64,000 nucleotides of DNA from Botryllus schlosseri (lineage: Eukaryota): positions 23,686,001-23,750,000 of the forward strand of contig CM119372.1 in assembly GCA_051294905.1 (NCBI GenBank), read 5' to 3'. The notes under the pieces are model-generated. The model ran no database searches, was not told where the DNA came from, and saw nothing but the letters and a program-made list of their open reading frames with translations. Position numbers and translations under genes: made by a program. Below are positions 1-64,000 of this stretch, piece by piece (position 1 is the first letter of the stretch; the number at the start of each line of letters is the position of its first letter).

Positions 1-719
1 CTTGACCCAGCACCAAGTTTAAGGGTAATATTTCATTGAAATATACATATTCCCCCGTGACGCAGAGGGGTCACCACCTTCGTTACGGTAGAGCGCGCTC
101 GATTTCAATTTGGATTTGAATTAGTGGTTCGTCAGGCTTCAGGCAGAGAGTAGGGTACACGATAAAACTTGGCGAAATGGATATATTGAAGCAGTTTCTA
201 CTACCTGATGGCGTAAAGGATCGTAACATCCATGTACTGTAAGGTATGGAAATGCGGTAAATGTTATTGAATATATGTAATGTGAGAATAGTCATAAAAT
301 GAACTCGTTTTGACATTGCAGTAAGGTCGTTTGTTTTAGATGTTTTAGTAGGCTACTGATATCGCTCATTCATATGAATGTTCTTTAGATGTTTTAAAGA
401 ATATGATTCGTCTGATCTTATTGCTGGATGATCGAGCTTCGAATCTGATAATATATCATGCTGCGACCAGGTCCAGTACTACGGTACTGATGGGAAGCTG
501 CTATAGAAGTAACTTTTTTGACATAAGGATAAAGGGATGTTCTCTTTATCCACACTGAAATATCCCTATGTAGGCGATATTGTGGTCCATTGTGGACAAG
601 TACTGCAACGTCAGCAATTGAATGCCGGTATGACAGACATGCAACGGTTTTCATTGTTTTTCAACTGCAACACATTATACACTGTCCTGTTTATTCTAAG
701 TGGTAAGGTGTTAACTAAA

Positions 720-2158
720 GCGATTTTTTTGACATGTCAAAATAAGGTCAAAATTTTGTCAAAATTGTACCGTTAGGTCAAAAATTGCTAAAATTCTTTA
801 CAAAATCAAAATTTTGTTGGCAACTTGCATTTCGTTTGTATCGTAGATGATTGCACTATAGAATGTAAACGTGGAATGGCAGCGACCGATTTTGCAGCTT
901 CATTCCACTTCACTGAAGCTTTACTCAGACTTATTTTACGGCAGCTACTGTAGGATTTATGACAATCCAAAAGTTGTCTTCCAGAGCTCAGAATTTACTG
1001 AATCTGGTCTTGATCGAAAGCTACTGTCGCACGGATTCCGAAAATATCAATCAAAATAGGGTCAGGCTCCGCACTTAGATGACAAATCACCCTCAACATC
1101 TAAAATTTGCATTGTTCAGAACAATCGGATGAACGCACAACAATGACCATAACAATGAACCATTGCGGCTCTTCGATTGTTCGGACAATGCCGATAATTC
1201 AGACTTGAAGGGCGAATTCTAAGCGGTTCAGTGCCTGATCATATTTTCATTTACATTTTCTGAGTCAGTGTGACAGTAGCTTTCGATCAATACCGGATTC
1301 AGGTAATTCTACGCTCTGGAAGACGACTTTTGGATTGCCATAAATCCTACAGTAGCTGCCGTAAAATAAGTCTGAGTAAAGCTTCAGCGAAGCGGAACGA
1401 GGCTGCAAAATCGGTCGCTGCCATTCCACGTTTACATTCTATAATTGCACTGTCGGTGATCTTATCATTTTACAATTTACATCTTGTAGCCCACTTTATA
1501 GTCCCACCGTTGTAGACGGACCATCGTCTGGTCATTGTGAATCATAAATTGTCAAATGAAACAAATACTCAACACAGCCTATTGCACTATCCTAACTGAA
1601 GCAAGACTGCGTGGGCATTGGTTTTTCTATTAGAAACCGTATGATGAAAAATTTTGATGTAGACAACTTTGTCATAATGAGAGAGAGAGTGCAGTGGACG
1701 CACAACTTCAGTGTTGCCGGCCAACAACTGCAGCTGGTGAACGTTCTTTCTTAATTCTTGCCACGCTACTTAGTTAGGACAGACACTTTCTACCCGAAAA
1801 TGTAGGAAAGTATCTTTCGTTGTACTACAACAAATTTTTAATTATTTCTACCATAATACGAGATGTAACTAATACTAGAATTATTCATGAGTCGAGATTT
1901 CGATAAAATAAGTTCTTTTTCATGTAAAAATTTGTCAATTTTCATGCTAAAAGATTTTTTTCAGGTCAAATTACTTCGGAAGAACAGACAGCCCCAGTCA
2001 GAAATTAGGATAAGTTCCGGTAATACAACTCTAACACTATGTGAGAAACACCTAATTTAAGTACATGGGGTCAAAATTAAGTTTTTCATCATCAAAATAT
2101 GTGTGAATTTGAATTTTTTACTCAAAATCTTACCTTTTTAGGTCCAAAAAATCGCCCC
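720..2158. mobile_element. Old dispersed repeat with (G)GCGATTTTT...AAAATCGCCC ends, host of the 857-1443 MITE
   Basis: Left part matches 26455-26777 (inverted); right part 1795-2158 matches about 50443-50795 (inverted). Confidence 0.5.
857..1443. mobile_element. Palindromic MITE with long TIRs
   Basis: TATAGAATGTAAACGTGGAATGGCAGCGACCGATTTTGCAGC... and its reverse complement ending at 1443; flanked by ATTGCAC(T) at 850-856 and 1444-1450. Confidence 0.85.
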
Positions 2159-2290
2159 AATAATAGCACAGCCAAACAAACAATCTTTTCAACAAACCAT
2201 GGATCACAAGGGGTAGTATTTGTTTTGCCCAATCCCCCATTTGACTTTTCTGAGTTTATTGAGATACGGTAACTGAACTAAACTCTATTT

Positions 2291-4305
2291 TGCAGGTAGT
2301 ATGTATTGAACTTGGCACCTTTTTGATATGCATTTGCTGTATGGAATACTGGTAAGCATCACGGTGTTTTGTAAAGTGAACTGGTATATCCTTAGAGAAT
2401 GAATTTGATTATGTTGCAATCGGTTATCTTTGTGATAAAGATTTTTATGAATGTTTGCTGATAAAATTTCACAGAAATTGTTAACAATTCAGGAAGTATA
2501 CTAACTGTGCCAGAGTAAAATTGGTGGTAACGTCATGTGCAACTTTCTATTCCATTAAAGACACCCTTCTGTCACGTACAACATATTGCAGAAAAAAATA
2601 ACTGTATCCAGTATGATATCTGCGTGATTACTGAGCAGTTCATTTGTATTGCGAATTTTCGCAACAAATATTTTCTTTTCGATAGTCTTGGATTGATCCT
2701 CAAATTCGTCCAACTGATGTCTACTCTTTAAAAAGAGCCCCCTGGGTCTACCGTACCTGCGCTATCAGACAATGTTGACAGTGACGTGAGGAGTCGTTCG
2801 TAACGGGTTTTGTGCCAGCACAGTCATCTTATGCGATGCAGACCTTCTCAAGAACCCATGGATACATGTGATTATGTAAGCCTATTTATTCAATTTTTAT
2901 ATCACCATTGATTATGTAATTTGCTGGTTTTTGCAGTCCTACTTTTCTCACGAACTATCTCGCAGAGTAGCTTACGGACTATTCGATATGAGCTGAAAAA
3001 GGCTTCATCTGTGTACACTGTACAGTGTACAGTGAACTGTATACTCTGAACACTGAAAAGGGATGTAGTTGAAAGTAATGAGCTCGTGTAACTTGTACTT
3101 TAACTATTGCTTACTGAACTATAATGGACTAGGTCAGTGGTTCTCAACCTGGGGGGTTGAGCACCTCACCTGCGCTTCTGTAACCTATTACCTGTGTGAA
3201 ATATTTATATTTACTTGTGCATAAAATTTACAATTTTCCTTTGGTATTTATTGTATTTTCTAGGAGCAGCAATTGGATTTGACCAGTACAGAAAAAGAGC
3301 CGCCATGGCATGCCACGAATCAGAGACTCATCAAGCCTGGGTTGCGACCGATGGAAAGAATATGAAAAATGCCCCAAAGTGCAGGTAGTATGTATTGCAA
3401 ATGGCACTTTTTTGAAAAAGATTTGTTGTTTGAAATACTGCTAAGCATCGCCATGTTTCGTAAGTAAACTGGTATATCCTTAGATAATGAATTTGATTCA
3501 GCTGCATTCGGTTATTTTTACGAATGTTTGCTGGTAAAATTTCACTAAAAGGATTAACAATCCAGGAAAGTATGGTACTCGGGCTGGAGTAAAATTGGTG
3601 TTAAGGTCACATGCAACTTTCCATTACAATAATTAATTGTTCTATGAAAGACACCCTTTTGTCACATACAATACATCCAGTCTGATATCTGCGTAAGTAA
3701 ATACTGAATGCTGGTAATGTCTTATTTTGTGATAATATTGTTGATGTACAACGTTCTTTCGAGTTCTCCACTAGTTGCTGACGATTATACTATATAACAA
3801 TATATTATATACTATTCAATTTTATATTGACGTTTTGTACCTCGAAGAAGCTGTTCGAATATTGAATAGTTCCCTTGTATTGCAAATTTTTAAAACAAGT
3901 ATTTTCTTTTCAACAGTCTTAGATTGATCCTCAAATTCATCCAACTGATGTCGACTCTTTTAAAAGAACCCTGGTTTCACCGTGCCTCTGCTAACAGACA
4001 ATGTTGATAGTGACGTGAGCAGTCATCTGAACAGATTTTGTACCGGTGCAGTCATCTTTTGTGATACATACTTTTGCCTCAAGAACCCATGGAAACATGT
4101 GATTATGTAAGTCTATTTATTCATTTCATATATCACCATTGATTATGTAATGTGCCTGTTTTTGCAGTCCCAATTTTCTCAAAAAACTATCTATATATGC
4201 TATATTAGCTGAAGAGAGGCTTGATCTGTGTACATTGAACAGAGGTGTTGTTGAATGTGAAGAGCTGGTGTAACTTGTATTTAAACTACCGCTTACTGAA
4301 CTATA
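2291..4305. repeat. Diverged tandem duplication (2291-3123 and 3380-4305)
   Basis: Both copies start TGCAGGTAGTATGTATTG and end TTACTGAACTATA; the spacer 3180-3370 recurs at about 6826-7025. Confidence 0.85.
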
Positions 4306-4978
4306 CTTGGAACATCAAATGGAGATCATTTCCCATGTCGTGCTAATTCCAATTAATTTTGTTAGTTAAATTTTATCAGGAATGAAGGATTTTAAAAGAT
4401 TGAGAACAGTTACAATTACCGCAATGAAGGAAAAGTATTCAACACCTTCGATAAGATGTCACAAAGTTTTCATACTAAAGACAATCAATGTGTGTGTCCT
4501 TTGTCTGGTATATTTTCTCGTCTCAATTCAAAGCACCTATAAAATCTTGGAATCAAAGTTATATGTAAAGCCTACCGTATGTCAATTATAATAATGGAAA
4601 ACCGAACCCATAGGGATAACAATTCTACTACATTTATTGTCGGATCTTGTTTGCAATCAATTACATTTTCAGCGAAACGAGGTTGATGAAGTCAACTGTC
4701 ATCTCAAAGCCAAATTGAGAGACAAACGAATATAATCCAAGACCCAAGCGCATGTCTTATTGAAACAGGTACCGTAATCTTTCTTTTTTGTGGACCATAC
4801 AAATTTACATAGACCTGCGACGTTCTGCTATAACTGTCATTTTGAGTTACAATTCTGCATTCTCACTGTTGCCTGTGCGTCTGAATGTCAATGTAAATGT
4901 CAAAATGGCCGAATTGAAAAAAAAAACGCAGACCTGATTCAAGATGTTTTTATTAGTCGTTATGCTAATTTTAGTCCT

Positions 4979-6267
4979 TCTTCCTGTTCAACTCTACAAC
5001 AAACGATAGGCCTAGATTGTTCTTAAAGTGAATCAGTTACAGCAATTCAGCTATAGAATTCATATATACCTCATAACTGTATGTTTTGTTGAAGATGATG
5101 ATTTTCATATCACTTGAGACATTGTTAAACTGTTTTATATATTATACATATTGTACAAGCTGCTGTACTCATCTTTGGAATATTCTAGAACTTTGATAGT
5201 CAACCTCGAGTCTTCCAGTAAGAGTGATGATGACTCATTTTGAAAGTGTTCCGGTTTCTGGTGTATCTTGGAGTTGATCATATAATAACTCTTGTATATT
5301 GGTTTCAAAACTGACTCCACCATGTGCAGTGTCTTAGGCCGCTGGCTGTATGAACAGGTCACGGTAATACACTCTGCTATGTCTGTGAATTGAACTGTCA
5401 TTGCCTAGTAAAAGTACAGATTCAGAATTTCATCATGTTCGACTTACAGCAGATTGTGGTTTATCATATGTACAAGTAATTGAAGTAATGTTAACAAAAA
5501 AAAGATCCGAGACTCTTGTTGGTTGCAAGAAGTTGCACAGTGGTGAAACTTTTCTAGGTGGTGATGGTTTTCCTTCTGGTAGACAGATAAAGAGAGTTGT
5601 TTGATCACAACTAAAGTGATCAAAGTTGAACATACCCTCAGTGACTTGTCTTTTAGTTGGGCGTATTCCAGAAGGAAAACCATCAACACCTTGAAAAGTT
5701 TCTCCAATATGCAACTTCTTGCAAGCAACAACAGTCGTGGATCTTTTTTTGTTAACATTACTTCAATAACTTGTACATATGATAAACCACAATCTGCAGT
5801 AAGTCGAGCATGATGAAATTCTGAATCTGTACTTTTACTAGACAATGACAGTTCAATTCACAGACATAGCAGAGTGTATTACCGTGACCTGTTCATACAG
5901 CCAGCGGCCTGAACCACTGCACATGGTGGAGTCAGTTTTGAAACCAATATACAAGAGTTATTATATGATCAACTCCAAGATACACCAAAAACCGGAACAC
6001 TTTCAAAATGAGTTATCATCACTCTTACTGGAAGACTCGAGGTTGACTATCAAAGTTCTAGAATATTCCAAAGATGAGTACAGCAGCTTGTACAATATGT
6101 ATAATATATAAAACAGTTTAACAATGTCTCAAGTGACATGAAAATCATCATCTTCAACAAAACATACAGTTATGAGGTATATGTGAATTATATAGCTGAA
6201 TTGCTGTAACTGATTCACTTTTGAAACAATCCAGGCCTATCGTTTGTTGTAGTGTTGAACAGGAAGA
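4979..6267. repeat. 1.29-kb inverted repeat (hairpin) with ~600-bp arms
   Basis: 4979-5579 pairs with 5668-6267; mirrored near-identical 88-aa ORFs 5135-5401(-) and 5845-6111(+). Confidence 0.95.
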
Positions 6268-9210
6268 TATCCGTTCCACCAAGTTCATGACATAAAGGTT
6301 TGTGATGATGTACTATGATGAAAGTTCAATCATTCTCTCTTCCTCATCATAATTGTGCTACGTTGATATAGAAATTAATTGATAGATCCCGCCGACCATG
6401 ATTTTGTTGTTAAAGCAGCAATGTAACAAATTGTAACATGCAAATTGGCATTGCAAACTTGGTAAAACTAACCAACATTTTTAATGGCGCTATAAAAATC
6501 AATAATTTGCTTATAACTTTTTTTCTGTACATTTTCAAGACAAAGTTCTATGGCAGTGAGATAGAAACATGGTGCTTCCGCAGCTTTTAAGCCCAAAACT
6601 AGCTTTCTAGCATAAGCGGTTATTGAGATATGGCAAAATCAGCTATTTTCGGCTCGTTCGGTGAAATTGCACGGCCACTAGAGGGTGCAAAAACCTAAAA
6701 TTATGATAGAAGTGATTCATTTGAGATTTGGGACCAAATATCAAAGGCACTTTTTGAAATTCAAATTTTTCTTTTTTTCACTCCACCTTATTTTACATGT
6801 ATCCGAACGCCTTTCCTAAGCTTGTGTAACCTGCGTGTGTGAAATCTTTATATTTATTTCTGCATAAAATTTAGAATTTTCATTGACATATTCAAAACTT
6901 TGGAATTTATTCACATTTTCAAGGAGCACAACTTGGAGTCGACCAGTAGAAAAGAAACAAACGCCATGGCACGCCACGAATCAGAGATTGACCGAGCCTG
7001 GATTGCAGCTGATGGCAAGAATATAAAACTGCTTCAGTGAAAATGGAGTATTCAGAAACATTCTTGACGTTTTGAGCTGCTACGCATTGGATTGTCATAC
7101 CCTAAAGGAGTGGTTGTCAAACAGGAGAAAGCATTTGAAGCGACGTGAAGCCGCTGTAAACTAAAATCTTTTTCGCACATGCATGCATGGCAGCTTGTAG
7201 TTATTTCTCTGTGTATGGTCAGAATTTAATATTTGAATATTCTCTCATCAACAACCATTACCGTCACTGCCATCCAACTATCCGTTGGGATTTCTAGCGT
7301 TCTGGTTGCTTTTTTAAATTTTATTATACGACAACAAGGAGTGTGTGAAATGTTTTGCTATCATATGGGAGCGTGTCCAAAAATTTTTAAGAACCACTGC
7401 CCTAATGACTTCCATATTTCATATTTTGCAGCAGACTGGTAAATAACAACAAAATCTTTTCTGTAAATCTGCAAAATTTGTATGGACTCAAAGAAACGAT
7501 TTCTTTGTTATTTAAACAAAAGTGATTGGCATTAAGCTGATATAAATACTACTAATGCAAGCCCTACGATATTTTTAGCAGGCCCAATTTCATTAAGAGT
7601 GAAAAAATACTTATGGTTGTTTATTGTGGTAGTGGTATTGATACTGATACATTCATTGTTTGTTTGTTTACAAGAAAATTAGAAATTTACAAGCCGTAAT
7701 TTGAACAGTTTTAAATAAGTTGTAATGATTTGTGTTGATCATGTTTTCCGCTAACGGGCGTAACCAATGAATTTGATTCCATGCCCCTGTCACGAAAGTT
7801 CAGGATACTAAATGATATTTTTTTATCACTATCCCTAATTCCCTATGCATTCATTTTCATCATTGAGCGATTTGCATGATATTTGTAGTAAGTTTGCTCT
7901 TAAGCATTTGTGATGTTCGTAATTTCATCGACTCTTCCGGGAACGGTTTCAACTGCTGATCTGAATTTATGAAACCCTGTCACAGCAGCTATTGGAAATT
8001 TCAATGTTTGCACGTATTTAATCACCCAGGTTGGGTATTATAAGCGTGATTCATTCATGAATCAATAAAATCTGATTTTACTTTGAGCCCTGCGTTCCGG
8101 TGACTAGTCAACCAGCCATTTTGAGACTGAACACTTTTTAGGTAAACACCTTAAATTTGAACACTTCGCAACACTTCTAGGCGTTCAATTTTTGGATCAC
8201 GTTTCGTGTTCAATTTTCCGGGTTGAGCAACACTTCAGAATTTACAGTGAGGCTATATGCTATTTAAAACTTGAAATTATTTGCAAACCAACAAAAAGTG
8301 GAATATTTTCCGAGCTAATTTATTTAAGAGAAAAACATTCTTCGCACTATGCGCAATTTTGCACCTTTTGTATTTTAATATAGGTACCATCAGAAATTTA
8401 GTTGAAAATGGACTGGGGTACGAGAAATATTATTGAAAGCACAAGGGGTACGGTCGCTAAAAAGGTTAAGAAACACTGCCATTACCATGACTCCATAATG
8501 TTTAGGATGTTGATTGATCAGTTCCAATCGAAGGCAAATCTTGCGCTGATTTAATTCGACTTTGGCAATGACATGAACCATAGCCTACCTTTATCAGGAC
8601 TATACCAGAAACCAGGATTGGGCTACTCTGCTTAAATGCCTTGGTATCAGATCTATCTTTGGGAAATTCTAAAATATTTAATACCTAAAGTTGTGGCACG
8701 TCAAATGTCCGCTAGCTGCAATATTATAACGCGATGGCTTTTACGATGCCATGATGCATTTGTCCTCTCGCATGGTGTCTATGACTATGACTCAATATTT
8801 TGACAAATTATGCCCAGCACAAAAACAATGTTATTCAAATATTTGAAATTGTAATTTTTTTTCGTGCCAAGTGTGAATAGTACAGTAGTAAATTACATTT
8901 ATACGATGTTTGTGGAATGCCAGTCTGCAAGGTCTCGCCAAATAAGGCCTACTTCGAAATTAGGCGTTGGGTACCACTATTATTGATGCTGCGGTCCGCG
9001 GCGTCATCAAAAACTAGGAAATCGGCCAGCGAGCTCTCTTGAATATGAGACCCCTGATTTACGCGTAACTTAGGACTTATGGTCTTAGACTTATCTCCCT
9101 ATAATTTTAGATTTTAATTTTAATAAAGCATTATCCATCGTTACGTGCCGAGTAATATTTCATATGCTGGAATTCATGCTCAGTATCGTACAGGCCCATT
9201 TGGTTCTTAC

Positions 9211-9336
9211 CCGACACTGCTCTTGAAAATGTCTTCATAGCGCGGTATCACAGAAATGACTGCGAGCATAATTGAAATCGCCCACGTCGTCAGAATTGCT
9301 ATAATCGTACCACCAATGTTAGGGGTAGCGAATGGC
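9211..9336 (-). CDS. Exon: ICL2-TM4
   Basis: tgacag|GCCATTC...TGTCGG|gtaag; (R)PFATPNIGGTIIAILTTWAISIMLAVISVIP, with the TM4 Trp. Confidence 0.88.
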
Positions 9337-12300
9337 CTGTCACAAAGGGCAACTCTGTTGGCTACAAACAATGTTGTAGTCTGAATATCAGAAGTAAAAT
9401 GTTTTAACCCCCTGCTCTCGACATGCCTAATACAATTCAAGCGCAATAGATGGTACTATGTTTTTACTGGACGCCCACCTCGCTATTGAACGCAGTCTAT
9501 AAAATGCGATCAAAACCATCGTGAAAACCGATTGCTCCGATCCAATGAGCAATATAACTCCTAACATAGAGCACGCGGTGCTACTCCGCCATTGTCGATC
9601 CACCATGCAGTACCTGCCATCCACTTCAGACGTCTTTAAACATATTGCTAATGCGTAAATCTAGAAATTTATAGTTGATAAATTGTTGAAAATTCCTGAT
9701 TTTACGTACATCACTTACGCCGACAAGAAAATCGGACACCGCCAAGCTCATTATCAAAATGTTGAAGAGTTTGTTGTGATCAGACGCCGTTTTCTTTCTT
9801 CCCGGTCCTTCACGTCGTCTTATGCAACGAAAAGTCAGTATTACCACTGTGGTGCATCCACTGATTGCAGCGATACCTATACGACATCAAAGTTGCATAA
9901 GGGAAATATAAAACACGCACGAAGATATCTTGGATGGATTTAGAATACGCATAAATGCTCAATTCGCGAAACTCACTGATTATCCAGACGATGACGAGAA
10001 TTGTTTTGCTTGTAATCAATTTTTCTTCGTCGGAAAAAGCGCTCTCAATGCAGCCGAGCTGGCATTCGTCAGAACCAGATTGACAATCCTGAACTCCATC
10101 GCACACCTAAACCAGAAAGGAAGGACATATTTATTTTTAAGCCAAGCCAAATGGTACTGCTGTTGATTCGTGCGATGTACCATCAATAAAGTGTATCATA
10201 TTTCGTCCGATTGTTTCGTGAAGTCGACAAATCAGCAATCTATAGGGCTGGGCACAATGATTCGAGTACTCGAATCTGAATCGAGTCATTGTTTTAATGA
10301 TTCGATTCGAGTAGCAAAGACGATTTTTCCGAGTACTGAAATTATACATTTCTCGCTACTGAAAGTTATTTTATCGACGAGAATTATGGTTTTGAGTGCA
10401 ATGAAAGTGGTAGGGTCGAAGAAATACCAAAGTATCTTTGATGTGATGGATAACAGGCATTATATTCTTTGCGGTGGCACAAAACGTACGTATTTGAATT
10501 TAGACACATTACAATTCGTTGTGACGTCATAATGAGTGATACTCGAATAATCGACTCGACTCGAAGCATAATACGTGATTCAGAATCGAATCACTCAGGT
10601 ACTCAATTTTGCACAGGCCAAGAGTCATCTACTACCATTTGTCTCCGTATGTCAGAAGAGGTGCTAATTCCTTTCAAGTCAGTTAACTCGCACCTTACAT
10701 TCAAAATGAAATATTCGACACAAAGACGATAACTTAGTGAATGAATTTTCAATTTTTAGACAAATCATTGGGAGTTGGGCTTGGGGGCCTTATTTTCTGC
10801 AGCGAAGGCCTTCCTAGTAGGGATTGTACGAACCAAAAGGTTGTGGCTCGCGTGAACACGAACGTTTAGGTTCGTTGTGAGCACGAAGGCGGTGAAGTAG
10901 CCAAGTAATTGTTTCATTTACAGCCGGAATAGTGTGATGGTTCAGGCATAGCCTAGTTCTCGATTATTAAAGGGGAACGGCGCTCTAAATGTGATGTAGG
11001 GGAGATGAGGTACCGATGGATCACTGGGACCCAAAATACCTGAAAAATTCTCTATTTTAATTCTATAATTGCACTCCGTGAATTTGTCTACTATTGCATG
11101 CTAGCTGAATCTTTCCTCACATACAAAAAATTTCCACGTGCGCGAGTTATTGGATCTCTGACAGATGTTTTTTGTTTTTTGGGGTGTAAAATAAATTTGG
11201 ATCGACGTATACATTTTTCTTTGTAACCTTCAACAAGAACAAACCAGCAATCATTTTTAGTGTGATATGTAGGGTTTGTATCAGGCTATATAATGACACA
11301 TATTCTTTCATTCAATACCTTCCTTGAGTGGAATTTTTTTTCGATTTATTTATAAAACTCAGAGGGTGGGGACGGACGATACAATAGCCAAAATCGAGCA
11401 AAATAGTTGCACTAACTAATCATGCAACAACTGAAACATGCTTACATACAGAAACTCTTTATGTAATAATTGCTTGTGATGTTCTATCGCTATAACGAGG
11501 TATCTGGAAGTCCAAATGTCGTTCAACGAGCAATATGTATGTAACCTCAAAGTTATAAGTTCCTGCATATATCGAAACGTTATTTTATGGCAACAGTTCA
11601 GTTAATACTAATTATATTTTTTGACGGTGGCGACCATGCATTCTTCTTTGGCATGCTGTAGGTCAGATTATATTACACAGCAAGAAAGGATGTAATATCT
11701 GACTTTTTGAGAGTTTGTTTCATAGGTCCCAGGGTCGTGTGCCTCGGACGCACCGGGTGGGGACCGATGATACGTTCGAGCAACAAATTTTAAACGTTCA
11801 TAATTTTTTTTTTTAAATACCGATATTCATTTATATATGCACGATAGGTAGAGCTTGTATCAAAGTGTTGAGCCAGCAGAAGATCTGCTGTTATCGGCTG
11901 AACATTTTGGGGCCAGAGGTCATTTTCCAATTTTTGATCCGTCGGTACCACATCTCCCCTACTATCAAATCATAGTTGGAGGTGTGAAAACATTTTGGCA
12001 GTAACCATTTTACTCAGAAAGACACCGTTTTCGAACTGCAGCTGAAAATTTTTCACTATTTCACTCTACATATCTCTATGGTATTGTGGTAACTCGTCAT
12101 CACTGCTTAACTCGGTGCGAAATTATAGAACGCATTTCTTTACTACTGTATTTTAGCGACGCGATCAAGCCAGAGCAAGAACGGTGTCTTACGAAACACG
12201 GTGGTTTAGGTACGGCAAGTAGGCGTACGGTGTTGGCGACCAACGGATGACGTTGGGCCAGGTATATTAGCTAGTGAAACTTGTTGCCGGTACCAGTACA

Positions 12301-15300
12301 AACCTCTTTTCAGCCGTCGTTGTGTTACGTCGTAGAGTAGGATAGTCTACGGCTACTTGCCGCAACTAAACCGCCGTTGTGGTTTTCGTAAGATATAGAT
12401 CCTACGAAAAAATGGTTTACAATTATCGAAAATTTCTTCCCTTTTTTGACTGCGTCGAGAGAATGCAGATGTGAAGAAATGACTGATCGAAATTTCGCAA
12501 AGAAGCGATGACGTGTGACCTCGATACCACAGATGTAGCCAGATTTGAATGACACTTTTCGTGGAAATCGCTGCAATTCTAATACGGCGACTTTCTCAGG
12601 AAAATGGCTACTGCCATATGATTTGAACACGTTCAGTCATAATTTCTTCTGTTGTCCTATTTTCTAGCTGTTAAGAACTCAACCGGAATCAATTCCTAGA
12701 GTAATCGCCTATATATTTCAATCTCCTACTAATAAGTAGCTGTGACATATCGGAGGATATCGGGTGCAATGGAATAACCATAATAACCAAAAAAGCCACC
12801 CTACCGCATTTTCGTGGATGTATTCCAAGATACCGGCATCGTCACAGTTGAATAAAGAGCAATTGCTTTCATCGGCGCCATTTGGGCAATCCTAAATTTG
12901 ACATCACTCATTTCGACAAATATTACAGTCAGGAAATATCCGTGCAATACGTACCCCGCGTCGATCGCAATGCTTTTCCATTGGAATATTCGGCAAGGGA
13001 TGGTTTGTACAATAAAAACTAAACAAGCATACAAATCATTTGTAATAGTCATGATAGTTTATAGGTTTTTACCCAGGGGTCCGTCAACCCCTCGGGGGTA
13101 CGAAGCACCAAATTAGGGGGTACCAGACGCATTGTGGAATCATAAGCTATATAGAGCCCAAATTTATTTCGCAAACCAACAAAAAGTGGTATATTTTCTG
13201 GACAGATTTATTCAACTCGAAAATTTTCTACGCGCCTGGCGCGACTCCATGTAAATGAACTTGTTCATTTTAATATAGAGACCATCTCCCAAAATATTAA
13301 TAAGAATAATACAATTAAACAGACGCATAATTGAAGAAATGAGTTAAACCGTCTTTGCAATTACGATGGAACGGCATATTACTATAGTATCGCTTAAGGG
13401 ACTCGGTAGGGTATAGGCCCTGTAACCTGCTGGAGTGCTGGTGCATGGTTATGTTATTGGGCACCAGTATTTCGGCGCCGGATATAAATCCCGCCACATG
13501 ACACAACATGTAGTAATGCATTTTGGGTTGCATTTAAAACAAAAATTAATTACAAACAAACATGTTTAAAACATGGCCCTTGTACAAAACATGTTTTCAT
13601 TGTGTTTTTTTTATGTTCTTTTTAGCCATGCCGTCAAAATCATTGTGGATTGTTACGTTACGATCACTAAAGACGATGTAGCATACAGTGAGATAGGACA
13701 TAAGATGACAAAAATATGCTTTTAGCTAGATTTACGATACTAACATCTACACTCTAAATTCGAATGCGTGCAGAGGAACGCAAACTTACATGCCAAATCC
13801 GGTTTTTTTTTAACTACCACACAACGTGCTGGAGTCGATGTGTGCCTGGCTATCCTGTGTTTAGTAGTGGTATGTTCATGTTGACTGGTGCAGAGCTAGA
13901 AATTAATACCAGCCATCCATGAATTTTTACTCAGCTTAGGCTCAAAAAAGATTTTATTGCAGCGAAAGATCAATACAGAACATTCATTTGCAGACGAAAA
14001 TGTGTGAATTTCTAGCTTGCACAATTGAAAAACTTAAGCTTATCCAAATAGAAATAAGAACTACAGCTACAAAGTTATCATAAATTAGATTCTAATTAGA
14101 GCAAAGAAACGTTTCACTAATTGGTGTAGAATTAGAATTATAGCGACACAGTTGTTTTTGCAAATTAGAATCTAATTAGAGAAAAAAAGCATTTCACAAA
14201 TTGGTGTGGAAATAGAATTATAGCGACACAGTTGCAACCACAAATTACATTTGAATCAGAGCAAAGAAACATTTCACAAATTGGGATAGAGGTAGAATCA
14301 TAGCGATACAGTAAGATTCTAATTCAAGCAAAAAACATTTCAAAAATTGGAGTAGAATTACAATCCTAGCGACACGGTTGTTATCACAAATTAGATTCTA
14401 ATTAGAGCAAAGAAACATTTCACAAATTGGTATGTGATTAGAATTATAGCGACCAGTTGCAGCCACAAATTACATTTGAATCAAAGCAAAGAAGCATTTC
14501 AAAAATTGGAGTAGAATTACAATTATAGCAACACAGTTGTTTTCACAAATTAGATTCTAATTAGTGCAAAAAAATATTTCCCAAATTGGAGTAGAGTTAG
14601 AATCATAGCGACACAGTTCTTATCACTAATTAGATTCTAATTTCCGCAAAAATATTTCCCAAATTGGAGTAGAATTAGAATCATAGCGACACAGTTGTTA
14701 TCACAAATTAGATTCTAATTAAAGCAAAAAACATTTCAAAAATTGGAGTAGAATTACAATCCTAGCGACACGGTTGTTATCACAAATTAAATTCTAATTA
14801 GAGCAAAGAAACATTTCACAAATTGGTAGGTGATTAGAATTATAGCGACCAGTTGCAGCCACAAATTACATTTGAATCAAAGCAAAGAAGCATTTCAAAA
14901 ATTGGAGTAGAATTACAATTATAGCAACACAGTTGTTTTCACAAATTAGATTCTAATTAGTGCAAAAAAATATTTCCCAAATTGGAGTAGAGTTAGAATC
15001 ATAGCGACACAGTTCTTATCACAAATTAGATTCTAATTTCCGCAAAAATATTTCCCAAATTGGAGTAGAATTAGAATTATAGCGACACAGTTGTTATCAC
15101 AAATTAGATTCTAATTACAGCAAAAAACATTTCAAAAATTGGAGAAGAATTACAATCCTAGCGACACGGTTGTTATCACAAATTAGATTCTAATTAGAGC
15201 AAAGAAACATTTCACAAATTGGTATGTGATTAGAATTATAGCGACCAGTTGCAGCCACAAATTACATTTGAATCAAAGCAAAGAAGCATTTCAAAAATTG

Positions 15301-18300
15301 GGAGTAGAATTACAATTATAGCAACACAGTTGTTTTCACAAATTAGATTCTAATTAGTGCAAAAAAATATTTCCCAAATTGGAGTAGAATTAAAGTCATA
15401 GCGACACAGTTGTTAACATTTGAAAAATTGGAGTAGAATCAGAATAACTACTGCAGTATATTTTCTGAATTAGACTTAGAATCCAATTAGAGGTAGTTTT
15501 TATTTCAAATTAGAGTAGAATTAGAAATATAGCTATACGTTAGTGGTTTTCTAAATTAGATTCGATTGAGAGCAAAGAAACATTTCACAAATTAGAGTAG
15601 CATCAGAATTTATAGCTACACAGCTTTTTCCAAACTAGAGTAGAATTAGATTTGTAGCTCTTTTTTATTTCGAAATTAGAGTGGGATCAGAATTATAGCA
15701 ACACTTTTTTTCAAATTATAGAGTAGAAGTAGAACTATAGCTACAATGTTTTTCCAAATTAGAGTACAATTAGAATTATAGGTTCAGTTGTTTTCACAAA
15801 TTAGATTCGAATGAGAGAGACGAAGCACTTCACGAATTAAAGTAGAATTATAATTATAGCTAGTTTTTTTTTCAAAATTAGAGTATAATCAGAATTTTAG
15901 CTACACATTTTATTTTCACTCTAATTAGACAACTAGAGTAGTACTAGAATTGTATAGTTGTCCAAGTCAGCAAACGAAATAAAAATCATTACTGAGATTT
16001 CTAGAATCTGCTCATAAAACAGAGAAGCTTGTTGGATTGAAACCCAAATTTTTGTATCCAATCAGGACATACTGTAAAATTGACAGTATCTGGAAAACTT
16101 TTGGATATGGTCACAAACATAATAACACGCGAGAAGATCCAGCACCATCTCAAATGGTTTCGCTTTATTGTGAGACGATCCCTTTATGCGGATGCCATTC
16201 GCCACGATCCATGACTGCAGGTCACCATTTTCATGGTACGCTAGTACGAGATGTCGAGGACTCAGCTTTGTGGCCGTTAATTGGACTGAATGGGCCTGGA
16301 ATTGAAAGAAATATGTTAAGTAAAATTATATTGCCAATAATCCATGTGTGAATCGAAAGCACAAGATTTAGATTATGTAGAATTGCCTTTATGGGACTTC
16401 TGCATAATGCATATTGAATAAAAATAGAGCTGAATAGGTCAATATAGGTTTTTGCCAATATGGTTTAACAAGCTTAACTCATGGAAACAAGTGATAGCAA
16501 ATTCTGTCGTCACGACATGCTGTCTAGTCGCTGACATGTATGGGTTTTTCCACATAATCATAAGTTTACTAACCTTTAATGATCCATTCAGATTTGATCA
16601 GTATACCATCATACAGGTTCCTTTTGGAACGGCACAAGCATTATGTTCACATTCACTGATTCTATGCACTATATCCATGGTAGCCATCCTCATGGACTCG
16701 AAGTCAGGAAAACCAAAAATTACATTAGCAGCAGAAATGATTTTCCGTGGTGTGGGACGAAAACGAATTTACACCAGCTCATTCTAACTTAGATTTATAG
16801 CCTTATCAAAAATAATCATGTAATTGAAAAGCATTTAATAATCATTTATTTTTGGAGGCCTTCTTTCAGTTTGAGTGTTTATTGCACCGTCATAACGTAA
16901 ACAGCGTCAATCAAAACATAGGCCTACAATATTTTCAGCACCCAAAAACAAAATGAGGCACACGTCTGAGCTCAACAGACCCCGAATTAGAACACATGTT
17001 TGTGTCGCAACTTGGAAATTAACAGACCCCGAATTAGAACCAACTCAACATGCGCGCATGTTAAGCCATAAAATTTTCAAACAACTAGCACTAGCAGTAC
17101 TTTTGTGACGGTCTGTTAAGTTCAAACTTGTGCCAGATTGTGGCATGCAAAACGTTCAAGGTGTTATGGAAAACGACGAACAATGTTTGCCGAAAAATCA
17201 GGACAAGAGTAGAAATCAGTACAAATCTGACAAATCAGGACGTTATGGTACATCTAGGTTCATTGTTCACACAGTTCCAGGTTAAGCAAGCAGCAAATCC
17301 TACAACTCACCTGATAAGCGTTATCGCCCTCAAATCCTGTTGTGATTCTCTCTTCAGTTACTGCATTTCGTAACTCCCTCCCTCAGGAGCATAACCGCAG
17401 CGGCTTGTTTTCCCTACAAATAAATATCAAGTAGAAGATTTGGTTGAAGGACATTCCACTTATTGCATTCCGGTTGATATGAAGGCAAGAGTTCTGACAC
17501 AACAATATTTAATAAATTCATTCTAGAATAGTTGAATAATACTAACCTCTTCATCTGTCTCTAGCTCTGCTCCAAATATTTCGTCAGGAGTAGTAAGTAT
17601 TTCGCTTCGACACTCCTCGGAACGAACACTTGAAACCCCGCTCTGATCTATTACAAAGGCAAAGTGTTACTATAAAAGCAGCTAGTGAGCTAAGCATGCA
17701 CATTGCACACACTTCTATGTGTTATATAGAGGGAACTTGATATGAATATAATAAGATTTATTTCGCTGGATAATATAAACAATAATTATTATAATAGGTT
17801 CATGAATAAAATATCATGTTTTCAACTAATGAAAATGTCGGGCATCCCTAAAAGACGGAGAAGCGGAGGCAGCGGAGACAGCGGAGGCAGCGGAGAACGG
17901 ACCCTAAAACGCGGAAACAGCGGAGACAGCGGAGAGAGCCAAAAATGCCGATTCCTAAAAGACGGAGTTAGCGGAGGAAGCGGAGAGCGGAGCTTTCGGT
18001 CATTAACCTTTATAGACACGCGCGACATAGCGGACGGATACTGAAAGCGGAGTTCGGGACCCAGCGAAATGGACATAGCGGACGGTTATATAATATAGAA
18101 AGCGCAGATCAGGGCGTATCGGAAGATGTTTCGAAGCAGTGGAGAATAACGGAGAAGTCAGCCATGCAAGTTAAAGACCAATTGGGCGACTGATTGCCCG
18201 TAGATGAGATGACATAACGGACGGATACTGAAAGCGGAGTTCGGGGCGTATCGGAAGATGTTTCGAAGCAGTGGAGAATAACGGAGAAGTCAGCCATGCT

Positions 18301-21300
18301 ATTTCGAGGCCAATTTGGCGACAGATTGCCCGTCGATGAGATGACATAGCGGACGGATACTGAAAGCGGAGTTCGGGGCCCCGCGAAATAGACATAGCGG
18401 ACGGTTATATATTATAGAAAGCGGAGATCAGGGCGTATCGAAAGATGTTTCGAAGCAGTGGAGAATAACGGAGAAGTCAGCCATGCAAGTTAAAGGCCAA
18501 TTTGGCGACTGATTACCCATCGATGAGATGACATAGCGGGCGGTTATATAATACAAGGAAAGCGGAGTTCGGGGCGTATCAGAAGATGTTTCGAAGCAGT
18601 GGAGAATAACGGAGAAGTCAGCCATGCGAGTTCAAGGCCAATTTGGCGACTGATTGACCGTCGATGAGATGACATAACGGACGGATACTGAAAGCGGAGT
18701 TCGGGGCGTATCGGAAGATGTTTCGAAACAGTGGAGAATAACGGAGAAGTCAGCCATGCTATTTCAAGGCCAATTTGGCGACTGATTGCCCGTCGATGAG
18801 ATGACATAGCGGACGGATACTGAAAGCGGAGTTCGGGGCCCCGCGAAATAGTCATAGCGGACGGTTATATAATATAGAAAGCGGAGATCAGGGCGTATCG
18901 GAAGATGTTTCGAAACAGTGGAGAATAACGGAGAAGCAGTGGCGGCTCGTCCTATAGGGCAACTGGGGCATTGCCCCACCTAAAATTCTGTTCAATAACA
19001 GTTCTTTACCATTTATAGACGCACAGCAATCTATATATACCGAAATCACAGCAAAAATCGTATTCTTCTTGTCCTTTCGCTTGTAAAAGCCCATATATAT
19101 AGCGAAGTCTCTGCGAAAATCGAATTCTCTTCGTGTTTTCGCTTTGCAAATGCCTAGCCGGGGCATGCCCCGGTAGCGCTCATAACAAGCTTTCACTGTC
19201 TATTCTCTCAAAGCTGCGCACAATAAAGAAACAGTGATTTACTCTCTCCTATTCATAAAATGACCGAGCAACCGGGGCAACATAGCCTACTCGCCCTTAA
19301 GGTGTGATGTAACAATCGTATCTACATCTGAACTCGGTTACCGTCATATGCGTTTAGTCGACCTTTGCTGGTATAGGTCGATTTTGATGGTGTTTCACAC
19401 CATGATAATTCTTGAAACTTGGTATGTCATGTCGTGATGGTGGTATTTAACATTGTCCCAAGTTTCAGGGTTTCTACTTAAAGTTTAGGGTAGTAATTCC
19501 GTTTCCGAAGTTGAGTGTGTGCTGATTCGTCATGTATCGCAAACAGATTTTACTCAAAAGCCGGTATTGGTATCCATTGATTTTGACGATGTTCCATACC
19601 GAGATCGGTCATGACATTTGGTACGGTAAGTCTTAATGTTAGTATTCAACGCGGTACCAAGTTTCAAGTTTGTCACTGTACTGTGTTAGTGGTAATTTCG
19701 TTTCCTAAATCGAGTGAGAGCTGACTCGTCATTTATCGCAAACATATTTTACGCAAAGCCGGTATTGGTCTCCATTGATTTTAACGATGCTCCTTACCTA
19801 GATCCGTCATGAGCTTTTGCATGGTATGTCTTGATTTTAGTATCGAACGCTGTGCCGAGTCTCACGGTTGGCACTCAATGATTAGGGCAGCAATTTCGTT
19901 ATCAAGGTCGAGATGTTAAAGATGTGCGCTGATCTGACACTTAGCCTACCTAACGCATTGCGGATTTCACGCAAAAGTCGGCGTATCTGTGTTAACGCTA
20001 ACTGTGTTCCATACTGAGATAAGTGATGAGATGATGATATCATGAAACAGTTTACTAGCATCCTCGGTTTGCATTCAAATATTTATTTTTATTTTATATT
20101 CTCCGATGTCAATTTTGACCGTGAAATTGTGGCCTTCAGGCCATTTGCTTACAATTACAACCCCTGTCAAGCGCGATAGCTGTTTCGTTTTCGATGGCGG
20201 CTAACAGCTGATCGCTTGATCAATGATCAGCCTATTCCTCAGTAAATTTTACGCAAAATTCGGTGTTGGTCTGTTTGTATTAATTTTGACAGTGTACCAT
20301 ACCGAAAACGGTCATGAGGCTACTTCTCGTTGATTTAATGTAACAGTGTACCAAGTTTTCGGCTTTCATCCACGTATTTATTCGGTAATATATTTTCCAA
20401 AGGCGATTTTGCAGCAGACATATAGACCGTAAGCCGTATGTGTCGTGTGACAGTCTCCAGCACCAAGGCCAAAACATCTCCTATGCTGTATCGGGACCGA
20501 ATTTCCGAGGCTGCTATCCGTAGTTCTTCAGAATTATGTTTTGGATTCAATATGACATTGTCCAATCTATGAGATAACAATTGCGTATGTGTCCGAACTC
20601 GTTGACCTTTCCAGCTAGGCTTACGCAATCTCTCGAGTTATAGTCATTTCCATTTCTGCAGATAATTAGTCAAGTCAGGTATAGTGCGAACATGAGCCGT
20701 GTGAAATCTTTGTTCCGTACGCCGTTTACGCAGTTACCACACTTCAAGTCACAGCTCACCGGCAGACCTCTCGCGGCACATACGTTAAATCACTGTTGTC
20801 GGGAAGTTCGTGTTACCGTAGTTCGTACCACTAAGTTACTTGTTTACGTTGGAAAACTCCATTGTGACGTCATCTTGATAAAAAGTCGCTTGCAGCCCTT
20901 GCCCCACCACCCGATATTGTCACGAGCCGCCACTGCGGAGAAGTCAGCCATGCAAGTTAAAGGCCAATTGGGCGACTGATTGCCCGTCGATGAGATGACA
21001 TAACGGACGGATACTGAAAGCGGAGTTCGGGGCGTATCGAAAGATGTTTCGAAGCAGTGGAGAATAACGGAGAATTCAGCCATGCGAGTTCAAGGCCAAT
21101 TTGGCGACTGATTGACCGTCGATGAGATGACATAACGGACGGATACTGAAAGCGGAGTTCGGGGCGTATCGAAAGATGTTTCGAAGCAGTGGAGAATAAC
21201 GGAGAATTCAGCCATGCGAGTTCAAGGCCAATTTGGCGACTGATTGACCGTCGATGAGATGACATAACGGACGGATACTGAAAGCGGAGTTCGGGGCGTA

Positions 21301-24300
21301 TCGGAAGATGTTTCGAAACAGTGGAGAATAACGGAGAAGTCAGCCATGCTATTTCAAGGCCAATTTGGCGACTGATTGCCCGTCGATGAGATGACATAGC
21401 GGACGGATACTGAAAGTGGAGTTCGGGGCCCCGCGAAATAGACATAGCGGACGGTTATATAATATAGAAAGCGGAGATCAGGGCGTATCGGAAGATGTTT
21501 CGAAGCAGTGGAGAATAACGGAGAAGTCAGCCATGCGAATTTCAGGCCAATTTGGTGATTGCTTGCCCATCGATGAGATGACATAGCGGGCGGTTATATA
21601 ATACAAGGAAAGCGGAGTTCGGGGCGTATCAGAAGATGTTTCGAAGCAGTGGAGAATAACGGAGAAGTCAGCCATGCGAATTTCAGGCCAATTTGGTGAT
21701 TGCTTGCCCATCGATGAGATGACATAGCGGACGCGTTTCGTATGACAATTTAACTGATGATAGTTGTGGAATATTATACTGAACTACTTTCTACTTTACA
21801 AAAACCGAATTGTAAATGTAATTAGTTCATCCAGAATACTGTTCAGGTAGATGTTGAAGTAATTGCGAAACATTACCACTTCAGTAAGTACCGGAAATAG
21901 CCCAAATCTACTTGATTACCTCGAATAAGTAGAGGTATTCAACATATATAATATCTGAACAACGTGATGTGATATAGCAAAAATAACGTCAGATTCGTAT
22001 TCAGCGCCCCCAAATTAGGTATAATTGACCCGAAGAAGTCCTGGCGCAAAAATCCTGTAGATCAGCGTTATTGGTGCTGCGGCGTGCGACGCCATCAAAC
22101 CAGGAAATTGGCCCGTGAGCACATTCTAGTTTGAGACATCTGCACTAGTGACTATAGTGCGAACTCCGTAACTACTTGCTATGAACCCAATATCGGGGCA
22201 TTTTGCCTGGCCTTAACAATCCACCTTTGCTCGACTCGATCTTCTCCTTATTTGCTAACACATGTCACTTCATTAACGAAATATCTTTTACAAATTATAT
22301 ACATATGTTACCAAAATGAAACGATGAATGAAACGAAGAAAATATACAGTCATGATAAAAAGTTAAATAAAAGTTCACGGCTGAATTTTAGCAGCTAAGC
22401 AGTTTTTGCGGTAGCAAATGAAGTATGTCATCTCATCAGCCTTTTCATCGACTAGGCAGGACTTGTGGAACCATCTTCGACATTTCACACACATTATCTG
22501 CTGATCTTGGTCTTTACTACCTTTACATAAGCTGCTGTCGCAATTATCCCATTTCGATTTATTCATGACACCAATGGCAGATGAGGAATCGGCTAGCTCT
22601 GCATATGTAATATCACTTTCTGATATTGCATTCCAATCACCCAAAATACAACCGGATTCTGATTGCGTTTCGTCAGTCGGTCGACGGCCGGTTGGCAGTT
22701 GGTTCTCAGTTGACCGTTCTCGAATCCCTGCCAAGTAATCTACCCAGACTCGGCACTTTCCCGACGGAAAATCACGCGCTAAAGGTAAATTATTTGTCAC
22801 GCAATAAGCATTTGCTATCACATGTATGCCGCAGTCAAATGTGTTCTCCTGTTGTTTAACGTCCCTGCACAGAAAAAACTGCCACTCGTCAATTGTGCAT
22901 CTCACATTCGCAACCCTGAAGCAAGCACTGACAATTTTGAATGAGTTGCGAAAAATACCCTCATATCTCGTCCGATTAGGAGATATAAAAGAGTCCATCA
23001 CCAGTATAGTTTTGGTACTCAAGTTAACTACTGTCAGTATCCAGTGATTTGGAACATGCACTAGAAAAATGAAGAAGTCTTTGTTCGCTGCTTGGTGCTT
23101 ACGCGCAAATCGGCACAGCGACGGCACATTGTGATCTTGTTCACTCCATTGATACCTGTACGAGGTGAAAAACAAAACCAAAGGTTTTTCGGTACAAAAT
23201 GCTTCTATCGCTCGCTCTATTGTTTCATCATCTAGCCATTGCTCAGGTTTCAAGCATTGGCGTATCACATGCTGCGGATCTTTATTTTCCTTTGACGACG
23301 AAAGCCAAGGGTAATCATTGAGGGCGGGCAGCTTCACAGAGTCGGTCGTCAAGTCCAATGGCGCTGTTTCTTCATTGATTTCAGACATCTGCTCGTCGGA
23401 TATCATTGATAGATCAGAATGCAATAGCGGTTGTTTGGGTTGCTGTTTTCTTGGTGTTGAATGGTGAGCTGGTGTACTATTTACGGTATAGTCAAAATCT
23501 ACCCGGCGAGGCCTTTTCCGACCGGACTTCCTGGTCCTACCCTTGCGATTTTTCAGGAGCTGACTCAAATTGCAGGGGACCGCTTTCTGTGTGCTGTTGT
23601 CTTTTAATGACATCGCTACAGCTAGAATATGATAGCATATTGTTGTGCTTGGGCAAGTACATGAGGAAGGCTTTGGGAAATACCTGACGCAATGAACTTG
23701 ACGTTGAGTCATTGAAGCAACAGTGAACACACCATTGGTCGACGAGAACCCAACCATATTATTTATCCCGCACCACCTCGCCATAGCGCGCTGGGAGAAT
23801 CTTTGATTCAACTTATTGTTTGACCTGAAGAATTTTGTCACATTTTGGTCATTGTTGATTTCACTTATGATATCGTCAAGCGTCAACATTTTAGGAAATT
23901 TGATATGTTCGAGTTTTTTTCTCATGTAACTAAATTCCGTTTTCAGTTGATATTCCCCATGTCCGCATTCCGCACGGCGAAAATCATGTAAGTAGTTCGT
24001 CTGCAGATTATGCATCCATAATATGATGGCATCCAATGTCATTTCTTTACGCCCGCTCGCAGCCTTCAAAACGTTGTTCATTGACTCGCTAATATTGTTA
24101 GTGGGTGGGCTCTCACTAAAAGCGGAAAAATATTTCGTTCTGAATCTGCAGGTATTTCTGGAAATGTCACCCTTCAAATGTTTGTCAAAATATTCTCTGA
24201 ATTTGCCTGTCCATCCATTTGCCAGCGTACGATATTTATCGTTGAATTGATCTTCTCCATCCGACAAAACCAACTTGCGTATATCACCCAATAGAATGCT

Positions 24301-27300
24301 CACTTCGTGTGTTTTAAAAGAGTGTTCGCGAAGCCATCTTTTTGCATCATTGAGGATATGGTTCAGACAATAAAACTTTGGCAAGTCTGGAAAGTAATCA
24401 TGGAGTGGTTTAGTTATGCCTTTTTCCCGGTCAGTCACAAACGGAATGTTTGAGCATTTATCCATACCGAGGCAATGCAATATGTCGCGGAACATCTGTT
24501 CATGGTTTGTCATGAACTTTTTCTCATGCACCATAAATGCAACTGGGAATATTGGGTCCCCCTTCATTAGCACATTGCGGCACACTAAAATGGAAACGTA
24601 AAAGTCCCCTAGGGAGAAAGTTGTATCGTAGGATAGCACTTGGGGTAGTTCCGTATTCTTCATTGAGATTTTCAATATATTTCTAGTCTCATCAAGCATA
24701 TCGCTGTGTGCCATACGGATAGTTATGTCGGGAATTATTTCGATCTTTCTGACAAAGTCACCGGTGTGAACTGACATTTCTACAGCATTATAAACCGTGT
24801 CCTTGGAAATTCGAAGCGACTGCCGATTTGCGTATTTCATATTTTCGCATTGTTTCACATCCCGCGGTCTGTCTGTGGGCATTCTAGATTGATCCGATTG
24901 CCTCATTCCTTTGGCTTGTAAATCGACATACGTTTGTTTGGGTGTATTTTTGTCGTCCTTTTTGATTTCGTCCAGGCACGCCCGCGAGGTGTGTACGAAC
25001 ACTGAATCTTTTTTCTTTATTGCATTGCCGTGTGAACTGTCTCGATGCAGAGTAGTGTCACCCATATAGTGTACAAGATATATGGTGCCGGACTCAGTAT
25101 TTCTTTCTTCTTCTAAAATCAGTGAATACACGTGTCGCTTAAACCCGGGCAACGTTTCTCTAAGCTTGCCGTTTGGATCCTTCAATTCATAATATCGCTT
25201 GCATACCTCTCCTTTAACGTCGCGACATTTCCCCTTGTGTATGAATCTATATTGGTCGCACTGGAAGTCGGATCGTCCTGATTGACAGGGAGAGCGATAC
25301 AAATAACCTTCGCCACCTTTGGGTAGTACTGCCGGTTTATCCCAAACATTTTCAGGATTTTCCAAAATTTCTCTTGCTCTTGCGTAACTCAGAGATCTAT
25401 TTCCAAGCTGAAGCATACTTTGAACTTTACATCAATACTGCATAGGCCTATCTATAGGACTAGAAAAACGGCCATCATTGCATTTTTAATGAAATATATT
25501 GCAAGTAGGCTATAGATTCAATACACTGGCTATGTGATAATGTTTGAAATACATGGCACTAAAGTCGCGCCGCACCACTACGCAAGTCCACGACGCAAGT
25601 CAGTGAAATCGAGGAACGAAGATCGAGTTTAATATGCATGCAAAAAAGCGTTGTTTAGCCGACGCACGCGTAGAAATGCTTAACGTCGTAAGTAACTGCT
25701 CTAGTGATGGTGTGTACTGTGTACCCCGGAACGGTTCAGGTTCTGTGTGAACGTCATGTCTGTGTGACGTCATGTCTAACATTTCAGTTACGTGTTATAT
25801 TAATTTTTGAGTTTCATCCACACTTTTTTGCAAAAGAAATTTCATTCGCACAAACCAGGGGCGGGCAACTTCTCCAGTCGGCGGGCCGGATACAGGAAAA
25901 TTAGGTACTTGGCGGGCCGTATTGCTGAATCGATACATTAGTCCCCCAGTTATCCACATATAGAAGATGTAAATCGCATTTATTGAATGTATTTTAACGA
26001 CAGCAATGTCACGTCAAAGCCATTTCTCGCCGATATTGACGAAGACAGTGTGGATTTGAGAACAGCATTGTCATACAGGCGCCGCCATGTTTGCTTCTCT
26101 CTGATCAATCAACACACGGTGCAATCACTAATTAAGATTGCAAGGCGTTCGATAAGCCCGGTACCCCAAATTTACCGAGATATCAATTCTTTAGGGCTGA
26201 GCGGGTAACGAGATAGGGTCGTTGTTCAACTGTATGGCCTATTTTATCTCGATATTGAATTCATGCAGACCGCGGCTTCTACGACATTTGAAAAGTGGCC
26301 CAGCCGTGTTACAAGTCGGCAGCTACTGAATCAAAAATAAGAAATATCGGCCTGGTGTAAATTACCATTGTAGCTGGTGACGCACCGTGTTGCTTCATTC
26401 TGACAATGTTGTCTATATCACAATTTTTCAGCTTGCGTTTCTTAATGTAAGAACCATGCAATGTCCAAGCAGTCTTGCTTCAGTTAGGATATTGCGGTAC
26501 GTTGACCATAAAACCATGTCACTATTTGTTTCATTTGACCGTTTATGATTCACAATGAGCAGACGATGGGACGTTTACAACGGTAGGATTATAAAGTAGG
26601 CTACAAGCTGTAAATTATCAAATGATAAGTTAACAGACAGCGCAAAATCTACGATACAAACGAAATGTAGAGGTCAAAAAATGTTTGATTTTGTATACAA
26701 TTTTGACAAATTTTGACCTAACGCTACAATTTTGACCTAATTTTGACTTTTTTTGACATGTCCAAAAAAAATCGCCCTAATAATAACATACAGCCACTAA
26801 TATTTGACGTAGTAAGCAAGTAGTGGGGAATCTCGGGAGACTGTAGCCGCGGGCCACATTATTATATAAGACAGAAAACTGTCCGCGGGCCGGACAAAAT
26901 CCCTTCACGGGCCGGATCCGGCCCGCGGGCCGTATGTTGCCCACCCCTGGCACAAACGAACCGAAAGTTGTCATACAAAAAATAATATGAAGATACTGAA
27001 CAACATTTTGTTCAGATGTGCAGCAAATTGGCTATCTATGTAGCTTAAGCTATAAAGTTCCTCACGCCCCGACGCCGAAGGGGTTGGCCTCGAAATGAAT
27101 GAGTCGAATAGAGGCATTATGAACTCGCTCGTTGCATGCGCATTGTGCATGCACACTAGGGTTGTTCAGAATTGACCGGCTTTCAAAAAGGAATATAGGC
27201 ATCATGAACTCGCTCGTTGCATGCGCATTGTGCATGCACACTAGGGTTGTTCAGAATTGACCGGCTTTCAAAAAGTAATGGTTTTCAGTACGTCTCCCAT

Positions 27301-30300
27301 GCCTTAAAAACGTTTTCTAGCCACTTTTTCTGTAATTCATTCCTTGCATCTGTGGACATGTGCAATGTGCATGTTGAGCTGGAAACCTAACTGTAGATAT
27401 TTAGCCTAGTTCAGGTCACCAATTTCATATTGTACAATGCCTCATCCGAATTTTCATTCACACCACACCTTCGCCATTCTCACAGCAATTTTTTTCATTC
27501 GCATGAGTACGAACCGTCACACAGGTTGAAAAGCGCTGATGTACACAATGCTATAATAATCCCATGAAATCAATATCATCCGTCATTTTGTCACCAATTT
27601 CGACGAGGACTTGCACGGGAATATAAGCTTACGCCTCAACGGTCTATGCCCGACCGTAAAATGTATTCGGCCTGTGACTATCAATACATTGACATTGAGC
27701 AAATTGTAATATACGAAAAAGATTCACTTCACAGTGCAGAGCCTACCAAGGTTCGTTTGTGAACGCGAACCTCTAAATTCCCGAGTATCACACACAAAAC
27801 GCGAACGTGAACCTCACGTCCGCACCATCCCTAGGGCCTCCGCCTATAGGCTAATTATCAGCAAAAATAGAGAATAGAGTACGAAACCGCAGATAATTGG
27901 ACCCGTCCAGACAACCATCTTAGATCGCCACTGCCCGTGTAAATTTGTAATTTTTTGCTTGTATTCACATCAATAACACATTGTCCAATTTTGAACTCGA
28001 TTAAAAAACATCGGAATACGGGTCGCGGCACATCCATATTATGTTTCCATTTTTGCTACCTAATATTTATGAAATTTTCATTTTAATCAGTGGAGGCTAG
28101 CCTACTTTCAAGACGACACTGTCCCATTTACAACTCATATCTTGAATATACTAATTCCCCAATAAATTGTATCAATGCAAGAAACGTTGAAGAGATCAGA
28201 GTCGGTCTACATAGAAATAACTCAATATTAAATTTAGAGATACTGTACTGCTACGACCCTCATATCTCGCATCTGCCTGGAGTTGTGCTTGTCCTCTCGA
28301 GTATATGAAAGGGCTGTCATATTCGACGTTTAGCTGTAATTGCAGACTATAGCTCAACTCGTGGCGTTTCAAGTTTTACCCTGCCTGATTTCGCGAGCTT
28401 GGGACCGGCACTGGCTAGAAGATCATTCTGCAGTTTCGAGTCTTTACTCAATAGATTTGACAGCTGATGACTGCTCGCAGACCTCTGCGGTTTTATTAAT
28501 TGCTCGTGATCTGGCGATCCGCGGGTTTAGATGTGATGTTTGTTGCCCAGTAGCCTATTTCCTTCAATTACCGCTATCTGTAATCGCTACACACACGAAA
28601 TATCAACCTAGCTCAAACTATTCATGTATTCAACTATAGCTTGCCGCACAAACAATTCATTTCAAATCGGTAAAGACTAAAGATATATATTATCTCCCAA
28701 GCTCAATAACAATTTAAGGACTATTTGACATACTGTAATAGCCAGAGCAAATATTTCCAAATAATGAAACATCATACTTAATCCTGAAGTTTTCAGGTAT
28801 AAGCACATGTTATTTATTGGATTACTGATAATGGGTATAGTGGTACCCGCACCGCGTTGCTGATATTTCAGCCATATACGCGGGGCCGGACGGTTTTATC
28901 AGGGGTATTGCGATGATCTAACATTGCGTACATTCATAAAGCGCCAGGTCATCCACCGCATTGTGTATTGCATTTGTCTGCTGAGGCGCCGTATCGCCTA
29001 CCCGCATCGCCGCGGATCCGGTTCTTAAGGATTTGAAGATCGCTATATATTGTACACAACAATTTGTGTGTGTTTTTTCAGTAACATACATCATACAGTC
29101 TTTTCTACCTATCCTGATGCTACGTTTTATACCTAAATGATAAAACAGTGCGTTGTATGAGCAATTAACCGCTTTTGGAAGACTTTCTTATGGTCAAAAA
29201 TGTCCGCCTATTTGGGAATAGCCTACACAGCCAACGATGAAGCCATACGGAGATAGAGCATGATTTACTTCTTATGTAACATTGCTATATATTCAGAGGT
29301 GATCAAAGTAGTCAAGAAAACTACTCAAGTAGAAGTAGCGACGAAAAAATTTACTCAAGTACGAGTAGAAGTATATTTTCCATAAGAAACCTAAAACTAC
29401 TTGAAGCAGCAGTAGAATTGACTGACTTTAAATCTACTCAAGTAAGTAAGTAGTTGTGAAAACGATCGTAATTCGTTCGCATGGATTGTCAAAACGTGGA
29501 AATTGAGCTACGCGAAAGGTGTCGAGCTTGATTCATATTGATGCATACCAGGAACTATCCAATTTTCGACAGCATAAGCATTCTTCCGCATCATGAAATA
29601 AAAATGCTGGTATTGATTTTAGAAAATACCATGGTATCGCACCCTCCTCCATATTATAAGGCCCGCAGTTTAGTCAAAGCGCAATACGGAGAATTGTATA
29701 GGATACGGTGTAAACACCTTCCGCGATTAGTAAACGCTAATAAAAATATGGTGCATCGTAAAAATGCCATAGCCATATAGTGTAGCTTTATTTATGCCGC
29801 ATCCACTGCACGCGAAACGCGATGAAAATTCTGGGCTTTACTCAACTTTTATGAAAATTAGATGTGGATACTCCGTGAAAACAGCCCCGAAATTCCTCAG
29901 GCTATCTTTCTGATTGGAGGATAAGGCTACTTCTACTTGACAAACTGAAAATAGCAAAAAGTAAGTAGATCACAAAATATTACGAAGTAGAAGTAGTGAA
30001 AATCAGATCTCCTTGAGTAAGTACATTATATAACCGTCCGCTATGTCTATTTCGCGGGGCCCCGAACTCCGCTTTCAGTATCCGTCCGCTATGTCATCTC
30101 ATCGACGGGCAATCAGTCGCCAAATTGGCCTTGAACTCGCATGGCTGACTTCTCCGTTATTCTCCACTGCTTCGAAACATCTTCCGATACGCCCCGAACT
30201 CCGCTTTCAGTATCCGTCCGTTATGTCATCTCATCGACGGGCAATCAGTCGCCCAATTGGCCTTTAACTTGCATGGCTGACTTCTCCGTTATTCTCCACT

Positions 30301-33300
30301 GCTTCGAAACATCTTCTGATACGCCCTGATCTTCGCTTTCTATATTATATAACCGTCCGCTATGTCTATTTCGCGGGGCCCCGAACTCCGCTTTCAGTAT
30401 CCGTCCGCTATGTCATCTCATCGACGGGCAATCAGTCGCCAAATTGGCCTTGAAATAGCATGGCTGACTTCTCCGTTATTCTCCACTGCTTCGAAACATC
30501 TTCCGATACGCCCCGAACTCCGCTTTCAGTATCCGTCCGTTATGTCATCTCATCGACGGGCAATCAGTCGCCCAATTGGCCTTTAACTTGCATGGCTGAC
30601 TTCTCCGTTATTCTCCACTGCTTCGAAACATCTTCTGATACGCCCCGAACTCCGCTTTCCTTGTATTATATAACCGCCCGCTATGTCATCTCATCGATGG
30701 GCAATCAGTCGCCAAATTGGCCTTGAACTCGCATTGCTGACTTCTCCGTTATTCTCCACTGCTTCGAAACATCTTCCGATACGCCCTGATCTCCGCTTTC
30801 TATATTATATTACCGTCCGCTATGTCTATTTCGCGGGGCCCCGAACTCCGCTTTCAGTATCCGTCCGTTATGTCATCTCATCGACGGGCAACCAGTCGCC
30901 AAATTGGCCTTGAACTCGCATGGCTGACTTCTCCGTTATTCTCCACTGCTTCGAAACATCTTCTGATACGCCCCGAACTCCGCTTTCCTTGTATTATATA
31001 ACCGCCCGCTATGTGCTCATCGATGGGCAATCAGTCGCCAAATTGGCCTTTAACTTGCATGGCTGACTTCTCCGTTATTCTCTACTGCTTCGAAACATCT
31101 TTCGATACGCCATGATCTCCGCTTTCTATATTATATAACCGTCCGCTATGTCTATTTCGCGGGGCCCCGAACTCCGCTTTCAGTATCCGTCCGCTATGTC
31201 ATCTCATCGACGGGCAATCAGTCGCCAAATTGGCCTTGAAATAGCATGGCTGACTTCTCCGTTATTCTCCACTGCTTCGAAACATCTTCCGATACGCCCC
31301 GAACTCCGCTTTCAGTATCCGTCCGTTATGTCATCTCATCGACGGGCAATCAGTCGCCCAATTGGCCTTTAACTTGCATGGCTGACTTCTCCGTTATTCT
31401 CCACTGCTTCGAAACATCTTCTGATACGCCCCGAACTCCGCTTTCCTTGTATTATATAACCGCCCGCTATGTCATCTCATCGATGGGCAATCAGTCGCCA
31501 AATTGGCCTTTAACTTGCATGGCTGACTTCTCCGTTATTCTCCACTGCTTCGAAACATCTTCCGATACGCCCTGATCTTCGCTTTCTATATTATATAACC
31601 GTCCGCTATGTCTATTTCGCGGGGCCCCGAACTCCGCTTTCAGTATCCGTCCGCTATGTCATCTCATCGACGGGCAATCAGTCGCCAAATTGGCCTTGAA
31701 CTCGCATGGCTGACTTCTCCGTTATTCTCCACTGCTTCGAAACATCTTCTGATACGCCCCGAACTCCGCTTTCCTTGTATTATATAACCGCCCGCTATGT
31801 GCTCATCGATGGGCAATCAGTCGCCAAATTGGCCTTTAACTTGCATGGCTGACTTCTCCGTTATTCTCCACTGCTTCGAAACATCTTCCGATACGCCCTG
31901 ATCTTCGCTTTCTATATTATATAACCGTCCGCTATGTCTATTTCGCGGGGCCCCGAACTCCGCTTTCAGTATCCGTCCGCTATGTCATCTCATCGACGGG
32001 CAATCAGTCGCCAAATTGGCCTTGAAATAGCATGGCTGACTTCTCCGTTATTCTCCACTGCTTCGAAACATCTTCCGATACGCCCCGAACTCCGCTTTCA
32101 GTATCCGTCCGTTATGTCATCTCATCGACTGGCAATCAGTCGCCCAATTGGCCTTTAACTTGCATGGCTGACTTCTCCGTTATTCTCCACTGCTTCGAAA
32201 CATCTTCTGATACGCCCCGAACTCCGCTTTCCTTGTATTATATAACCGCCCGCTATGTCATCTCATCGATGGGCAATCAGTCGCCAAATTGGCCTTGAAC
32301 TCGCATTGCTGACTTCTCCGTTATTCTCCACTGCTTCGAAACATCTTCCGATACGCCCTGATCTCCGCTTTCTATATTATATTACCGTCTGCTATGTCTA
32401 TTTCGCGGGGCCCCGAACTCCGCTTTCAGTATCCGTCCGTTATGTCATCTCATCGACGGGCAACCAGTCGCCAAATTGGCCTTGAACTCGCATGGCTGAC
32501 TTCTCCGTTATTCTCCACTGCTTCGAAACATCTTCTGATACGCCCCGAACTCCGCTTTCCTTGTATTATATAACCGCCCGTTATGTGCTCATCGATGGGC
32601 AATCAGTCGCCAAATTGGCCTTTAACTTGCATGGCTGACTTCTCCGTTATTCTCCACTGCTTTGAAACATCTTCCGATACGCCCTGATCTGCGCTTTCTA
32701 TATTATATAACCGTCCGCTATGTCCATTTCGCTGGGTCCCGAACTCCGCTTTCAGTATCCGTCCGCTATGTCGCGCGTGTCTATAAAGGTTAATGACCGA
32801 AAGCTCCGCCCTCCGCTTCCTCCGCTAACTCCGTCTTTTAGGAATCGGCATTTTTGGCTCTCTCCGCTGTCTCCGCTGTTTCCGCGTTTTAGGGTCCGTT
32901 CTCCGCTGCCTCCGCTGTCTCCGCTGCCTCCGCTTCTCCGTCTTTTAGGGATGCCCAAAATGTCGTGTAATTGGAAAAACAAGTGAGTCAACTGCAAAGC
33001 AAGATCTATATAACTTGGTCATGAATTCTAGTTGTAAACCCATATTGCATCAACGTAGAGGATTAACTGACATTATGAAACTCCGTTTCGATGCTACTGC
33101 AAGTTGATCTAAAAGGCAATCCACCAATATTTCTCACACTGCTGCTTGCTGAAGAACCCTCTTGACAACATACCGGTAATCATAACATATCGCATGTTGA
33201 TATTCTTGAACGAATTACCTTCAATTATTAAAGCAATGTGTTCTCTTGTAATGGCGTACGCAATCAACATCTTCTTTATTCCTTCCGCTATGATGAGATT

Positions 33301-33415
33301 AGCGACACGTTCATCCACATCCATAAAGTCACTGTACTGCGACCTGTCGCTCCATTTAAATTTGACCCTTTGACCGTGACTGAGTTTCCGCCGTTACCGA
33401 GAGATGTGAAGCGTG

Positions 33416-33456
<41 letters not shown>

Positions 33457-36400
33457 TAGCAATAGAGAAATTATAGATAACTAACCTACGTAGGTTTATC
33501 TATAGAGAAACGTAGGTTAGTTATCTATAGAGAAATACAGAGATGTTTATTCAGTCAACAGTCAAAAGCAGAATGCACTGATAATAGCCAGGTAACACTA
33601 ACGATTACTAAACAACGTACTTCAAAATTACATGGTGATGACAATGATTGATTGATTGATTTCTTCATTGCTATACTGCTGATATATCAATGATCAATAA
33701 TGAGGAAATGCAATATAATGGAAATGATCAATTTCTTCTGCCAGTTTGGTAGGTAAATAAAATGAGAAGAGAAACGATCACAAAATCTAGTAAATGCAAG
33801 AAAGCGACACACTAAAATAATGGAGCGACATTGATGAAACAGCAGTCCACTTCATGGCTCCTGAGCAATGTGCCCTTTTAGGTACGCATGTGTGCAATTG
33901 ATTTGAGCTGACGCAGTCTCTGCTCACATAAATTATCAGTTGCGCACAAAAAATCCGAAGAGATGACCTTTTTTTTAGTGGTTACGCACTGTTGTCCAAG
34001 GGACCGCGCAGTGAATAGGTGAGCGCTTGCTGCAGACTCGTCAAAATTAGAGGTAACATTGCTTCTGAGCTATATGTAAACGGGGCTAAAAGCACGCATT
34101 ACTTACGCGAGAGTCGTTATTACCGTTCAACATCTATTATAGAAAGGCTGCATCATTTGAGAATCTATATCTTGCAGCTTAATTCCTCCCCTGCAAATAA
34201 CCCAGCGGGAGCAAACAGACCCCAGGGTCATTGGGTTTACCGATGACGTCATGATCGGCACACGAGTGTACCGTACGTTACCCTGGATGATCTGGTCATT
34301 TACCAGTGACATTACGATTACATTTCAGCAGCGTTTCCATCGTCGACCTCACAATCCCTCTCAATCTTACTGATCTCACAACTCGTGCGGCGACTTACCG
34401 GACTATTAAAATGTATACGTAAACTCTTTCATAGTGATCAAAGCCGGCGACAGATGATAAGATGAGAGCAGAAGCACATATTTCGTAACTTTATCTGATG
34501 AAGTGTGGACTTGCACATATTATGACACCACTTCGGCGAAAGATTTGGGTCGACTTTATGTGTTTGTCCCATATTGCATCTTTGAATGCACAATTTTGTG
34601 TCTAAATCGATGCTTTCGATTTAGAGTGTACATGAATACTTTTGTGTCACAATTCTGCGTTTCTCTCAATTATTACATGTTGTAATTCATCATTGAATTC
34701 TTTCATTGTGCCTCCCTGAGAATGCTCTGCGGCCACCTTGGGGAGTCGAGGGCCAAGTTTGTGAAGTGCAATTCGTCTGAAGGCTCATACTATACATGTT
34801 TTTTCGAAATGATTTACGCAATTTTGACATAATTACACAATTTAAAAAAATCATTTTTAAATCGCATATTTTAAAACACCGTTTAAAACATGTTTTAAAA
34901 CACCTCTTGTTTTAAATGCAGCCACAAATGTATTAGATGTGTATTGTGTTAGATTTTGGATTTTATGAATCAGAGAAAATTTGGGGTTGCCGAAGCCTTG
35001 CCGGTAGGGGAAGTGTTCTCCGTGTTAGTTAACAACCACTGCCCTAATATGTTCCTAAATCAATTTGTTGGATCTGTTTTTGTCAGATCTGGCGTTAACT
35101 TCCAGTCCACAAAGACACATTAATGAAAGCAACCAAGGCACCAGAGAGTCTCCAACACTTGGAACGAATTTCTAACACTGGGCCCAAATAACATTTGCTT
35201 TTATATCAGGCTCCAGGCATACCTAACTCGGGAATCTGCGCGGAAAGATAGGCTCATGATTGCGATCTAGTCCGCTTTCGCGCTAAGCATGCATAATTTA
35301 ATGTCAGTTATACATCACATCAAAGTCCATTTGTTGTGTTTTAACCACACCTATTCAATTTCTCTTTGCAACAATGCTGTGGATTGATGGCGATAACAAC
35401 ATGGCATGTCCACCAACGTGCGTATAGCTTTTAATCACTTGTTTTGGACGGTACTGCACAGGATCCAGATTTACATCTTTCGACAGTGGAAAACAGTATT
35501 GAAGCTATAATGGTCATAGATGAATCAACTCTTGGTTGCATATAGCTTAGAATTTCAGTACTTGAAAAAAATCATCTAGACTCGAATCATTCGGGGCTAA
35601 GGTTTTTTTTGCGAAAGCAAACGTCTGAATTATCAAGGCTTCTATACCGAACACAAACACGAACCGAACGTTCGAACCACCCCTACTTAGCATTCACTTC
35701 GGAAGGGGAGAGGATGAATTGCTATTGACTAGAGTTCGTGAGTATCAAAGCATAAAGTCAGAATATTTGTCCTTTGCGGGAATCAGAGTGATACAAAGAT
35801 GACAATACACATCATTGCCTGGTTATTTATCACACAGCGGAAAAGGAATAGGTTAAGTCAGTAATTCCCAACCTTACTGTGCCCCCTTGTTCCCTTATCC
35901 CATTTCATAGCTTTATTCAATTCTCATTATGTGACGTAAACGATAGAATATTGGAATTGATGGAGCATTAATACAATAATTTACATCATATAGGCCTACT
36001 ATACAGGTCAAATGAGAAAATATCATTTGCTCACATAAAGTGATATGATTTACCTTCCGTAACTTCACAACATTTCATGACTTGAAATTGACCTAAATAT
36101 TTGTATTCGAGTGGCGAGTTATTCCGCATTTCTTATACGTCGTGGGTATGGCTGCAGTCAAGTCAAGTCATTCAAAAATTGTGACTCGCGTCACGTCACC
36201 CAACACTGACTGTTGATTATATTGCGTGCTGTTACCAACATTCGCATTTTCGCCTCAATGTGAATATAAACATGTAAACAAAGACACTTCTTACTTATTT
36301 CTACATCCTAGCTCGTCTCCGAAGTTTTCACAAAATTGTACTCCGTCACACAATGAATTTAACCAAACGAGGCTGATGGATGATCCGTTAATAGGAACGC

Positions 36401-36640
36401 ATCTGTAAGAATTATGAACAAGTTAGGATTCCATAATCTGTTTCGATTCGGATGTGAGGATTTATATGTAAAATTGTGACGTAAATCGCTATTGAATCGC
36501 AGATCGCGTAATCGCAGGTGGATGAATGGTCTTGAATTTGTAATGTGTACTGTATTTTGTGTGACCTTACGTAAAAGGTCTTATCGTATCTCAATCGTCA
36601 AAGCATCTCGATGGTACTAGCGAACATAAATCTGATCCCC

Positions 36641-36674
<34 letters not shown>

Positions 36675-39600
36675 GTAATGTTCACACCTGATGGGATTTT
36701 GATTGGGAACTAACCGTTTTGATTTATATTCTGAGCCTTACGTAGGCCCATACCATTGAGCAGATGTGTTCAGTAACCAACTTGTACTACTGAATATGTT
36801 TTATAACTACTTCTACTTATACTTGGAATGTTTTTACACGAAACTACTTACGATTTCAATTGGTATTTTGAAAACTAGAAAGTAGTTTCAGGATGGGATT
36901 GCATCACTTTGATGAGCGAAAATGTCATTTCAGCTGCTGTAAATAGCTCCCGCACGACGCTAACGAAATATATTGATGAAAAAACTACTTTATAGTGCCT
37001 TTCGTCATTTTTGTAGGAAGACACCCTCGATTAACTGCTTAAAGTATATGACAGTTGAGCACAGACATCGGGTAATCGCGATTAGAAATCGTAATCGATT
37101 ACGACGATTACAGCATTTTCAAGTAATCGTAATCGCAATCGATTACATTCGAAAAAAAATCCGAAGTAATCGTTATCGTTATCGACTACTTCACATATCT
37201 AATCGATTTTTTTGTGAAAGAACGATTACTTTTTATTTGTACCAGGACTAGGACTATGACATAAACAGAACTAAATGCAAGACAGACTTTACGCAAAAGT
37301 TGCTATTCTGAAAATTTTGTCAAGGTAATGGTTTGAAAACTTATACTTGAGCACTACGAAATGTACAAGTACTTTATCTTTACACGACGTTTTTTGTAAA
37401 ATGTATACTAATTTTATTGAAAAAATAAAAACGAGCGAAAAATTACATTTTATCCCGGAGCGCAACAAGAAAAATCGTATGAATTTGTAAACTACTTATT
37501 CATGACATAATAATAATTTCGCGTAGGCTATGCATACAAATGAGGAAAGTTACATCAACGCGTGTTAACTATCGAGTTATCGAATGATTTTTTCCTTACA
37601 TCAAAACAACTAGAATGTGTAACTACATTAAAAAAAACGTATCTAAATGAGCTCCAGGGCATTGTGATTATGCAGCATACCAAATTTCATCACACATTGC
37701 ATGATGGAACAACTTTAAAACTAATGCAGTTCTATAGCAACTTTTGCCTAAATCTGTCACTTTTTACGTGGAGGGAGTACATAGCGAAGTACTTGTACAT
37801 TTTGGAGCACTCAATTATAGGTTTGGCCTGCTTGCGCTATACTTAATGAATCATTCCTGTGTCATAAATACTTGAGTTGTTGGTGCGTGTAGACAAAAAC
37901 CTACTTGAGAGCATAAATTTTATTTTTTCGATAAAATTAGTATTCATCTTACAAAAAACGTCGTGAAAAGGTAAAGTACTTGTACATTTCGGAGTACTCA
38001 AGTATAGGTTTTGCCATCTTATTATATGCTCAGTATATTATATGTCAAGAATTGTGGAGCATTTATGTGGGTCTCCGGGGTGCTCTTCATTGAGTGTCCG
38101 TGTTGATCGATAAGTTTAAGTCGCAAAATTAGTGTGTTCAAATCAGGCCTGTCGCCAACATAGTGATGTCGCATAAGCCCTAAATACACATAATAGAATA
38201 TCAAGGAAAAGTATCATCTAACGTATAATGAATGTTATTTATTTCTCGGAAGCAAGTTATTATCAAAACATAGTGGTCAAAATTATCGCAGAGCAATGCC
38301 GATTTTGCGTAAATTCCGTTATGCGTCCGACTATGTTACTAGGGATTTTGTAGTTAGTTAGGAAATTAGGAGTCCTATCTTCCCAATCGGTATGGAACAA
38401 CATCAAAATCATCACAAAGCAATATCGAATTTTGCCTGCATTCTGTTATGCGTTTTACTACGGTAGTATGCATACAGGTGTCCAGACGTGGACTTTCTAC
38501 TATATTCGATTCATTTGAACATGGGACCTCCTATATCCCGATAAACTTGATTGCTGAATGTACTCGAATCGAGAACAACAATATCGACTATTAAACTATA
38601 GGGCATTTGGTAGGCACTGAATTTCTTTTGATAATATCGCGGCATGCGCCCGGAAGTGGAATTAGTTCAACCTGCCGACGTGGAAGGAAATTTGTGCAGC
38701 CGTCAACACGTAATTCAATTAGTATGTGTTGCCGACGGTCGACATGCAAATTGAATTTACGAATTGACCGACATACTCTCAAAATGCTTCGCGAACGTAA
38801 ATCGGGAAATGTACCAATGCCGCAAAAATCGCTGTTTTAATCTGAAAACAATTGCCGCGATGCGACCTAATCCATACGCTAAGCCAGAAACCGGAAGAGA
38901 CAATTACTGACTGGCTGCGCGATTTCGCGTTTGTAATTATCATATTGTCTGCTTGAAACCTCATGTTCGAGGGTTTGTTTGTTTGTTTTGGGATATTCAT
39001 GGTGTTTGTCGACTACTATGGTCATTTACACCAGGCCGATATTCTTCATATTTTCCGTAACTGCCGACTTATAGCACGGCCCACCTCTAGGCTTTTTGTA
39101 AGACAGCGCTTACGCGGATGAGGTGGCGAGGATGTTCGAGGGTCGTCGTGTGTTACTTGCGAACTTGCCAGGCCAGCGCGTAGTATATTTGGTTACTCTC
39201 ACCTCGCACGGCGCATTGTGCGTGAATAACATTAATGCAACTCCAAATTCTCAGTGACCTAAATTCTGATTTTTGTTCTATGTATTCTGACGGACGGACT
39301 GGTAGGGCAGTTACACTTTCGAATGATCGTACCGTTTTAAGATTCCATTTAATAACCCGGATGCATGATTTGACATTAATGAGTGCACGTCCGGTATTAA
39401 AACGTCACACGAATGGTTTAACACTGCACGTACGCCACGCACCAACGTTTTGTGCGACGATGACGTAATCGACATGGAACAATTATGTCGTCACAAGGCT
39501 TCGCCACCTCGTAAAAAAATAAAAGTCGGCGCCTATGAGTCTCCAAGTATGATACTGGGAATTGAAATGTAAATATAAATACTACTTTTAACAAGCGGAA

Positions 39601-42600
39601 AATATATTTTATGTCTTTTGTCCAGAAAGCTTCAACAATGGTCTGCTTCATTATCGTATCATAATCTCCGTATAAAAGTCATTCTGAGAGAGAAATTGAG
39701 ACAGACGGAGAAAAACTATAAACTTATTACGTTCTGTGGATGGGGTAGGCCTATATGTTTGGTAGCGCCACCTTTGCGGATTTCAGAGGATTTTTATGTG
39801 TACCTTCATAACTTACGATTTGTATTCTAACTTGAATGATCTGCCTTGACGCTTTCTCCTATTTTCCTACTTGAGCTTATATCCTGCTCGAGATCATAAG
39901 CGTATAATTTGACAACCGCTGAGCTAACATACATGTCGTGCATCCAGGGATATCTAGAAACTCCTAGTAGTTCTACATGTCCCTGCGTGCATCTAAGGGA
40001 ACATCTTACTTTATTTCGTGTTTCTGTTTCTCAAGCTTTCCGATATTGCTTAAAACAGGGGTGATCTGATACCTTGTTTACAGTGTATTTAGTACTGAGC
40101 ATTCCTGAGAGCAGACTTGGACTAGAAAATTTTCAATTTTTCCGTATTAGATTAGAAGTAGAATTAGAGCTACACAGCCTTTTCCAAATTAGAGCTTCAC
40201 AGCTTTCTCCGAATTATATTAGAATTAGAATTAGAGGTACACAAGTTTTCCCAAATTAGATTAGAATTAGAATTATAGCTTCGCAGCTTTTTTCAACTTA
40301 GATTAAAATTATAATCACTGAATTCGCAAAAACTTGGAAATTGAAAGAGATTGTGAATGGGAAATGAATACAGCAAAATCAGTTCATATCAAATCGCAGT
40401 GTATTCCCACAACCATGAGAATGGTGAACGTCTGTACACCAAACCAAGCTTGACTCGTTTTGTACTATACCAGGGGTCACCGCAATCGCGGCCGGCGATC
40501 TTATTTGTGATTTTGGAAAAATGCGAAATAAGGCATTTTGAAATGCCCAAATTGTTGTTGTTGTTTCAAAATAGACTACGGTATTCGCCTGTGCCCAACA
40601 AAACTATTCCACAATGTCTGAAACGGCTTCGGCGATAGCAATAGCATTCCATCGATGAAGACTCAGCTGATATTAATAAGAATATTGCCTTGGCGTACAA
40701 TGCCCCAGACACTGCCAACACGAGGAAGCTTAGAAAACGGCATAGGACGTCCCCACAAGATCAATCTTTATAGAATTATCTAGTTGTCCAAGTCTGCCTG
40801 AGAGTTCGCGTTTTCTTCTAATTTGAAAAATGAACTAAACATTCAGAAACAAGCAACCTGTACTATCCGCTTAATTGCCATTCTTTCAATAGCCATTGGT
40901 ATTTAATTTACGTATCCGTGATCCCAGAGAAATGGCAAACTACCCCATAGTGGTCGCAACCTCTAGTCTGGGTACCGCTGGCTTAGAAGGATATGAATGT
41001 CGCTGTTTTACGTTAAAAAAACCGATATCGTATATGAGATTGACATTACGGAACAAAATCAATAAAATTACCCTGCAAATCCTTCCTGGTACTGATATGT
41101 TGTGAAGTAATCACAGAATCCCGCTTTCTGCTCGCATTCACATTCCTCGCTTGAAAAGTTTAAACATTCGGGTACCCCGTCACAAGCAGTTGCTTCTGTA
41201 AAATTGAATGTTTTGGGTCATCATTTATTCACAGCCTTCCCCTCAGGGAGATGTACTGTATACGTACTGGTGCCATTAAAGCAGGTGAAATCTTCTAGCT
41301 TTGGCAATTCCGCTGAACCTGAATCTAGACATCAATGAAACGTATGTAATTTCATGCGAACAAAAATTACCCATGAAGGTGGTAAAGGCTTCCCGTTTCG
41401 ATTATGGCTCCTATAAGATAGGACGAGTCACAATTGGTTGCTTTGATTTTTAAAGCATACGCCTACAGTGGGTGCTCATTAGCAGATTTGACTATAACAA
41501 TGACAGGACTCTATTGCAGTCTTTCTTAACATTTTTAGCGCTTGTACTCCTTGCGCTGTAATGAAATGTTTCTCTTACCCCCTATCCAGGATCGAAGCAG
41601 CCCTTCGTCAAGCCGCCCTCAAACGCGGGTCTTGAGCCCCCTAAGGGGTTTCAATACAACTTCTGTGGATTTCAGGGACAGATCACATTTCAGCCACTGG
41701 AGATATTATTATCGAAGGTTTCACCAAGGTGCTGTGATTTCAGTGTCCAAATGTTAATCGCCACCGCCGGTGTACCGAAATATCCCAGGTCAAGGTGTGT
41801 TCTGGGGCGGAAGTTACGGCTAGCGCCGAAATGCTCTAATATGTGATAGTCCCGCACCAGGAGGTTTCACAACCCTGGACTAAAACACTCCAACGGCCCC
41901 CAGTCATCATTCTCACATAATTGCGAAAAAGGCTAAGACTCATTTCAGTAACTCATGTTATATTTTGTGTCAATGGACCCCTGTACCCGTGGTTAATAAT
42001 CACTGCTCTATTGAATGTTTTATCGATTTTATTCGACTTATTGTTTCATAAAACATATTTACTAATAGACTCGGAACATTCATGGGGGTTTGATCACTCT
42101 TGTTCGCCAATGTAGTCATGAATTCTATCAATGCCAATACGGTGTCAAGTGAAAGCCGCATGCAACCAACTCCAACAGTCCAAGCGTTAAATTCATAGAA
42201 AGTAGACCCACCATCGTTTTCGCAGTTTATCTCATCTTCGCTGTTGTGGCAGTTCGGTCTGTTCAAAAAAGGGAACGCACACGCACAAGTTAGTTGTGTA
42301 TAGTTAGTAGTTACTGTGTCTTTTTTGTTTTCTTTTATTGCACACAACATTGGCACTGATCGCCTTGAACAGGGGTGGCCAACCTTTTCGGTCAAAGGGA
42401 AACTTGTAATTGACGAAGCACGGGGCGGGCCACTAGCCGCGCCTAGCGCGAAAAATTTACAAAGTTTATAGGTCAATAATATTGTTACTTGAGTATAGTG
42501 CGGGTCTGCTGTAACTCTCTGGGCTCAGTTCGCAAGGATTGGACTATTCGGCGCCTGGACAACCGATATCGAAAGCTTCGGCCAACATGCGTCAGTCATT

Positions 42601-45600
42601 TTGTGCCCATAGGTTTCACCGTCGACGGTCTTTCTGCGAGCGCAAACGCAAGGTCGCATGTTGGACGGCACTTTCTCTCGTAATTGCGAATACAGTTAGA
42701 CTCAATCTAGTACATTAGGCGTTCTTCCATTTTCAGGGGGGGGGGGGGGATTAACAATATATTAAAAGCAAGAAATCGAATGACAACATACTGCAGAAGG
42801 CGTGAAGAAAATTTTTACTTTAGATAAATCTACCGCAGAATATTCTGCTTCATTGTGCTGTACGAAGAAGGTCTTCCAAACATGTGACTGTTCCATGGAT
42901 CTGCCAATGCGTCGGAACTGATATTTTAGTCGTCACATCCCAAGTGTTACGGCCAGAATAATCATATTTTTGGTTGGTCTTGCAGGTTCACAATCTGGGC
43001 AATCCATTTTTGATAATAATAATAATAATTTCGAAAATTACCTCGCCGGTCCCTCAAAACCTTCTCGCGGGCCACGGGTTGGCTGGCCCTGGCCTAGAAG
43101 GTCATTTGCGCCACGCACAGTAATTCCAGTAATTTTGAATGTCTTTTAGGTCTTTGTAAGATTACAGACGAATTTCATGCCCGCGCGCTTCCACCATCAG
43201 TCTCTCTCGTTTTTCATGCGCCCGTAGCTTGATCTTTTACAGCCGACTTTCTTGACTCGGCTCATCATCACTCTAAGCTTTTTCAAACGCTGCTATGGCA
43301 GTGAGGCTAGCGACGAGGAGCCCAGATAAACCTCCGACACATAGAAACTTGGCAGAGTCGAGACTAGAGCCAACAACCATTGGTATCGTGACGGCGTCGC
43401 TTAGCACATTGCGCCACTCGCGTCATAGTTACCGTGTAGAACAGTTTCATAACCTCGTCATAAAGTAGGCCTACATCATGTCATATGTAGCTTTCCATGC
43501 AATACAAGTTTCGAGGTATTTCTTTGTTAGAAAGTATTACGTTTGAGAAACGGAGTTATGTATGTTAAAACAAATGCCTGATACTATTAGAGAATTTTAC
43601 CCACATGCTGTCACAAATCATAGTTGCGTCGAATGCAATATATTCCTCGTCTACGGACAAGCAATGCGGCCAATCTTTTATTTCGTTCCCATTGTGATCT
43701 ACATATTAGCAACATTGAAAACAACCTTCGGGGACATTGCTTTTTTTCTTACCCAATGTCAGCCTTTGACAAATATCATGTCGATTTCGTAATGAACAGA
43801 GACATTCATCAGTAAGATCTGGGCAGTTGAACGAACCATCACACAGAGTTGACACAGGCATGACTATCCCCGGATTTGACAAACATTGGAAGCAGTCTTT
43901 GTCCATGAAACCTGGATATGGAGTCCATAAAAAATTACTAATTGGATATAGATCTGCAATGCATGACCGGATGATTCTGCGAATCGCATCAAGTCTTTGA
44001 AATGTCACAGAGCAATACATATTTAATAATATAAATCCTTTCTAGAAGATAGTGATAAAATCAAACATTCGTAATCTTTGATAAAATGCTGATGGACTTG
44101 TGTATATAAGCAAAGGATCCAACACATAACGACAACTCTTCTAGTGACCACCAACCAATATAGCGAGAAGTTGCGTTTATGAATTTACCGACATCAACAA
44201 AAAGAAAATGAAGAGACTTAACGCTTTTTTTTATTCAAATATACATGAAGTTGGTTACTGGTTTATTATAATGACACAGTGACTGCAAAATGTTTTAGTT
44301 AGTTAGGCACAGCTACTTGCTCCAAAGCTCCCCTTATTAGGCCAACAAGTGCTTCATCAGAATGACAACGCATTTTTCTCCTGTTGATTTCAATAGTGTA
44401 TCCACGGCTCTTTCGGTTAAATAAGTGGTATGGTTATGTACAAAAGCTTCTGGTGCTTGGATATAGCCAGGTTTTCATAAGAACTATCCAGAACTACTAT
44501 TCAAAATGAAGCGTATTTTCCGCGATATAAAAATGCTTGTCGTAGGCTCCTGTTAACCGAATGGGTTCTGAATCCCCAGTGAATTATGATGATTCTTGAA
44601 AGAAACAAACAAGAAAGTCAATCTACGTCATTTCCCGCGTGGCGCTGATTCAAGGTATGCCTGCCAGTCTACACTCGCGTTCGAAACATACTTTAGATCA
44701 AGCAATAATATTACTGCTAAATGATAATTCACTCCGTCTGCATGGTGTGAGACAAAAAAAATTGTAAAAGCTTCGACTAAGTAAGCAAGTTTTTACAAAT
44801 ACATCGCAACGGCGAAATATATAGAGTAACTTTACTTCATACCATATATTTTATGTTTATCTGAACTGAACTGTTCCACGTCAGAAATAAATATAAATCT
44901 TGCATCTGCTAAATTTTTCTCATTCAAATAAATCGTAAGCGTGATAAAGAATCTGATAAATTGGCCGACAACACTGGGCAACAATTCTGAACGAAAAATT
45001 TGTTGACTTTGATTTTGCACTTGAATTAGGCTAATTTTGGTATGCTGATTCCAAACATGTCGCTGGTTTTTTCCATCACGTCAAGTTTTTGCTCTACGAC
45101 TTATTTCCAAAGTATGCAAATTTACAAGAATTTAGCCATATTACTTTTTCATACCATATAGAAATACACACTTTTATCATAGAATAAGTTATATAGTCAA
45201 TGGATCAATTGAATTATTAGGAAAAAAGGTACTGGTATCGATCTAGGCCGATGCTTTCACCCATTTCTGGTTAGATGATGGATATGGATGCGATGATCCG
45301 AGGATATTTCAGACACATATATGATGCAAACTGCAGGATATGGCAAGAAAAATGAACATTACATTTACTATCAACTATAGGTCCAATGCCACATTCAGCT
45401 TATCCAGTGTAACTTGAAACTCCTACAAGCTCGATAATTTGGATCAAGATGAAGATCTTGAGGATGGCAGGCCTAATGATGAAGATTTTGAAATGGAAGA
45501 TGATTCAGAACGTAGAGTAATCCCTCAACACAAGTTAAATGATCTGACATAGGCGTTGGGACTCGAAAGAGAAATATTCGGAACTTTTAGCATCCTTGCG

Positions 45601-48600
45601 ATTTGAGAATATAATACGAAGCGAAGATATCTCACTTGCGATCATGAGAAATAGCGTTTTCATCGTAGGGCTACTTTCGGTAGATTCGTGTATTGCCGTG
45701 ATACTGACATTGGCATGATACTGTTACCATGAATTGCTGGAGGACATAGGAATCCCGATTTAAACCTCGCGTGAATGGCAAATATCTATTGGTAGCTCTA
45801 AAAGGAATCTAAACTGAGATATTCTCCTAAATGGCAACGTCTTAGGTGCAGTAACAATTGCACACTCAGTTAGTCTTCGTGAATAATACAGAAACATTGA
45901 GAATAATACAGAAACAATGAATCGTTGCAATATCACAAGCACGATTGGGATTGGATCATATATGTGTCAGCTTTGAGATATTGTGTTTCTCAGGGGTCAG
46001 ACAATCAGAATGCGCATGTAACTCTGCTACGCATGTGCCATTGTCGGACAGCAGACATTCAAAAAAGCTAAAATATCTCAATAATTTCCCGGAAAACCTT
46101 GGCATAGTCAGCGATGGGCAAGGAGAAAACATTCCCCAATATATGAAGATGATGGGGTGAGATACCAGAGTAGATTGGAAATTAAATATGTTAGTTGACT
46201 CTTGCTCAAGTATCAAACGAGACAACCCACATAATTATGAGGTAATACGTAAATTTGGCCCCTGAAACTCGCACTTTATTTGTCCTGCAGAAGCAATATC
46301 GATTTGAATCAACCAAATAAAGCAATGAAAATGTTTTATGGAGTCTATTGATTAATTTTTGACTGCTCATGGTTCTTGAAACGTTTTATATAATAATCAC
46401 AAAATATTAAAAGTATTACCGTACTTTTATGTGGGTTATGAGTAGAGCCCGACCGATTATCGGATCGCCGATAATATCGAGTCGATATCACGCTTGGAGA
46501 GAAATATCGGTATCGGCCATTGAAGGTAAAAAAATATCGGCCATTTTCGTGACGTCACAACATGGTGGCAGGGAGTCAGAGAAGTCGATAGAAGACGTGA
46601 GGGCGGTAAATTATAAAAATAAATGGCCAAGCTGCATATAGTGCATACTGCATACAGGCAGTAGGCGTGCCTATCTGAAAAATATTAGATAACTAACCAC
46701 CGTTATGCCCCACTGACTTCGTTGGAATCCCCCAGAAGTAATCGATCACCAAAGACATAGAGCAGGTGGATTGATAGTTGTCTGCTGAAGATTTCAATCA
46801 GTAAGAGAAATGAGAACTTCAATCATGCTGGACTGACCCTCGTGATGATAGAGAAAAGCGTCGCGTCGAAACATTTCTGGGAAGATGGGGCTATTGGTTC
46901 GGTACCAACGGAGCTAATTATACCAGTAATATATGAAGTCGTCTGACTGAGGCTCGCGGGGCCACCATGATAGGAAATATGCGAGCATAGAGGGCAAGAA
47001 AATCAAGCAAACGTGGAGTAAAGCCAATAATTGATACGAAAATTTTGGATTCCACGATGACATTGGCCAATTCTGACAAACGAGCTTAAAATATTGATCG
47101 ATTGATTGTTGTAATGCTGGTCATGGTCAAGGCCCGAGGGGGATGGGTGGAGCAGTTGCAGACGTGGACAATTTCAGTTGCTTTGCACATTCTCTTCAGT
47201 TGTTTGTTAATGATGTGCTGAAGGCTCCAGGTACACTGCCAGAAGAATATCAATATTAATATTTGGTGAAACCATTGAAGGAAAGATCCCCTCCAAGGGA
47301 GCGGTGGAATCAAAATGAAGAAAGATTTCCAATTCTTGCTGTGCCACTAACTATGGTACCAAGTGAAAGACTGCTCACTGTGTTTAGTACTATATACATC
47401 ATTTATGGAAGACCACAAAAGTTGACTCCTTGGAGAAAGGGCCGAGAAATTGTGCTTCGTGAACTGTAATCTGCAACTGCTGGATTGGTGCTTTTGATAT
47501 ATTTTTATAGCTCCTAGATCATGTATTTCATAATCAAGCATATCAATGGCTGTAAAGTTGTTGAAATAAATGCTCTGAGGTGTTAAATATGGGCCTTGAG
47601 CTAGATTCCATATATTTTGAATATCGGCTGAATATATCGGGGTTATCGGCGGAGGTATTGGCTATTGGTCTTATCGGTATCGGCTCAGAAATCCAATATC
47701 AGTCGGGCTCTAGTTATGAGACAATGGGGTGGGTGCTTACCCCAAAAACTTGACGTGATAGAGAAAAACCGAAGTCATTTTTGAATTCAGCGCCCAAAAG
47801 TTAGTCGAAATCAATTGTCTGATCAAAGTCAACAAAAATTGTGTTGACCAGTGTAATCCACCAAGCGTTTCTGGCCTAGAACGACGATTTAGCATATTTC
47901 CAATACACCCCCAAACACACATCATTTCTTACGCGTCATCAACACACGCTGCTGGTACGGATTGAATTCCGATCGATTTTATCATGCTGTACTAATCAGT
48001 GTTGGGATGACTTGACTTGACTCGAGTCACTTTGCTAAAATGACTTGACTTGACTTGGCGTATCAGAAATGTGGATTGACTCGTAACTCGGAGCAAAATT
48101 CACGAGTCAATTTCAAGTCATAAAGTTATCGGTGTCGATAAAAATGAATGAATCTTGCATATATGTTCGGATTGTTCGCGACACGCTGGTGTAAGCCGTG
48201 AGAGCGACCAATCATTCAATTATGGTGCGTTTAACTGAGCCGCCATTGTTCACTCACAAATAAATTGACCACAAACGAAGTGTTCGAAGCTTACAACTTA
48301 CGTTGCCGTGAACAAATAGTAAACTTATTTAATAGTAAAATATATATTTCTGTTTCTGTTCTTACCTTAACCAAACCTCTTGTTTTATTGAAAATGAATA
48401 CGAAAATAGTTCATATACTACTCAACCATTGGCGGCGACTCGAATTATATCATATCAATATGTAATTTGGTAATGTATTGCATCTTATCAATTCGTCTCT
48501 CTATTCTCTATTCGCTATTTTGGTTGGTAACTATAAACTGAGGCTATGCAATTACTTACGTAGTTTAACAGTTCTACGTATATGGGAGCATTACAGCACC

Positions 48601-51600
48601 TTCTTGCGTGTATATTTATATTCGTTCATCGGTTCAGAAGAATGACCACTTAATTTGTATTTAAGACAGCTAGCAAAATGCAATGACGGAATCATGCCTC
48701 ATACTTGAAAAGGCAACTTGACTTGAATTGTGACTTGACTCGTGACTTTACCTGACTCGACTCGACTTGACTCGAGTCACCTCCAAAAATTGACTTGACT
48801 CGAGTCACATTTGAAAATCGATTGACTTGACTCGACTCTAGTCAAAATGTGCAATGACTCGAAATGACTCGTGACTCGAAGGTAGTGACTCGATCCCAAC
48901 ACTGGTACTAATTCCCCGATTCGCCACTAATGATAGACGTGACAGTTACCTGGTCTGTCTCCATTGCATGGTCCTTCTCCGACCTCTGAAAATGAATATT
49001 TCATACGATTCTCAATACGTCATTCTATAAGACACACATAATTTCTAGGCAAGATAATGTGGGTCAAGTTCCAAAATGACGACAACGTCACACAAGTTCA
49101 GATTCCACAGAACTTTTAGCTGTTTCGACGATATTATCGGGGAAGTGTGCAATTATAGGTTTGGACTACTATATGAACAGCTATGATTATAATAAAAGTT
49201 AATAGTTCATCAGCGTCGTGACCATCACGGACTAATAACTATATTGATAATTTCCGGGCTAAGAATCTAGCAGTGATGGAAGAGAGTCAATTTAAATAAA
49301 TTTAAACAAATACGATGCCATAATATTTCAAGCTCGATTCTCGAGAATCAGCATGATTTGGTTGATATAAGGTTGATCTACGTTTCTGTAGAATGCCCGT
49401 GCTTGCCACCGCCTGGATGCAGCGAGCTACAGGAATATTAATGTAATACAATACATTAAGAATAGGTCGGTGTAAAATTCAGACATTGCGCAAACATTGC
49501 AGAATTACTAAAATGATTTTCCCTAACGCGAACCTGTAATTTATTAAGTTTCTCGTACCAAACATGAACGCGAGCCGACTGCATGATTGCACCATTTCTA
49601 CGAATAATCCAATGATCACCACTTCGACCATCTCTGTATATCAATTTCACTCCTTCCGTTTAATAAAGGGGTCGACAACCTCAGTAGAACATATGCTGAG
49701 AGTGTGGATGTGGACAGAGAAAATACTTCATGCGTCTACATATCTGTTTACACTTCAATTTGATATCAATTCATAGTTCAAATGTTTTGTGACACATGAG
49801 GAAATTTTATTTCTCCGGCAGAGGTTGCCAACTTTCGAATGCCCGTTTATCATTATTAATATTGATCAACACCTCTCAAATATTAATGATTTGATGACAT
49901 ACGACGAACAAATTGACATCTGTTGTAGAGATTCCATCCAAAATATCACTTCGTCCGTTCATATTCTACTCTGTGTGTCACAGAGGGCCGAGTAAGGTTC
50001 GTATTGAAATATATTTAGGTTTTGGCTACTTCTATACGCTTCAGGGTATAAAGCCAATTACGAGGACTTCGCTGATCGCCACCAGAGATGAGAGAAGATA
50101 TGACGGAAAGTAATATTGCGTTTGTCAGGCTTTGAAGAGGGCGGGTAAAATGTCAAATCATGTTACAATATAGCGTCCGCTTATGTAATCTACATACCAT
50201 GTACTACTGTTTGATTTTATTCATCTTCATTGAACCAAGCAATAAATCACATCCAGTGCTTCTCCGAAGGTTGCCAATCTCATGTAGTTACACGTTACAC
50301 CTTACCGCAATTATGCTGACATCAAGAAAGTTCAAGATATTTGTTACCAATATCATTGTGACGACAATTGATGGCATTCTAGAGCCGTTTGCCTGCGATA
50401 TCGCTACTGATGAAAACAAGTGAACAAATGATGACTGATGAGTAGGGCGACTTTTTTTCCTAAAAAACGAAAGATTTTGACCTAAAAAATCAAAATTTTG
50501 ACTTTTTTTGACATTGAAAAATTTAATTTTGACCTCACGTATGTAAATTAGGCGTTTTCCCACAAAATCTTAGAATTGTACTACTTATCTTCATTTCTGG
50601 TTGGAACTGGCCGTCATTACGAAGTAGTTAGGGCTGAGCTAACTTTTATGACTTAAAAATGACAAATTTTTACGTGAAAAATCTTATTTTGACTAAATCA
50701 TGACCTATATGAAGAATTCCAGTAGTGTACATCACGCATTAGGGGAGAACTAATGAAAATTTGTTGTACTACAACGAAAGATACTTTCCTACATTCTCTT
50801 ACCATAATTTTCGTAATGCATGCTTCAAAACGTAAGTTATATACTGTACCATTTTACTGTGAGTTATCAACCAATATCAAGGCCCACTTGCGTTCTAGGC
50901 TTGTGTAAAACACCACTTCTGCCTGAGGATAGGAGGTGCGACGGCGAATCCAACGAAACCATATATAGGGTGTTTCGTTTGTAAATAATAAATCGACGTT
51001 ACACGGTGTTTTTCATGCTATTGAACGAAAAGAGATTTTGCCAACGCATTTTCACAGTAAATTTACTGCAATAACTCCGATAACACACATATTTGTGAGA
51101 AGATTTTTTTAGTTCTGATTCGCGAAAAAGTGGATGCCTGCTGACCAACGAAATTAAATTGCAGGTTGTTGATGCAGCAGCAATAAGTAGCAATAAGCGA
51201 TAGATCAGTGGTTCTCAACCTTTTTCTCATCGCGGACCCCTTTTGGACAGTCACGGACCCCCGCGGACGCCTCAAGTTTTCGATCACAATTAACTCAATT
51301 ATCTTCCAACCGTCATCTGTCTTGCGCAGATATTAACTGTAGGCTTGTTCGAAACAGCCACAAAATGACTTTTAGTGACAATAACATGATACTATATGTA
51401 TAAGTTGGGTTGAAATTTATTATTTCAAGGCTTATTTGCAGCTGTATTTATTGTCTTGAAAATCCACGTCTTCGATTTGATGTAAACGAGTGGCGAAAAT
51501 ATTTCCACAAATATACGTGCTGGCATATGTAGGCTACTATTAAAGCGTAACGCTTCCCACGATACCTTTTGGTGTTATCACAACATATACGGCACCAATA

Positions 51601-54600
51601 TTGATGAACATAGTTTTTAATTGACATTTAGCGTCCAGCCTAGTCATTTCTATCTAGCATCTCATCTTGAAGTTATTCTGGAATAGTGCTTATGTATGTA
51701 TATCACAGGTGAAAATGGATTTCGTGGCGAGGTTTCAATCCATTCATTGGGTCAAATTAGGAAAAAATTTCCGAAATTTCTATTTCAAACGACCCCAACA
51801 AAATGTCTCTAACAGCAATATGTTTGTATCAGTGGGCTATTGGCAATTTGGCAATTATATTGAGTAGGGTTGCATTTCAAACAAACCATGATTAAAAAAA
51901 ACTTTGTTTAAAACAGTGTTTCAAACAAATGCCTTTTCGAAAAGAACTAAATTGTGTAAATACGTCCGAAAAACCATGTAGTATGAGCATATATACGGAC
52001 AATTTGCACCCAAAATAGTCGACGTATACGATGTGGGGTGGCTGGAACCCTCGAGATCGTCGTCGGTTGAAAAGTTTTTGCTCGTAGATATAGATCATTG
52101 GTACGGAATGGGTGTTCTGATGATGATGACCATCGACCGTGAAAATGCTGCATAGCGATGTAGTCCTGGTTAAAGATATTTTTGGTGTGTTTATGACAGT
52201 TATCGGAAGCCCTTGTCTTCGTAGGAGCCATATTTACCCTATATTTTCAATTGTCAATGTGAATCCACGGTTACGTCACAATTAAATAATAAAACATGTT
52301 TGTTTTAAATGGATTTTTGTTTTAAATGCAGCCCTGAATATGAGTTTGCACAGTAGGATATTTCATCTCGGACGACCGCACTAATGATGTGAGTCCTGAA
52401 GTTTTAGCAAACATGAAGCTGAACTGTCTCATGCTTTCCCTAATATAAAAATTACGAATTAGGTTATCAATCATTTTCCAAATCTAGAGGTTTCGAGGAC
52501 CCCCTGAAAAAGCTCTGCGGACCGTTAGGGGTACGCAGGACCCCGGTTGAGAACCACTGCAATAGATTCATGTGCTGCTATTTTGATGCTGTGTGGCCTG
52601 TACGTGTTTCCGGTACTCGCACAAATCATTCTTTCGTCCTCATATAGGCAGGGATCACCGAGACGCATGCGTAAGACTGCGGGGGCTCAACGGAACTTGC
52701 GTCGCGGACCTTCAGAGCACTCGCGGGCCGGTACAGTCCAATGACCCCAAAACGTTACCACAAAGTCTATATGCCCTTGGTCTTGACTTGAATACTCAAG
52801 CCTTTATAAATAAGAATGTATTACGGTATAGCACGGGCCATAGGGTTCTATTCTATTAACACCATTATTCGCAAACATTGCAATAGGCAAAAGTACGATG
52901 ATTGGCCAGTTGAATAGTTATATAAACTTCTAAAACAGGGGCTTTAGCGACGACATACGCTGGCATATTTCTATGATCGGCTTGTTTAATTCGTTATCTG
53001 ACAATAGTCCTGTGTATGAATTGTGAGGAATATAACCGATTTAACCGTAAGCGCAGACGTTGAAATTTGGTTCTTTATTATTATATCGCGATTTAGGTTT
53101 CGCTGGATGATGAGAAGCTGTTAAGTCATAAGCAAAAAAGGAGTGTGATCAAAGATATTTACCTTAATTAGTTGACAGCGCCAATTAATCAGAGATGATC
53201 AGTAACGAAGTAGGGGAGATGTGGTACCGATGGATCAAAAATTGGAAAATGATCGCTGGCCCCAAAATGTTCAGCCGAAAACAGCAGATCTTTTGCTGGC
53301 TCAGCACTTTGATACAAGCTCTACCTATCGCGCACATATACATGAATATCCGTCTTTTCAAAAAATATTTATGGACGTTCAAAATTTGTTGCTCGAACGT
53401 ATCATCGGTCCCCAACCGGTGGGTCCAATGGCACACGACCCGGGGACCTATGACACATATACCCTAAATACCTCAGATGTGTCAACTTTTCTTGCTCAGT
53501 ATTATAATCTAAGCGACAGCAAGCCAAAGAAGAATGTTTGGTCGCAACCGTCAAAAAATAGAATAAATATTAACTCAAATGTTGTCATAAAATCACGTTT
53601 CGATTTAAGCTCAAAATTATAAATTTTAGGGTACATGCATATTGCCCGAAAATCGACATTGTGACTTCCAAATACCTCGTTATAGCGATGAAACATCATA
53701 TGCAATTATTACATAAAGATTTTCTGTACGTAGGCATGTTTCATTTGTTTCATGATTAGTATGCTTGATTATTTTGCTTGATTTGGCTATTGTATCATCG
53801 GTCCCCACCCTACGAATTTTATACATGATTGAAAAATATTCCACTCAAGGAAGGTACTGAAAAAAATAATAGGTGCTATTATATAGCATGATACAAGCCC
53901 TACACCTCACAATAAAAATGATTGCTGATTTGTTCGTGTTGAAGGTTACAAAGAAAAATGTATTTGTCGATCTAAATTTAGTTTACACCCCCCAAAACAA
54001 AAAACATCTGTGAGAGACGCCATAGCTCGCGCACGTCAATTTTTTTTGTATGTGAGGAAAGATTTGCCATCATGCAATGGTAGACAAATTCACGGAGTGT
54101 AATCATGGAATTATCATAGAGAATTTTCAAAGTATTTTCGGTCCCAGTGATCCATCGGTACCACATCTCCCCTACTTCTCCTTTTTTTGCAGTACTCGCG
54201 TAGTTTTCCACTACTTGGGCACTTACTCAAGTACATCTAATTTACTGCTACTTCTACCTCTACTTCATAATATTTTGTGATCTACTTACTTACTTTTCGC
54301 TATTTTAAGTTTTTCAAGTAAAACTAGTTTAATCCTCCAATCAGTAAGATAGCCTGAGAAATTTCGGGGCTGTTTCGACGGAGTATCAACATTTAATTTT
54401 CATGAAAGTTGATTAAACCCCAGAATTTTCGTCGCGCTTCACGCACAGTGGATATGGAGTGACCAATATGATTTCACGAAAGTATTGGTGAATATAATTT
54501 AGGTAGTGAGTCTGGAAAAGAGGACTCTAACTTTTTTTCTAGCTTCAGACCTGTTTTAGCATACCACCTTTGAAACTTTCTGGATTAAAGATATGAAATA

Positions 54601-57600
54601 CATTTTCCGATTTCAGAAGTAGTATTTTTCTCTTTCAATTCCCAGTATCATACTTTGAGTTATAAATATTTTCAGTTTTTTTGTCTGGAGAACATACATG
54701 TTGAAGTATAAAAGCAAGTGAAGTAATGGCTTCAATTTTCGGAAATAAAGCTACACGATATGACATTTTTACGATCCACCATACTTTTTTATTAACGTTT
54801 GCTAGTCGCGCAAAGTGTTTACACCGTATCCGATGCAACTTCTCCGTATTGCTCTGAGAATGAGGTTCGGGCCTTACAATATGAGGGAGGGCGCCATACC
54901 ATGATATTTACTAAAACGGGCTGCTCGAGTAAACAGAGGACTAGTATCGCATTTCCATATCAATACTATCATTTTCATTCCATGATGCGCATGAATGCCC
55001 ATGCTGTTGAAAATTTGATACCTCCTGGTATACATCAATATGAACCAAGCTCTCACCGAGCGAGATAGTGTAATGGTGATGCGTCCGGCTACTTGATCGG
55101 TAGGTCGTGGGTTCGATCCCCGGCCGGATCAGACCAAAGTCTCGAATACTGGTATCCGCAGCTATCCTGCTATAGGCGCTCAGCATCCACGGATAGCATG
55201 GAGGAGAAAAAACGGGGGTGCAGACTAGATGACATTACGGTCGTATCGCATCTCCGTCGTCAAAAGCATCTCAATGGTGCAGGCAAAACCTAATACCCCA
55301 CTTCTCTCTCTGCACCTTTCGCATAGCCCAAGTCGCAACTTTTGACAATCAATGCGATCTAATTACGATTGTTTTCACAACTACTTACTTACTTCAGTAG
55401 ATTTAAAGTCAGTCAATTCTACGTCAAGTAGTTTTAGGTTGCTCATAGAGGAAGTAGTTCCACTCGTACATGGGTACATTTTTTCGTCGTTACTTCCACT
55501 TCTACTTGAGTGGCTTTCTTGACTACTTTGACCATCTCTGCAATTAGTTCAGCGTGGACCGTATCACACGTAGCTTTGCCACTTTGCCAGCCAGCCAGCG
55601 TTACGAGCTCCAGCTTGGCGCATTGTTGCGTCAGAATCACTTTGGTACGTGCAGGTGCAAGAGAGACTCACAATGAGTTGATTGACATCACTGAGGGTGA
55701 AGCGTATAGATCAGGGGTGGGCAATTATTTTCCTCTGCGGGCCAAATGAAAAGCCGACAATATGTTGGCGGGCCAAATCAGATATTTTAGCTGTATTCTC
55801 CGATGTATTGATTTTATTTCTAAATTGAAAGCAGTGAATTACACTAAATGGTGCTCAGTGGATGTGTTGATATTGAGGAATGAGGGAGTGACTGCTAATT
55901 AATAGTAAAATATTTATTCACCGTCATATTTCGAAACAAAGTCATTCATGATACATTTTGAACTTTCTTTAAACCCCTATCCACGTTTTTCTATCAATAC
56001 ATTAAAATGTATTTGGGGTGGCCGAAACAGCACTTCGTCAGCCCCCCTTAAAAAAGAGTTGGTCTTGGGCCCTCATAGAGTTATAAACCAAAGTTGCACC
56101 CAGACCAAACCTCCATCGGGATGTACGTTTTTAACACTACTTCTGAGCGATTTTTTTTGTATCGCCAAAGCGTACTAAATTGAAGACCTGCACGATTCCA
56201 AATTGGTATTTCTTTACTGCCAAATATAGCCTATGAACAATTGGACATCGTGGTTTTCGATCAACATAAGGGCAGTCCTTTTCTTGCAGAACTTCATACG
56301 TCTTGGTGCGTCGTGCGTCGTCACGGTAATGCCCAAAATGCCCAATTCTATAATCCATTAATCGCTAAATCGCGCGTAGGGCGAGAAAAATTTGAAAAAA
56401 GTAGCATAAATTTTCAAATAAATACTCTATAATTTATACTCAATCACGAAATAATTTTGAGCCCACTTCGAGCTCGCCCGAGCCCAATTTGGGGGTTTGG
56501 GGTGCGGCAGTTACGGTCGGTCCTTGGGATACTATAAAGCTTATCGTCTTAGTCGCTGGATTCCGAGCAGTGTGTAGCTGGGTGAATTGGCATTGTTTTT
56601 GAGCCAAGTTTGCAATTCTTCCGAAATTCGCCGTCCCTTGGCCGAGTGCATGTATTCGTGTTTTTATCACAGAACCGACTTTAATTATACTCCTTAAACA
56701 CGGCGACCTGCTCGGCTCTAACTACTAAAAGGACTGGTTTACCCCTGACACCAGTAAACAAATATTTATTCCTCCGAACATTCTTTGAATTTCAAATTTC
56801 CGCTTTCTTTTTTTTTGACATCCATTATGGGTGATGATGACCCATAGAAATCACGGGCACTGATCGAATTGTTTTACGAATTAGGGACTTGGAAACGCAT
56901 CACGTAATAATTTGAAACACAGACCGTGTAATGCGTAATGTGGCAATGGCAATAGAGAGAGTTTCGGTGACTTTGTGTGACTATAATTGTAACGGCACAA
57001 TTTGCTGCATTATATGACTTTATTTCGAATCTGGATTACGCTTGTGAGGTACGTATATGGGTTGCGTAATCACGCCATGTTAATGAACAGGCTTGCTAGT
57101 AAACGGATTTGCGGTTCAGTATATACATCCTAAGGTTTTATCCACGCAGCAACATTAAAAAGTAAGTTCTATATTTTGAATTTCAAGCAGCCTTTCGCGG
57201 GTAACACAGAATAGCTTCGCGGGCCGCATTTGGCCCGCGAAGCTATTCTGTGCGGCCCGCGAAAGGTTGCTTGGAATTCAAAACATGAAACTTGCTTTTT
57301 GAATGATTAAAACCATAGGCTGTATCAACTGAACAGGAAATTAGTTTACATTGAAGTCTGTTCATTAATATGCCACGCATACACTGCCTACGTACGGCGC
57401 ATGCATAATCCAGATTCAAAATAAAGGCAATGTAGCAAAGTATGAGTAGCAATTGAAGTCACAAGAAATCACTCTTTCCATATAGTTTAGTTCAAACCTT
57501 CTTCGTTGCCATTGTCACATTACGCATTATACGGTATGTGTTTCAAATTCTTACGTGATACGTTTCCGAAGTCGGTCTTATGACAAAACCACGATATCCT

Positions 57601-60600
57601 CCGTCGAGGGTGGGCGAAGTTCAGAAAATACTGCAAGCTTCGCTCAACATCAAGGCTATTTAAGCTGCAAACTACTCGGAAGGCAGCAACCAAGATAATA
57701 AGCGTTGTAATGTTGCATATACATTTCGGTGAAGATGGTTATCGAACTGGGGGCGTGAAAGCATCATAAGGGGGCGTGAAGCCAAAGTTTAATGCAAATT
57801 GTTTTCGCGCACCACGCGATTTACCGCCAGCTTATAGTTATTGCCCTGTGTATTGTCCGACTTTATTATTTCAGAATTCTCTTATCAACAGCCATAACCT
57901 CCCATGCCATCAAACTATCCGTTGGGATTGCTAGCATTCTGGTTGCACTTTTTAATATTTTGTGATATCATGATAAGGGAGACGCGAAATCTTTCACTAT
58001 CATAAAGGGAGGCGTGCCTGAAAAAGTTTGAGAACCACTGTTTTAGAGTCTTAATAGAAGAAGGTGGATAGGGATTTAAAGAGAGTTACAATGTATCATG
58101 TTTAACATTGTTTCGAATCAGGACGGCAAATAGATATTTTTTCAATTAACCGTCACTTTCTCATTACCTAACATAAACACATTCACAGAGCAGCATTTGT
58201 TAACAATGTAATTCAGAAATATAATAAAAATACGCTGCAGAACACGGTGAAAATTTTTCCCTCGACCCGCCAACGTGTTTTCTAATTTTCATTCGGCCCG
58301 CGGAGGAAAATAATTGCCCACCCCAACTGTAACGGCTAGCATGAAAGATTACTGAAAGTCAGAAACAGGTACTAAACTGCGTTGTGTGTAATAGCATCAA
58401 TCCGCATCGAAACATAAAATATGCAATAGCATAGTATTCCATGCACGTATATTACAAATTGTAAATTGACAAATCCTTCAATTCAGACCGCCAAGCTTGT
58501 ATTCTTGAACTACCCTCATATCGCGCACGTCAAATCATCTGGCGAGCCACACGTTGCACGTGTGGTGGGGCTGCCGACCCCTGATCTGATAAAATGGATT
58601 ATATGATGACCGAAATAACGGCTTGAATCTATATCTAGATTATAAAGTAAATTATGCGATAATGAGAGTCATCTAAGCATCATATGAGCGACTGGTATAT
58701 GAACACGTGACAACAGCTACGCGGTTGTGCGAGTGCGACACAAGACCTCGCGTTTGATTCGCATTTTTAGTGCAAAGCTGCGAATTAGAGTGTATATAGT
58801 ATCGTTGCAGTATTCTTCCAAGATTTGTTGGTCCTGCCTTCCCAAATTAACGTAATATCTAAATGCCTTACCACATAAATTCTTTTCCAGTTCGTGGAGC
58901 GCAGTCGCAATCTTTGTATAGTTCTCTATTAATATCACATGTTCGCTAGCAGGCTGCGATGCAAGCATGTTCGCGAAGTCCTTTGATATGCTGTTGCCCA
59001 CGGCTATCACAAATATTTCAATTCCAGACTCCTGAAATAAAGGCGTTTACCAATTTCTATGTTATGATGAGTTGACGACAACCGCATTTAAGCATGTGAC
59101 ACTTGATCCTGAGCATATGACTTTATAACCCGACATTAGGGTTGTTTAAAATCAACTTATTTTTCCGGGTTCCAGTGATTCACTGATTAAATTGTCAGGT
59201 TACCCTTAAACGCTGTACACCAGATTTGGTTCAATTGTAACAAGTATAAGTCGCCGCAGAGCAAATTTAAATGTTCAATTTATTATGATTTTCTGTCAAT
59301 CTCATGAAATGTCTGAGTTGTCTGTCTTCAAAAACGATACAAAACAAATTTGACTCAATTACAACCCGCAGAAATAAAGTTATTGCAATTGAAGTTCTGG
59401 ATTTGCAAAAATAGCATTACGGTGGGTAATCCCAGGATTATTATTGAAAAACTCGAATAACTCCGCTTCTATTGGTTGGAATCGACTGCAGCAATATCTA
59501 TATGATCGATTACGCATCACTATTTCCCGCATATAGGAGCAATTTTGTCGTGAAGTTGCCGAGAGTCCCACAAGATCGTCGTACAAGTGACACTTTTAGA
59601 GCAGTGGTTCCCAAAGTGGGCGACAAGGGTGCGAGAAAAACAAATGGGAATAAGGAGGCGGGAGTCACTTATATTTGAATAACTGTATTGGTAAATTTGT
59701 TCTCCAGTATACATTCGTGTTTCGAATTGGTTGCGAAGGGTGTTTAACACGAAGCTGTCATGAGAAATAAATCGAAAATTTTTTTCTTGAATTTATTGCT
59801 TCCCGTCATATGGAGCGAGTGGGTATTTTATATAAATCTTGATGCAATGTTCTTTTGACAAATTAGAGCTTGTTAAAAACATGAGGGGACCCGAGTGGAT
59901 GAAATGGTCACGGGAAAGGAAGACTCCAAATAACAAATAAAACAAATTTCTAGTATATAATCAGACAAAATGCAAAATGACTACACACTTGGAAATAACC
60001 AGTCACACTTTACAACTAGGGTTGGGACTTCGGGATCAAATTTCAAATCCCGGGATCGGGATTTCCCGGGATTGGCAAAGTAGCAAAATGCACATACAAG
60101 CTACACAGACAACATTTATTCCTTGTAATTTTGACGCATAAACATGCTCCCGTGAATACGAATGAAACACAGCGATCGAAAGCCACCCGGATAATGAGCG
60201 TTTAAATTCATGTATCGCTTGCTTCGTGTAGGAGTTGATTTGTCCAACGTGATCGAAAAACGTCCATCATTCCGTTACATTGCCATAAGCTCTTCTTTCA
60301 AACACTTGCGGATTTTTTTTGTGCTCGATCACGAAGTTACGAACCCGTTTGTGACATCTTGGCAAGGTATAGCCGTCAGCCTTGAAGGCCCAACGAATTT
60401 GCTCACTTTGGAGCAATTTGTTTAAATGCTAGCCCGTCCACAGCTGTTAACTGGCTAGGAAGTTCATCGAACCGAGGATTATGCGATTTATAAAAGGAAT
60501 GATATTTTTTTGACTTGCGCGATTGAGTCATGCGGGTTGATTTAATTACTATCATGTGTACGGACCTTAAATGCGTTACCAGTCCCTTTGTGCTATATCA

Positions 60601-61926
60601 GTGGTTCCCAACCTTCTTCGTCTCATCGCCCCCTTATCAACCTCGACACACATTTTCGCCCCCCATCCCCTATCGCCCCCATATTTACGGATCCGAAGAA
60701 GAGAACATATAAACGGAAATTCATTCACCTAACTACTTTGATCGCCAAAGAATTGAGTAAATAAAAAGGTAATTTTTTCGAGTAGGTGCTCCAAAAACCG
60801 GTTTCCGCCGTTAAGTTTCAGTCAACTTTGGCGTCGTATGCAGAATAAGCCACTGCTACGACCCGTAGACTACGGCGGAAATAATTGTGCAGTTCATTTT
60901 ATGCCATAGTTGGTTTTATTATCACATAATTGTGAATTGTTTTAGACAATCAGTCGTGTTTGTAACACTTAGGCTTACCATATTTTGGAAATCTAAAGAG
61001 AGGACACTTTTTCAGAAATTTCAGACATGCAAAACTTGAGAAGAATTCTCAAAAACCGGTATATTTTTCCCACTTTGTGATCGGTTGAATAAAATAAAAA
61101 AAAAAAGGTCATCTTTTCGCTTCGAGCTAAAATCACCGTTTTTCACTCCGAAATACCCGCCGGAGCTTCACTTCTGCGCTAATTTGCGGCTTATCACTCG
61201 CAATTTGCTCTAGATCTGACCTAAATTTTCAAAAAAGAGGACAAAAGGGCGTCCTCCGAGGACACTTTCAAAAAAGTCAAAAAAGAGGACAAATCCTCTT
61301 AAAAGAGGACGTATGGTAAGCCTAGTAACACTGCTTCATTACCAAAATAAGAGACATGACGCTACGTAAGCCTTGGTAGATGCTGTTTACAAATCCCGGG
61401 ATTTCATTGCGATTAATCCCGGGATCGGGATTGCTTCAAATCCCGGGATCCCGGGATCGGGATTTCCCGGGGTCCCAACGCTATTTACAACTCGTCCGTG
61501 TAGTCTAAATGTGTACCTTGAAAATTTTTTATATGTTATATCCCTAAAGCAAAATTGCTTTTTCAAATAACAAAATTCATCATGAGGTTGGAAACCACTT
61601 CGGATTAGCCCTAACCCTGACCCAGCCCAACCCCAAACGTATCACGCATTCTCAAGCGCCACATGTCATTACATCACATGCTCGTATGTCCAGTGTCAAA
61701 CGATCATCACAACGTGACACAGCACATTAGCCTGTTGCATTTGAAACCTAGCCGCCATTTCGAAAACCTACCTTGACTTTTCTTTGTGCTACCGTGGTGT
61801 TGTCTGTCGATTGGCCATCAGTAACAATAACTGCCACCTTCGTCACGTCTGCGTCCATTCGGGCCCCTTTATTTGCGGTGAATGCCACAGTGTAGAGAAA
61901 CTCAAGTGCAGCGCCAGTTTGCGTTA
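9211..61926 (-). CDS. Multi-exon gene, partial at both ends: vWA + 5 LDLa-like modules + class A (LGR/RXFP-like) 7TM receptor, TM1-TM4 visible
   Basis: Exons 5'->3': 61772-61926, 58872-59031, 48950-48985, 43753-43911, 43605-43698, 42212-42258, 41268-41318, 41072-41195, 12955-13018, 12805-12891, 9977-10106, 9719-9876, 9479-9660, 9211-9336. All have AG/GT boundaries, phases match at every junction, 1573 nt, no stop codon. Confidence 0.8.
9479..9660 (-). CDS. Exon: TM2-ECL1-TM3
   Basis: ttctag|ATTTAC...AGCGAG|gtggg; IYALAICLK...WRSSTACSMLGVILLIGSEQSVFTMVLIAFYRL, with LGR-type W....C and SE.SV motifs. Confidence 0.92.
9719..9876 (-). CDS. Exon: TM1-ICL1-TM2
   Basis: gtatag|GTATCG...GTCGGC|gtaag; ends ...NILIMSLAVSDFLVG, the class A TM2 LAxxD motif in LGR style. 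Confidence 0.92.
9977..10106 (-). CDS. Exon: last LDLa module, hinge and start of TM1
   Basis: gtttag|GTGTGC...AATCA|gtgag; VCDGVQDCQSGSDECQLGCIESAFSDEEKLITSKTILVIVWII. Confidence 0.9.
10243..10621. mobile_element. Degenerate hAT-type MITE with TCGA-rich subterminal repeats
   Basis: TAGGGCTGGGCACAA...TTTTGCACAGGCCAA termini; repeated GATTCGA/ACTCGA motifs; TSD eroded. Confidence 0.55.
10999..11959. mobile_element. TA-TSD (Tc1/mariner-type) MITE, copy 1
   Basis: TIR GGGGAGATGAGGTACCGATGGATCA / TGATCCGTCGGTACCACATCTCCCC; flanked by gTA...TAc; colinear inverted homologue at 53213-54172. Confidence 0.82.
12805..12891 (-). CDS. Exon: LDLa modules 4/5
   Basis: atttag|GATTGC...AATGCG|gtagg; DCPNGADESNCSLFNCDDAGILEYIHENA. 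Confidence 0.9.
12955..13018 (-). CDS. Exon: LDLa module 4, first half
   Basis: gtttag|TTTTTATTGT...CGCGGG|gtacg; FYCTNHPLPNIPMEKHCDRRG; its phase-2 start matches the exon ending at 41072. Confidence 0.8.
14040..15970. repeat. Satellite array, ~79-80-bp monomer with 396-bp (5-mer) higher-order repeat
   Basis: Monomer AATTAGATTCTAATTAGAGCAAAGAAACATTTCACAAATTGGAGTAGAATTAGAATTATAGCGACACAGTTG...; the variant CAATCCTAGCGACACGG occurs at 14361, 14757 and 15153. Confidence 0.92.
16013..17647 (-). pseudogene. Decayed intron-containing ORF resembling transposon accessory (SAMD3-like, CACTA/EnSpm-associated) proteins
   Basis: Exon-like blocks 17547-17647, 17311-17413, about 16535-16783 and 16013-16295 with AG/GT sites, stops and a frameshift; the last reads ...VLDLLACYYVCD / YPKVFQILSILQYVL; family call from remembered motif similarity only. 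Confidence 0.35.
17840..21733 (+). repeat. Left arm of the MULE: ~185-bp terminal segment plus modular ~132-bp tandem array, interrupted by a hAT insertion
   Basis: TAACGGACGGATACTG recurs at 21001, 21133 and 21265 (period 132); GCGGAG micro-repeats at 17860-17995; reverse complement of 30025-32956. Confidence 0.92.
18937..20935. mobile_element. Non-autonomous hAT-type element inserted in the left MULE arm
   Basis: TIR CAGTGGCGGCTCGT / ACGAGCCGCCACTG; perfect 8-bp TSD CGGAGAAG (18929-18936, 20936-20943); internal degenerate ~198-bp repeats (19380, 19580, 19777); related fragment near 38280-38600. Confidence 0.9.
22375..25416 (-). CDS. 1013-aa MULE DDE transposase fused to SWIM Zn finger, Ulp1/C48 cysteine protease and PHD finger
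   Basis: Intronless ORF. D1 in LSYDTTFSLGDFYVS, D2 in FVTDREKGI, CxxH in YCLNHI, E in TNNISESMN. SWIM CTCPSTTICYHILA. Basic RKSGRKRPRR. Ulp1 motifs WLDDETI, NHWIL, MDSF, QQENTFDCG. PHD-like C..C...MCVKCRRWFHKSC...FIC....C. Confidence 0.93.
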   Translation of the reverse strand: MLQLGNRSLSYARAREILENPENVWDKPAVLPKGGEGYLYRSPCQSGRSDFQCDQYRFIHKGKCRDVKGEVCKRYYELKDPNGKLRETLPGFKRHVYSLILEEERNTESGTIYLVHYMGDTTLHRDSSHGNAIKKKDSVFVHTSRACLDEIKKDDKNTPKQTYVDLQAKGMRQSDQSRMPTDRPRDVKQCENMKYANRQSLRISKDTVYNAVEMSVHTGDFVRKIEIIPDITIRMAHSDMLDETRNILKISMKNTELPQVLSYDTTFSLGDFYVSILVCRNVLMKGDPIFPVAFMVHEKKFMTNHEQMFRDILHCLGMDKCSNIPFVTDREKGITKPLHDYFPDLPKFYCLNHILNDAKRWLREHSFKTHEVSILLGDIRKLVLSDGEDQFNDKYRTLANGWTGKFREYFDKHLKGDISRNTCRFRTKYFSAFSESPPTNNISESMNNVLKAASGRKEMTLDAIILWMHNLQTNYLHDFRRAECGHGEYQLKTEFSYMRKKLEHIKFPKMLTLDDIISEINNDQNVTKFFRSNNKLNQRFSQRAMARWCGINNMVGFSSTNGVFTVASMTQRQVHCVRYFPKPSSCTCPSTTICYHILAVAMSLKDNSTQKAVPCNLSQLLKNRKGRTRKSGRKRPRRVDFDYTVNSTPAHHSTPRKQQPKQPLLHSDLSMISDEQMSEINEETAPLDLTTDSVKLPALNDYPWLSSSKENKDPQHVIRQCLKPEQWLDDETIERAIEAFCTEKPLVLFFTSYRYQWSEQDHNVPSLCRFARKHQAANKDFFIFLVHVPNHWILTVVNLSTKTILVMDSFISPNRTRYEGIFRNSFKIVSACFRVANVRCTIDEWQFFLCRDVKQQENTFDCGIHVIANAYCVTNNLPLARDFPSGKCRVWVDYLAGIRERSTENQLPTGRRPTDETQSESGCILGDWNAISESDITYAELADSSSAIGVMNKSKWDNCDSSLCKGSKDQDQQIMCVKCRRWFHKSCLVDEKADEMTYFICYRKNCLAAKIQP
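25856..26949. mobile_element. hAT (Charlie-like) MITE inside the MULE
   Basis: TIR CAGGGGCGGGCAAC / GTTGCCCACCCCTG; TSD GCACAAAC on both sides; contains a piece (about 26455-26777) that is the reverse complement of the repeat at 720-856 + 1444-1620. Confidence 0.88.
27113..27275 (+). repeat. Direct tandem duplication, period 85 bp
   Basis: GAACTCGCTCGTTGCATGCGCATTGTGCATGCACACTAGGGTTGTTCAGAATTGACCGGCTTTCAAAAAG at 27121 and 27206. Confidence 0.9.
29294..30024 (+). mobile_element. Truncated hAT MITE (AAGTA/TACT-repeat family) abutting the right MULE arm
   Basis: Starts CAGAGGTGATCAAAGTAG; colinear with the reverse complement of about 54220-55540; the other terminus is missing. Confidence 0.75.
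30025..32956 (-). repeat. Right arm of the MULE: modular tandem array with 786-bp higher-order spacing
   Basis: Same modules as the left arm, inverted; equivalent positions recur at 30362, 31148, 31934 and 32720 (786 bp apart). Confidence 0.92.
33418..33453 (+). repeat. (GA)n microsatellite
   Basis: Direct reading. Confidence 0.95.
36580..36673 (+). mobile_element. 5'-truncated SINE 3' end with (CT)n(AT)n tail
   Basis: CGTCAAAGCATCTCGATGGT matches CGTCAAAAGCATCTCAATGGT of the SINE at 55055-55311. Confidence 0.6.
37322..38021. mobile_element. MITE with ~100-bp imperfect TIRs
   Basis: TATACTTGAGCACTACGAAATGTACAAGTACTTTA...(37336-37430) is inverted at 37918-38010; exact ends uncertain. Confidence 0.65.
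40112..40796. mobile_element. hAT MITE with AATTAG subterminal repeats
   Basis: TIR CAGACTTGGAC / GTCCAAGTCTG; perfect TSD CCTGAGAG. Confidence 0.88.
41072..41195 (-). CDS. Exon: LDLa-like module 3
   Basis: ttacag|AAGCA...TGCAGG|gtaat; ATACDGVPECLNFSSEECECEQKAGFCDYF... Confidence 0.85.
41268..41318 (-). CDS. Exon: start of LDLa-like module 3 (an alternative in-frame acceptor would start at 41324)
   Basis: attcag|GTTCAG...CACCA|gtacg; SAELPKLEDFTCFNGT. Confidence 0.75.
42212..42258 (-). CDS. Exon: LDLa-like module 2, second half
   Basis: gaacag|ACCGAAC...CGATG|gtggg; PNCHNSEDEINCEND. Confidence 0.85.
42370..43091. mobile_element. hAT (Charlie-like) MITE
   Basis: CAGGGGTGGCCAACC / GGTTGGCTGGCCCTG; TSD GCCTTGAA / GCCTAGAA. 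Confidence 0.8.
43605..43698 (-). CDS. Exon: LDLa-like module 2, first half
   Basis: atgtag|ATCAC...AGCAT|gtggg; HNGNEIKDWPHCLSVDEEYIAFDATMICDS; follows a 54-nt intron. Confidence 0.8.
43753..43911 (-). CDS. Exon: LDLa-like module 1
   Basis: atccag|GTTTC...ATTGG|gtaag; FMDKDCFQCLSNPGIVMPVSTLCDGSFNCPDLTDECLC... Confidence 0.9.
45250..46235 (+). pseudogene. Chapaev3 transposase pseudogene with stops, frameshifts and an internal deletion
   Basis: Fragments QHKLNDLT*ALGLEREISELLAS; EWQISIGSSKRNLN*DILLNGNVLGAVTIAHSVSLRE; LQYHKHDWDWIICV; FPENLGIVSDGQGE; NMLVDSCSSIKRDNP. Confidence 0.78.
46443..47712 (+). mobile_element. Internally deleted hAT (Ac/ZBED-like) element nested in the Chapaev3 copy
   Basis: TIR TAGAGCCCGAC / GTCGGGCTCTA; TSD GTTATGAG; relic SCFAHSLQL (CxxH) joined directly to WNQNEERFPILA...VPSERL (hAT dimerization domain). 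Confidence 0.88.
47997..48904. mobile_element. hAT MITE with GACTT/GACTC subterminal repeats
   Basis: TIR CAGTGTTGGGAT / ATCCCAACACTG; perfect TSD GTACTAAT; fragment of the same family near 36070-36208. Confidence 0.9.
48950..48985 (-). CDS. 36-nt linker micro-exon
   Basis: ttttcag|AGGTCGG...GACCAG|gtaac; (E)VGEGPCNGDRP(G); phase 1-1 fits both neighbours. Confidence 0.6.
51206..52559. mobile_element. hAT (Charlie-like) MITE containing a nested hAT MITE (51865-52336)
   Basis: TIR CAGTGGTTCTCAACC / GGTTGAGAACCACTG; TSD CGATAGAT / CAATAGAT; inner element TAGGGTTGCATTT...AAATGCAGCCCTG. Confidence 0.85.
53213..54172. mobile_element. TA-TSD MITE, copy 2 (inverted relative to 10999-11959)
   Basis: GGGGAGATGTGGTACCGATGGATCA TIRs; removing it restores GAAGTACTTCTC in the host MITE. 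Confidence 0.85.
55055..55311 (+). mobile_element. tRNA-derived SINE
   Basis: Pol III A box TAGTGTAATGG (55066) and B box GGTTCGATCCC (55110), non-tRNA body, (CT)n tail; absent from the paralogous MITE site near 29525. Confidence 0.8.
55712..58326. mobile_element. 2.6-kb imperfect palindrome made of two Charlie-like MITE copies fused tail to tail
   Basis: Outer CAGGGGTGGGCAATTATTTTCCTC / GAGGAAAATAATTGCCCACCCC; inner arms about 56890-57223 and 57232-57570 centred on CTTCGCGGGCC-GCATTT-GGCCCGCGAAG. Confidence 0.72.
58872..59031 (-). CDS. Exon: vWA domain C-terminus
   Basis: tttcag|GAGTCT...TATGTG|gtaag; ESGIEIFVIAVGNSISKDFANMLASQPASEHVILIENYTKIATALHELEKNLC, a typical vWA end (GIEIF.IAVG, IAS.P..HV, terminal Cys). 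Confidence 0.9.
60017..61483. mobile_element. hAT MITE with CCCGGGAT repeats, containing nested elements
   Basis: TAGGGTTGGGAC / GTCCCAACGCTA; perfect TSD TTTACAAC; Charlie-like end at 60599. Confidence 0.87.
60970..61324. mobile_element. hAT (Blackjack-like) MITE
   Basis: TIR TAGGCTTACCATA / TATGGTAAGCCTA; perfect TSD GTAACACT; AGAGGAC subterminal repeats. Confidence 0.9.
61772..61926 (-). CDS. Exon: vWA domain core
   Basis: ttacag|TAACG...GTCAAG|gtagg; TQTGAALEFLYTVAFTANKGARMDADVTKVAVIVTDGQSTDNTTVAQRKVK has the vWA T.TG.AL, GAR and V.IVTDG.S motifs. Confidence 0.9.
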
Positions 61927-62532
61927 CTGTAAAGTCGCAGTTACGTGCTGTGAGGGATTATCAAGACGCTAAAACGCACTCATACGGGCAATTGGGTAGG
62001 GATGCTATGAACGTGACGTTCACGATCGCATTCTGTGTGTGAACCTATGGAATTTGGAGATTCGCGTTCGCAAACGAACCGTTACAGCTTTTGCACTTTG
62101 AACCTGTTTCACGTAATACAATTTTGCACGTATGCACAATATAACGTCTTTGGTTGAAATTCTTTACACTTTAACTTTGGACCACTCTCCTCATAGCTCT
62201 GGCAGCATATGGAAAGAAGTTCATCACTAAACCAGCATGCACCTTGCCAATTTCCAAAATTATTTAATCGGGAGTTTGCTTGAAATATTCAGCTTTCGGT
62301 CTGTGAATCTTTAGTGACTCTCTGCTGTGAGCTTTGCCCGCAATCACACCATAGCAAGAACTAAACACACTACATACAGGAAGTCAGTGAATTCTGCTTA
62401 GTCAACCAATCAGTTATTTACACCAACGAAATTAATGTAAACAGTGCATTGATGCATTGATGTCCAATCTGTAATGTAAAAACACCCGTCAGGCTTACGG
62501 GATATATCTTGATTTGATAAGCCTATTGTATC

Positions 62533-62981
62533 TAGGGTTGCATTTGAAACAAACGGTGTTTTAAAACAATTTGTTTAAAACATGTGTGTTTTAAATAAAG
62601 GCCTTTTAAAAAAACAAAATTGTGTTTTTTTAAGTTGTAATGTCATGCCATAATTGTGTAAAGACTTTTCAAAAACCATGTCGTATGAGCCTACGGACAA
62701 TCATCACCCGATTTAGCCGACGTATATCGACATGGGATGGTTGCAACCCTCAAAATAGTCGGTTCGACATCAATAGTACAAATATTTCGTCAAAGGAGCT
62801 ATATTTACTCTATATTTTTAAATGTTAATGTCAATCCACCATGACGTCACAATTGAATATATGTTGCGTCATGGCTTTAAAAAACAAACAAAAAAAAAAA
62901 CAATAAAAAACATGTTTTAAATTAGGGCCTTGTTTTAAACATGTTTGTTTTAAATTGATTTTTGTTTTAAATGTAACCATA
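62533..62981. mobile_element. hAT MITE (family also at 51865-52336; fragments near 13525 and 34800-34925)
   Basis: TAGGGTTGCATTT / AAATGTAACCATA; perfect TSD ATTGTATC. Confidence 0.87.
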
Positions 62982-64000
62982 ATTGTATCATAGAAACCAA
63001 ATCCGTCCGATTGAGGTGTTGGCTACTGTATGCTCCGATAATATCTGACGGAAGTAGCCTATGGAAACCTGTGTTTCATTCTTAAGAATACGTCTGTCGG
63101 GTCTAACCGAGTCCTCGTCGAAACTGTTGGCAAAGTGATTTTGTGAAATTAATATAGCAATTGATTGTTTCCGTTGATAGCATTAGAGGACGTTTAGAAG
63201 TCCCCATGTACTTCAGCATTGTGGCATAATGTGGCCTGAGTCGTCGCTAGTTGTCATGTACATTAATTTATAACTTTACGGAAATGTAGGGTTAGAATTA
63301 GCAATATGACGTCACGCTCTATGAAACATGCGTAACGCATGTGATTTCAAATTTGGTTGCATTATTTTCCTCTGCGGATATCGTCTTCACTGCGGGGTGC
63401 AGATTGCAAGGATGGGATTATGTGGTGAACACCATTTCGACGACAGGCCATAGCAATATAGGAGGTTTGGGCCACCCAGCGACGGTCATTGTCGACCCAG
63501 GTTTTATCCCTACGGATCCTTTTGGCAAAACACATTGCTCGGCCTTATATTGGCCAGAACTTGATGTCTTCATGTGTCACGGTGCGGAAAGGGTTGGCAC
63601 CAAATGCCTGTGTCTAATAGTCTGTTCTGCGAATCTCACTTATTGGAAATAGCACCCAAGAGCGATTTTTCTCTGGAAAAAAATTCATGATATACTACAC
63701 AATTTGCTGAGAGGAGGGGTCACTATATAGGGCAATATTGCATTACGAGGTATGAACACCCTGAACAGTGAACAGGGAACAGTAAACAATTTAACAGGGT
63801 ATGAATGCATAGATTGGCATAGCCAGCATTGAACTATGTGAGTGTAAAACAATTAGGCTATGCAATGAAGTAACCCAATGTGTTCAATGCTATACTAACT
63901 GAACATAGTTGACAGAAAAATGTCCGAACTACAACTTTAGGAGTACAATAGCGCTTTTTATCTAACTGCATGGCTACGTCTATTTATAAGCCTACATAAA

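Follow-up and report, generated by a model that had tools for sequence, protein, structure and literature searches.

The 64,000-nt window of Botryllus schlosseri DNA analyzed here (CM119372.1, positions 23,686,001–23,750,000; GCA_051294905.1) holds on its minus strand the exons of a receptor body that is supported, by its sequence relationships, as a further member of the known ascidian LDLRR-GPCR family, and upstream of them two exons of a vWA domain. Intron phase and homology indicate that the vWA exons are probably spliced onto this LDLRR-type receptor, whether the fusion is intact or not. That the product is a fused and intact vWA–linker–six-LDLa–7TM receptor, with its start and TM5–7 outside the window, is as we weigh it an even call.

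The window is about 40% GC and contains many repeats, with introns of 54–142 nt alongside very long ones. Fourteen minus-strand exons were rebuilt, with AG/GT ends throughout, and their in-frame join gives 524 stop-free codons. The 14-exon model of an earlier sequence-only reading of this DNA was reproduced in its outer ends, its named junctions and its phase, but one LDLa exon had been overlooked. The corrected model comprises 15 exons and 560 codons with six LDLa-like modules, and has neither stops nor frameshifts:

Exon 1, 61772–61926, minus strand: middle part of the vWA domain, phase 1/0, with splice ends (Pfam VWA, E 3.8e-8).
Exon 2, 58872–59031, minus strand: C-terminal part of the vWA domain, phase 0/1 (Pfam VWA, E 2.6e-4; donor score 8.1).
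Exon 3, 48950–48985, minus strand: 36-nt linker with the pre-core Cys, phase 1/1, aligning to the Styela pre-core linker.
Exon 4, 43753–43911, minus strand: LDLa-like module 1 (Pfam Ldl_recept_a, E 0.0048; matched by 36 relatives).
Exon 5, 43605–43698, minus strand: first half of module 2, spliced in phase and collinear with Styela module 2.
Exon 6, 42212–42258, minus strand: second half of module 2, with in-phase splice and Styela collinearity.
Exon 7, 41268–41318, minus strand: linker and start of module 3, with in-phase splice and Styela collinearity.
Exon 8, 41072–41195, minus strand: module 3 (non-canonical) and a Cys-rich tail, from tblastn matches, splice and collinearity.
Exon 9, 36295–36402, minus strand: LDLa-like module 4, 108 nt, phase 2/2, from tblastn and the alignment gap that it fills.
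Exon 10, 12955–13018, minus strand: first half of module 5, from splice, tblastn and collinearity.
Exon 11, 12805–12891, minus strand: end of module 5 and start of module 6, from splice and collinearity.
Exon 12, 9977–10106, minus strand: end of module 6, RXFP-type hinge (Leu-Ile) and start of TM1 (Pfam LDLa, E 0.019; matched by 69 relatives).
Exon 13, 9719–9876, minus strand: remainder of TM1 (Gly-Cys, against Gly-Asn in relatives), ICL1, and TM2 with Asp2.50 intact.
Exon 14, 9479–9660, minus strand: end of TM2, ECL1 (Trp, Cys3.25) and TM3 ending in YRL (157 relatives at E ≤ 0.001).
Exon 15, 9211–9336, minus strand: ICL2 and TM4 (Trp4.50), with a strong phase-2 donor at its end.

The overlooked exon 9 (36402–36295) was detected by tblastn of relatives inside a supposed 28-kb intron, and has good splice ends. 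Alignments of relatives P0007, P0012, P0022 and P0037 leave a one-module gap exactly at 41072/13018, which the exon fills. Its addition raised the score against 39 of the 50 relatives that span the junction, lowered it against 10 and left one the same; the ten best relatives each gained 12–34 bits. Within 41071–13019, the pattern CDG..C..DE..C has a single occurrence on the minus strand and none on the plus strand; the exon alone has no Pfam match. Recovery of exon 9 therefore brings the model to its 15 exons and raises the five LDLa modules first counted to six, and the 41072>13018 splice, proposed as the full-length junction, passes over a real exon. An isoform that skips exon 9 through this junction would remain in frame and is possible. 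The donor at 41093, a possible alternative, was discounted, since its GT is altered in the DNA run X1.

An HMMER search with exon 14 yielded the 157 relatives noted above, the best 150 of which were used in the tblastn against the window. Those of the relatives that were scanned by Pfam are mostly LDLa plus 7tm_1 proteins, and the closest named relatives are from Styela clava, then Clavelina and Ciona. The six LDLa-like modules of the window protein align one-for-one with a six-module Styela core; Pfam itself matched LDLa in two exons, each below the cut-off alone. Because of this collinearity, exons 4–8 and 10–15 can be assigned by homology to one gene despite the 23-kb intron between them. 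Several genomic fragments among the relatives (P0001–P0004, P0008, P0013 and P0186) appear to carry insertions at the TM2 and/or TM3–TM4 intron points of this gene. No LRR was found in the modeled ectodomain within the window, and module 6, the hinge and the start of TM1 share exon 12, so that the last LDLa does run straight into TM1, as had been proposed. In a quick IQ-TREE analysis of TM1–4 (113 rows, with 17 ids that were near-duplicates or, in one case, a 5,042-aa protein omitted along with short matches), the window protein falls into a 13-row clade with nine labeled Styela proteins (SH-aLRT 97), and LRR-bearing receptors form a separate side (99).

Core collinearity and the TM1–4 tree thus uphold the assignment to LRR-less LDLa receptors of the ascidian LDLRR-GPCR type. 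The accompanying term 'ascidian expansion' suits that type but may be too narrow in view of ctenophore-rich LRR-less clusters: two ESM Atlas clusters reached with P0175 as the query combine LDLa and 7tm_1 with no LRR family listed, and are mostly ctenophore among the members with a taxon. Two Pleurobrachia proteins (P0006 and P0015) are also among the relatives, and LRR-less LDLa receptors may not be restricted to ascidians. A word-based protein search with exon 14 returned nothing among 24 candidates, which is weak evidence, and a metagenome locus that matched the exon (L001, 55% GC) was judged a chance hit with no family match.

D2.50, the ECL1 Trp, C3.25, E3.39, R3.50 and W4.50 are all preserved within TM1–4, as is the hinge pair ahead of them. 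The hinge Leu-Ile aligns to the Leu-Leu of RXFP1 by way of the Met-Ile of P0009/P0175, and would correspond to Leu402/Leu403 in RXFP1 numbering. The nearest Styela relative has RXFP1 as its best solved-structure match (7tmw, E 6.7e-23); in the ECL2 column of RXFP1 Phe564 it carries Leu, and the corresponding exon of the Botryllus gene lies outside the window. The YRL at the end of TM3, which the sequence-only reading had treated as distinctive, is present but family-typical: position 3.49 is F in 48, Y in 21 and D in 12 of 112 relatives, and R3.50 is found in 109. The SGC of TM1 is present, as claimed, and it is unusual. The class A hallmark Asn1.50, kept by 107 of the 112 relatives, is replaced here by Cys, a residue that none of them has at this position, and Cys1.50 may weaken signaling.

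The altered residue in TM1 favors a reading in which the fusion is real and the copy is decaying or truncated, with TM5–7 lost or broken or TM1 crippled, as in a birth-and-death family. The absence of TM5–7 from the window points the same way. A TM5–7 profile built from 14 close relatives found nothing in the 9.2 kb downstream of 9211 (best score 6.2 bits), although each of 13 more distant test proteins would be detected, with one or more of its 20-residue pieces reaching 10 bits (43 of 91 pieces in all); the best-scoring stretch, a TM6-like one at 7457–7428 with 6.2 bits, was taken as noise. The 15-kb transposon in intron 9 can be counted on the same side, as can the DNA run X1, in which three of the four exon codons that differ (at 41091, 41153, 42252 and 43655–43656, among the 40 of 1,680 differences listed) change the residue. 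In their own right, these codon changes hint at a fast-changing ectodomain. Against decay, none of the 15 exons is interrupted, their splice ends are canonical and the remaining class A hallmarks are preserved. Moreover, the modeled gene has introns of 9.9 and 23 kb, so that an intron of more than 9.2 kb before TM5 would be unremarkable. TM5–7 either lie beyond position 1 or are lost, and a decaying copy is in our judgment unlikely. Downstream of the last receptor exon, 4979–5579 and 5668–6267 form an inverted duplication of 600 bp, with copies 95.5% alike and 88 nt apart, that is likely a foldback or MITE-type element.

Intron 9 contains the following transposon:

Mutator-like element, 17840–32956, no strand assigned: about 15.1 kb, in intron 9, with inverted arms and an 8-bp target duplication.

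It makes up most of the 23-kb intron. Its 360-nt outer inverted repeats are 99% alike, and its arms consist of 132-bp tandem arrays that are 95–97% alike between arms. An open reading frame of 1018 aa (25431–22378, minus strand) has the order MULE-SWIM-Ulp1 protease-PHD, and the insertion looks recent. A 79-bp satellite of about 14–17 copies, with a higher-order period of 317/396 bp, occupies 14074–15415, with related units at 15583–15906 and 40162–40315. A dispersed repeat of about 970 bp is present in inverted orientation in two introns of the gene (10996–11963 and 53209–54175, 85% alike).

The two vWA exons are real, as first read: their Pfam matches (E 3.8e-8 and 2.6e-4) cover profile positions 79–123 and 130–170 of 174. 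Exon 1 opens with a MIDAS-type Thr and also holds the TDG-motif Asp; both align in PDB comparison with their counterparts in integrin alphaL, residues that act as metal ligands in integrin I domains. The best PDB matches of the two exons are collagen VI alpha3 and the I domains of integrins alphaL and alphaM (exon 2 against alphaM, E 0.0014). Exon 2 terminates in a Cys at its strong phase-1 donor. The N-terminal half of the domain, the DxSxS motif and a signal peptide were searched for on the minus strand from 64000 to 59000 and not found, and the DxSxS exon and the gene start are predicted to lie outside the window, past 64000. Exon 1 had no match in metagenome scans and, in an ESM Atlas search, met only generic VWA clusters, below 0.9; a word-based protein search with exon 2 gave nothing among 11 candidates, which is again weak evidence.

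A possible source of such exons is a complement factor B-like or integrin alpha-like gene that happens to lie next to the receptor. The integrin I domains among the best solved-structure matches are in line with this, as is the CCP-VWA-trypsin composition of factor B proteins given in the available text of PMC11312191. However, the 101 ORFs of at least 30 aa past exon 2 contain no trypsin, FG-GAP, CCP or EGF match, a scan of limited power for short exons. In addition, exon 2 ends in Leu-Cys followed by a phase-1 intron, which is more like matrix-type vWA modules. An incidental adjacency of this kind is very improbable.

The end of exon 2 and the start of the receptor are facing loose ends on one strand and in matching phase. 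The donor of exon 2 is in phase 1 and exons 3 and 4 both begin in phase 1, in agreement with the phase-1 introns that had been described at the vWA/LDLa boundary. Between them, exon 3 is the least certain exon of the model, ranking second by splice score among 11 phase-1/1 candidates. Of 54 core matches, counting redundant isoforms, 49 have a Cys 5–18 residues ahead of the core, and exon 3 supplies one, within EGPC as compared with ECxC or EGYC in relatives. The neighboring, first linker Cys is lost in exon 3 and likewise in Styela P0175, which also has no upstream LDLa. In two Styela models, P0151 and P0176, the predicted protein seems to begin within an intron and to enter the coding sequence at the point of exon 3, which suggests a conserved exon start there.

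No further LDLa exon was found upstream of the core with a family profile of the pre-core region. Similarly, the 101 ORFs of at least 30 aa on the minus strand of 58871–48930 contain no credible Pfam domain (two weak matches fell below the cut-off), in single-exon scans of low power, in which six genuine receptor exons gave no relevant match by themselves. Because the linker matches the P0175 type and no upstream LDLa or other domain was found, the usual module ahead of the core seems to have been lost, and on sequence grounds the vWA domain is the only recognizable candidate to replace it.

The relatives offer no comparative support for the fusion, since vWA is absent from every one searched: it occurs in none of the 96 scanned by Pfam (two of them with the top five of eight families listed), none of a set of 24 rows and none of three matching ESM Atlas clusters, and a phmmer search of the vWA sequence against 185 relative proteins gave a best E of 2.7. 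This is one of the points that speak for two neighboring genes, namely an unrelated vWA protein upstream and an ordinary LDLRR-GPCR whose first exon encodes a signal peptide of its own. Under such an arrangement, the last exon of the vWA gene would be hidden in the repeat-rich interval of 58.8–50 kb, and the first exon of the receptor would be 49631–49559, for example, or one not recognized. Precedent exists in the close Styela relatives P0175 and P0012, in which LDLa modules or the core come directly after an initial signal peptide, and 49631–49559 is indeed a signal-like phase-1 candidate, 573 nt upstream of exon 3. The acceptor context of this candidate is weak, however, two Glu lie within or close to its hydrophobic part, and signal-like candidates occur here at the background rate (four on the minus and six on the plus strand, or 10 in 128 kb of both strands). 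For the vWA gene, a stop-ending exon at 50481–50291 (minus strand) has good splice scores, but its acceptor at 50481 lies within a short tandem repeat inside a dispersed repeat, and no recognizable domain follows the vWA. The segment, which begins inside the repeat, encodes small residues and then a hydrophobic tail that is GPI-signal-like by eye; it is probably due to chance, yet would be the best last-exon candidate if the vWA gene were separate. Taken as a whole, the two-gene arrangement is possible but the less probable account, and the fusion first proposed by the sequence-only reading stands as the most likely one, with the splice predicted from phase and homology.

Four runs were mapped to 41000–60990, of which X1 is DNA (its contigs cross introns), X3 is shallow, and X6 and X10 are RNA. 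In X6 and X10, sampled to about 6% and 13% respectively, the bins of exons 7–8 and the bin with most of exon 2 have depth 0, and the bin of exon 4 does not exceed 0.2. Among the 15 of 1,206 read joints listed for this region, a table dominated by repeats, all fall at repeats and none at an exon boundary. In the DNA run X1, the bin 58342–59008, which includes most of vWA exon 2, has a mean depth of 4.7 as compared with 84–157 on unique stretches elsewhere; depth over the LDLa exon region is 84–96, about half that of 48958–53066 (144–158). The drop may reflect a structural polymorphism that affects the vWA exon, or else an artefact of filtering.

Our full reading of the locus, which we put forward tentatively, is that it may encode a rhodopsin-class GPCR, transcribed and intact, that binds its ligand through an integrin-I-like, metal-dependent vWA head carried on a stalk of six LDLa modules, an adhesion or opsonin sensor placed on a relaxin-receptor 7TM in one sea-squirt lineage. 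The role in adhesion or pattern recognition proposed by the sequence-only reading is likewise conjectural. Most likely, a phase-1 vWA module would have replaced the extra N-terminal LDLa repeats that are typical of most relatives. Its MIDAS metal could bind a large extracellular protein of matrix, complement or cell-surface type by contacting an acidic residue of that ligand. In RXFP1, according to the available text of 10.1101/2022.01.22.477343, ECL2 and the hinge residues Leu402/Leu403 form an internal agonist that is restrained by the LRRs, and the 7TM alone signals at 70% of the maximum. Since the LRRs keep RXFP1 in check and their removal leaves it largely active, some other control must operate in a family that lacks them. 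LDLa modules require calcium for their fold and are essential to RXFP activation, as stated in the accessible part of PMC4561518, and a Ca-stabilized LDLa stalk could take the restraining role that the LRRs hold in RXFP1. By analogy with that receptor, ligand binding would release the hinge Leu-Ile pair and ECL2, and thereby turn on the 7TM and the G protein. Since LRRs are absent, the LDLa stalk would be the likeliest restraint, with the vWA head as the likeliest sensor.

If correct, the receptor would constitute a natural experiment in LRR substitutes as the switch for an RXFP-type internal agonist, and would equip a class A receptor with an adhesion domain of integrin or collagen type. The LDLRR-GPCRs are an orphan family; a vWA-headed member would suggest, for the first time in concrete terms, what kind of ligand to expect (large proteins, via a metal site), and would also offer a construct that can be tested. 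Should the vWA belong to a separate gene, the locus would hold an ordinary additional member of the family described in 2008. No vWA-bearing class A or LDLa GPCR was found described in the literature searched, in which coverage of subscription journals was thin; the vWA head, if joined, thus gives an architecture not found among the relatives or the literature searched.

A comparison with known systems places the predicted protein between several receptor and adhesion families. It resembles adhesion GPCRs, by analogy only, in carrying a putative adhesion module on a stalk above a 7TM, but no GAIN domain precedes TM1 and its relatives score as 7tm_1 rather than 7tm_2. To collagen VI and to the I domains of integrins alphaL and alphaM, it is similar in sequence over the C-terminal 55% of the fold and in keeping the MIDAS-type Thr and Asp; it differs from them in that the domain is predicted on a class A GPCR ectodomain, and the DxSxS motif is not seen in the window. 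RXFP1 and RXFP2 (type C1 LGRs) and snail GRL101 (type C2) share with it the 7TM family and the presence of LDLa, and the hinge Leu pair of RXFP1 and RXFP2 is kept as Leu-Ile. In contrast to these receptors, the window protein has no LRR domain between LDLa and TM1, which abut directly. The LRR domain of RXFP1 is its relaxin-binding and autoinhibitory part, and the window receptor is unlikely to bind relaxin. The nearest Styela relative has a much longer ECL2 than RXFP1.

The closest system is that of the LDLRR-GPCRs, defined in Ciona intestinalis by an RXFP-like TM region and LDLa repeats with no LRR (Kamesh et al. 2008, PMC2396169). VWA and Willebrand do not occur in the main text of PMC2396169, and the text of its supplement 3 names only LDLa and LRR. 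The window protein departs from these receptors in its predicted N-terminal vWA, where they have extra LDLa repeats or a bare signal peptide, and in its Cys at 1.50. As far as it is visible, it has the RXFP-like TM region, tandem LDLa modules, no LRR and the corresponding grouping in the tree. Like the receptors of Ciona and Styela clava (XP_077970539.1, P0175; XP_039271686.2, P0007), it shows tandem LDLa abutting an RXFP-like 7TM and F/Y-R-L at the end of TM3, and with its Styela relatives it shares a clade and a collinear six-module core at about 35% identity over 440 aa.

Follow-up and report, generated by a model that had tools for sequence, protein, structure and literature searches.

Foldback elements form a structural class which, according to the part of PMC3169594 available to us, P, Tc1 and MULE elements have each arrived at on their own, and Foldback MULEs are an already known kind of element. 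Muta1 of Aedes aegypti is described in the accessible text of PMC5225508 and PMC5499845 as a type 2 foldback MULE of Phantom group 20. The Phantom MULEs, as far as the accessible sections of PMC3169594 and PMC6446971 describe them, include the nematode Tm1 and Phantom Cs of Ciona savignyi (4,006 bp, TSD 9, TIR 613), and for the N-terminus of Phantom the latter source allows none, FLYWCH or SWIM. In the accessible part of PMC1702500, an N-terminal WRKY/GCM1-type DNA-binding domain (DBD) and a SWIM after the core are given as a MULE trait.

An inserted element with modular arms

In the window, i.e. the whole stretch of 64,000 nucleotides that was analysed, there is a real insertion of a cut-and-paste Mutator (MULE) DNA transposon with Foldback-type modular arms. 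The element spans from 17840 to 32956 (15,117 bp), with both termini being GGGCATCCC (Table 1). An 8-bp TSD, AAAATGTC, is present on either flank, where the probability for a random 8-mer to match at one fixed place is about 3-4e-5; alternatively, the TSD is the 9-bp AAAATGTCG, with the G that opens the left end belonging to the target, and the same ambiguity between 8 and 9 bp is present at one relative locus (L025). The bounds and the MULE-sized duplication are as proposed in the initial annotation, which had also counted a single mismatch in the terminal ~185 bp; we find one difference between the left and right 184-bp terminal segments. When the arm ends are compared ungapped, mismatches occur at 147 and then at 294, giving 1 in the first 293 bp, and from the GGG ends the ungapped match extends over 368 bp until the module order diverges between the arms. 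In the left terminal segment, the end motif is followed by 13 RCGGA motifs, with a spacing of mostly 9 bp. The Rfam scan of 17000-34000 gave 0 matches, as did the search for the exact 38-bp end pattern in metagenome contigs.

Table 1. Coordinates of the element and its parts in the window.
Feature	Position	Strand	Remarks
Left TSD AAAATGTC	17832..17839	+	9 bp, to 17840, if the first G is target
Left terminal segment, 184 bp	17840..18023	+	GGG-N5-CTAAAA-N2-CGGA end motif
Left modular arm	18024..21745	+	15 modules (48, 132, 139, 141 bp) + 25 bp; nested element 1 inside
Nested element 1, hAT-like, non-coding, 1,999 bp	18937..20935	.	14-bp TIR CAGTGGCGGCTCGT, 8-bp TSD CGGAGAAG
Region 3' of ORF	21746..22374	-	
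Transposase ORF	22375..25416	-	1,013 aa from Met at 25416, single exon, no stop
PHD-like finger, C-terminal	22414..22530	-	20.2 bits, Pfam cut-off 24
Ulp1/SENP-type cysteine protease domain	22783..23157	-	H796, D813, Q861, C867
CG-1-like (WRKY/GCM-fold) predicted DNA-binding domain	25012..25416	-	residues 6-140
Upstream region of ORF	25417..25855	-	
Nested element 2, hAT-like, non-coding, 1,094 bp	25856..26949	.	ends CAGGGGC/TGGGCAAC, 8-bp TSD GCACAAAC
Non-coding interior	26958..29293	.	high-copy repeat pieces ~27020-27860; low-copy 27792-29293
Nested element 3, hAT-like, cut-off, high-copy family	29294..30024	.	
Right modular arm	30025..32772	-	25 modules + 23-bp stub; three 786-bp units
Right terminal segment, 184 bp	32773..32956	-	
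Right TSD AAAATGTC, then G	32957..32964	+	

The arms are unequal, measuring 1,899 bp on the left (with the nested element skipped) and 2,932 bp on the right, in agreement with the ~1.9 and ~2.9 kb claimed before. The modules of ~132 bp that had been claimed are present, but modules of 48 and 136-142 bp occur as well. The expected 786-bp higher-order spacing is found in the right arm as three units (326+460), which differ at 11-15 of 786 bases (1.4-1.9%) and thus are not identical assembly copies. The CGGA motifs, which had been noted as recurring, amount to 157 in the arms, all oriented inwards with 0 on the opposite strand, a count of copies of one module and hence not of independent events. 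The two innermost modules of the left arm are diverged (8-9 of 94 bases) and are likely the natural edge of the arm. The right arm ends in the middle of a module against the cut-off nested element 3, so that its inner end was likely removed by a deletion, in which case part of the inequality of the arms is damage.

The one nested hAT that had been reported is borne out as nested element 1, which has ~198-bp internal repeats and which we take to be hAT from its 8-bp TSD and CAG ends; two more nested elements are found in addition. Nested element 2 belongs to a high-copy host family, and nested element 3 lacks ~60 bp at one end when compared with its relative at 53190-55540. With three nested elements and a right arm that is likely truncated inside, the description "apparently intact" is overstated. 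Elsewhere inside the element, 21742-22025 overlaps a host repeat of higher copy number, and the region upstream of the ORF is, from its position, likely the promoter/5' UTR. The non-coding interior has no Pfam or Rfam match. When 84 short frames of the window were scanned against Pfam, one weak VWA match was obtained, without any further ORF inside the element or any clear gene of the host.

It should be considered whether the element is a composite or cargo element, in which the outer ends mobilised captured host DNA (~25.9-30.0 kb) and a neighbouring copy supplied the right arm, with analogues in the Drosophila TE elements between FB copies and in Pack-MULEs. The 4.6 kb of non-coding patchwork between the ATG and the right arm, with its many high-copy host repeats, and the sharp junction at 30024/30025 would be expected from such an origin, but the same pattern is explained by nested insertion and one deletion, and a contig of another individual (28924-29319) spans the junction into nested element 3. 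Similarly, while the depth of 28635-29319 in sample X1 is about twice that of 27792-28475, the low-copy interior and the 5' ORF are of similar depth in that sample (60 versus 50), as expected of the element's own interior, and the scan of short frames found no gene fragment. We therefore consider the composite origin improbable.

The transposase and its predicted N-terminal domain

The minus strand carries the single long ORF (open frame 22375-25431), with the other frames of the window all being at most 174 aa. As previously claimed, there is one transposase ORF between the arms; it is unbroken, encodes 1,013 aa and keeps the catalytic residues. The order of domains is CG-1-like DBD, MULE DDE core, SWIM, basic GRKRPR patch, Ulp1/C48 protease and PHD-like finger. 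The Ulp1, PHD-like and CG-1-like domains were absent from the earlier description. The core residues D269, D334, E449 and C355xxH358 (P0001 numbering) show no variation among the aligned proteins (12 of 12 and 7 of 7), and W407, the SWIM Cys/His and H796/D813/C867 are likewise invariant among relatives. The Pfam MULE model gives 24.0 bits (E 5e-5) against a cut-off of 27.6, which relatives exceed, and the SWIM score is also below the Pfam curated cut-off. The Ulp1/C48 domain scores 59.4 bits (cut-off 20.7), with its best solved relatives being SENP1/Ulp1, and the His-Asp-Cys triad plus oxyanion Gln (H796, D813, Q861, C867) does not vary across the 7 aligned proteins; it is thus a predicted protease in which all key residues are kept. 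The closest named protein is from Ciona intestinalis (42%), and among 13 candidate stretches of viral contigs, none was a related transposase.

The MULE superfamily is marked by an 8-11 bp TSD, long TIRs starting with G, and DDE with CxxH. The assignment of the element to Mutator/MULE is supported by its DDE and CxxH, its TSD and its G-starting long TIRs. The MULE combination of a WRKY/GCM1-type DBD and SWIM is present here too, as judged from fold matches and the invariant SWIM Cys/His.

The N-terminus of the protein is predicted to be a CG-1-like (CAMTA-type) domain instead of the FLYWCH of Phantom, which is new here; we found no publication that places CG-1 in MULE transposases. The window protein has no direct match to Pfam CG-1 (PF03859), and the prediction comes by way of its relatives. 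The close relatives P0018 (42% identical) and P0033 match CG-1 at 26.9 and 30.5 bits (cut-off 23.5), and the window domain aligns with them at E 2e-31 and 1e-27, respectively. Moreover, CG-1 is matched by 27 of the 39 aligned domain relatives, and a profile built without the window domain scores it at 130 bits. The structure of the domain is a predicted model (pLDDT 72), whose structural matches are SSR4 (Z 8.4), WOPR (6.8), NAC (6.7) and GCM (6.2), a set with which CG-1 is grouped in the WRKY/GCM1 clan (PMC9252788). Foldseek gave no match at E of 0.001 or below, with NAC, WRKY, SSR4 and WOPR in the top rows; the N-terminal profile against sequences of solved structures gave nothing useful, and the N-terminal 145 aa had no match to FLYWCH up to E 10. 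A profile search for longer proteins, which is a weak test, gave 5 matches, none of them a CAMTA. As a lead only, we note Atlas matches to unnamed or WRKY/GCM-clan clusters (0.79-0.91).

Copies, relatives and the proposed mechanism

In other samples the ORF is present at low and uneven depth, ~0.4% different, and its copies are few, from ~0.4% to 6% different. Since in X1 the depth of the 3' ORF is ~3.5 times that of the 5' ORF and in X5 there are diverged ORF pieces (10/461 and 12/200 bases), several copies exist, and the family seems to have a low copy number, 3' pieces outnumbering 5' pieces. In two samples, a 2-base variant in the inner end of the arm (21724) is as deep as the contigs of the 3' ORF (175 versus 172 and 846 versus 847), which ties the arm to other ORF copies, contig depth being a rough guide. 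Relative to other samples, 13 differences of the ORF are listed; seven of them are synonymous, versus 21% expected (p 0.009-0.037), and 6 of these 7 fall in the core. In the RNA run X24, the ORF depth is 0-1 in 1,934 million letters, and among the listed holders of the interior, none is on record as RNA. Several runs guessed as RNA contain 0.26-0.39 of the interior's words, which is a lead only. Run X7, with another organism label and ORF depth ~5, was rejected as evidence of horizontal transfer, the host's high-copy repeats being present there too. The view in the initial annotation that the family is young and possibly autonomous is consistent with the near-identical ends and open ORF, but is weakened by the few and partly diverged copies elsewhere and by almost no ORF reads in one RNA library.

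If the insertion were immobile and fixed, with the ORF under host selection (early domestication), the sample differences would be alleles of one locus, and the excess of synonymous changes in the core, the interior common to samples and the 5' ORF having the lowest depth seen would fit. This is quite improbable, however, in view of the several copies implied by the 3' depth in X1 and the X5 pieces, the pristine ends and TSD, and the near lack of RNA in one library. An assembly artefact, with tandem repeats collapsed or expanded so that arm lengths or arrangement are distorted, is highly improbable: arm lengths are taken from the assembled sequence and the adjacent left-arm modules L10 and L11 are identical, but the higher-order units differ, the module order is not the same in both arms, and both the element itself and two of its nested elements have exact TSDs.

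Paired ends GG-N6-TAAAA flank the related transposase at 6 of 33 loci examined, 4 of the 6 having an exact 8/9 or 9-bp TSD, and were not found at the other 27. In one relative family the end begins GGGTCTGACTAAAACACGGA, while that of the window element begins GGGCATCCCTAAAAGACGGA. The short-ended relatives (60-120-bp ends) and the window element have a common grammar, GGG-N5-TAAAA plus CGG repeats, so that the arms have the appearance of a binding-site array that has expanded; these relatives with defined ends are all from one assembly and from a different part of the tree than the window protein. In the closest relative with a long flank (L001, 49%), the 10 kb upstream contain no CGG-rich arm. 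The motif GGG-N5-ATAAAA, which in L001-L003, the closest relatives, precedes the ORF by 157 bp, was rejected as an end because similarity continues beyond it. It is predicted that the arm repeats serve as transposase binding sites, which fits the experiments on Muta1 (PMC5499845) and the motif conservation in relatives.

Taken together, we regard it as probable that the locus is one inserted copy of a Foldback-type MULE with an unbroken transposase gene, three nested elements, a likely truncated right arm and a CG-1-like domain predicted to bind CGGA. The ends, TSD, arms, nested elements, ORF and catalytic residues make up the observed part of this reading. In the proposed mechanism, the CG-1-like domain would bind the CGGA repeats filling both arms and so load the enzyme on the ends; by analogy with Muta1, the DDE core would cut at the GGG end motif and join it to new DNA, the stagger being 8-9 bp, and extra subterminal repeats would raise binding and excision. 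As relatives carry a short subterminal repeat in their 60-120-bp ends, the arms may have grown when such a repeat was amplified in tandem, with unequal exchange giving the 326/460/786-bp higher-order units. The Ulp1 protease may strip SUMO-type marks and the PHD finger may read histones near the element, countering silencing.

With one grammar in short-ended relatives and in multi-kilobase arms, the element clearly illustrates how, as has been proposed, simple ends may develop into Foldback arms and satellite-like higher-order repeats. The CG-1-like domain on a MULE transposase would add CAMTA to the transcription-factor domains linked to Mutator elements, alongside FLYWCH, FAR1/FHY3 and AFT. 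More tentatively, and with considerable doubt, we suggest that the element represents an unnamed, widespread animal MULE clade with CG-1 as the DNA-binding module and that the CAMTA DBD of animals and plants was taken from such a transposase. In that case, the kilobase arms would be a natural runaway array of CG-1 sites beside an unbroken enzyme, making the link directly testable, and the Ulp1-PHD tail would be a built-in anti-silencing module.

Comparison with known systems

CAMTA transcription factors have an N-terminal domain alike in sequence motif and predicted fold, whereas their TIG, ankyrin and IQ parts are absent from the transposase; our profile searches retrieved no true CAMTA, and the link runs via the Pfam CG-1 model.

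As far as the available parts of PMC5225508 and PMC5499845 describe Muta1, it shares with the window element the 8 or 9-bp TSD, an imperfect palindromic GGG...CCC terminal motif, tandem subterminal repeats, DDE with conserved His and Trp, and derivatives with unequal repeat numbers. By contrast, Muta1 has 145-bp ends, 3.2 kb and 504 aa, whereas here one arm has 1.9 kb and the other at least 2.9 kb, and the protein is 1,013 aa, adding the CG-1-like DBD, Ulp1 and PHD.

The comparison with Phantom made earlier holds for structure: in the accessible text of PMC3169594 and PMC6446971, Phantom is an animal MULE, some members having Foldback-like composite ends, with a TSD of 8-10 bp. It does not hold for the FLYWCH domain, which was not detected here; Phantom is set apart by its described N-terminal FLYWCH finger (PMC3169594) and ends of at most 613 bp. 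A motif search of the readable PMC6446971 supplements gave 0.

Rehavkus, by its description in the available part of PMC6446971, is likewise a large animal MULE-like element (5-18.5 kb) with a 9-bp TSD, a PHD finger and a minisatellite near one end. Its TIRs are listed there as 26-412 bp, versus kilobase arms here; its minisatellite lies before the 3' TIR; here the arrays are part of both arms, and the PHD-like finger here (below cut-off) is C-terminal behind Ulp1, together with a CG-1-like N-terminus.

Finally, Drosophila Foldback (FB/FB-NOF), Arabidopsis FARE and Galileo likewise have, by their description in the accessible part of PMC3169594, unequal, internally repetitive long inverted arms. 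With its tandem modules and inverted arms, 15 versus 25 modules, the window element belongs to this Foldback structural class.

Termini, arms and nested elements

By every feature examined, the element is a MULE and is of Foldback type. Its left terminus, GGGCATCCC, starts at 17840 and the reverse complement of this terminus ends at 32956, with AAAATGTC being present on both flanks as an 8-bp target duplication (an 8-mer would match by chance at a given position with a probability of ~3-4e-5), while an alternative 9-bp duplication, AAAATGTCG, is possible if the left end is taken one G shorter. The two ends first differ at position 147 and then at position 294. The arm modules are of two types, of 48 bp and of 132-142 bp, and the right arm contains three 786-bp units, each of 326+460 bp, which are 11-15 bases apart from one another. 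The arms hold 142 copies of RCGGA, all in the inward orientation, with a density of 29 per kb versus ~1 per kb across the remaining window; the terminal segment has 13 copies, spaced mostly by 9 bp. The termini, target duplication, arm lengths, 786-bp higher-order spacing and recurrent CGGA of the initial annotation are accurate, as confirmed in the sequence.

It is noted that the description of this copy as intact was overstated, with three non-coding elements being nested in it, which we take to be hAT-like from their 8-bp TSDs and CAG ends. What is left of nested element 3 directly adjoins a 23-bp module stub of the right arm. The edges of tandem arrays are usually diverged, and the two innermost left-arm modules are 8-9 of 94 bases off the majority, whereas all 17 long right-arm modules differ by just 1-4 bases. 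Because nested element 3 lacks its end at this junction and the right-arm modules have no diverged edge, we infer that the right arm lost its inner edge through a deletion. The right arm would therefore once have been longer, and part of the arm asymmetry would be damage.

Features of the element and of the surrounding window
Feature	Position	Description
Left arm		1,899 bp after the nested element is skipped, made up of a terminal segment (184 bp), 15 modules and a further 25 bp
Right arm		2,932 bp, made up of a terminal segment (184 bp), 25 modules and a 23-bp stub
Nested element 1	18937-20935	within left arm; TSD CGGAGAAG
Repeats inside nested element 1	19358-19875	diverged tandem repeats, ~198 bp
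Nested element 2	25856-26949	~440 bp upstream of ATG; TSD GCACAAAC
Relative of nested element 2	720-1680	broken by a palindromic element
Palindromic element	857-1443	~590 bp
Nested element 3	29294-30024	~60 bp of one end missing
Complete relative of nested element 3	53190-55540	71-83% identity in three blocks; both ends retained, TSD matching 7/8
Element nested in that relative	53207-54178	~970 bp; 31-bp TIR
Copy of the ~970-bp element	10987-11963	85% identical
Inverted-arm element	4979-6267	524-bp arms, 97% complementary, 241 bp between; likely a young MITE or small foldback
Satellite array	14074-15906	79-80-bp; 317/396-bp higher-order periods, 41/83-bp tail
Short array	40137-40315	related to the 79-80-bp satellite
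Weak von Willebrand A match	58720-59046 (-)	E 3e-4; may be a host-gene exon

The transposase and its CG-1-like domain

One reading frame is open over 1,018 codons, with its Met6 aligning with a Met in the Ciona intestinalis protein that is the closest named relative (42% identity). In Pfam, Peptidase_C48 is above cut-off and MULE, SWIM and PHD are below it. No variation is seen at D269, D334, E449, C355xxH358, W407 or the SWIM ligands across all 12 aligned proteins, nor at the protease residues H796, D813, Q861 and C867 in 7/7, and the profile of those seven protease domains has SENP1 and Ulp1 as its best solved structures. In the core-region tree (31 regions, midpoint-drawn, without outgroup) the window protein, the one from Ciona and two metagenome loci form a cluster (support 97/94), the next neighbour being a Ptychodera protein. 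This position makes a marine invertebrate host likely.

The N-terminal domain (residues 6-140) gave no match in a direct Pfam search. It aligns with two related proteins, P0018 and P0033, at E 2e-31 and 1e-27, and the corresponding region of both exceeds the Pfam CG-1 cut-off. A profile from six such domains matches 889 proteins at E <=0.001; in the 52 scanned with Pfam, among 150 matches listed of the 889, CG-1 is matched at E <=0.01 in 41 and is without a match in 7, the remaining 4 being ankyrin giants for which the listing covered the top five families. CG-1 and MULE occur together in 11 of the 52 (three of these also with C48, two with PHD), and a second protein set has CG-1 in 27/39. The window domain scores 130 bits against a profile made without it. 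Its predicted model (pLDDT 72) best matches SSR4 (Z 8.4, rmsd 3.7, 111 aligned), followed by WOPR (Z 6.8), NAC (6.7), GCM (6.2) and then WRKY and AFT2; exactly these SSR4, WOPR, NAC, GCM, WRKY and AFT-type families are united with CG-1 in the WRKY/GCM1 clan, as a passage of PMC9252788 states. Because the profile search retrieved no true CAMTA proteins, the putative homology to CAMTA is based on the fold and on the Pfam model, which may itself contain such transposase sequences.

The WRKY/GCM1 clan has been linked to MULE transposases, with CG-1 unmentioned in the passage concerned (PMC1702500). A literature search, with most subscription papers outside its coverage, found no published link of CG-1/CAMTA to MULE/Mutator transposases; PMC10027918 does not mention CG-1, and CAMTA is absent from the transposase-derived domains in the Codebook preprint's passage on them.

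In five proteins without a transposase match (P0034 from Capitella teleta, P0035, P0046, P0051 and P0102), two to six CG-1-like domains stand in tandem, accompanied by BTB and C2H2 in one protein and by FLYWCH in another; the five are candidate domesticated transcription factors. Other contexts of the CG-1-like domain are seen in P0057, P0074, P0080, P0083, P0063 and P0101, namely the head of 3,400-4,100-aa ankyrin-repeat proteins and multiple copies alongside a retroviral-type integrase domain.

Relatives and other copies

The search for related transposases gave 77 loci, 33 with sufficient flank for end analysis. Paired ends GG-N6-TAAAA flank the transposase in 6 of the 33, and in four of these the TSD is exact, with a length of 9 bp at three loci (of which two are probably one insertion) and of 8 or 9 bp at the fourth; those with defined ends are all from one assembly, with protein identity to the window protein of ~30%. 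Their ends, of ~60-120 bp, open with GGG-N5-NTAAAA and continue into short repeats (for example CGGAC, CGGGA or CAGAC). The strict motif GG[GA]-N5-[CT]TAAAA-NN-CGGA is present in 7/77 loci and, within the window, at the two termini only, which fixes the end register. The terminal motif and short repeats common to the relatives' ends suggest that the arms arose by growth from a short subterminal repeat. No such arm was found in the closest relative whose upstream flank extends to 10 kb. Two loci have arrays of other kinds: in the short-ended L074 (18543-20894) a 72-bp array lies immediately internal to one of the ends, and L051 (8427-9467 and 15645-16376), with a 9-bp TSD, is inserted in a 19-bp satellite.

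Part of the element interior is present in 20 sequencing runs, four of which were compared over 21700-30070 by contig depth, which gives no copy number. In run X1 the depth is ~172 on the 3' ORF, 78-103 mid-ORF, 50 on the 5' ORF and 60 across 27792-28475, versus tens of thousands for the nested families, and run X5 has the same slope along the ORF. These contrasts point to the existence of few copies, with 3' pieces in excess. A variant at 21724, at the arm inner end, has a depth equal to that of the 3' ORF contigs in both runs, which links arm and ORF in other copies. That the element is a cargo-carrying composite is improbable, that it is a domesticated fixed locus is slightly more so, and a misassembled arrangement is very improbable indeed.

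The window ORF has 13 listed differences from X1 (~0.4%; up to 2 further may be unlisted), 7 synonymous and 6 nonsynonymous, the core having six synonymous to one nonsynonymous and the C-terminal part one to five; with these small numbers, p is 0.009-0.037 for the synonymous share versus random change and 0.03 (Fisher) for core versus C-terminal part. X5 additionally contains pieces diverged by 2-6%. In the RNA run X24 the ORF depth is 0-1 (6% read, 1,934 million letters).

Proposed mechanism and comparison with known elements

For Muta1, binding requires a palindromic GGGTCTACCC end motif, complex formation and excision both rise with the number of subterminal repeats, and TSDs of 8 or 9 bp arise on reinsertion (PMC5499845, PMC5225508). 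By analogy, the CG-1-like domain of this Foldback-type MULE would likely bind the CGGA repeats of the arms, and the DDE core would cut at the GGG motif. The modules and higher-order units may have been built by tandem amplification and unequal exchange, and a putative role of the Ulp1 and PHD parts is to act on SUMO-marked or methylated chromatin.

The element is real and was well described initially, yet this copy is damaged and its kind is already known; it is a variant worth recording for its arm size, shared terminal grammar and CG-1-like domain. Foldback ends paired with Phantom-like transposases have already been published (PMC3169594), composite Drosophila elements between foldbacks have been mentioned (PMC6431247), and a MULE survey lists ends of 18-613 bp for Phantom and sizes of up to 18.5 kb for Rehavkus elements (PMC6446971).
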